Positions 1 to 64,000 of a stretch of 64,000 nt of DNA are shown piece after piece. The translations under genes were made by a program, and so were the position numbers. Every line of letters starts with the position of its first letter. The first letter of the stretch is position 1. The stretch is taken from the NCBI GenBank assembly GCA_965285935.1, contig OZ260661.1, positions 54,126,001-54,190,000 on the forward strand, read 5' to 3'. Source of the DNA: Ophelia neglecta (taxonomy: Eukaryota). A model generated the notes under the pieces. It had not been told where the DNA came from. It did no database searches and worked only from the letters and a program-made list of their open reading frames with translations.

Positions 1-2539
1 ACTTGTTTTGCCCCCCCCCCCTTCTCCCACGCACCGTGGCACACACACGAATACCCACACACACCCCTCCCCTTCTTAAAACTCCCCAAACGAGCCGCAG
101 CCCAAATGTATTCCTGAGAATTTACATGTGTAGATTATGCGAATTGAAGTTTAGCGGTGAGTAGTACATACGAGGAGAATCAATAAGCTGTCCTCAAGTA
201 GTGTACATGGACTGAACTTTGTTCTTAAAGAGACTGTATAAGAGTCTGGCTGAGGTGGGGGATAGTGGAGAGAAAGGTCAGTTGATGTTGAATCTACGTG
301 TCCTGAAGTCTGTCAAAAGAAAAAGGTCTGCGGAGAGAAAGGTTTGAGTCTTTGTAAGCTAGAGACATCGTGACCTGTCACGGATAACCCTGTTGGCAGC
401 GCCGACAGATCAGAATGGCAAAGAGTATAAGTGAACATGTATAGGAGTTTAAGGTTACTGTCAGTGTCTCACCTCATCAGAATCTCGTCCCACGAATTAT
501 TATTTATGTTCCTTTTAGCCCCTATACCGAAAAAGTGTACTACTGTTTGTAATAACAAATAAGTAATAATTAATAATTATTGTGGCAGACGAAGGTATTT
601 GTAGGTAGATCTACGGTCAGGCAATCACTGTGCAAGAGGCTGGAAGTAGAAAAAATGTACGAAGAGAAAGGATTGGGTGATGTTAACTTATGTTTGCTGG
701 GGATTGCCTGGAGCGGGAGGGGGAGAGACAGGTTAAGACAGGAAGAAATGAACTGAAGCTTGAGAGATAGTGAGATAGTGATGGAGAGTAGTGTTAAGTC
801 TAAGTGTGGTGGAATCTGCTTTTCCATTTAAAGCGAACGGCTAACTCGGTGAAAGAGTTTTATTCTTGAAATTGAAAAACATCCCTTTCATACTATTAAT
901 ATCAAGACTGAAAACTGACAGAGTACCTCTTTTCGGAGATAAAAAAACTACTTTTTTTACCTTCTACACAAATCCAGTTTTTAAATAAAACGACGACATT
1001 TAAGAATAGCAACCTACCGTATAGCCAATATATCCGCAAGGGGACTAAGGATTCTCTTACTTCCCATTCTGTTATTATTTGTAAAGTTAAACAAGTTTCA
1101 TTGATACCAGATCACAAGAAACGCCATTCAATAACTTAAGTCAACTTTTCGGGAAACCGAGAGAGTTTTTTGTTAACGAACTTCCGGGACTGAAGTTTTT
1201 TAGTAGAAAAAAAAAACATGTTTCAAAGTTTTGCAGCTAGACACGCGAAGTGCTAAAGCATGACCCATTTTTAGGGAAATGAAGCTAAATGTTCCGTAGA
1301 CTTAAGGAACTCGGGGGCCTGGAGGATGAGGGGTTCGTCGCGGGGGTAGTGATTATGCGTTCTCTAAAATAGTATTCTTCTACACAAGGCTATAAGATAC
1401 ATGTACATTATTTATTGTCGACCGAAAAAGGCTATCTATCAATAAAGTCAAATTTCTTTAATCGGAATTTTACAAAATACCCGAGAATCGTAATGATTGA
1501 TAGAAACTGCGTGTCAAGATAATTAATTCTATGGTTGATAAGGCTCCCTTCAACAACGCCCACATTTGTATGTTTTTTGGAGAGTCCAATTGATACAATA
1601 AGCAATGTATGTATAAATAATTATGTTTAAAAACTAAAGGCTAGTATTAAAAATTCATCAGATAATTGCATCTCGTTCGCAACAATTGTTAACCGTTTTT
1701 GCCCATTAGTTTTTTACCAATGTCAAGACAGAAAATGTCTGCTACACGTTAGGGAAATAAAATATAAGTAACTGCGTCAAAATAAACGGCCCTTCAATCA
1801 ACTTATGTTAAAGCAAACTCTTAGATGCATTCGATGGAGAAAGAGTAATACTCTTTATCCATCGAATGCAGTACAATTGATACAGTACAATCTCTTGAAA
1901 CGAAAAAATGATCATGCCATGCGTGTTTTGAACGGGAATAATTATTTATTATGCCGCCTTTAGTAAACCGTGCTAACTTACCTTCAGTAATCACAATTTT
2001 TAGGGCTAGATGAAGTACAATTGGCATAATCATAGTTAGATCGTTCACAACAATGTGTTCGTAGGAAGAAGAACAGTGTTTGCTCCTTTCAAGCTAGGGT
2101 GTGGCTCTTCGCGCATGCGCTTAAACTCAAGGAACTAACAGGTGATGGCAGAATTCAGTTAAAATTGAAATGAAACCCGACCCTTTGGTCTGACAGGTAT
2201 TGTAAAGGATTTCCTGGTGCAGTATGTGCTGCCAGATGAAACATCAAACCAGGATCTCACATTACATTGAGATTAGCTTAATGCTCTGGCATTTACAAAC
2301 TAACCAATTAAAGATTACTAGTGAAAATTAAACAACCAATAAAGGACGTCCATATTGTAAACAATAGAAATCACTGGAAATTAAGTACCATACAGGATAT
2401 CCGTGCTAAAATAGGATTGAACCGAGCAAACAGAAGCTATAGCCTATAACACCGATCTCTAAATTCCTTCCATGCACAGTGCACAGGGACCCCATTCTTT
2501 TGTCTACACGCCGGACAAAGTATTGAAAATTGCCGAAAA

Positions 2540-3290
2540 TGCTTTGATGCAAATATTGCGGTACAAGTTTTTAGAGGTTAAATAGGTTGTGAGGGACCAT
2601 ATAGGTAATTTGAGCGAAGAATTTGTTTGTGCACTAGGAGTGCGACAGGGGGAAAGTCCGTATTTTTTTGCATTTTGTATAAATGATTTGGAGTCAGAGT
2701 TGGTTAATGGCAATGGAGATGTGGGCATTACATGGGATTATTTGAAACTTTATATGTTATTGTACGCAGATGATTGTGATTTCTGAAACTCCAGATGGCC
2801 TACAGGCAGGGCTAAATTCGTTGCAGTTATATTATGACCGGTGGAAAATGGTTATAAATACTGTGAAAACTAAATTTGTAATATTTAAAAGGGTGGTTAG
2901 AGTAGAAAATATCAATTTTATTGTAACGGTGAAGTGCTTGAAATTGTTAAAAGCTTTCACTTAACTGAACTGAACTGAACTGAACTGAACTTTTATTTAA
3001 CCAAATTAATACAAATAATAACAGTGTTTAGTTTGGTTGGGAGACCTCCACTAAGTCCAAATGGACGCTACCATGAGGGCCACCCAGAAAAATTCCATAT
3101 ATAGAGCTTATTATGTATTATGGAGATGGACTAGAGCGCTGATATAATATTGAAAAAAAGGACAATGGCGAGTATCATAACAAAAGAGGAACATGCCACA
3201 ATTGGCCACAGGATGTCCAGGATACAGAGCAAGAGAGATTAAGATTATCATTATCTAGGTGTCACATTGTCGGCATCTGGTTTATGGCTG
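2540..3290 (+). mobile_element. Degenerate LINE reverse-transcriptase fragment, interrupted by a nested insertion
   Basis: GVRQGES..FAFCINDL...LLYADD, (frameshift) SETPDGLQAGLNSLQLYYDRWKMVINTVKTK..IF; YLGVTLSASGLW resumes at ~3252 after the insert. Confidence 0.8.
2964..3250 (-). mobile_element. 3' end of a second retroposon with an AATAAA + (GTTCA)n tail, inserted antisense into the RT fragment
   Basis: (ACTGA)5 at 2964-2990 followed by TTTTATTT, i.e. AATAAAA(GTTCA)n on the minus strand. It splits the RT just before YLG; TTA occurs at both junctions. Confidence 0.6.
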
Positions 3291-3692
3291 AATGGTCATG
3301 TTGTTCCAACGTTTTTAAGATATACATGTATAAAGAAACTGAAGTACAACACATGCAGTATTGCGGTAAACCAACGGCTGCAATTAGCATATTCATAATC
3401 TGAGAAAGTGACATCCAGGTGTATAGTATATAATACTATCAAAAGCTCAGGCAAAATATTGGCCGTGCTTTTACAAAATAAATAAGGCATTTAAAAGAAA
3501 ATTTCCCGCCCTTAGTGTGCAATTTTCTTAGGCCAATATGATGAAATAACAGTAAATTTCACACCTGAATTGAAGCTCTATTATAAGTGAATAAGATGCA
3601 GTAAAACGGTACATGTATGGCGCTTATTTCCATACAAAAAAAATTAATCGAGTCCTATCGAGACTTAAATGTGGGAAAACTAGGTGTAGTGA

Positions 3693-3935
3693 CAGGGGCT
3701 GATCCAGGAATTTCCAGGCGGGGGGGGGGGGGGGGGGGGGGGGCACTGCATGTGGAGGAATTGAAAAGCGCGGGGGGGGGGGGGGCACAGAAGTTAGCCT
3801 ACATACATACGTCTAGTTACCTATGTTTTGGGCGCCTGTTGGGGGTGCCCCTCCCAGCCTAGATGGGCTTGTTCAGAGTTTAAAAAAAAGTGGGGGGGGG
3901 GGGCAGGCCGAAACCCCCCCCTGGATCCGCCCCTG
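3693..3935. mobile_element. MITE with CAGGGG(C)..GATCCAGG terminal inverted repeats and a 5-bp TSD
   Basis: Starts CAGGGGCTGATCCAGG, ends CCTGGATCCGCCCCTG; AGTGA duplicated at 3688-3692 and 3936-3940. Confidence 0.85.
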
Positions 3936-5399
3936 AGTGATAGTTCCATAACCTTTCCGTCATTTGTATTCAGTTTAAATAAGATTATCGCGTTTGTTAT
4001 ATAGTGGTTCGAAACGTGAGGGCATCTGCAAGTCTGTAATGCAAAATTTATTCCGGCATACTTTATTTAGACCATGGTGTTCTTACTTTATTAGAGAATC
4101 ACAGCAATTAAAATCAAGAATAATAAAAGTAATAATAATTCGAAGTTGTTTATTGGTCCTTGGAAATACATATAAATACAAATTAATATGGACAAAAACA
4201 TAGACATACTGAAGTAACTTCGATAAAAACAGTAAATAGGATGAACAATTACAGTTTAATATGTACATCTTAAGAACAACGGGAAATGGACCTCTATGTC
4301 GGGTACATATCCGCCTATATTAACGAAATAACTTTATACCGAGAACTACTGTGAAGGTATGCAATGTGAATTATACATTAGATGAAAAGGACAGCTTACA
4401 TAGTAGTGGTACTACTTTTAAGCAAGAGGATAGTAGTTGGGAAGTCAATGCAAAAGGTATTGTTTTAAATTTCTTTGAAAAAATCACCAAACAATAAGAA
4501 GAACAAATTTTTATTTATGATGATTTAGTCTGGCCCCTTACCAACCAAAGGCACACAAGCTCCCCCACCACGACAAGGTTGCAGCTTTTGGGGGACGGCT
4601 GAAATAAAAGAAAGAAACAGAAACAAGTTAATACTACGCAATGTAAAGAAAATAACAAATAGAATAGATAAATGATTCTAAAGACCAGAAACACGTTAAA
4701 AAAAAACACGAAAAGATAAAAAAGAAAGAAAATTAAACATACATTAAAATCATAAACTGAGAGCTTTAGACAATAAAACATTTTTAACAAGTTATTTAAA
4801 AACAAATATTTGTATAATCAGTGAAACTAAATAAAACTACAAAACATTGTGCCTGTATCGGGTGAACAACCTTTCCAGCTGCTGGAAGTTTTCTGCCCAA
4901 TATTTACACACACAAAAAAACAATAAAAAATCTAGATAATAAAAACATTGCGGCTAGAAAAAAAATAAGGCAAAATTTAAAACAACTCATTTAAACCATA
5001 ATCAAGCATATACATCATTCAACTTTATTAATAAGAATTATGAATTAAAATCAAATTACAACAAAACATCGAAATTAAAAATATAGGCCTATATAATAAC
5101 ATGGCATCAAATTCATCGAGGTAACAAAGACATTGTAGCAAGATTATATCAGAAAATCAAACTAAAAATAACAAAGGGTTTGAAAAATTAAACAAGTGGC
5201 AAATATAGGATCAATAGAAAACGGAAGCAATGACAACAAAATACAGCAGCAAACAAACAGATGTGATATGTGATACATTAACTAGAATAAAAACCTTAAA
5301 TCAAATTACAACAAAACACAATAATAATCATAATAAAACCTGATTTAAAAGTTACACAAGCATTTTGCTAATGACATTAAAATATAAAAACAGATTATA

Positions 5400-5810
5400 A
5401 ACAAAGCAGTTGCATGGTGTTAATTATAGAATATCGAGAAGAAACAACAGAAATCATACTGACTTTTAACTGCAAGACTCTTGGGCGCTGTAAAGCAATA
5501 TGTAATAAAAGAAAATTTGGATGTAAGTAAATGGCAATAAATTCAAAAATATAGAAATATTAAATGAAACCAACAAAAATAAATTACATAAATGATAGAC
5601 ACTTTATTAATAACATTAAACGATAATAATTTTAAGACCAGGTCAGTTACCTATGTGTTGATTATAAATATCGACAAACAGACAATAGAACAACATACTG
5701 ACATTAATCTTGAAGAATCTGGTGATCGCTGAAATGGAATCTACAATGAAAAGAAAATGCTGTTGTTAGTAAATGACAATGAATTCTCAATAATAGTTTT
5801 TTAAACCAAA
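5400..5810. repeat. Degenerate ~240-bp tandem duplication within an A-skewed tract
   Basis: ATTATAGAATATCGAG...CATACTGAC...AAAAGAAAAT...AGTAAATGGCAATAAATTC (~5423-5545) aligns by eye with ATTATAAATATCGAC...CATACTGAC...AAAAGAAAAT...AGTAAATGACAATGAATTC (~5661-5786). Confidence 0.6.
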
Positions 5811-8800
5811 ACAACAATATTTTAAAATCAGTGATATGCTTATTATAAAATCTTGAATATTACTAGAAAACAGCTACCTACATAATAAAACTACAATCAA
5901 GCACGTGAGAGACTTGATATTTTAACTAGTAAGATGCACCGAAATCAAATAAAAATTAGCATTGAAGATAAGAACAAATATTAGCAAGTTAATTCAATAT
6001 GACAATCAAGCACATACAATTTCCAACTTAATTAATTATTAGAATTATACGTTAAAAGGAAATTAAAACACAAAATTTAAAGTTAAAAACAAATATTTAA
6101 AAATCAGGGAATAAATAAAATTACAGAATATATTAACTAGAATAAAATCCTAACATTTTTTTTAAATAGTTTCTCCCTCCTTCTTACTCTTCTTCGTTGG
6201 CCTATGAATTGGCTACTCCGATTTCGTTCACTATTCATAAGATGAATCTTGAAAATGTAAAATCCAAACGAAGAGAATAAATTTGACACCTAAATTGGGT
6301 AGATGTAATCCGATGTAACATTTTCACAATTGTATTCCAAGATGTCTGCCTTTGCAAGCTTGTTGTATATAAGCATATCTGTATAGGACGGATATGGCTT
6401 ATGTCCTGCTGGAAACTCTTTGACCACTTTCAAACCTGAACTCTACGAACAAAACCACGTGCTTATTAAGATCCCTAAATTCTATTGGCGGCTGCTGATA
6501 TCTTCCGGCAGCCAGACCAATGAGAATTAAGACACCCAGACAGAACCAAATAAGGGCAAAACTTCCGAAACCGATTAGCCTTAAAAGGACATTATTATGA
6601 CGTCCAGCAGTTCAGCGCACAATTATAGCTGGAGGGGGTAGCAGGTGTATTTTGGGAACCAAGATTGGCACAATGTTAACAGCTATAGGCCTACAATCAT
6701 TCATGTACTCTATCCATTATTGTAACTATTGTCTGTGCAACCCACAAGCAGTCATGCCTATTGTTGAAATAGACTCCTCTCTTCCTCTCTTGGTCTATTT
6801 TCAGTTTGAACTGTGCATGAAACTGAGCTTTTGTACACTGTGTATCGTGTATACATGTCTGTTGTTTGGAATAATTATTTTGCGTGAACTGTGGAGAGAC
6901 ACATATATGTCATGTGAATTGCGAAAGGAAGATTGAATTCCCTGTGATTTTTTTTTATTAGTTACGCAGTTTTATTCTCCGTGAAGGTAAACTGTGATAA
7001 CCCCCCCCCCCCCCCTCTCCCTTATTAGATTAAGATCTACCCATGGCTGTAATTTAAGGACACAACAGTAATGTATATATGACATTAATGTGTTAGCCAC
7101 AACAACTAATAGTGTCACCAGCAGTAAACTCACAACTACTAGGCGCTGAACAGAAAGTCAATGCAGGCGTACTACGTACATAACAGCTTTACTGTCAATA
7201 CAGTTCACGTGCATGAGGTCGCCGGAAGTGATCTGGTGTATGCTGTAAACAGCAAAATCCGTTTCGACATAAGTCACATAATTACTATGCTGTTACATCA
7301 TTACCAATTTTGATGTCGGAAAAATAAATCCACTTTATTGCCCTCGATCGTATGTGATAAACGATTTCTACTTCATTAGAAAAATTTTGTCATGGCATAA
7401 ATTCATTAATAATGATATGATATGAAAGATTTGGTCCTTGACAATTATAAAAAGTACCTTTAAATTATTAATCGAACCTACTCAGTTAACATCGAGAGCG
7501 TCCAATCTCCGCGATGCTCTAGTGTGGGTCGTGGACTTTTCCAATTTATATGGCTGATATTGCCAAAGTAAATAATTAAAAACCGAAACTTATTTCATTT
7601 GCCTGTGATTTTTACTGCATGTATTGCTGGAAATCATTCAGTAATCTCACTTGTACTCACAATAATAAGACTATAGTTTATATTATTGTTGAAATAAATA
7701 ATCTTCTTCTTCGGCATTAAAAACCGACCAAATAAAATATAGCCTCGGAAAAGGAATGCAAAACTATGGTGAAATGACCTTTGGGGCTCAAGGTCAAGTT
7801 GTCTCCCTCGACGAAAGCTCTCAGTATCTTCGTGTGCGGGTAGACTCCGCCACAGCCACCTCAGTCAATTTTTTTCGTTTTATTATACCTTCTACTACGC
7901 AAATATACAATATATTACATATGTATATGGACAATATTTAAACGTAGTAATTGGTATATAAAACGAGCCTTTGGAATACTGTTGAAGGAAATTGAAAAAA
8001 GGTTAATAGATGAACTTTGTCTCGTTGCTCTACACCTTGCCTGTGCGTGTCTTATTTACTTCGCGGAGGCTTGGGGAAATACAACTGAACAATTTAATGT
8101 TTAACCAAATGATTAAATGTCAGCCAATCACTGCTATTTTTATGTACTAAAACCCTAAATAATGACATCAGGTGATATCTACCATTACTGGGTAATAATC
8201 ATGTAATAGTAACATATGGTATAATTCTCTGTTTACAAATTATGAAAAAAAACCTCCTCTTTATTTTAAAATGTTGCTTTTTTATTTTTTAACAAACATC
8301 GTGTTTAAAAAGAAAAGGCTCTGTCCATTCATTAGATTGCATATGGATTGTATGTTAGACCTAACCAATGTGTACCTTGTTAAATATATAAGTATACCTT
8401 ACTTTAAGGAAAATACCACTGCATATTTTTGCCATTATAAAATATCAGATTTTTTAATTTGTGTAATCAAAGGACAGTGTCCAAATGCAGTTCATTTTTC
8501 TGATATACAGTGAAATTGTGATAAATGATGAATGATATAATAATTTAACACGAATAATGAGTAGTGTAAAATATAGACTCAGATGTCTTGACAGAGAACC
8601 TCGACCATCCATTCCGCCCGCAAGGTCATCCGATTAGTTTCGTATTTACGCACTATTAACAAAGTATATGTATGTATACAAAATCTCTCGTTAACCAACT
8701 TAAATTCACATAGGCTACTCGACAATGTACACTTTTCATAAACTAAGACTATTTATGTCGTCATATCAAAGACTGGCTTAAATTAATATTAGCAATTCAA

Positions 8801-9521
8801 TATTAAAGTTGTAAAACTAATCTACTTCATATTTTCCTCATAAAATATACAGGATTTATAAACAACTTGAACGCCTTACATGCCAGGTAATCGAAATGTA
8901 CTAATATCAAGTGTTCTTAATGATGAGCAAAAATCAGACCGTACAAAAAATTCACATTGCTACTTTAAGGTAAACAAAGCGTATAAAACGCATTATCTTG
9001 TTGGTAGATAACCTCACCAGTTTATTTGAAATGAAGCACTTATGTAGATTATGATTTATTTGTTTGAACACCACAAGAATGTTCTCACTGTGAAATTGAA
9101 AGCGCTGGTATTATCAAACAGGCTATAAATATTTATAATCAAATGACTGCCGGTTTAAACGACTCATTTTACATTTAGTTACAAGCTTTTTAACTCATAA
9201 ACAAAGTTGTAAACAATAATAATGGCAGCTTTACAGGAGGACAAATTTAAAGTAGTAGCAAATCTCAAGATGAATGCTTCCTAAACGACCTCTTCTGATA
9301 GAAATAAATGTTAATACATTATTTTTTTTCTTGTTTCTATTTCATGTTCCTCGTTCTCTACTTATATTCCATTTGTGCCAGTAAACTCGCATTAACATTA
9401 TGATAACATGCTACGGAATACATGCGTATCAATATATATAATCACATTGCCAGAGCTGGCATGCTGCTCCTGTCAATGCAGGCCAAATTGAGCATAATGA
9501 GGAGCTATTCCATACTTCAAT

Positions 9522-9533
9522 TCTCTCTCTCTC

Positions 9534-9587
<54 letters not shown>

Positions 9588-9616
9588 ACTCACTCACTCA
9601 CTCACTCACTCACTCT
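9522..9616. repeat. Compound microsatellite (CT)n(CTCA)n in the gene A 3' UTR
   Basis: Directly visible; begins ~35 nt downstream of the gene A stop codon. Confidence 0.95.
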
Positions 9617-9649
9617 TAAAATATACATATACAGTAGATTCTGCCTGAT

Positions 9650-12600
9650 TTAGTCTATGACCACCGTGGTTATTATCTTGGTGTTGGGTTCGACCACCGA
9701 GTCGTAGTTGAAAGGATTGTACGGGTCATTGCCAGATGCAAGAGGAGCTTGAGTTTCATTTTCGGTGTTCTCTTCGACTGGAGATTCCTCGGCTGGAGCT
9801 TCTTCGGCAGGGGCCTCATCGGGAGGAGCCTCTTCCGCCGGGGTTCCCTCGCCTGTGGCCTCAGTCGTGTCTCCCTGCTCACCCTCAGCGGTCTCGGTCG
9901 CGTCGGGCTGGTAGCCGGACACCGAGACATTGTCCTCAGGCGCGTTGGGTGCTTGAGTTTCTTCCATCTGGGGGTAGGTGTGATACACGATGGGCTCAGC
10001 CCCCTCCTCAAGGCTCTCCTCTGGCAGAATGTTTGAGTTTCCCCGCAGGGTGTCGTCTGTATTAACCTGGGTGAAAGCAGGACCCGTGTCTTGGTTCTTC
10101 ATCGGCTTACTGTACAAATCCTCCACATCCGGCGAAGTAGCCGCCACCGGGATCACTCCGTTGTGAACTGCCGGGTCATCTAATAAATATACTACTATTA
10201 AATATTGCCTAATTTTGGAGGTTTCCGATTACTTCTCTTCTTAATTCATTTGTCAGATTATCAGAGATTGTATTTTATTACAAGTTCGAACGAAACAAAA
10301 CTAGCTTATTTTTCTCACCCGATTCTAACACTGGATTGACATGGAGCTCGGCCGTGCTGTCTTCTGAATGTGAACTGGGCGGCCGGGGATTCTCAGCATC
10401 ATGTAGTAAAGCGTCTCTACAGGTGACCGGTCGAGGAGAACATATCATTACAGCATGCATTCAATTTCTCTCAAAAACAGGTCAAATATTGTACTTTACG
10501 CACAAGTGTATCGAGTTTGCAACTCTTCCGTTTGTACAGGTTCTGTTTTCTAACAATAATCAATATGGCTATAGTTATATAAGCTTCCTGATCAAAAATA
10601 TAAACCAAGTTGTCATTTATATAAATCAGCTATAGCTAGGACGTTTGTTCGCCTCAGAACTACAAGTATGCCTACAAAGAATTTAGAAATGGACATGCCT
10701 GTTATCTGCTGTGCCAGATACTATGACATTGTCAAACTTACGCGCCAGGCACTGACTTTCTTCGGATCAGGAACACGATAAGGATGACAGCAGTCACCAA
10801 CAGAAGAAGAACCATGGCAGATGAAACTGCGATCACCCAGGCTGAAAATAGATTAGACACTCCACTTTAAATATGTAAGTTCATTCTCTTTCGGATGTGC
10901 AAAAAAATCGAAATTCTTAGCAGGCTCTTATAACAATGCGATCAAATCTGACCTGCAACTAATGCAGCTTGAGTAAGGCCTTCAGTGGTGCCCTCTGTCG
11001 CCACTCCCGGTGTTACATTGTTAGTGATTGGTGATTGTGATTGTTCAGTTTCTGTAGCTGGTCTAGTTGAGGTGACAAATCCACCTGATACCCTCGTCTG
11101 CTCAGTTGTTAATGCCGTCACTGGGGGCTGTGTGGCAATATCTTTTGTAGTTGAGGTACCAGTATATAATTCGTCAGTTATAGCAACTGTGCTACCTGTA
11201 TAAACAGCTTCCGTTTCCCGGCTCCCCGTGGACTTGACTTCATTCGCTCCAGTTCCAGGGCTTTGAGTTTCTGTAGTTTTTTCAGTGCCCAATGATGTGG
11301 TTCCCGTTAACGGTGTTACCGTGCCTGTACTTCCGAAATCACTTGTTATGCTACCTTCACTTACACTGGTTCCCGTACCCGGTAGTACAGTGCCTGTACC
11401 TTCTGAATCACTTGTAATACTTCCATCACTTACACTGGTTCCCGTACCCGGTAGTACAGTGCCTGTACCTTCTAGACCACTTGTAATACTTCCTTCAATT
11501 ACACTGGTTCCAGCAGACGGTATCATAGTGGTTGTACCCTCTGAAACACTTGTATTACTTCCATCTCCTTCACTGGTTCCCGAAGATGGTATCATAGTGG
11601 CTGTACCCTCTGAACCACTTGTACTACTTCCTTCACTTACACTGGGTTCCACTGAGACAGTACCTGTACGTAGAGTTGTACAATGCGTTTCATATATCTA
11701 TGTATCACATACATTGTTCAGAGGTGGGGCTCAAATTGCAAAATTGAGGATCAGTTCCTAGTCACTGGGTATGAAAATTCTTACTAGGGTACAGGCAATG
11801 TTAACTGTACTAAATGTTAAAGTGACAATGCTTCAAAAGTATATAAGTCAAACAAACTAATCTTTTTACACCTTTCTGTTTTACCATTTTATCACTTTTT
11901 TCATATGTTTAAATCTTGTTGAAATTGCATGACTTCAGTAGCGACCAGTTCCTTTGCTATTGTAACTTTACTAACTCTGATAATAGTGTGTATCTTTAAA
12001 AACGTGCATTGTAGAAGTTAATAAATATGTGATTTGATTTGAGTAAAATTAAAGTACCGGACACGGCAGTTTCCGTAGGTACTGCACTGGAAGGAGACAT
12101 CGCTGCGGAGGTCTCTAATGGTGTACTTGAGGTGCCATCCACCGAGGTGGGCAGTGTGGGCTCCGTTGCTGTTCCGGTGCTAACCACACCGCCATCAGTG
12201 GATAGAACTGTAGGCTCTGATGTTGTCCCAGACTCTACTGTGGCAGTGCCAGGAGACCCAGTAGTTGACATTTCGGTTGAAGCAGGCGATTCTGTCAAAA
12301 CAAAATACACTAAACAATAAATAAACAAGTAATGTTGCTTAACTCGGCCAACTATATATAGGCAAGCCACTTATATTATTGCACCAAGCGCTTTTCATAA
12401 TACCGTAACTCGAATAAGAAAGCAGGTTAGGCCCATAACAAAATCATGTGTATCTAGCTCACTTTTCGATAAATAACCATTTAATACGGTAACTTCATGT
12501 TAATATGTAAGCCAAACAGCCACTCTATCTATCGAATAATGCTTATGTATACTTAGTCACCAACTCAAAGCAATTGCAAGCAAAACGTCGTGCACTAAAT

Positions 12601-15600
12601 ATATGAACACACACACTAAATGACTGGCTTTTTCAACACATCTATGGAGATAAAATCACTTACTGCTGAAAGTCTGCGTCCCGAGTGAAAGTGGATTAAA
12701 TGGGATGCAACGAAACATTTTAAACAGAAACTCGAAAATTAAAAGATAAAACCTAACTTTATAGCTTTTCCCTATAAAACTAACCTGTTGATGTAGAGAA
12801 TTCTGTAGGTTCCAATGTATCGACATCTGTCAATGTCCGTGTACTTTCCATACTGCTGAAACTAAAGCTGTCAAGAGAGGAAGGGGAGATGGCGGTGGTA
12901 ATTGTATTTTGCGATGCCGCGTTGGTATCAGGCGAGGTGGTGGTAGTCGTAGTAGGGATGGTAAGCGGGGTTAATTCTACAGGTGGTGAGGTCCCTGATT
13001 CCGCACCTGCAGTCGACCCTATACTAGTGTCCATACTACTGAAACTAAAGTGTATTATCGAGACAGGGGTGGTGGGAGTGGGGCCGGGAGTTGGATTGTC
13101 GGTGGGGTTGGGGGTGGGGTTGGGGGTGGGGTTGGGGGTGGGGTTGGGGGTGGTTTTGCTAGTGCTGGCAGTGCCTAGGTTAGTGGTGGTAGAGAGTGTG
13201 TGGAGGTATTCGGTTATGGAGGTTGTAATTGAGGTCGTTGCGTCATAGTCTGTGGTTTCAATTTCAGCGGGCGTTCCAGAAGAGGTATCTGGGGATGGGG
13301 TGGTTTCTAATCGAGTGGGTATACCTGAGGAGGTATCTTGTGAGGCGGTAGACGGCTCACTTGTCTGTATTTCTGCGACAGTGCTAAAAGTAGTTTCTAT
13401 TGAGGATGAAAACGTTGATTCGTCTATGGGAGTTGTTAATGCAGTAGTGGATTCAACAGGCGTGGTTGATTCTCTTGTAGTAGTCGTTTCTGTGTAAGAA
13501 GTAGAGTCTTCTGCCGTTGTTTCCAAACTGGCACTTGTTGATTCTCTTGCAGTTGTTAATTCCTCTGCTGTGCTAGCTATAATAATAACTTAAAGCTATA
13601 AACTATGTTATACTTGTAGGCGTCAAAGCCAGAATTAACTTATTACCATCCAACAAATACAACACAAATTTATAAATGAGGCCCAACACCTAATATAATG
13701 AAGCAAAACTCAATTGGCACTCAGGTCAACACTTCCACAGCAAACTAAAGACTTCCGCCAGCACCATAAACGATGCTTTCTTATGTAACAAAGCAAACAA
13801 CTACATAGCGTTACCTCTAACAAACCCCAAGGCTTAATTATAATACAGATAATGGCCGAATGCATTTCTCTTGATAACGTATAATTCAGCATCAGATAGG
13901 GTGAAAAATAGATGGAGTTAGGTGAACCGAACATCATAGGTGTTATATAACATTATCAACTGGCAGAACGTCTTCTAGTTGTAACTTAAATGGCTCTTAT
14001 TGCAAATTTATGATAAAGTGTACATGCACAACCTGGAGTTCCTGGCGTTGTTGGAGTCGTCTCAATTGTCGATGGTATTTCTGTAAAAATTGGACAACTA
14101 TTTATATATCGTTATATATTTTATTTGCCACATTAAATATTAAACCTCTTTCCAAACAAATGCATAATAACTTTAATAATTTGTTGTATATAAAACCACT
14201 TACCTATATTTGCATAATTATCATGATAATCAGCGAAAATATGTTATACATGTATTATAATCACTTTATGCCTAACATTACTAGAATACAAGAAGCGAAA
14301 CAATTAAATATACCGTTATAGGCCTATTAGATTTTATGTTTAAAATGTTCTGTGACTATATACTGCTTAGTGTTGGTCTATTTTTTTCTGCCATTTGAAG
14401 ACACTCCTTATTATGGAACTGGAATGCATTAGACTGGGAATGAACTAAAAGAGAATCCTTAGAAAACATTAATAGTTGGAATAATCAACCCAGAAGTAAA
14501 CGGAATATATAATAGTTATGGGGCAAAAATATAAAAAAGGTCATCAATCGATACTATTGAAATCTGTATTTTATTAGATTTAGTAATTTTGTCGTTTCCC
14601 GGTCCCTGGTCCAACTAACTGAGTAGTATGACTAGTAAGTCAGTGTAGGAAATGTTTGAATTTATTTTGGATGAACAAAGCTATATTCATAGTAGACACT
14701 ACCATTGACCAAGATCAACAAATGACTGAGATATAAGCTAAAAGATAATGGAATTATTACTCCAATCGCTACACGAAGGTAATACTAGAAATCGTCAATT
14801 TGGGACTGTAACTCAATATATGCTTATCTTGTTAAGTGTTGTTCGTTGTATATACTATCGTAATCTGATCGCAGATTTTTATGTATAATGTTGTTTACAT
14901 TATTTGTGGAAAAGCGCGTCGAAAAGTATAAAGTTAGTTTTGCATAGTCGAGCATCACTTGATTGGTTAATCAATTTGACGAAAAAAGTTTGAAGCAGTG
15001 AAATATATACATCTCTTTTACAATTACCAAAATTTGTTTCAATAAGAATAATTAATGGTAGGTTCAAATAAAATAGTTCCTGCGAACAATTGCAAGGTTT
15101 ACTTTTCTTCATAAGTTAATCATCAATCGTCTCTTATACGTCCAAGTATTGTTTGTACGCTTTTTTCCCCCAAGATATTAAATGAGACGGTACTTACCTG
15201 ATACTGTGGAGTCCATGGCGGCCACCGTAGTAGGGACTGTTTCCGGGGTTGTTGTGTCAGGTGTTGTTTCGGAGGTAGACCGTAGTGACGTAGAACTCGG
15301 GATGGTAGTCATATCAGTAGACATGAGCGAGGACGAGGTCGTGTCGATTGGATAGGTGACATTTGAGCACAAAGCATATCTGACTGTATCGCAGTTCTGG
15401 TCTGATTTCCACGGGTAGTGTACTCCAGTGGCTGGTGATTCTTTTCCCAGATAACCACAACCAGTTACAGGACTACCAGGGTACCAGTTTGACCAGCCAG
15501 TCATTGTTGAGCCTGAGGTAGAGAATATGAAATACAGCAATTAATTTGATATATACATATCATATCTAGCAGATAATGGGAGCAAATGAAAGAAATTGCT

Positions 15601-18600
15601 TTGAGTAGAGCTTGCAGATAAGTACCATTCTATGAAAGATGATGTGTGGCTACATGCTGCGATGCATTTAAAGATGTAGTTTGATCACATGATTGTTTTA
15701 CCTTCTACCCATTCCCAGTCACCACGATGCAAACCAGTCCATAAGCCATTCACCCAAGGACCTATTAGTCCTTCACTGCTGTAGTTTGCATTTAGTTCGG
15801 CTGAAACGCTATCAATAATGTCGTTTTCGATTGTTGCTAGCCAAGCATCACTCGCAACCTCACAATTACTACGAGATGTATACCAATCTGTGTCTGAAGT
15901 GTCTTGTGAATAAACATGGAACCTTCGGTCTCCAACATCAAACGTAAAAGCACCCTCCATTTCTGTAGAGGTACCTGTAATAACCAGAATTCAGAGACGT
16001 CAATTATTTCTCATGCATGATGATCAATAAATAAATATAAATAAACATTTTATTTCCTTAGAATGTGCCATTCTTGCAGGAAACTACATTTTACCTGATT
16101 CTAAATCACCTATAGGGATATGTATCACATTGAAAGAGCAAAATTTGCGTCAGTTTTATACGCGTTACAATTAAATTATTTAGTTATTTATTTTGCACTA
16201 TAATCGACCCCTTTCTTATAATTATATTACTGTCCTTGGAAATATTTTGTATTGATAAACGTGGCCGCTGGTGACTTTTATAGGTAATGCACACAACTCT
16301 ATTAGTTCACTAGCAGCACCTAAATCAAATGTTTCGTTGGGATCGACCTAACAGATGTGTGAAATTTCCCAACAAAACTCATCTGCCGCCATGAAGATGA
16401 CCGTACCTCTGTACGGCCATAACTACCTACACTGTGACTGACAGATAGTGTGATTGGTCAAACAGCACACGTGTCAAGCCCAAAAAAGAATCTTATTGTC
16501 TTTCTTCTATTGTTTTTCGTATTTTGCTTTGTCCGTTTTTTGCTTTTTCGTATAAACTTGGTATCGAGAATAGAAGGGAATTACTCTTTATGAACATTTG
16601 AAGTTCATGAACAATGTACTGAAGCAAGGAGGAGTATTTATTTATTTATTTACCGGAGTAGTATGACCAGATTACATTCTCCCTGTTGGCGTTTAGCGGT
16701 TTAGATTACACAATTCACAAACATTGGATGAGATGAAAATATAAATGATGCAGGGCTTTGCTAGTTTAGAACACATGTAACTAATATGCTTTTTAAATAA
16801 TTTGGATCCAGCCATACACCAAGATATTTATAATCACTAAAACTTGTTTCAGTACAGACCGTTCAAATTCCAGTTAAATAGCACAGTTGTATACTGACAA
16901 TCTTTTGGAAGTTTGGTATGTTAACTGTTGAGATTTATATGTAAACAATTAAAAAAATATAGCAAATCAGTTTATTTTATGCCAAGCAATTCGGTCTGAT
17001 TTTAAAGGAAGATGTCACCGTCGACAGCATCTCCATCATGTATTAGATGCATGAAACAAAACCGGAACCATGGGGCTCTCTATTAATATGAAGGGTGGCT
17101 TCGCAGATGGCGAAATTGTGTGCGAAAGTGCACAGGAATTCATCAAATGCAATAAATGTTTTGGAGAAATGTTATTGTCTCACCTGATTCGCAAATGTAA
17201 TGAAAACTGGTTGACGACTTGTGATTACCAAAACGCCATTCATTTGATGGATCACCCAGGTTTGATATATATCCGGATGTTTTCTCCGGATCGGTTTCCG
17301 GCAGGTCAGGTAACCAACTTACGCCACCTTATAGGAAGTTAAGTAAAGTTTGTAATATATTTCGCCTATTATAAGCAAATAATTCATCACATCGGAAAGA
17401 ATGTATTTCCAAACATCTATATTCGGGAGAAAGTTGTTGTTAGGAACCAATCAGAAATTATTATTGACACATATATTGACAAATGTTGGCCTCTTTACGG
17501 GACGGGGGGGGGGGGGGGGGGGGGGGCTGGGGGTCGAACAAACATCATTGATACTGGGAGGCTGAAAATGAGTCCACGCGATTCCTGCCATCAATCGCTT
17601 CCTCCCTTTATCGCAGCATTGCCAGATTGCTTCCTTTTTTCGTATTTTAATTCACTTACTTGAGGGAATCAAGTTAATTTCTGCTGCGTACTCGACATTA
17701 TATACTTATTATGGTAAAGCAAGTTCCTGTTTCCCAATTTAATGAAATGTGCACCCAAGCGAATGTGTCGACCAATACTCAAATACCCTTTGTCTTTCAA
17801 TGAATGAATAAAGTGGCTGGTTATAACCTGGTTTCTCTTTCTTTTTTCAACCGGACTATAAACAACTGATATATGAGCATTTGAATTTTACCAAAAGTTT
17901 GTAACCAGGTTTGAACCCCGGACTCGGATGTGGCAGGCTCCCATGCTTGAACTATTACGCCACGAGTTCATATTAATAGCTAGCATGTAAATTTTCTTAA
18001 TGGTGCTGGGTACAACATATTGAAAGCAGGTCAACCACAATTTAATCAGCTGGAGGTCAGGACCTAGGCTACATTCTCGCCAAATCGGTAGTTTTTGAGG
18101 TAATTTGTGCACAGACATACACCTACGGACACACACACTCACACACACACCCTCACACACCCTCACGTTCGTGTATTTTCTTACGAGATCGGACTAGGCT
18201 TAGGAGGTCGCATCATTTGGACCTGTGAGATACGCGAGTAGTTCGCAGGTCCAGTGAGGTCGCCCAGAAACACACCATGATCTCAGAGGGCAAACTATTG
18301 GTCTCCTAAATCAACCAAGCTTGACCTCCAAAGGCCCAGTTAAAGAAACACTAGGGACCGCTTGTGTTTAGCTACTGTGTTGCTAAGAATGTTTTGTGTT
18401 TAATTATTCGAGTAGGTAAGGTTATTTTGTGTTAAGGCTAAGGATGTTTTGAGTATAGGTATCTTTTGTATTAGATATTTTAGTCGCTAAGAATGTTTTC
18501 TGTTTAATTATCAGAATCGCTAGGGATATTTGTGTTTAGTTATTAGTAGAAAAGCCAAGGGTGCCACGCATTCAATTATTACGGTGGCGAGTTAAGATTG

Positions 18601-21600
18601 TGTTTAATACTCAATATATATTAGATAGAAAGTGTTTAGTTTTGGAGGGGGTTAAACGCGCTCAGGCTTGATAAGTAAAGCTCCAGGTCTTCTCCGAATC
18701 AGCTCAACTTTAACACCGCTAAAAGTAAAAGGCCATTAAGAGCGATGGCCCGTACTTGACCCGTTTTGTGACAATTACCTTTAGTTTGGTGAATTCCAAA
18801 CTTACTCCGTAAGCGAAATATATTTTGCCACAAGTTTTGGTCTATTTCAGTCCGTCCCGGGACATAAGCAAAACACTGTTCAAGTCACATGTTATCACAT
18901 TGTAAGAAAGTATCATGTTGCAGGTTAAATGTTAAATGTATGGGTTTTAACGTCCCTTTCAACACTTGAGAGGTCATATCGGGACAGGGAGTCTCTTGGA
19001 AAGATGAGGCGAAGGTCTGATGAATCACTCCCCCCGACACAAGGTTAGGTTGAAAACAGCCCTCTCAAGCTGGGTTCGAACTCAGACCTTGGAGGTCATG
19101 TTGCAGGTTCCAGTGTGGATCAGTCAGGACCAGATCTTATTGTTTGTCTTTAATCTGTCTTTTCCAAGTGTTTTAATATTAAACGCCTTGAAAATTTCCT
19201 TGATCATGTTAAAATTTCTGTCATACTACAACCCTAAATGCCATGACTGACAATTGTCTTAGAATACTTCTTCTACTTTTCTAATACAGTTTATTTTTAT
19301 ATATAATTATGTTTTGTAGAGAGGGATATTATTATTTTTCTTAACAAGCGACGTAAATAAATAAATTGATATAAAGCGATAGTTTGGGGTTTAATATCCC
19401 TCTAACATCTTACTCTGGTTAAGATTAGTTTTTCCAATGTGTATGCGAGGATCATTACTCAGTCTTATAGGCCTAGCATTGTTCTAGTTGTTAGTTTTAT
19501 TTTCACATTGTCCCATGTATATTTTATGTATATTATTACCATGTGACTTTAAGCCTTGTTCTTATTTTTGATATTACCATTGCTATTATCATTAACATCA
19601 TTATAATAATATCAAATAGGTTTTACATTTTACCAATTAAGGAGAGTCACAGGGGTAATTATTAAACATGTATATTTTATTTCATTTGTTTGAAGTTCTT
19701 GGTTGATAGATTGAAAATATAGAAAGAAAAACATGGGTAGCGGACCTCATTTTTTTGCTGTGTCCTGTTGAAAATTCTTTGAAAATAGAGGCTTGGCTCA
19801 GGTTTTATAATGGGAGTATATGGGAAAATGGGCCCAATAGTTTAAGAGTGATCAGAAATTGCTTAAAAAAGATTCAACAAGTCTGATTTTTTCTTCTTAC
19901 TTTGTTGTACACATATCAATCTTTCAAATGATTTATAATTTTCATATGCTTACGGCACTATTTTTTTCTGCATTGAACAAAATTCATTGCCCAAATGTTA
20001 AAATATTGAAATTGTGATATTCAGCGACATTTGACCTATGACCTTGAGCTTGAAAAGGTTAGGTCATGATAGTATATGATGCACAATAGTTGGTTGCCTA
20101 TATGGGGGTACTTTTTTCAAAGCAATGTGCATCATAAGTCTAGATATATTTCATTTTATTCTTTTTATAAATTTTGCTATTGGTATAGGTTATTATGGTA
20201 ACAGGCCTGTTTTTGGGTGAGGCACAATCACATATTTTCAAAGTCTTGCCGATTCCCATGAAAGGAATAATGGCGAATATTTGTGTATTGGTTTCAACCT
20301 TCTGCATGATGTTTAATTCCCCCCCCCCCCCCCAATTTTCCACCATTTTGCCAATGGTAGCCCAGTGACCAGTCTGAGATTATGAGGCTTACTGCATGTT
20401 GCAATACGTTTCAAATTGCACACTACTGTATGTTCTTTTTGCAAAGATCCACTCAACATGATGTTCAATACAAGGCGGTTTACTGCCCTGTGCCCCCCTG
20501 TGAACTACGGCGAAAGTCAGCTATGAACTAATCGCACGTTTTTGAAGGTCTGAATACTTATGAATATAATTTAAATAAATAGTAATTACAATACAGGTAT
20601 TAGGAATACAACATCGTATGAACTTACTCGCATCTGCGCCACCAATCCAAGTCCAAGTGTCGCTTGAAGAGAATTGGGCACCAAACCAGATTTCATCCTG
20701 ACCAAATGTGTCCAGATTCTGATCAAGGAAAGCTTGGTCCTCCTTATCAGCTATCACCGCTAGGTCTCCTCCGCTAGCCTGGCAGGCGCCTCTAGCTGTT
20801 GACCATGAACCGCTTGACGAAGACACCTCGTAACAAACTTCCCCACCCACTTGGCATATTGATACGTCTAATTAAACGAAATACAGATTAGGGGATAACA
20901 TATTTTTCTCATGGAGAAGTGCTATGACGTACCAACAAGTATTATGGACATTATATAGTACGATATATGGACAGACAGAATATACTGGTGATTAACATCA
21001 AACTACGAATTGTAAATTTGTGTTTTCAATAGATATTGAAAATTCATACTTTAGAATTAGGTTAGATTACATTTGCATGTACAATGTACATGTACGTATG
21101 TGTTTATGTATGTGTGTTTATATGCGCGTGTGCGGGTGTGGGTGTGTACAGTATGTATGTATGCAGATATCGATGTCGATGTATTTTTAGTTTACAACGC
21201 ATATAGATATATTAATGTAAGTTTTTTTTAAAATAACCATGCAACCTGAAGCAAAGAAACCTTTGGAAGGGGATCTTAACATACTGTATATGTTGTTTAC
21301 AAAGAAACAAAAGAAAAACCTCATCAGCTTTAAATACGTCTGCCTCAGCCTGATGGCAAATTCATCTATATCTATCTACAATATTATCGACAAGTTGGCC
21401 GATCAAGTAGGAACCAAATAATAGGCCTATTTATAACTACAATTGCAGCAAACCACGATAGCATGTTACCACATTCTGGCCTGAGTCAATGTGCGCCTGA
21501 ATGGCGGCAATCTCGGGCACAGATAACGGTACCCCCCCCCCCTCTCCGTGGGTTGGGTGGGGGGCCGCATGCGCGTTCACGATTTCTCGGTAAAAGGGGT

Positions 21601-23599
21601 ACTTTTTGGGCTTTGATCTCGAGCCCGGAAAAGGGGTACATTTTCGTTTTTTTCTCCCGAGAAATTGAAAAAAAAGGGTCTTTTTTATCAGCCTCCCTAG
21701 AAATTGGAAAAAAAGGTTTGGATAGTTACCCGAGAATGGGGGTTGATAAATGAGAACACCCCTTCCATCTCCCACGCCTTTCTATGTGTTCAATTTAAAT
21801 ATTTTACCTCATGTTGATGCCCCCTATAAAAGGGGGTTAGGTGCTTCCTGGAGCCTAAGAATAGGGGGGTGATATTTCATCAAGCCTGAGTTAGGGGGGT
21901 AAAAACGGTACTTGTATCAGTATGGTAGTTTCAAAGAAATCGTAACAAAAACCTGTACTTTAGGCCTATAGCATGTCATATTAAAAAGTATGGGTCCGTG
22001 GAGGGGGGGGGGTAGCTGTCGGACGAGCTACGCCATCCACGGCCTCATAATTTACGAGTACATGTGCTCTTCTCTGCCACTCACTGGCTGTCTGGTCAGT
22101 ACACAGGTACGCGAGGCGCTTGTCCGTTCCTGCCTACTATTACTAAAGGTATGATTCTACGTACACTGGCTGTGGGGCTAGTATTTATTGGGACCTTCCT
22201 AACTTCGCTGCTACCTTACTTCAGCGGTGATTTTTGGCTGCCGTTGCTATTATTGGGAGTAAATAAATCACAAAAGACCTTTAATCGAACCTGGGGTTGG
22301 TTTTATTTGATTTAAGTGGTCTCTCGACTAAAAAGAGACTAATCTTTTCATGTACATGTAATGCATTGGTTACCGTGCCTGAACATAGTTCACGCTCCGC
22401 GAGTCCGTCCATCATCAAGTTTATTTCTATGAAGAATCATTTCTGATCCACACATTTACAGTTAATAAAATACTTACATAAAACACATAACCAGAATATT
22501 GATTGCAGTAACGTTATACACACATATATATATACAAGACATGCTAGAAATGCCACCAAAAAACCTGGTACATCAGTGTCCATATTTTTCCCCCGCATGG
22601 CCGGTGGCCATCATTCCCATTATGAGTAATGACCACCGCCAACACAAGGAAAAGAATAGCGTAAATCTATAGCTCACAGGACGACCAGAGCGCACACCTA
22701 CTGCTAGCCTTTGAATAATAATATATATCTCTATATGTTTCAAGGTGTCTATATAGGTCAAACCGATTGTAAGGACATACCTTTAAACAGTATATCTCTT
22801 TTAACGAATAAATCATTAAACACGGGTCTCACAAATTTGCAGCCAAGAAACACGCTTAAAGTAAGATATCAGCGACCAAATGAAGGTCCTGACAAGCTGC
22901 TAGTGTAACGGTGCGGCATTAATACTATGCGCACTGCGGATATTCATACCTTCAGTTGAAGTAGGTATAGTATCCGTCACGCGCCTCGGGTACCTGTGGG
23001 TTAGTGTATGGAACACTCGCTCTTGTTCAGAAAATATCGCAGATTGTTTTTAAATAAAGCTGGAATAAAAGTATTGTTCTACAATACGGATTAAAATGTT
23101 TAAACCACATATATGCTATTTGGCGGGTGACTGAAAAGGGGAAACGATTCCTGCACATATTACAGTAGGCCAAGTCAGGCCTATACCCGAACGTCATGTT
23201 ATCTTAAATTTGATTGTTAAAATGATAATAATCCTGCATTTGGATCGGTTATCAGTTGAATGGCTTGAATGGTGAACGCTTATTATCAAAAAGACGCGTA
23301 TGCATACACTCGAATTAAGGATTAAAAATTTTCAAATGCATATAGGCCTAGGCCTATATATCATTTAGACCGATGATTTTTGGTGTAAAACGTCCAAACG
23401 TTTTCAAGTATATTCCACCATATAATGTGATCCTTAGATTTTTTTCATCATTACGGCTAGTTAAAAATAGCACAAGCAATTCGTAATATATCTTTGAAAA
23501 AAAGAAAGACATACTTTGCGCTATCACTCCTTCAAGACTTAATACTGCAAAAATAATGTGTATGATCCTAGAAGAAGGGCCCATTGTCCTGAGATCCAT
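9650..23599 (-). CDS. Gene A: type I membrane protein (signal peptide, 2 CTLDs, Ser/Thr/Pro mucin stalk, TM, acidic Tyr-motif cytoplasmic tail), ~1189 aa
   Basis: Phase-compatible GT-AG exons: 23599-23515 (MDLRTMGPSSRIIHIIFAVLSLEGVIAQ), 20867-20628, 17327-17184, 15974-15702, 15512-15198, 14080-14033, 13576-12785, 12291-12058, 11663-10953, 10841-10742 (TM AWVIAVSSAMVLLLLVTAVILIVFLIRRK), 10416-10319, 10179-9650. Sum 3570 nt, divisible by 3, ending TAA. CTLD hallmarks: CY..W..AR..C...GG.LA, WFGA/WTGL, WxW, YICE/ALC. Confidence 0.85.
11299..11643 (-). repeat. Coding minisatellite: 5 x 69 nt (23-aa unit SVSEGSITSDSEGTGTVLPGTGT) in the gene A stalk
   Basis: Five consecutive 23-residue units in the translation; the DNA ACACTGGTTCCCGTACCCGGTAGTACAGTGCCTGTACCTTCT is repeated. 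Confidence 0.9.
13080..13153 (-). repeat. 12-nt coding repeat encoding (TPNP)n in the gene A stalk
   Basis: Tandem GGGGTTGGGGGT units; TPNPTPNPTPNPTPNPTDNPTPGPTP. Confidence 0.9.
15198..15974 (-). CDS. Gene A exons 4-5 (15974-15702, 15512-15198): CTLD2 and start of stalk
   Basis: DWYTSRSNC...WLATI...LWTGLHRGDWEWVEG | STMTGWSNWYPGSPVTGCGYL...PWKSDQNCDTVRYALC; canonical splice sites, phase 1. Confidence 0.88.
17184..17327 (-). CDS. Gene A exon 3: C-terminal half of CTLD1 (not in ORF track)
   Basis: SGVSWLPDLPETDPEKTSGYISNLGDPSNEWRFGNHKSSTSFHYICES; 144 nt, phase 1-1, AG acceptor, GTGAGA donor. Ends in the CTLD-terminal YICE motif; size matches equivalent exons of genes B (138 nt) and C (144 nt). 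Confidence 0.8.
18362..18545. repeat. Degenerate ~30-35-bp minisatellite (GCTAAGAATGTTTTGTGTTTAATTAT-like)
   Basis: Recurring GCTAAG(A/G)ATGTTTT and TGTTTA units. Confidence 0.5.
18927..19095 (-). mobile_element. 5'-truncated tRNA-derived SINE in gene A intron 2
   Basis: 14-bp TSD TCATGTTGCAGGTT at 18913-18926 and 19096-19109; B-box-like GTTCGAACC on the minus strand near 19075-19083; 3' end ...TGTTGAAAGGGACGTTAAAACCCATACATTTAACATTT. Confidence 0.75.
20628..20867 (-). CDS. Gene A exon 2: N-terminal half of CTLD1
   Basis: VSICQVGGEVCYEVSSSSGSWSTARGACQASGGDLAVIADKEDQAFLDQNLDTFGQDEIWFGAQFSSSDTWTWIGG; AG at 20868-9, GTAAGT at 20622-7. Confidence 0.9.
22478..22583 (-). CDS. Possible alternative first exon of gene A (long hydrophobic leader)
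   Basis: ATG at 22583 gives MDTDVPGFLVAFLACLVYIYVCITLLQSIFWLCVL, then a phase-1 GTAAGT donor (22472-22477) compatible with the 20867 acceptor. Confidence 0.4.
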
Positions 23600-26500
23600 T
23601 AAGTCAGTTTATATCACTTAGGCAACTGTCAATCCCAGCCGCAGAATCAGTTTTGGTTATTCATACAAATAATATCCCATGTAATATTATCCATTATGCA
23701 CCATATGCAAATCCATATCAAAGTGTTTAAAGCGCCAAACTGGCTTTAACGCTTCTGTATCACAAGTCCCTTCGACACCGAAATCACTCTATTGTGCAAA
23801 AGAAATAGCGTTCATCGTTACTTAATATGCACTGCACTAATTGACAACGCCCATGCCGATTTCAAGTGGTCGGTATATTTACCTAGGACTATCCTAAAAC
23901 TTCCCACAGGCTTAAGAATGAAGCTGTCCATATTAATTAACTGTCTGATTAAGTGTCCTCTGCGTATTAACTGAAGAATGACAAGGTTCAAGTGAGTTTT
24001 ACGCAAACGGTTGGCTGACTAATGTCAATTCACACAATGTGTCTTCGAGGTAATTTACAGGTAGTGATCCGAATGCATCGCAAAATAATGAACTTTGATA
24101 CATTAACGCCCATAAATATAGTGTTGCTGGCCACTTTCTCAGTTTAGTCTCATATCAGTTTGTTTTCGCCTCGTATACTGAAAATGTTGTAATCGATCTT
24201 TGTATCGTTTTCCGGAAAAAAAATCGAAGTGATAATATTCTGAATTTTATAAACAGTGGTACCCTTAACCACTTAAAGACATACCAAGCACTGAGAGACA
24301 TGGCAATATTGTTTCTGCTGTTTAAAGTTTATAGTTAAAATAATGAATCTTATCGTCAATAAAGAAAGATTGACGGTGTAGGCCTATTGTGAAATGACCA
24401 AGAATCCTGGCACATTGCTTTTCGAAAAACTGCTCGATGCTCCTTTATATTGGCTATAAAAGATATAAACAACCTAACAAGGGCTTGCCGTGCCTCAAAA
24501 TAACACGTGACACAATGACAATGCCTTAATAGCAGGTATGCATGAACCATTTTTCTGTCACTGGGCAAGCGTGACCTAGTTAGTCAATGGTTTCATTGCC
24601 ACAGCCGTAATGGATAAGAAAAGTGCAGCGGGACAAAAAACCACAGCTTAAACATTTATAGTTGTTTATCCAAATTCAAGTATTTGTTTGAAGTTTAATA
24701 CCATGATAAACTCAATTGCTCTTATGTTGTTAAAATTCCCCACCAATGACTCTTTGATATAGCACCTATACTCGTGGGGTGTGAACATTTATATAACACT
24801 TTTTTTGATATTAGACCAATTTTATCGTGGTAAAGCAAGAGTTATGAATATCTTTTTCGTGTAGAACCTTAAAGTTGTTTGGGCAAATTCATTGTGGATT
24901 TTATAGTAACAGCTCTATAGTCATCATAAGTTTTAATGGCGACCTAGCCGGAGGCATTAAACGTGTATGTCAATTTTTAAGTATGGCAACGGCGAAATTA
25001 CGAGCATTACACCCAAAACTTTGTCAGTTAAGAGATTTTAAAAGAAAATCTTCATAAAACACAAAATAAATAGGCAGTATTTGTTTGAGACATACCCAAC
25101 AAGACAAATTTGACATTCCAAGTCGACCTTTTTTTATCAGCCATACATTTCGTGCAGTGAAAGGTGAACATTATTTCAGCCACAATATATTTGAAAATGA
25201 TCTTTTGGAATGCGGATACAAAAATTAAGGTTGGCGATACGTATGGTTCATTGTCATTTCCCAGGACTAAACCCGTATGTCCTCTTATTTCGTGGAGAAA
25301 GTCAGTGACGGAAGAGCGTGCATGGTTGCAGGGTATAATGACGACCGCGCTTTCTTAACTACCAACGTAGCCCAGCATGCAGCGCGATTTTTCGTTTCTC
25401 GCCAGATTGAGTTTACATCAAAAATTGCTCGTGCTATTGCCGCCCGCACTGGTTCCATTGATTGGGCTGTCCAGACCAGAACACTGGCGGTCAGCGTGTC
25501 GGATAGGCCCAATAGCAGGGTTATTAAGTTGCAAGATATAGCGTTGGACTTCCGGCTTTCTCACATGAAAGACTCCAACAAATTATTATCATTTGCATTA
25601 AATATAGTGAAATGTGGAGAATTGATTTCAATAAAGATAATAAGAAATATTCTTGGTTGCTGGGTGACACCCCGCTCAAGGTTGACAACCATGTTAAACA
25701 CTTGAGCACAGTTTATTGTGAATCCGATGGCACAGCGGAGAGGTGCGGAGAAGCTAGCAAAAAATCACTAGGAATAGGAAATTAGACAGTGTTACTCACT
25801 TGGATTGACGTAGTGACAAAATTCGGCTCGTCTTTTGCACTTTCCCCTGACCCAAGTCATGATGTATTGTATGATTACCCTGGGATGGGATGGAAGCATT
25901 TATTTACATAGTCTTCATCCTGTCGATCTTCCTGACATTATTATTGGAACGCAAACGCCTGAATTTTACGAACCGGAGTTATGTGAAAATTTCTTTTATT
26001 TGTCTGCATATTATTTCACGCATTTGTGTATTTATTGATAGCATATTTAAATTAGCATATTTAAATTAGCAATCCTTTCTTTTGTTATAACTATATACAT
26101 ACACACTCCATGAATGACAATAAAAATATATATCAACACACAATTTTTTTTATATTGATATTTAGTGGAGCCCGGTCGGGCTCAAGTATTGACTGCATAT
26201 ATATGCTGTAATAATTTTACAACTCCCTAAACAGGATATTAACATAGCGAAAAGTGGTCGACTCGGCCCTGGATGTTAGCATTCTCTACTTGTCCTTTTT
26301 TAAGATCGGTTAAGGCCCCTTACTAGCTTTGATAAGAAAGCTATTAAATCATTGAATCTAGCTCTTTGATACTCATTATGTAATAAGCCATCAAATGCAT
26401 TGTACCCCGGGAAAAGGTTCAACCTTGTGTCTAGAAAGTACAGCATAATTTTAATGGAAGTGTACTATTAATCTTCTCATACGTTATGCATTTTTGATTA

Positions 26501-29186
26501 TGTTTTAATTTTTACTTTCTTTTACATTTAAACATATTCCAAATATTAACTGACAACTGAACTTTATAGGCCTGTATGAGAGATAAAAGGTAAATTCTAT
26601 CATACACTGGGAAATGCTACTAGACAATGTGTGATATGAGCAACATTCTCGTGGTAGTTTCCAAAAATGCTCTCGGCTCTTATTTTGGCCCTTGGGGCTA
26701 CATTTGTGCTCCTTTCGCCTTGCATTGTTCATGTTTTTGTATTTGTTTGTAGCTGTAACGTTATTAACCGGAAAGCGGAAAATATAATATCTAATGTTAA
26801 CTTGGCAGTGATGCTCGCTTTATCAAAAATCCGCTTTCACATAGATTTTAATCTTGCAGCTGTCCCATGTTAATTTACTCTCGTATTTATGCAAGGCTAG
26901 TTATTTATAACCTCTATCGATACAAAATCCATACGCTTTGCGGGACTTTAAATAGTTAACATCTTAAGGAAAAACGCGAGACTCGGAAATAACGTTCACA
27001 CGTCGAACATTTATTGGCCAGTTACAGTATTTCTGATGTCAAAAGAGCCGGGTTCAAGCGAGGGGTCAACAAATATTTCAGTGAGATGTATAGAAAATCT
27101 GTAAATTCAAATTAGGCCTATGGGTGGAAAGAACTGTAAAACAGAACGCGGGGCAATAATGTATTCGCATTTCGATTGTGCCTTTGTTTTAGGCCTAAAT
27201 TGTTTCTTCATGTTCTTAAAATCCAATCCTTATCGTATTCAGCAACAATTTCGAACGCGGCCCTCAAAGGATCGAATTTATTTCAAGCTTAATTTAGTTC
27301 CGAATGGTGTAAAAGCAGACACGTTTGTTAATTTCACATAGTCGTAGAAAACCGAAACAATTGTTGTATGTGTATAGATGTAATTGAGTTACATGTGCGG
27401 ACAAATGGACTCTATATGGGCTGATGGACTTTGTCGTTTATAATGGACCACCCATATTTTAAAAGCATGCTAGGATGCACTGCTGGGGGAGAACGGGATA
27501 CAGACGAAGGGGTGAAAGAAGGGTTCCCTCTCAAAAGATAGTAAATGAATGTGTCTCGTGATGATTAACTGAAGGAGGTGTGGGCCGACTTATTCAGGTA
27601 TTATCACCACCCTTAAAACCGCCGCTCCTACAAGGTAAACACACTTCATATACTAATGAGCACAATGATCACAAATCACCATTGAGACATTCATCTTTGA
27701 ACATTAACGTATTGTAAGGCCACAGTAAGATAATAAAGTGATTCTCAGCAAATTGTATCAAGAAGGCAGGAGGCTTTTTCATTATTTTGGTCCAAAACCA
27801 TCTCAGACACATGCGGAACCAAGGAAGACGAGGGCGGTGTTTCTCAATATGAATAATAAGGTCACATTTTTTGGCACATGCATTTTATAGTGTGTACGCG
27901 AGGATTTTAATCATCCGATGAATTATATTGTAAGGGTGTGAGTTGTTTCTTTCTTTTGTCACATGAATGCATGGAAATGCTAAAGCAAATTAAAAAGAGG
28001 AGTGTATTTAATGTAAATGCCTTCCCTTTATGTTACAATTTCCACTTGGGTTGTAAAGGTATTTAGGTCATAAGAACCTGTTTATTTTGGCTGTAAGTAA
28101 AGGAAAATTAGACCTGTCATAGAACCAACAGCACATAGATGTCCTCAGAATGTCAGAGGGTTTGGTGAGACGGACACAATGTCATGCTGGAAGCAGGTGA
28201 TTTTTTCCATTCCCAACAGAGGCGAGTGGCTTTATTTCCACACATTTGAATATGCTGCGCGGGTTGCGGGTGACTTCGTTTTTTTCTTCTTGCTAAAGGT
28301 GGGCTGTGGCCTTATTTTAATGCAAAATCATAGTACTATAAAATATAATATAGAAATATAAGTACCGCTATTATGGTAGTTAGCGGGTAGTTCCTGAGAT
28401 CCACTTTATTAACTTAAGGAGGCCTAACAGCTACTTCTGACACTTAAGGCTTGATTCTATCTGGTTGCACTCAGCATTGCTCAAACCATGAGAGCCTGCA
28501 TAATTGCGACCTGTCGTTTGCCGTGCTAAGGGAGTGGTTAATATTTATCAATGGTGGAGCTAAAATAAGTGGAATACCAGTAATTTGTAATTAGATTGCC
28601 AGTATGTTTATTATTACAATACTTTACTAGGTTACATGTATTTATGGAGACACAACCCTGAACTCCAACATTTAATTCAAACATGATTATGCTCTATTCT
28701 CGTTTTCTATAGTACATTAGCTACTTGCATTATCCAAGTGTTCAAGAACAACATAACACTGCACCTTATAGGCCGTTAAGGGTATACATGGGTTAAAATT
28801 GACACCATCGGCACAACCCATTTGAAATCGACTCGATCAACACATAAGGTTTGAATCGACTTCAACACACTTATTTTTAAGCTTTATTTTCAGACGTACG
28901 ACGCCAATAATCCCTTCAATATTAACACTCGAGTCGACAGCTGATTCGGACCAGACTGATGCTGTGGATCATAACATATTGTTCGGTCCACTGGAACTCG
29001 GGACAGTATACCAGGCATGCAATATATTTTACCACTTTTTTGTCCATTCCGTGGGGATTATTTCACCTCTGGTCGTGTTTTCCAGGACATTTGTCAAATT
29101 TTATGTTTGTCTGTCAAGTGTTTTAAGTCTAAAGAGAACTTTTCTGGTTCGACCTTGGACAATTTTCAATAAAACTAGATTAAGCC

Positions 29187-29337
29187 CAGGGACGGATCCA
29201 GGAATTTCTAGGGAGGGGGGCCCACCATGCATCTAGTTGCCTATGTTTTGGGCGCCTGGATGGGCTTGTAAAAAAAAATGGTGGGGGGGGGGGGGCAGGC
29301 GCCTTCCCGTGCCCCCCCCCCCCTGGATCCGCCCCTG
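29187..29337. mobile_element. Second, shorter copy of the same MITE family with a 5-bp TSD
   Basis: CAGGGACGGATCCAGGAATTTC...CCTGGATCCGCCCCTG; shares internal CTAGTT.CCTATGTTTTGGGCGCCTG with 3693-3935; AAGCC duplicated at 29182-29186 and 29338-29342. Confidence 0.85.
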
Positions 29338-32300
29338 AAGCCTGGTACAATGTGGTGACGTCAGGTTTTTGAGGAATATCGGACGTCACATTTAATTCGG
29401 TATTCAGTGCAAATCACTTATCTATAGACAAAAGACAATAGTTGAAAAGAGTTGAAATTAGTTAAATTTTGCCATTCTCAATTAGTATATTTCAATACGT
29501 ACTATACAAGTACCTAAAATGACGCCAAGCGAACCTGTACAAAGGATGCAAAGGTTTCGCGATCTGAATTGAATAATTTGATGCAATGACAAAGTAAACG
29601 TATTTACAAACGTTTGCAGTAAATCTATAATGCCCTACGGTGTCACATTATCTATATTGGCACCATCATACAGTAAGTATGGAGCACATCTACGTTTGGA
29701 GCACCCTCGTGTTATTTGTTGCTTGGTCTACTTAAAAGTCTATCAGATGAATTTCATAAATATAGTACTCAGCAATTTATTTTTAACTTTAAGTGAGACA
29801 ATAATATTGATCCTTCCCGGGGCCCTTGTGGCGGACACCAGGTACGAGAAGAAAATGCCATGCACGCTATTATTTATTCCAAATATTTCCAATGAATTAT
29901 GCTTTGTAAAAACTTATAGGCCTACATACCTCCAAGAAAATAATTTAAAAACTCATTCAAACGTTTTCTTGTTCCCGAGAGCTATCTAGGTTAACAAATA
30001 CATTCAAAAGTAGTTCAAAACTCTTACTAAAGGTAACACACATCTGCAAGACAGTGTAGGCAATAAACGGTAAAATCTAAGGCTTTAAGTTTTTTTTTAT
30101 TAAACATCAAAGCATATATTTGCGATTGTACCTTCAATTTATAATAAAAAAGCATCATGTTTAGGTAGTCCCATAGTCCGAAGGTTCATTTGTCACAAGG
30201 TTCACCATTCCGAAGGTTTTGGACCGAAGATTCATTGCTCAAAATTCAATTTTAAATGAAAAATATATTCATTGACACCAAATACCTTTTTTACATGCAC
30301 TCTTTGGTAATCGCAAATAATTTGGCTAAGTGGGTCAAAAAGACGAACAAAATGAAATGTGTTTTTGAATATATTGTAATGTATTGCATTAAATCACATC
30401 TTTTATGAAATTCATTCTACTTCTCCCTGGAAAGGACGAACACTCACCTGTGTGAGTCTTCAGAAGACAAAAACAGATACTGTACGCAAAACACAACTAT
30501 TATGAAATATGCCACATAAGAGATCGAGGCTATGCTGGAATAAAGCCTCGCATAAATTTGAGACTAAACATATATTTTCCTCAAAAAAAAAAACGCATTA
30601 GGATGTATAAAAGTTTCTTGCATTCTCAAAAGAATATGGAGGCGAAACCTTCAATAATTAACTAATCATAAAACATTTCATTGTCCAAGCGACGATGACA
30701 TATAATTGATACAATTAGGAAAAACAGAATGAATTTATTTAGAAGATATTGAAGACAACGTTTGGCAGATAAGTACCATCATTATAGTCAGAGAACAAGT
30801 GGAGCTTAATTCTATTTTTTCAATTTGAAAAATAAAAGTGTTGGTTCCATTCTTTATTAGACGATGATTACATTTCTTCATATCTAGGTTAATCAGAACA
30901 GATGTTTGGTATGCCGTTATCTAGATTTGATTATTTAATATTATAAAAAGCTAATTTATGTAAGCATAAAAGATTCAATATGTTGATTTCGAGTATGTTA
31001 TCAGACCTGCACTAAGCATTGATAACATCATATGAACGATTTAATGACAAGTTCATTTCCTAAGGTCAACGTCAAATGCAAAAAAAACCTCTTAATGTGT
31101 CTGTCAATACATAGTGTAAGCTCCTGTCACGTTCAATAGTTTGCTCTACACATATATGCAGCAAATCGTACATCTGATATACATATTCAGCTTGATTCCC
31201 TGCAGGTTAATTTGGTATATTTAGACTTGCTGTGCATGCAGGTCATTTTTCACATTGTGATTTTGCAGTGTCGCTTTATACCAACGAGTTGGTAAAAGGT
31301 GGTAAATCGTTCTCCCTGATGTAATGCCTTACCTTGGTCTAAATCAAATATCAAATATATACTTTGTCTTCCTAAAATCAATCCAGACTTTTTGCAGCCT
31401 CCCTTGGGCCCCGCTCTTTCCCCATGCCATCAATCTAACACACACCCCAGCTCTAATGATACCTCCTGTCGCCCCTACTCCGTTTTTCTATGTACTTCTA
31501 CCAATCTCCATCCCTCCATATCATTTCCCATCCTTTGAATTCCACCACCGCAGTGCCTGTTCCTCCTTTTCCTTCTCAAGCTCCTGAACGTTTTTCTGCG
31601 TGTCCTTTAGCTAGAGAACTGGCAATTGACTTTTTGGGCGATACCTGATAGTTTCGGACCGAATTATAAGACAATTTTCTATTAACGATTTTACTCTGAC
31701 TGCCGGATATCCGCTCCCCTTGTTTCTTTATATTCCAATGCTAGCACATACATAAGAAGATACCCGGGAGACAAAGTACAATAGCTTATCAAGAACTTTT
31801 CATTGAATAGGTCCGAACTCATAAGGAACAATTAGCTGTGCCCACACACACATCAATGCCTCGTTCCAAAATGTTTAATATGTTTTAACGACATTAAGGA
31901 GGTTTTATATATAAAATCTGATATCAGTATCAGAATAGGGGCAACACTTTAACGTTAACAATAGGTTTTATTTTTTAGGATGACATCTTGAGTCATATGT
32001 TTGGGGTTTATTGTGACGATAATATGTGTGAATTGGTCTTAGCTCTACACGATGAGGTGGAGAAGCTTTTGAAGATGCAAATGATGCCAATGATCTCCAG
32101 GCTTTTTTTTACTGAAGCGGACGACGTGGCCACTTTCAAATCTGTTGACGTATGATCAGAGTCTGAGGAGAACGTGTCAGTTTTATAAGTCTAAGGAAAG
32201 AGGGTCGATAGTCACACCCGTATTGTGTTGATGTTTTGTTATTATCATTAATGAAAGTTATATGCCGATTACTTAACCGAATGTATTTCTGTGTACCCTA

Positions 32301-33750
32301 AATCACTATACATTGTGCATTTTCGAACCTACATTCATTGGAAAGCATATAATTTGTACTTTGTCGAATTCCAAAACAAAGTATTTTGTGTTGAGTATAT
32401 TTCAACCGTCATAGATTGTTTGTCGTGCTCTACCAATTGTTCCAGTACTCTGCACGCACTGTGAGAATACAAAGAAACCCAGTTTATCTCACAAAAATAG
32501 TAAATGTCAACAAAGCAACTACAATCTTGCTTTGTAATAACGTACATTCATTATCCCATAAACCAGAAATATTTTGCCGTTACCTTCATTACCCGGTCTT
32601 TTGATTAGATTGACAGACCATTGAGTACAGGAAAGAAGTAGTGGCTTTATTTTACGAGTAGTTTGTGCATAAATCTAAGGCCATAATGATACCGCCCAGG
32701 AACCTCGGAGGGAAAATAATTTACCCAGAACTGATCTATCAAAGTAATGTTCAAGTCGTGTAGGTTTCTAAACAGCTAGTATGGTAAAACCCATTTGGCA
32801 GGTATCAAATTAATTAACCTTAATATCTTTTCATCAAATTGCTTGATTATATAATTGTATAGGTTTTGATTTAAATATCCAGCGGCAACGTCATTAGTTC
32901 TTCATTTGTTATAAGTCACTGTCGCCATGCAGTTCCGAAAGGCGCACAGTTTGAAGACGTCTTGTGAGCATGACATTTATGCCGCATGTACATGTATATA
33001 GTTTATGCTATATACAGCCAAATGTTAAACGTAGCGCGGATGAAGTCTAGAAAGTGGGTGGGGAAGTGAAAAAGTTCACCAGCCGATTTTGTAGTCATCT
33101 TCGTATGGTGCATCCGATGGCTACTATCTTATTACTTCTTTCAAACTCAAACTCCAACAAATACTATCGTTCTAAGCTAGCATTTTGAAATGGACTTTAT
33201 TTATCTAGATACATTACTTCGATGAAAACACATGTCAAAATTGAGAAACATTACCGTTATAATAGCCTTTTGTTTATTTTGTTCTGATAAATGATTAGCA
33301 ATCCGTACGCCCAGCATTAAGTAAGGTTTTCACAGCCAACTGTCGATTTAATCAGGCATGTTGGAAATATTTCGTAAATTATAGCAATTGATACATTTCT
33401 TACAAGTTTTATCACAATAATAAGGTACACCAGTTAAGAGCTGCCCCCCCCCCTTCCCCCGGTACATTTCTCTTTAGCGATGACCCCTGAATTGAGGTGC
33501 ACATGTTCGCGATGTGAATTTGACTAGTTAATACTGTATAGAGTATATTGATCAATTTTCTTGCAGATTTTAAACCAAATATCCAGTAATATGAACATTC
33601 CATTAAAACATGCATGATGTATTGAACAATTGTATAATTCCTTTTGTCGCATGTTGTCGCATGTTTTAGCACTTTAGTAGGCCTATATACAAGTAAACAG
33701 GGTACTATTATATTCATAAGTTTATCTTATGAACGGAAATTACCTCCTTT

Positions 33751-33811
33751 TAAAAAGCCCTTGACAATTAAAAGCTCAAAATTGGAGCTTTTAATTGTCA
33801 AGGGCTTTTTA
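33751..33811. repeat. Perfect inverted repeat, 27-bp arms, 7-nt spacer
   Basis: TAAAAAGCCCTTGACAATTAAAAGCTC (33751-33777) / GAGCTTTTAATTGTCAAGGGCTTTTTA (33785-33811). Confidence 0.95.
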
Positions 33812-33822
33812 GAAGTGTATAT

Positions 33823-36800
33823 TATATTGAAACGTTGCTAAGTGACTTTTCTTTGGATGTATTATTTCTATCGGAACACTGGCTGCGCAGCAGTATGTTG
33901 CCAGTGCTTAGCCAGCTAAAATGTGGTTATACCGGGCATGGCAAATCCGAACCAAGAAATGACAGTCTTGATCCCAGTCACCCTGGGAAAAGATACATGG
34001 GCGGGACAGGCTTCATGTGGAAAAGTAAATACGATAAATATGTCAAACACTTACCTTATGACAATCCTAGGATCCAGATACTTGACATACTACCGCCTTT
34101 TGAACTTACCATAATTGGTGTGTATATGCCCTCGTCAGACCAAGGTCTTAATCCATTTAAAGAAATGGTTGCTGAATTGGAAGCGGTTTATGATACATAT
34201 TCTCAGATAAAAGAAACTATTATAATCGGCGATCTCAATAGTACAATTAGAGGACCAAGGTGCGAAAGCAACCTTGCAGAAAATAGTGTAGCCGGAAGGA
34301 GATCGTCTGTCCTCAGACTTTTCCTGGAGTCCAGAGAGCTAACATCATGGATGGTGGAAAAGCGTTGTGCAGGGCCTACTTACTCAAGTGAACCATATGC
34401 AGGTGGTCCAAGAAGTCTAATCGATCACGTGATTACCCGTAAGCGCCTGGATCATATGATCATCTCCTGTTCGGTTGTCGACGACCATCATCGGAATGTC
34501 TCTGACCATCTACCCGTGTTCACATCTCTTGGACTAGCTGCTCAACACAAATCTAATAACAGTGTTCGGAAAATTCAAAGTTTAAACTGGCGCAAAGGAG
34601 CTGACCAGGGGAAATTGAGGGACTATGAAGCCAGTGTCTCTGACCAACTCTCTAACTGCCCAATGTTGGAGTGGGATACTACGACTAAAGTAGAGACCAG
34701 CTACAATTATGTTAGAGACTGTCTGCGTGGTGAAGCCACGAAACATATTCCGACTAAACGATTTCTTCCATACTTGAAACCCTATTGGAAGAAAGATAGT
34801 CTATCTGATATTCACAAGGAGATGAAGCGATTACGAACCGTCTGGGTAGAAAGCGGAAGACCTCGAGGCAGACAACACAAGTCCTTTAGGGACTACAAGG
34901 ATGCAAAGAGGCTTTTCGCAACCTGCAACGACGGCTTATCCATGCCATGGAAACTGAATATTATCTAGAGGTAGACAAGGCTGCTGAATGTGACCTTGAT
35001 AAGTTGTGGAGACTCATCCATTCGCGTAAAACCAAAACTCCATCATCGTCTCCCTCGGAATTGCGCGTGGGAAACAATACAGTAAGAGGGGAGGGTCGTA
35101 TATTGGAGATTTGGGAGGAGCATTTTAAGAAACTGTTTGATAGCTGTGAAAGTGACCCAATAATTTCAGTTCCAATAACAGACCTGGAGGTGCGGTCAGT
35201 CGTCAATGAGGCGAAAAACGGCAAAAGTGGTGGTCATGACGATATCGTCTATGAACATGTCAAACATGGTGGTCAGGCTCTGTGTGTAGTCCTGGCTCAG
35301 TTATTCAATGCCATGTATGAACTTTCTTATGTACCAACCGATATGAAGAAAAGCATCATCATTCCAATATATAAAGGGGCTCATAAATACGAGGATGATC
35401 GCAAAAACTTTAGAGGAATCTCTCTCTTACCAGTGTTATATTAAATTCTGGAGAAAGTTATTCTGCGGAGATGGATAGCTTGGCTTACAACTGATACTTA
35501 CGGTTGTACCCTCAACTTCCCGGTGGAATGTCAGAATGGCTTCAGGAAGGGGAGGAGCTCCTTAATGTCGTCGTTCGTACTGCAGGAATCGGTAAACTGG
35601 CTACAAGAAAGTGACAGTAAAGTATATTTCTGTTTGCTGGACACCTCAACCGCGTTTGATTGTGTTTGGGTGAGGGGCCTCTTCACCAAATTACACAAGT
35701 ACGGCATACAGGGAAAGTTGTGGTCGCTCCTGTTTGAGGCATACTCTAGCATGTCTGCGGTTGTTGGCTATGCTGGGAGCCGGTCCAGGGAATTTCCTGT
35801 AAGACAGTCTGTTAGACAGGGTAGTGTTCTCGGGCCCTACGCTTACCTGGCATACATTAATGACTTACCTCAACAGCTAGAGGCGTCTGGTGAAGGTGTG
35901 ATAATTGGTGGACTATACTGTGGAGCTATTCTGCAAGCCGATGATGTCGCCCTTCTGGCTTTATCACCCAGATCCCTTCAGGCCATGATGGACATCTGCT
36001 CGAGTTACAGCAGGACTTGGCGTTTCAGGTTTAACGAGAGCAAGACCAAAATACTGGTTTTCTCCCAAGGCCAGAGGAAATCGTCGGATAGTAAGTTGAG
36101 CTGGAATCTCGGTGATGCCACTGTCACCCCTGACACTCAGGCCACTCATGTAGGGGTCACTCTAGTGACTACGAGGAGCAGTGACAGAGCACGTCGTGTC
36201 GCTAGCTCCCTCAGATCCCAGGTGGCTGGCCTCGTCGGTGTTGGCGTGCATCCGGCGGGCCTTACCCCACTCACCTCAGTGAAACTCTACAGGAATGTTT
36301 TACTCCCTAGGGCTCTATATGGGACGGAATTGTGGGTCAAACCGTCAAAGGCGGAAATTGAGACTCTGGAAGTGGCCCACAATTTTTGTTTAAAGGTCAT
36401 CCAGAGCTTACCAATGCGATGTCGATCCGTTAAGGTGAGGTCTCTAGTTGGCATGGGTGCAATTACCGAAGAAATCAGTCGTAGACGACTGCAATTTTTT
36501 GCCACTATTGCCTCCCTCGAGCCGACAACTTTGCCGGCTAGACTTCTGAAAATCCGCCTCCTGGACTTGCTGCCCGGTGCCTCAAGGCAGTGGAGAGGAT
36601 TCGCGTTCGAGTTACTGGCAACATGTGACAAGCTCGGTCTACGTGGTTATGTCACACACTACGCGACCTCTGGAGTGTGGTGTGGCAGAAGCACATGGAG
36701 AGGTCTGATAAGAGGCGCCTTGGAGCATTATACGGAATCATACTATTGTGATGTGATTCATAGTGACGCACACTTCAGAGCCTTCGGTCGACTCCACTCT

Positions 36801-37277
36801 GACCCCACAGTGCCAAGTGTCATTTGGACAGCGTGCCTCAAACTTCCATATCTTAGAGGTCAACTGGCCTTTTTAGTGAAGTTGTGCACCAGAAACACTG
36901 GCGTGTCTCGGGATTGTCACATGTGTGACCAACAATACGTGGATTGTGTTGAACACTTGGTGTGCCACTGTCCGCGTTACTCTGAGCGACGCAATTTATA
37001 CTGGGAAGAGCTAACGGACCCACTGGCCGTCATGGACTCCACCAGACTCCTCTGGATGGACAGTGGTGAATTTATAGATACATTCTTCAGTGGCAACGGC
37101 ATTGATTCTGACGTGGAAATTTTTTTTGGGAATTAATGCCAAGTTTTAGTATGCCTTAAGACACAATTTGACAAACGATATACTTTATAATTACTTAACG
37201 TAAACGTTCTATGAGAAAAGTTTTGTAAACATTGTTGTGCTCCTCAACTTGAAGGAAAAAAAAGATAACAACAACAA
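33823..37277 (+). mobile_element. 5'-truncated non-LTR retrotransposon (LINE): APE endonuclease, reverse transcriptase, C-terminal CCHC; two disabling lesions
   Basis: APE motifs LSEHWL, GVYMP, IIGDLN, IDH, SDHLPV (33835-34968). RT motifs FRGISL, QNGFR, LDTSTAFD, VRQGSVLGP, LQADD (34947-37136). CHMC..EHLVCHC near the C-terminus; A-rich and (CAA)n tail at ~37256-37277. One 1-nt frameshift at ~34915 and one in-frame TAA at 35442-35444. Confidence 0.93.
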
Positions 37278-38322
37278 TTGCAAATCACAATGTCTTTATG
37301 TCTAGATTGCGACCACTGATGAATAAAGGTAAGGCCACTTCGAAGCGGGTTCTTTAACAAGTGCTAAACAATTAAACACCTGATAAAATAGAATACCCAT
37401 TGACTATGAAAGGTGATAGGTCTTATGCAAACGAGCATTGTCCACTTAAAATTCGACAACAGCTATGTTTGTTTCTCTAAAACCCTCGTAGCAACGTAAG
37501 CAAAGATCCAAATATCAGACTTGGAAATATATATTAATTGATTAATGTCAAGCACCATCAGTCCATTTTTTTCGAGCCAAATCGGTAAACATAAAAGCTC
37601 TGCGTAGCTTTCAGTAGCGACAAAACCTAGAATTTAGTTGGGACTTTGATCAAAGATAACTAGTCACTCTTTATGGTTCTGGTTTCAAACAAGGCCCACG
37701 TTTTGTTCAAACAATACAAGTGTTATAGCTAAGTAGAATATATAATTTCAAGCCCATACTTTACAGGAAGTTTATACTCGTACCAATTAACAGCAGAAGA
37801 GACAAGCTAAAAACCGTCAACCTGATTGCCTATTTTTCTACTTAACATCACATATTATTGAAGGGTACACCAATTTCCAAATGTCTAACATTAACTTTAT
37901 CAGTATGCTTTAAATTTGTATTATTTAGTTAGTATTTTTAATGCAAAAAAGTATGGATTTCAACAAAGCAACATAATAAGATTCAACTTTCAAGCACAGA
38001 ACAGTTTTATTGAAATTGTCTTGACACAATTTGGCACAAATCTTTGATGCGGTACAGTTCAGATGATGTGTCTGCAATTAATTCTGTTGCAATGCGAAAT
38101 GTTACAACCAAGCTCATGTACCAAGAAAGATTTTATTTACATTTAAACCGTATCGGGAAATTAATCCTCTTATATACAAATACGACCTTTGACATAAATA
38201 TAGAAAACAAAACAACATATATACAGTGTAAAAATATATTTACAGTATATAAACATAAATAAAGTGTACACACATCTTTACAATGCACTGACATATATAC
38301 AGGGCATATAGTGTTAAGGTGT

Positions 38323-52800: not shown

Positions 52801-55800
52801 GACGTCGGTGGCAGCCTCCTCACCGCCAGAGCTCGGTATCCGGGCCACCATCGACGCCGTCCCGAAGGAGATCATAGTCGCAGACAAACACTCCTGACTG
52901 TGGACGTATTTCTCCAGCACCCGCTTCACATAACTGCGCATAGCGAGCCATTCCCACTCCTCCACATAAAGAGAGGAGTCCAACAAAAAGGCCATATCTA
53001 TTCCAATACAAATCTTTTGAAGCGGCTCTCGGGTAAATGGTGTTTGAGTTGTATTAATTGGGTTTGGAGATGAAGAAAGAACTGACTCCTTTGGGGTCAC
53101 TGGCCTGCTTGTTGAAGTTTTGGTAGTTGTAGTGGACTTGGATGTCGTTCTAACTTCAGTGGTTTCGGTTGTTGGTGGTGGTTTAGTAGTTTGTTTTAAT
53201 GTAGATGATGGCCTAGGAGTGGGAGTGGTTGTGGCAGTAGTAGCAGTAGTGGTAGGGGTTGTGGTACTGGTTGTTGGTGATGAGGTAGTTGTGCTGGGGT
53301 TTGTTGTAGCTATGGTTGGAGAGGTTGTACTGGCCGGGGTGGTGGTCGTCGGTGTAGTTGTACTCCTTGACGATGTCGCTGTCGATCCAGACGATGCGGG
53401 TCTTGTTGTTTCAGAGGAACGAGTTGGCACCAGATTCGGATCAATCTCTGTGTATTAATATTTGATTTAATCAGTGCAAGGAAGTCATTTGCAGTTGGAC
53501 ACATATCCATATACCAGTGTATAGAGACAGTATACTTACCAAGCTCGCATATGAAGTTATGTTTTGAATAACAGTCCGCATCGGACCACTGGAATAACTC
53601 ATCTCCAAACTTTTCGAGCCTTAAACAGTCACCTTTGTGGCCTGGCTGACCGGACTCCCAAAATGTAGTCCTCACCTCTTGACCTGACCCAATTGTGCAT
53701 AAATGTTAGTTTTCACAAAAAAAAGGAATGATATGCGTTGCGTAGAAATTAGATAGGTCGACTTGTTTTTAACGATTAATAGATTATAACCTTGAACCTG
53801 CCCCCGGAATCTGGGGACATTCATGGAGGTAAACCCTATAGGGCCTGATATTCAGGTATTACTAGAGGTGCTTACCATCCAGCCATGTCCACTGGACTCT
53901 CGTCAAGCCGATCCAGAAGCCGTAGATGTCGGTGTCTTTGCCTGGCAGAGCCTGACCTATCCTGTGATGGATGCTCGCGTCGTCTACCTTCGCCAGCCTG
54001 GCTCCTTTCTGATGGCAGATCTGCCGTGCCATGAACCAGTTGACCTGGTCTCGGGCAAACATAAAACACCGGCCTTCGCTCGTCAGAACTTCCTGGTAGG
54101 TCTGAAGGGCGGCGGCACACAGTGGGTTAGTTTCAACTGTCAAAAAAAGAGAAAACGATAATGTAGCTACTTACATTCGACCAGTGGAAAAAATTGTTAT
54201 GCGACAGAAGACGTTGTACAATCTCCTCCATTTCCGTTATATATCACGTCATCAACTGCGTTGGCCCAACGTCACATTTTTTGGCCTGCGATCGACCAAT
54301 CAGTACGTGTGCATTGCAGGTGTTCTCATTTATTGGAATCCTGATAGGTAGACTAGTGTAGTACGTAAATTTCGAAACAAAAATTTACATGCTTGCTTTG
54401 TAGCTCTGAACAAAATACAAATAAGCAAATTATTTGATTTCAGAAGTTTCAATGATATTGTAGCCTCCCTAGAGTGATAGAATTTTTGTAGATACACCTG
54501 ATTTACCAGTTTCGCAAATATATCCGACTTTAAAAGCACATGGGCGATCCTGCCACACGAAATTTTGGCTCGGGATAATCATGACACATTCCAAGTCCGG
54601 AACCCCGTGGGTCGGGGTGCCGGAGTCCCAAGCACTGAAGTTTCCAATACCTGAATGAAAGTTTATAGTAATTACAAAGAAATGCCAATTATTTGTTTTA
54701 TGCGGTGTATGATCCCAGAGCGGTCATATTGAATTGCAATGTGGATAACTATAAAAAGTTTTAAACATAAAATTACCTGTTTGGCTATCACCATACCATT
54801 TCCAATAGGTATCTCGTTTCTTGCCGCCAAGCCAAATTGCAACCCATCCTTCAGACTGCATTGCCTATAATATGAATAAACTGACATTAGGCCCAATATT
54901 TTACAGAATCACAATTCATACATGATTTTGTATAGAATTCACCCAGAGAGTACTATAGGCTAGAACTGAACAAAGAAATATTGAAACACAGGGGTCTAAT
55001 TCAAATGCATTTAACATGGTAATTTTATTTCTTGTTAAAATTCCGATTTAAGCTCATGTTTCATTACACCCGAAAAAGTGTAACTAATGTAGTTGCCCAG
55101 TTTTAAGAAATAAACGAATAATAATATTTAAATGAGTGGTGCTTAGACTGATCAGTGTAGGCGAGATATATGTAGAGGTATGAATTGGCCATATATTTCT
55201 GTAATTATTATAATATGTTAGAGGACCTACTCGTTTGACTAGTTCGAGTGCCAGTTCGTCCCTGGTGTAGGCTAGATGGCCCTGGTAGGAGTGACAGTGC
55301 CTCCTGGCAGTCTCCCAGTCGGCTGTTACCGACGGGCTAAGGTAACATCGGCTGCGGTCCCCATCCGCATCCACGTAACAACTTAAACCTGAACAATTGT
55401 ACTGCTTAACTTCACATTATTGGGATACGTGAAATAGCAATAGGCAATATATTTACTACAAAAACATAAATCTTAAAATGGGGTTTTAAAGATCATATTA
55501 TGCACAATCGTGGGTTTAATTTGTGCTATCAGTGTTAATTTGTGTTATAAACTTGCATGCTAAAATGGCAAGCTTTTCAAGATTACACGGTATATGTTTA
55601 CAAATCATGTTCAAACCTTCCTTTGGTATTCTTAGGGAGCGTTCATTATTTATGGCCGGGGGGGGGGGGGGTGGTAAATTTGGGGGGGACACTTTTTTTT
55701 CAACCCATTTCCATGGGGGGGACAGTTTTTTTTCAACCCATTTCCATGGGGGGGACAGTTTTTTTTTAGTCTATTCACAGGGTGTGCAATTTTATTTAGA

Positions 55801-57380
55801 AATATATATTGTACAAAAGTGTGTAGTGAAACTGATAAAACTTTGATGGGGGGGGGGCAATTTTTTTCCACCTATTTCTGAGGGGGGGCAATTTTTTTCC
55901 CACCTATTTCCAGGGGGGGGGGCAATTTTTTTTTGACGTACTCATTTCAAAAATTTACCACCCCCCCCCCCCCGGCCATAAATAATGAACGCTCCCTTAC
56001 TAGGTCCTACTGAATAGTTATCACCATCGACAGCGTGAAATTGCTGTATCATTCAGCGGCGAACGACGAGAAATAGCATTTCGTTGTTTGCGTTATCATT
56101 AGAACACTTGGACCAATAGCATGCTAATATTGTTTGTCAGCAATCATATTTACATCACAAAGTCGTGCATTGGATAACCATAAGAATACTTTTTATATTG
56201 GTAAGAATGAAAAATAGACCTTGTAAAAATACGTTCAGCGTCAAATGTAGGTGAACCGTTTCCAATTATAAGAAATTACACCCTCGCGACATAAAACACA
56301 GTCAGAGCCGTTGCGTGGTAATGAAAAGTACTTGCAGTTACTTGCACTAGCTGTTACGACTAGCAGTCAAGTCAATAATAACTGTACCGTGGTCGTACGG
56401 TAGCGCTACCTCCTCTCTTCAATACTCATATAAAACATAATATGTCATGTTAAAATCAACAAAAGGTCATGACCCATGACAACTTCATTATATTTCTAAT
56501 TGTCAGCCATCTTGCCCCCAAGGTGTCTCAGTGAATGGGGCATGGGAAAGCAGCTGGCTTCCCATCAGACGAACCACAAACCTAACATTTATTGCACTCA
56601 GGATCTGATACTTCTTTTTACAAATAATAGATATACAAAGAGTTTTTGGGTATTCAGAGAAGAGAAACCAACGTAAATATAAACCTTATAAGTATAAAAA
56701 ATAAATCAATTGCCATTGCTTTTATTGTGGCGTAGGCCTACATGCACTAAAACGTGAAATCGTGGGAGTCAAGTTTGTTAAAGTATTAGGAATTTACAGC
56801 CATCTTTGTAACTGATATAACATTCAGAATATGAAAATATTAACCATTTTACATGCGTGGCTGCACACAAACTTAAAGAAAGTTATTCCATTATTATTTC
56901 ATTATCTTTCGGTACATACATCTCAAACTGTTTAAAAAGATGTTATATGTGCGTTATGTGAAAGGAATGACAGGTTCTTAATAAAAATTGCTTTTGTGAA
57001 TATATCTTCGTACTTATAGTACTGATTTGCGAATAAAGTTACAATCGACAGTAATGCTGTACACGGCGTAAATTGGTTATATATTTTCCATTTTAATCAC
57101 ATAATGATTTACTTTATGATAGGTTTTTTTTGTGCTATTTAACATCTAATTGTTTCATTTTTCTCAATATAAACAGTGGAACTTAACGCCTAGGGCCTTT
57201 GTCTCTGTTGAGCCTTATCAATCTCACCAGCATTGAAATAAACCATATTGTATATGTAATTAGACTTAGATAGGAATCAATTACTATGGTTTAACACTCA
57301 CCTCCAATATCAATTTTAACGATGTAAAAGGAATAGCACGGAGCGATCGTAAACACAGTCAACAGCCATCTCGAAAACAT
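49886..57380 (-). CDS. Gene C: type I membrane protein (signal peptide, 2 CTLDs, Thr-rich stalk, VWA domain, TM, basic Ser/Arg tail), ~778 aa
   Basis: Exons 57380-57302 (MFSRWLLTVFTIAPCYSFYIVKIDIG), 55388-55231, 54864-54777 (AMQSEGWVAIWLGGKKRDTYWKWYG), 54650-54507 (ECVMI...WQDRPCAFKVGYICE), 54136-53876, 53683-53540 (DCLRL...WSDADCYSKHNFICE), 53447-52329, 50583-50502 (TM IATTVTVVSLVVVTGLIILLVVFFVRR), 50147-49886. Sum 2337 nt; all GT-AG. The first exon is the least certain. Confidence 0.85.
52460..53010 (-). other. von Willebrand factor A (VWA) domain in gene C exon 7
   Basis: CIGIDMAFLLDSSLYV...MRSYVKRVL...MISFG...RNIDGAL..M...VF...PHMGVVITKG...A..AK..GIVLSSIVIG...DIASDP follows the matrilin/collagen VI-type VWA pattern. 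Confidence 0.85.
55635..55996. mobile_element. PIF/Harbinger (Tourist-like) MITE in gene C intron 1
   Basis: ~45-bp TIRs GGGAGCGTTCATTATTTATGGCCG(n)TGGTAAATTT / AAATTTACCAC(n)GGCCATAAATAATGAACGCTCCC; TTA on both flanks (55632-4, 55997-9); internal ~30-bp subrepeats. Confidence 0.85.
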
Positions 57381-60300
57381 AGTCTCTTCTTACATCTTAG
57401 ATCAAGTTACTTAAAGCTGAAAGGAGCACACAAGTATAGATTAATGAACTGTATTCAATGAACAAGAAATAACACACGAAATGCTTTCTTAAAATTAATT
57501 TAATCTTACAAATGTCCTAAAATACAAGCATTTTCATATTGTTAAGCGCTGAGATATAATCAAATTTTACCTGTCGGAGAAATTCAATTCCAAACTGGAG
57601 TGAATAGTAAGTACGTAGCACTTGACGATCCGATCAAAAGAGTTCACACTTTATCATAAATATTCTGTTATTTCTGTATACTATATATTTTCATAGCCTT
57701 ATCATATACCGTCGGTAGCGTGTATAATCTCCCAGGGAAAAAACAACTCTACAACTTCGGTTGGGTTGAACTTTCTCGGCTGACTGGATAACATTGGGAA
57801 CGAGGCTCGGAGAAAATTAACTGGCATCATGCGAAGTTTTCGCTCGATAGCCAAGATTTTTACAAATTGCAATAAGCATCGTCACGATAAAAACACATTG
57901 TAAAGGAACTAGTTGTGTGCGTGTAAAACGAAAATGTAACAAAACCACTGTCATATAATTATAAATTGGATGCACATGGAAACTGTTTGTCTTCGGCTTT
58001 GGTAAAAACATATAGGACATTATATAGTTGGCAAAATAAAATTCTGGAGCAGAGTTTAAGTGCAGGCCTACTAGTAGTTACTTGTAAATCTTACAAGTAA
58101 ACATTTTTCAGCGCTATGCATTACAAACTAGACTTATAAACAGATCGGTTGTCGATAAATACTATGCATGCTCTGTAATAACTTGATATGCCAATGACTA
58201 ATACTGAATCATGTCCAAATACTAGCCTCGCATACACTTTTACCAATGGAACGGTTTTGTTGACACGAAGGCTTTGGCAACAAAAAGTTCTAAATCATGA
58301 AACATCCAGTTTATGAAAGAAGTATTATTAATGGAATAACTTGAATGATGAAGGAGGTCAGAGTATGGCAATAATATCTTTCTGTTAGAGCGGTTATCCC
58401 AGTGCAGGGGGGTTATTAAGCCTATCCAATATAATATGTTTATAGGTTGCATGTCAATAAGAATTTGTCAAGAATGCTTGTTACAAGAGAACGATCATTA
58501 CTTTTGCAGGTCTTTGATTTATTTGTACAAAATTGGTTTTAATGATTGCGCGGCTTTGACCAAGGCAGCGAGGTCACCAATTTCAGCGAACCGTGCCATC
58601 AGCTATTCGGCCAGCTAGCCGTTCAAGCGTTATGATGTGGAAAATCTCTCACAATTAAATGTACTCTAGTATAGAAAAATATTGGAGAGGCCCACCATTA
58701 TTGTAGCCGACTGGTGTTGATTTCTATTTTCTATTTGTATACAGTTTTCTCGAAATTTATAGTTGTTAGTACATATTTAATGTCAGATCACGAATTATTA
58801 CTACCCAAAGTATGAATATAAGGCTCCCTTAGCCTACTATTAAGTAGAAAGTTCCATTATCGTAGACAGCCTGTTGCCTTTCTGGTAGGCCTATACTACA
58901 TATTATGACGTGAAAAGTACAGATCACTTGATTGATCTGATTGGCCGAAAGCCGTAAAACCCCGATAGATAAGAAACGACGTCCCCAATCGTAAAGAGGT
59001 CAAGTCATATCAATTGCGGTCAAACCGAGGTCAACTGATATCAGCCGCCGACCCAATAAAACGAATGAAATGGCCAATGCTCTTTTACTTCTTGATCAGA
59101 ATTTCAATATTGAGCTGATAACTAGCCATTTTGTCGAAACAGGTGTGCTTTCAATAAAGTGATTGGGCATACACGTTGAAGCCAAGCCACATTAAGGGGG
59201 CCATGCAATCAGCTTCACAAAGCTCACAAGTCAGGTTTCTCAACAGCACGAACTTAACTAGGAAATGCATTTGTCTAGCATAATAACCTACTACATCCAT
59301 CGGCCGCGATTTAACGTTATAGGGCATATAGACCAGAGAAGCTATTCACGCTGTTGGCCGAAAAGTTAAGGCATTATTAACAGTGTAACGTTACAAAAAC
59401 AAAGTCTCAATTGTGTTTCATTAAGCCATATTCAAGCCGTAGGTGTATAAAGTAACTCATAAAACTATATTGCCATAGGGTCCTCTAAACGTTTGGTCTT
59501 AAAATACAAATTGCATCTATTTAAGAATATACACATGATGTATAAATCTGTATGATGACATAATTATATTTAGTACTTAATTGAGAACCGGTTTTATTTA
59601 TAATGAATCTTTTTCCCCTTTCCAAATGAAAACGAGCTTCGCCCTCATATCTCCAGAATGTAAATGTAGAGTAAAACTTACACTTAGTTTATGCCGTGAC
59701 CAATTCAAGTTTGGCGCATAGAAGAAAATGTGGGTTTTTCTTTTCCAATATGGACATGCATGATCCTTTCAATCATCACCAATATAAGGTCAGCATTGAT
59801 TACATGCTTCACGTAATCGCTAACTAGATCTAGAACCTAACTCTGATTGTTCAGAGGTACCCCCACAGTCTTAGAGTTGTAATAATGTATGTACATGATA
59901 TCCTCACTCGATCTGGACACTATTTGAGATGTATATCCCGTGAATATACCACTCAAGTTGTGTGAGTGTTGCCCCTGAAGAGCCCGAAATATTTGAGATG
60001 TATGTTACTCGAGTAGATTCTTCATTGCTTAATTCTTTGAATCAAATTGAACAAACTAAGCAAATAATATTAAATTCTTGAATGCAACTGCCGTTTAACT
60101 GTATATCGTTAAAATTATAAAGGTTTTAGACACATACATAACTACAACACTACTTCGATATTATGCTTTTCGGAAACTTTAAATAGTATAAAGGCAAACT
60201 TTTCCCATGAACATCAGGCAAATATTCGTTTCGACGGTAGGCGTTAGAATAAGGAAATATATATTGGCCAGGAGCAGACGATAATACCTCATGATTGGTC

Positions 60301-60831
60301 AGACATTTAATGATTCTTTTTATCAAGGATTTCTACCGGTTTGTTTGCGAGTCTTTACTATGAACATTTCTCCTGTCGCAAAATAAACTTCGCCGTTGTG
60401 AACATTTGTTAGTATTGCAAACTAATTAAGTAAGGGTATTATATAGATTATTCTCAGTTTGCTCTGTGTTTCAACGATTAATATCGGAAATGGCCTATTT
60501 TATATAATTAATGCGTTGGTTTTGAGGCACAGCAGTCGTGCATTTAATAATATTTCACCGGACATGTAGGCTTTTCATGTGAAAACTTGCCATATTTCTA
60601 TGTGTTATTCAACCTGTACAATATCAAACATAGAATAAATAAGTCATGCTGTTAGGATTCCGATTCTGGTCTAGTCAGTTTGAAAAGTTACCCGGCTGTG
60701 ACTAATAATAAAATTCCTGCAAATATATCCACACAAAACACATATAACATTCTTTATATCATCCACTATGATTGATTATAAACAATATAGTACTGCATAA
60801 TACATGTAGTTAAAGCACAGTGTAAGACTTA

Positions 60832-63800
60832 TCAATAGTTTTTATAACTGTCTAAGTGAGTTTGATAGAGACTGCCACTTTTAGCTTCATGCCATGAGAA
60901 GGTATTTGTTGAGTAAGGACTTTCTTGTAGCACTATGGAACTGGCATATCTAGGCATCCTGAAGTTCCAGTCTCGCCATTCTATGTCTCTCATAGCTGGA
61001 TTTTCTTCAATATCATCAACTGTTGAGGAATCGGAGCTAAAAAAAAACAAGATAGATGCAATCAGTTATGCAGTGAAGAGTTGTTTGATAATGAACTCAA
61101 CAATAATCAATAACAATACAAGAAAATATTTCTTTCGTGCTCTTTGAAAATAGAATTTTATCACCTACCCATCTAATAGGGGTTTAGTAGGTTTTCTCTT
61201 GCTAAGTATGAACCCTATGACTCCGGTCGTCAAAATCAAGAAAGCTGTCGCAGCGCTACATACGAGCCCTGTATGATTAAAATGTGTTTCAAAATAATAA
61301 AAACAAGTTTGTTTACGCACTAACATGTCGGCTCCAGGAAAAATGTAGTGAGTTTTGTTCTGAATAAGGAAACGATGAGAATTTATGTGTGGGGATAGAC
61401 GGAAAAAAATTACGTCTACCCTCCGCCACCCTGCCCTACCCCTTCCCCCCCCCCCCACCCCTCCCCTCCCAGCTCCTCGACGACCTAGACGGAAATATAT
61501 GCGAAGCAATCTATTCACTTTCTAAAGTGAACCAGTTACGCTTCTATTGACTGAACTCGTGCATCGTACGATGATATAAAAGCAAGAAAAAAACACAACC
61601 CAAGGATACCAGGACTGATCACTCAAATCAGTGGCAGTCTGTTTCTGCTAGTCTTATAATTATATACGATCGAGTGTGTATTGGAAGCATGCTTTGATAG
61701 GTAGACGCAATTGGTTAGAAAAAATCTCACAACACAGAAGTTCTTCAATAAACAAGCTTTGATAAGAAAACGTGGTCTATTAAGAAATTCTCAAAGCTTA
61801 CTCAGCTAGCTGCGATACAAGAATAGGGCACAAAATATAGGAGCGCACTCGTAAGGAGAAGAGCTTCCACTAAAGAAGTCTGACTCCGATAAGTGAGTCT
61901 GACCTAATAAGGTGTGCTTTTAGCGAAACAAGCTATGAAGCCCTTTCAGATGAAAAACGTCTCCAAATGATGCACCCCCCCCCCCACCTCCACCCAAGGA
62001 AGCATGCTCAGGTGGCAGTACACGCTAAAGGAGGCGTGTTATAAAGAAAAAACATCCTGTAGAATGTAGCGATTAAATAAAATGTTGCCTAAAAGTCTGA
62101 AACGCTGGATGCAATAATTTGTCTTCAAGTTTGTAGTCCGAATGTGTCCCCCGTGGCCAGCCATTCAGAAAAAGTCCCCTTATCAAATCTGATAAAAATG
62201 ACCCTTCATCTCTTCCCACCTAAAGCATGACACATGGTTCTTAAATAAGGCAACATTTTTACATACCAATGGCAGGTCGAACTCCAATAAGACCGGAACT
62301 GTCACCAGTGAAAAGGTTTGGTTGTTGTGACACACCTGACTGGACGGCAGTTGACACATCGGAATTCGTTTTGGTATTTGGTGTGACCTTGGTAACTACG
62401 AGGTTCTTTGTATGTTCCTCATTCCCAACAGTAATCTTTACGGTCCTATCGTTTCGGGCTTCTGGGTAGGATAGCGTAGATTCCTGCCACAATGTGCTCT
62501 CCTTTGCACTGTCAGGCTTTGGGGTTCTGGTAGATGTAGCTTCTGGTGAGGTCAGTGCTGCAGTGAAGACGTTTGCTTTTGTTCCATCATCTACTGACAT
62601 GCTTGAGGACGGCAATTTAGTTGCTGAAGTTTCAACTGCACTTGAATTGGAACCTTGGAATTTTGTTGAGGTTCTTCTCCTTTCATTGGCTGACGAGATT
62701 TCTGTTGTTGTTATTGCTGGGTCTCTTGACCTCGATATTCCCTCTGTCGTAGTAACTGACAATGGTACTTGAGAAACTGACCCTGTGTGGGATGGGTAAG
62801 ATGATGTATCCGATTGATCCGTAAAGTTTGGAGTTGTTTTATCTGAAACGAAACGTTCCATGCTTAGCAACTATCAGTTTGGTTTTACGAAGTATGTTTA
62901 TTATCATCAATGTCAATTTTTTGTGGAAAATATACAAAAAGGGAAAAAATTACATTCAATTATTTCCTATTATAATAATCAGATCTGATGCTGAGAGTGT
63001 TGATAATAAAAGCAATATTTAGCAGCGGTACAGTTAAGACTGGATGACTTAAGAAGAGAGATTATATCAAATCGGTTCATCATATTTCAAACTAACCATA
63101 GCATTGTGACACAATGCCTAAAGATGAATGTTGTTTACTCATAGAAGACAGTACATGCAGCAAAGGCCCTATTCCCATACCCCCCCCCCCTCCCTCCCTC
63201 CCCCACCAAGCAGCGACTAAAAGCCCAAGCGATAGATACCGGCCTAGTGACGTATTCTCGTCTCCCGCCTTGAGGAATAAGATGGTAGCAACCAGGTTAT
63301 ATGTATACCTGTACATGTAGCCGACGTCTCAAGGCATCTCTTTTTGTCATCATCCCATAGTAACTCGGCAAGAACACATGGCCTGTTGGGATAAATGTTT
63401 CCTTCAAAACATGATACATAGAGGTTGCAAGATAAACAGGACTGGTAGTCACCGTTCGGCATCCCAATACAGTTGTTAACGCCTCTCTGGCCTGTAGGAC
63501 ACGGAAACACACTCCTACTGCTAATAAAAACCGTGGCACGTGTTACTTCCGGTTCAGTACTTGAAAAAGACGCCGGTGTTGTCCTGTACAAATGCGAAGT
63601 CACATTTCCATGTTTCCCAACTGTTGCGGATGGTTGATCTTTGGTTCCTGGGTTCCCGGAAACGGTGAGCATTGGTGTTGTGCTTGACCTTACTCTCACA
63701 GATGTTACAGTGATAGGATTGGTATTACGGGCCTCCGATGTACGGTCGTCGGTGATCAAAGATTGTCGTGTTCGTCGACGCCGAGTAGATGATTTGAATG

Positions 63801-64000
63801 TTGGTAATGTCGACGTCAATTCAGGCATTGAAGTAGTATGACGATCACTTGATGGCTGCGCACTAGAATAGGAGTAAAATGTAGTTACCTTATCGCTGTT
63901 TCCACTTCCTGAGAATGGAACAGTCGGTCCCATTTTTGGTTTTGTCGATGCAGATTCTTGCTCTGCTGTTTCTGTGCTGATTGTTGATCCGACCGTGGTT
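60832..64000 (-). CDS. Gene D (5'-incomplete): membrane mucin with a chitin-binding type-2 (CBM14/peritrophin-A-like) domain, TM and short tail
   Basis: Exons >64000-63309 (frame open to the window edge), 62842-62267, 61268-61169 (TM GLVCSAATAFLILTTGVIGFILSKRK), 61036-60832 (ends ...SYKNY*). GT-AG sites; same phase 1/1/2 pattern as genes A-C. Confidence 0.8.
63313..63501 (-). other. Cys-rich chitin-binding type-2-like domain in gene D
   Basis: CPTGQRGVNNCIGMPNGDYQSCLSCNLYVSCFEGNIYPNRPCVLAELLWDDDKKRCLETSATC; C..Y..C...C....L.WD....C spacing typical of CBM14. Confidence 0.75.

Follow-up and report, generated by a model that had tools for sequence, protein, structure and literature searches.

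A tandem cluster of predicted type I CTLD-pair receptor genes with variable stalk modules in Ophelia neglecta

Results

Layout of the cluster

The window analysed here is a stretch of 64,000 nt from Ophelia neglecta (GCA_965285935.1, contig OZ260661.1, 54,126,001-54,190,000), in which the receptor genes lie on the minus strand. Five paralogous genes stand in tandem over ~72 kb, in the order D-C-B-A-E, and a sixth member, F, is found on the same chromosome at 65 Mb from the cluster. Splice junctions and signal-peptide exons of the models were predicted from sequence logic. The translated spliced models of A-E have GT-AG junctions throughout, no internal stops and 7-12 exons each. Predicted protein lengths are 1169 aa for A, 1054 aa for B, at least 752 aa for C, where the signal exon is tentative, and 1553 aa for D. 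The four co-oriented genes with one chassis that had been proposed in the first-pass annotation are confirmed by these open models, while inspection of the flanks for more members revealed gene E to the left of the window. A non-LTR retrotransposon in three ORF pieces (33835-37136, plus strand; Pfam Exo_endo_phos E 4.8e-9, RVT_1 E 4.9e-19) sits between genes A and B and is not part of the receptor family.

Genes A and B

Gene A starts with a tentative signal-peptide exon (23515-23599), recognised by an ATG, a hydrophobic core and a phase-1 donor in an open model. Its CTLD1 consists of an N-half exon (20628-20867, phase 1-1), which matches profile positions 3-63 of Pfam Lectin_C (E 7.4e-8), and a C-half exon (17184-17327, phase 1-1), which lacks the inner Cys pair and aligns with the other C-halves, whose profile matches solved CTLDs. 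The N-half of CTLD2 (15702-15974, phase 1-1), identified by alignment, has its donor between WEWVE and G, a site common to all CTLD2s. The exon with the CTLD2 C-half (15198-15512; C-half alignment) also contains the start of the mucin stalk, as its distal half is rich in Ser/Thr/Pro. Three phase 1-1 mucin exons complete the stalk: the first (12785-13576) has 56% Ser+Thr+Pro, zero Cys and a TPNP repeat, the second (12058-12291) has 55% Ser+Thr+Pro, and the third (10953-11663) carries a 23-aa tandem repeat (69-nt unit x5.1, 11298-11650).

Gene B is built in a similar way. A tentative signal-peptide exon (46629-46707; model open) is followed by the CTLD1 N-half (46003-46281; Lectin_C E 5.2e-10) and the CTLD1 C-half (44409-44546; C-half alignment and profile), which lacks the inner Cys pair, as in A. 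The CTLD2 N-half (44097-44324; Lectin_C E 3.4e-7) has its donor between WMWID and G, and the CTLD2 C-half (42890-43072) was identified by C-half alignment. The stalk is encoded by two mucin exons, of which the first (40169-41218; 49% Ser+Thr+Pro) has an alternative donor at 40142, and the second (39295-39903) has 50% Ser+Thr+Pro.

Gene C and its VWA domain

The candidate signal-peptide exon of gene C (57302-57380; ATG, hydrophobic stretch and strong phase-1 donor) is weakly supported. The N-half of CTLD1 is divided over two exons: part a (55231-55388, phase 1->0; Lectin_C E 0.0054) ends at a phase-0 intron, and part b (54777-54864, phase 0->1) follows from the open spliced model. The CTLD1 C-half (54507-54650) matches Lectin_C at profile positions 68-107 (E 0.014). 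CTLD2 gave Pfam matches both for its N-half (53876-54136; E 1.8e-6) and for its C-half (53540-53683; E 6.1e-5, profile positions 62-106).

A single exon (52329-53447) then encodes a mucin segment and a complete VWA domain. The reading of C as a CTLD pair plus VWA is borne out by Pfam (VWA E 1.9e-12), and the atlas look-alikes of this exon are all VWA. According to the translation, read by eye, residues of the MIDAS are substituted, and the motif is incomplete in this VWA domain.

Gene D and its CBM14 domains

Gene D is not contained in the window: it extends for a further 4.9 kb, up to ~68947 in window numbering, with its upstream exons at positions 473-4947 of L002. The exon with mucin and the fourth CBM14 (63309-64000) reaches 64295 in L002. 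It is followed by the last mucin exon (62267-62842), based on composition and the open spliced model. The N-terminus of D, where a check had been set beforehand as a refutation test, contains a signal peptide and a CTLD pair. The earlier description of D as a chitin-binding domain in mucin was thus correct in placing CBM14 within mucin, but there are four CBM14 domains rather than one, in addition to the CTLD pair.

The assignment to CBM14 (peritrophin-A type) is based on Pfam (22.3 bits) and a profile match to PDB 4z4a (E 6e-8). In addition, the AF2 model has a pLDDT of 86, and its top 12 Foldseek matches are all chitin-binding domains of the CBM14 fold (peritrophin-A/tachycitin-type). In the genome of O. 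neglecta, the CBM14 module, encoded by one exon, is common (at least 59 copies). This abundance fits acquisition by exon shuffling.

Genes E and F

Gene E is a stalk-less member that runs from about +2033 to -2909 in window coordinates. Its tentative signal-peptide exon (1982-2033) lies in the window, and the remainder lies to the left, at L004 7091-9923. The plan is at its simplest in E and F, namely CTLD-CTLD-(short stalk)-TM-tail.

Common exon architecture

All members share a common plan, in which a signal peptide is followed by two CTLDs (CTLD1 and CTLD2), both interrupted by a phase-1 intron, and then by a stalk slot of variable content, a TM exon and a cytoplasmic tail. The paired CTLD exons give complementary half-matches to Lectin_C: the N-half exons cover about positions 2-63 (E 5e-10 to 5e-3), and the C-half profile matches solved CTLDs over their final 45 residues (E 2e-16). 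In CTLD2 the split always falls between WxWx[DEN] and G (in D one residue later), whereas CTLD1 is split 4-10 residues further on. These distinct but constant intron sites indicate that the CTLD pair is older than the gene duplications. As anticipated, nearly all ectodomain introns are in phase 1 (36 of 37); the sole exception, in phase 0, interrupts CTLD1 of C.

The stalk slot, which follows CTLD2 and precedes the TM exon, differs strongly from gene to gene. E has nothing there, A and B have a mucin of 0.55-0.66 kaa (44-56% Ser+Thr+Pro, no Cys), C has mucin together with the VWA domain, and D has four CBM14 domains with mucin between them. Sushi or EGF modules gave no Pfam match on the scanned exons, and the mucin exons outside that scan have no Cys.

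The TM exon runs from phase 1->2 in all six genes. Its size is 100 nt in A (10742-10841; read from sequence, with a hydrophobic 19-mer of mean KD 3.15), 103 nt in B (39073-39175), 82 nt in C (50502-50583) and 100 nt in D (61169-61268), the latter three from open spliced models, in agreement with the 82-103 nt given previously; it is 82 nt in E and F.

Downstream, A has a small cytoplasmic exon (10319-10416, phase 2->1; open spliced model). The last exon carries the tail and stop in A (9650-10167; no Pfam match), B (38323-38818; open spliced model), C (49886-50147; basic and Ser-rich, open spliced model) and D (60832-61036; no Pfam match). The tails share their position, as previously noted, but their sequences are unrelated apart from a weak similarity between A and B (z 3.3). 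Pfam found no known signalling domain in the tails. For the tail of B there was no Pfam match, no second copy in the genome and no relative in a database search.

Family relationships and age

Identity between paralogous CTLDs is just 15-30%, in line with the expectation that the paralogs are highly diverged in sequence but keep the same chassis. Nevertheless, searches of the 762-Mb genome found the nearest relatives within the family. The best match of the CTLD1 N-half of B is the CTLD1 N-half of A, the CTLD2 N-half of E matches that of C, and the CTLD2 N-half of C matches F and E. For D this holds only weakly: its CTLD2 N-half has that of B as best match (E 0.004), and its CTLDs gave no significant genome-wide match to the neighbouring genes. 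These best matches within the family argue that the adjacency is not due to chance. Membership of D is suggested mainly by its architecture, intron positions and adjacency.

An ortholog of F in another species has the same exon order and an 82-nt TM exon. The CTLD2 C-half of F is ~50% identical between the two species, compared to 15-30% among the paralogs. Because F is more alike across species than the paralogs are mutually, the paralogs are older than at least one species split, and to that extent the presumed old age of the family is upheld. No pseudogene copies and no sign of recent birth-and-death were seen in the six-gene family. Limited searches for relatives elsewhere gave no matches, with queries shorter than the whole spliced proteins, by which orthologs in other phyla could be missed. 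On these limited searches, the family may be lineage-specific.

Discussion

Adhesion and recognition by CTLD-pair glycoproteins

With the architecture, paralogy and domain identities of the family demonstrated, we consider it probable that the genes encode tandem-duplicated, phase-1-shuffled type I CTLD-pair glycoproteins for adhesion or recognition. The family is real but fairly ordinary for an invertebrate, and judging from their domain types its members would be receptors or adhesion proteins. The family presumably grew by tandem duplication, and the phase 1-1 ectodomain exons would have allowed modules to be gained or lost in the stalk slot.

The canonical motifs for Ca2+ and sugar, EPN or QPD combined with WND, occur in 0 of the 10 aligned CTLDs of the cluster, and are absent by eye from the two CTLDs of F. 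The co-oriented paralogous family with swapped payloads stands as first interpreted, but the term lectin in the sense of a sugar binder is not supported. The non-canonical CTLD pair would be held above the glycocalyx, where it probably acts independently of Ca2+ and may bind a protein or an atypical glycan. A-F might serve to adhere to, or to recognise, extracellular matrix or other surfaces. Most plausibly, D would link the cell surface to a chitin-containing matrix through putative chitin binding, as its domain type suggests, and C may be linked to matrix via its VWA. The freely diverging tails could produce different intracellular outputs.

Alternative explanations

A less likely explanation is that the genes form a diversified immune or self/non-self complex, in which the CTLD heads sense microbial or allogeneic glycans and the tails signal. 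In its favour, the paralogs are clustered in one orientation, strongly diverged and equipped with different payloads; CBM14 could detect fungal or parasite chitin, and the tails have several tyrosines, including a YxN site in E. However, the missing sugar-binding motifs and the lack of a Pfam signalling domain in the tails argue against it, as does the lack of an ITAM or clear ITIM among the listed tyrosine contexts. Moreover, six genes are few, and their 15-30% identity, with neither pseudogenes nor recent birth-and-death seen, does not resemble such a complex. NK-complex receptors are type II proteins with a single CTLD that form dimers and signal via ITIMs or adaptor partners. The O. neglecta family resembles the NK complex in the tandem arrangement of its diverged CTLD receptor genes, but differs in its type I orientation, dual CTLDs and absence of such motifs. 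The analogies with the NK complex and CD93 are of architecture and genome organisation only.

It seems quite improbable that the proteins act as developmental or neuronal co-receptors, with the CTLD head modulating another receptor, be it in cis or in trans, and the mucin serving only as spacer. The model for this is C. elegans CLEC-38, which PMC3130637 (citing Kulkarni 2008) describes as a single-pass transmembrane CTLD protein with a non-immune role, regulating Netrin/UNC-40 signalling. In architecture, stalk-less E comes nearest to it. The minimal plan of E and F, the conservation of F across species and the suitability of protein ligands for CTLDs without sugar-binding motifs would all agree with such a role, but in A-D the big inserts of mucin, VWA and CBM14 better suit contact with matrix or surfaces. 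CLEC-38 is not known to contain mucin, VWA or CBM14 inserts, nor to belong to such a cluster.

Finally, an annotation artefact or a chance adjacency, in which CTLD genes of separate origin or remnant exons of decayed genes would resemble a family, is largely refuted and very improbable: CTLDs are plentiful in the genome and those of D stand apart from their neighbours, but five open models of 7-12 exons with canonical splice sites, TM-exon phases and intra-CTLD intron positions that are identical in six genes, reciprocal nearest relatives inside the cluster and conservation of the plan in another species all contradict it.

Likeness to known proteins

The adhesion or recognition glycoproteins proposed here have several counterparts in architecture. 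Group XIV proteins (thrombomodulin, CD93/C1qRP, CLEC14A, CD248) are type I proteins with an N-terminal CTLD, a Ser/Thr-rich mucin stalk, a single TM segment and a shortish tail. They have one CTLD, without the classical sugar-binding residues, plus EGF repeats. The O. neglecta family shares the type I orientation, the non-classical CTLD, the mucin stalk by the membrane, the one TM segment and the shortish tail. This likeness is by architecture; it differs in having two CTLDs, a tandem cluster, and VWA or CBM14 inserts instead of sushi/EGF modules. Rosetteless of the choanoflagellate Salpingoeca rosetta is a secreted protein. It combines a signal peptide and two CTLDs with long Ser/Thr-rich mucin-like regions (PMC4381721). 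Here too the likeness, to a non-metazoan protein, is of architecture only, and Rosetteless has C-terminal repeat regions where the O. neglecta family has a TM segment and tail.

The CTLD classification in which vertebrate group XIV is named also describes two tandem CTLDs as head in insect immulectins, C. elegans group D1 and the fish F1 group (PMC514892). Unlike the O. neglecta family, soluble dual-CTLD proteins lack a TM segment and mucin stalk.

Pif/BMSP-type proteins and peritrophin-type CBM14 mucins have VWA or chitin-binding modules amid low-complexity or mucin sequence (PMC11291548), and hence share the payload modules of C and D. A shell or cuticle context for these payloads is only a lead. 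Both kinds of protein are secreted into the matrix and have neither a CTLD head nor a TM anchor. Pif/BMSP-type proteins combine VWA with chitin-binding domains, whereas VWA and CBM14 reside in separate genes (C and D) in O. neglecta.

Gene models and exon chassis

The first-pass annotation had described a shared chassis with differing payloads, and this picture holds for all six predicted genes of the family, that is, genes A–D in the window, gene E just to its left and a distant member, gene F. Each keeps a signal peptide, a pair of C-type lectin-like domains (CTLD1 and CTLD2) that are split between exons, a transmembrane (TM) exon and the same intron phases. The stalk position between CTLD2 and the TM exon, here called the slot, varies by gene and is either empty or filled by mucin, by a VWA domain or by four chitin-binding domains.

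The window spans C1:54126001-54190000 of a 762-Mb assembly and has a GC content of ~38%. Its minus-strand stop-to-stop frames fall into four exon types: those rich in Cys and Trp that bear CTLD hallmarks, long ones rich in Ser and Thr, short hydrophobic ones, and terminal frames that end in a stop. Splice sites were picked by frame compatibility and consensus; exons were joined for local alignment only, and the database, family and fold searches were run exon by exon rather than on spliced proteins. The five models predicted for A–E have GT-AG introns throughout and translate free of stops, yielding 1169 aa from 11 exons for A, 1054 aa from 9 exons for B, at least 752 aa from 8 exons for C, 1553 aa from 12 exons for D and 431 aa from 7 exons for E. 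Their TM exons measure 100, 103, 82, 100 and 82 nt, respectively, and each begins in phase 1 and ends in phase 2. Nearly all ectodomain introns had been thought to be phase 1, and our count agrees (36 of 37), the sole exception being an extra phase-0 intron in CTLD1 of C. For A, B and E, the candidate signal-peptide exons are plausible yet tentative; for D, this exon was chosen from the listed frames by scoring of junctions; and C has, in addition to its 8 exons, a weakly supported signal-exon candidate. The predicted topology of A–E is type I, with an N-terminal signal peptide and a TM segment near the C-terminus.

Paralogy and further members

The paralogs are highly diverged but keep their exon architecture, as had been proposed: their CTLDs are only 15–30% identical, and the exon plan is common to all. 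Nevertheless, the closest match of each member in the genome is a fellow member. Each CTLD is encoded by an N-half and a C-half exon. In searches of the whole genome, the nearest relative of the CTLD1 N-half of B was that of A (E = 1.3e-7), the nearest relative of the CTLD2 N-half of E was that of C (1.3e-8), and the nearest relatives of the CTLD2 N-half of C were F and E. The signal for CTLD2 of D was weak. Its exons matched no neighbour in the whole genome at E ≤ 1e-3; CTLD2 of B came first at E = 0.004, and 5 of the 13 best non-self matches were family exons.

Intron placement provides evidence for the family that is independent of sequence similarity, as far as the predicted models go. In every member, the CTLD2 intron splits a Gly codon right after WxWx[D/E/N], or one residue later in D, and the CTLD1 intron sits 4–10 residues further on than the CTLD2 intron. 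By this common placement, the two-CTLD head predates the gene duplications.

Gene E was recovered by local tblastn on the minus strand of the left flank (L004:7091-9923, window ~-2909 to -77), with a candidate first exon inside the window at 1982-2033. Its two CTLDs are recognised by Pfam and a mucin stalk is absent; the TM exon has 82 nt and runs from phase 1 to 2, and the tail of 81 aa is rich in Pro and Tyr and closes with YAYINNN. No further CTLD exons were seen within 20 kb either side of the cluster. Gene F lies 65 Mb away on the plus strand (C1:119.356-119.364 Mb, within L008, G000:C1:119356001-119366000), and combines two CTLDs, a short mucin and an 82-nt phase 1 to 2 TM exon with a charged tail of 893 aa in one exon, which is rich in Lys, Arg, Ser, Asp and His and has no Pfam match.

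The tail exon of F has a relative (P0151; 42% identity) in another species, on ENA contig ERZ25069296:ctg20664 (L009). Ahead of it on this contig come a CTLD2 C-half (~50% identity), a mucin exon and a TM exon that again has 82 nt and the same phases. This exon series shows the chassis to be conserved across species, and the paralog splits are older than the split from that species. A profile search with five CTLD2 N-half exons returned 3774 matches, the best 150 of which were multi-CTLD proteins with 4–16 repeats, whose summed scores swamped those of two-CTLD proteins.

CTLD heads

Membership of the CTLD superfamily calls for similarity over both halves of the domain, with the WIGL-type core and the cysteines C1-C4, and the heads belong to it: both halves match, and the alignments show the conserved columns of Trp and Cys. 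The N-half exons matched Pfam Lectin_C (PF00059) with E-values of 5e-10 to 5e-3 at profile positions ~2-63, and several C-half exons matched positions 62-107. These complementary matches indicate that each CTLD is split over two exons. A profile built from ten C-half exons matched the final 45 residues of CTLDs with solved structures, among them those of the mannose receptor, MBP, SP-D and CD23, with E-values as low as 2e-16. The C-halves of A and B were recognised via this profile only.

A classical Ca2+-dependent carbohydrate recognition domain has three elements: the triplet EPN or QPD, the WND motif, and flanking Glu/Asn ligands of Ca2+ site 2. None of the ten aligned cluster CTLDs has EPN or QPD together with WND. 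The triplet position reads LPE, SPV, SPD, SPL, TPT, QPG, LPR, QPN, RPN and APH, and the WND position WRF, WKS, WES, WYA, WQD, WSD, WSQ, WID, WWD and WIN. Nearest to the classical motifs are CTLD2 of D (QPN, WID), CTLD2 of C (QPG, WSD) and CTLD1 of E (RPN, WWD). The two CTLDs of F, read by eye, likewise lack the combination. Because no CTLD has both motifs, classical Ca2+-dependent monosaccharide binding by the cluster CTLDs is unlikely, and we reject the reading of these proteins as classical sugar-binding lectins. Judged by these residues, the heads would be lectin-like in fold only.

The first CTLDs of A (17184-17327) and B (44409-44546) have no inner C2-C3 disulfide, which the other CTLDs keep. 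This loss is a shared derived trait that, like the weak similarity of their tails, sets A and B together.

Stalks and cytoplasmic tails

Over stalk exons of 190–350 aa, the Ser+Thr+Pro content is 36–56%. The pure mucin exons of A and B consist of 44–56% Ser+Thr+Pro, and the stalk exons of D of 36–40%; the segments between domains contain no Cys. In A, mucin exon 1 carries a perfect 12-nt repeat (TPNP x4) at 13101-13153, and the third mucin exon a 69-nt (23-aa) tandem repeat at 11298-11650, with 5.1 copies and an 83% match.

Among the tails, only those of A and B are similar (z = 3.3, a score reached by 3 of 200 shuffles), with the motifs LY[ST]KPM and NPV in common; the other tails are unrelated. 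None of the cytoplasmic tails has a Pfam match. Tyrosines and NPx motifs are present, and no ITAM or clear ITIM was seen. The tail of B has no second copy in the genome, the tail of A not being matched either. A word-index search with the tail of B, covering proteins of 0.55–1.75 times the exon length and hence leaving full-length relatives out of range, found no match at E ≤ 1e-3.

The VWA domain of gene C

Gene C carries a VWA domain (PF00092), with a Pfam E-value of 1.9e-12 over profile positions 1-165 of 174, and every Atlas look-alike cluster of this exon is VWA. The VWA exon gave no match at 1e-3 in a phmmer search of PDB sequences. In a word-index search limited to proteins of 0.55–1.75 times the exon length, a range that excludes full-length relatives, the VWA part of the 379-aa exon had no match at E ≤ 1e-5.

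The canonical MIDAS consists of DxSxS with a downstream Thr and Asp. In the VWA of C, read by eye, the motif is D-S-S-L-Y (second Ser replaced by Tyr), with Arg at the Thr position and T-K-G for T-D-G. Hence, it is not a MIDAS-type metal-dependent adhesive VWA/I domain, and the replaced residues suggest that it is metal-independent. Just upstream of the first CTLD exon of C, in the presumed first intron, are two tandem repeats of 33–34 nt composed of G-runs and T-runs (55681-55766 and 55851-55932).

The chitin-binding domains of gene D

Gene D had been read as one chitin-binding domain embedded in mucin. The type of domain stands, but the gene is cut by the window edge, and there are four copies: the flank past the right edge (L002) holds the signal peptide and two split CTLDs of D. 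The first Cys-rich domain directly follows CTLD2, whereas a mucin segment comes before each of the other three, the domain seen in the window being the fourth.

These domains are of the CBM14/peritrophin-A (ChtBD2) chitin-binding type, by their six-Cys pattern with conserved aromatics, their profile matches and a modelled tachycitin-like fold. The four copies scored 22.3, 20.1, 18.7 and 14.6 bits against the Pfam CBM14 cut-off of 22.1, covering the profile fully or nearly so. A profile of 24 copies matched the CBM14 structure PDB 4z4a at E = 6.2e-8 and, more weakly, chitotriosidase CBM14 (2.9e-4) and Avr4. The AF2 model had a pLDDT of 85.8, and its top 12 Foldseek matches, all with E > 0.001, were CBM14-fold chitin-binding domains (chitotriosidase, Avr4, tachycitin, Der p 23 and others).

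The same exon type (DGDYQSC...RPCP...LVWDD...TC) has at least 59 copies in the genome, mostly single-exon units in tandem arrays on several chromosomes, for example at G000:C12:61397029-61414417, C12:35962356-35971477, C5:11970878-11998402 and C2:33436687-33446973. The module is highly conserved, with 17 columns invariant among the 24 aligned copies. Gene D probably gained its CBM14 domains via exon shuffling. To our knowledge, no membrane-anchored protein that joins a dual-CTLD head to CBM14 domains has been described so far.

Relation to known families

Membrane-tethered mucins of the MUC1/4/16 type combine a Ser/Thr/Pro-rich O-glycosylated stalk with a juxtamembrane SEA or NIDO-AMOP-VWD module. 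The stalk is present here, but the scanned exons gave no SEA or VWD match; hence the family works like a tethered mucin, yet stands outside that family. The group XIV proteins of vertebrates (the thrombomodulin/CD93 family) are likewise type I proteins with a non-canonical CTLD, mucin stalk, TM segment and tail. However, they have one CTLD with sushi and/or EGF repeats, whereas the present proteins have two CTLDs, and Pfam found neither EGF nor sushi repeats on the scanned ectodomain exons; we therefore reject membership. Receptors of the NK complex are type II with an N-terminal cytoplasmic tail, in contrast to the type I genes A–E, and for this topology we also reject an NK-complex analogue in the strict sense.

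Other likenesses are partial. CLEC-38 of C. elegans also carries CTLDs on a TM anchor, a likeness of architecture only (PMC3130637). Rosetteless shares two CTLDs and mucin, but has C-terminal repeat regions where our family has a TM segment and tail (PMC4381721). Soluble dual-CTLD groups have the same head but no TM domain (PMC514892). With its trio of CTLD, VWA and CBM14, the cluster is reminiscent of matrix proteins that are secreted, Pif/BMSP for example (PMC11291548), an analogy that may serve as a lead. Since architecture alone is no proof of CTLD kinship (PMC514892), we class these proteins as type I membrane mucins with a CTLD head, outside every named family. Most CTLD families of invertebrates are specific to their lineage (PMC514892), and because such receptor families are the rule in invertebrates, the cluster will be interesting but unsurprising to a specialist.

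Possible functions

In a membrane-tethered glycoprotein of this kind, a stalk whose length can be adjusted would carry the pair of non-canonical CTLDs as a head, probably for adhesion or recognition at the cell surface. Most plausibly, D would tie the membrane to a chitin-containing matrix through its predicted chitin binding, and the VWA of C would likewise tie it to matrix. Provided that the models are right, the family is a clear case in nature of receptors evolving by modules, and D would be a testable candidate for how the cells of this animal hold a chitinous matrix. A further alternative is a developmental role like that of CLEC-38 (PMC3130637). An immune or allorecognition role is possible, but has no positive support.

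A more far-reaching proposal, which we consider rather improbable, is that the dual-CTLD/TM chassis is re-armed via its phase-1 slot with mucin, a MIDAS-less VWA or four CBM14 domains, and so would couple epithelium to a chitin-containing structure such as cuticle, shell matrix, gut lining or egg coat; alternatively, the slot might serve a polymorphic self/non-self system. If such coupling were true, it would represent a class of membrane-to-chitin linkers new to description.

Other sequences near the cluster

Downstream of E, the left flank contains a 150-aa open frame on the minus strand (L004:4751-5200, window ~-5249 to -4800) with a signal-peptide-like start (MGYLLYGAFLLLCVQ...) and no Pfam match, which is probably an unrelated secreted-protein gene. 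The long intergenic region between A and B contains an ATG-started ORF of 142 aa on the plus strand (25277-25705), also without Pfam match. The plus strand between A and B also carries a non-LTR retrotransposon (33835-37136), whose endonuclease and reverse transcriptase are spread over three ORF pieces, and a second reverse transcriptase ORF lies upstream of D on the minus strand (L003:8119-9999).
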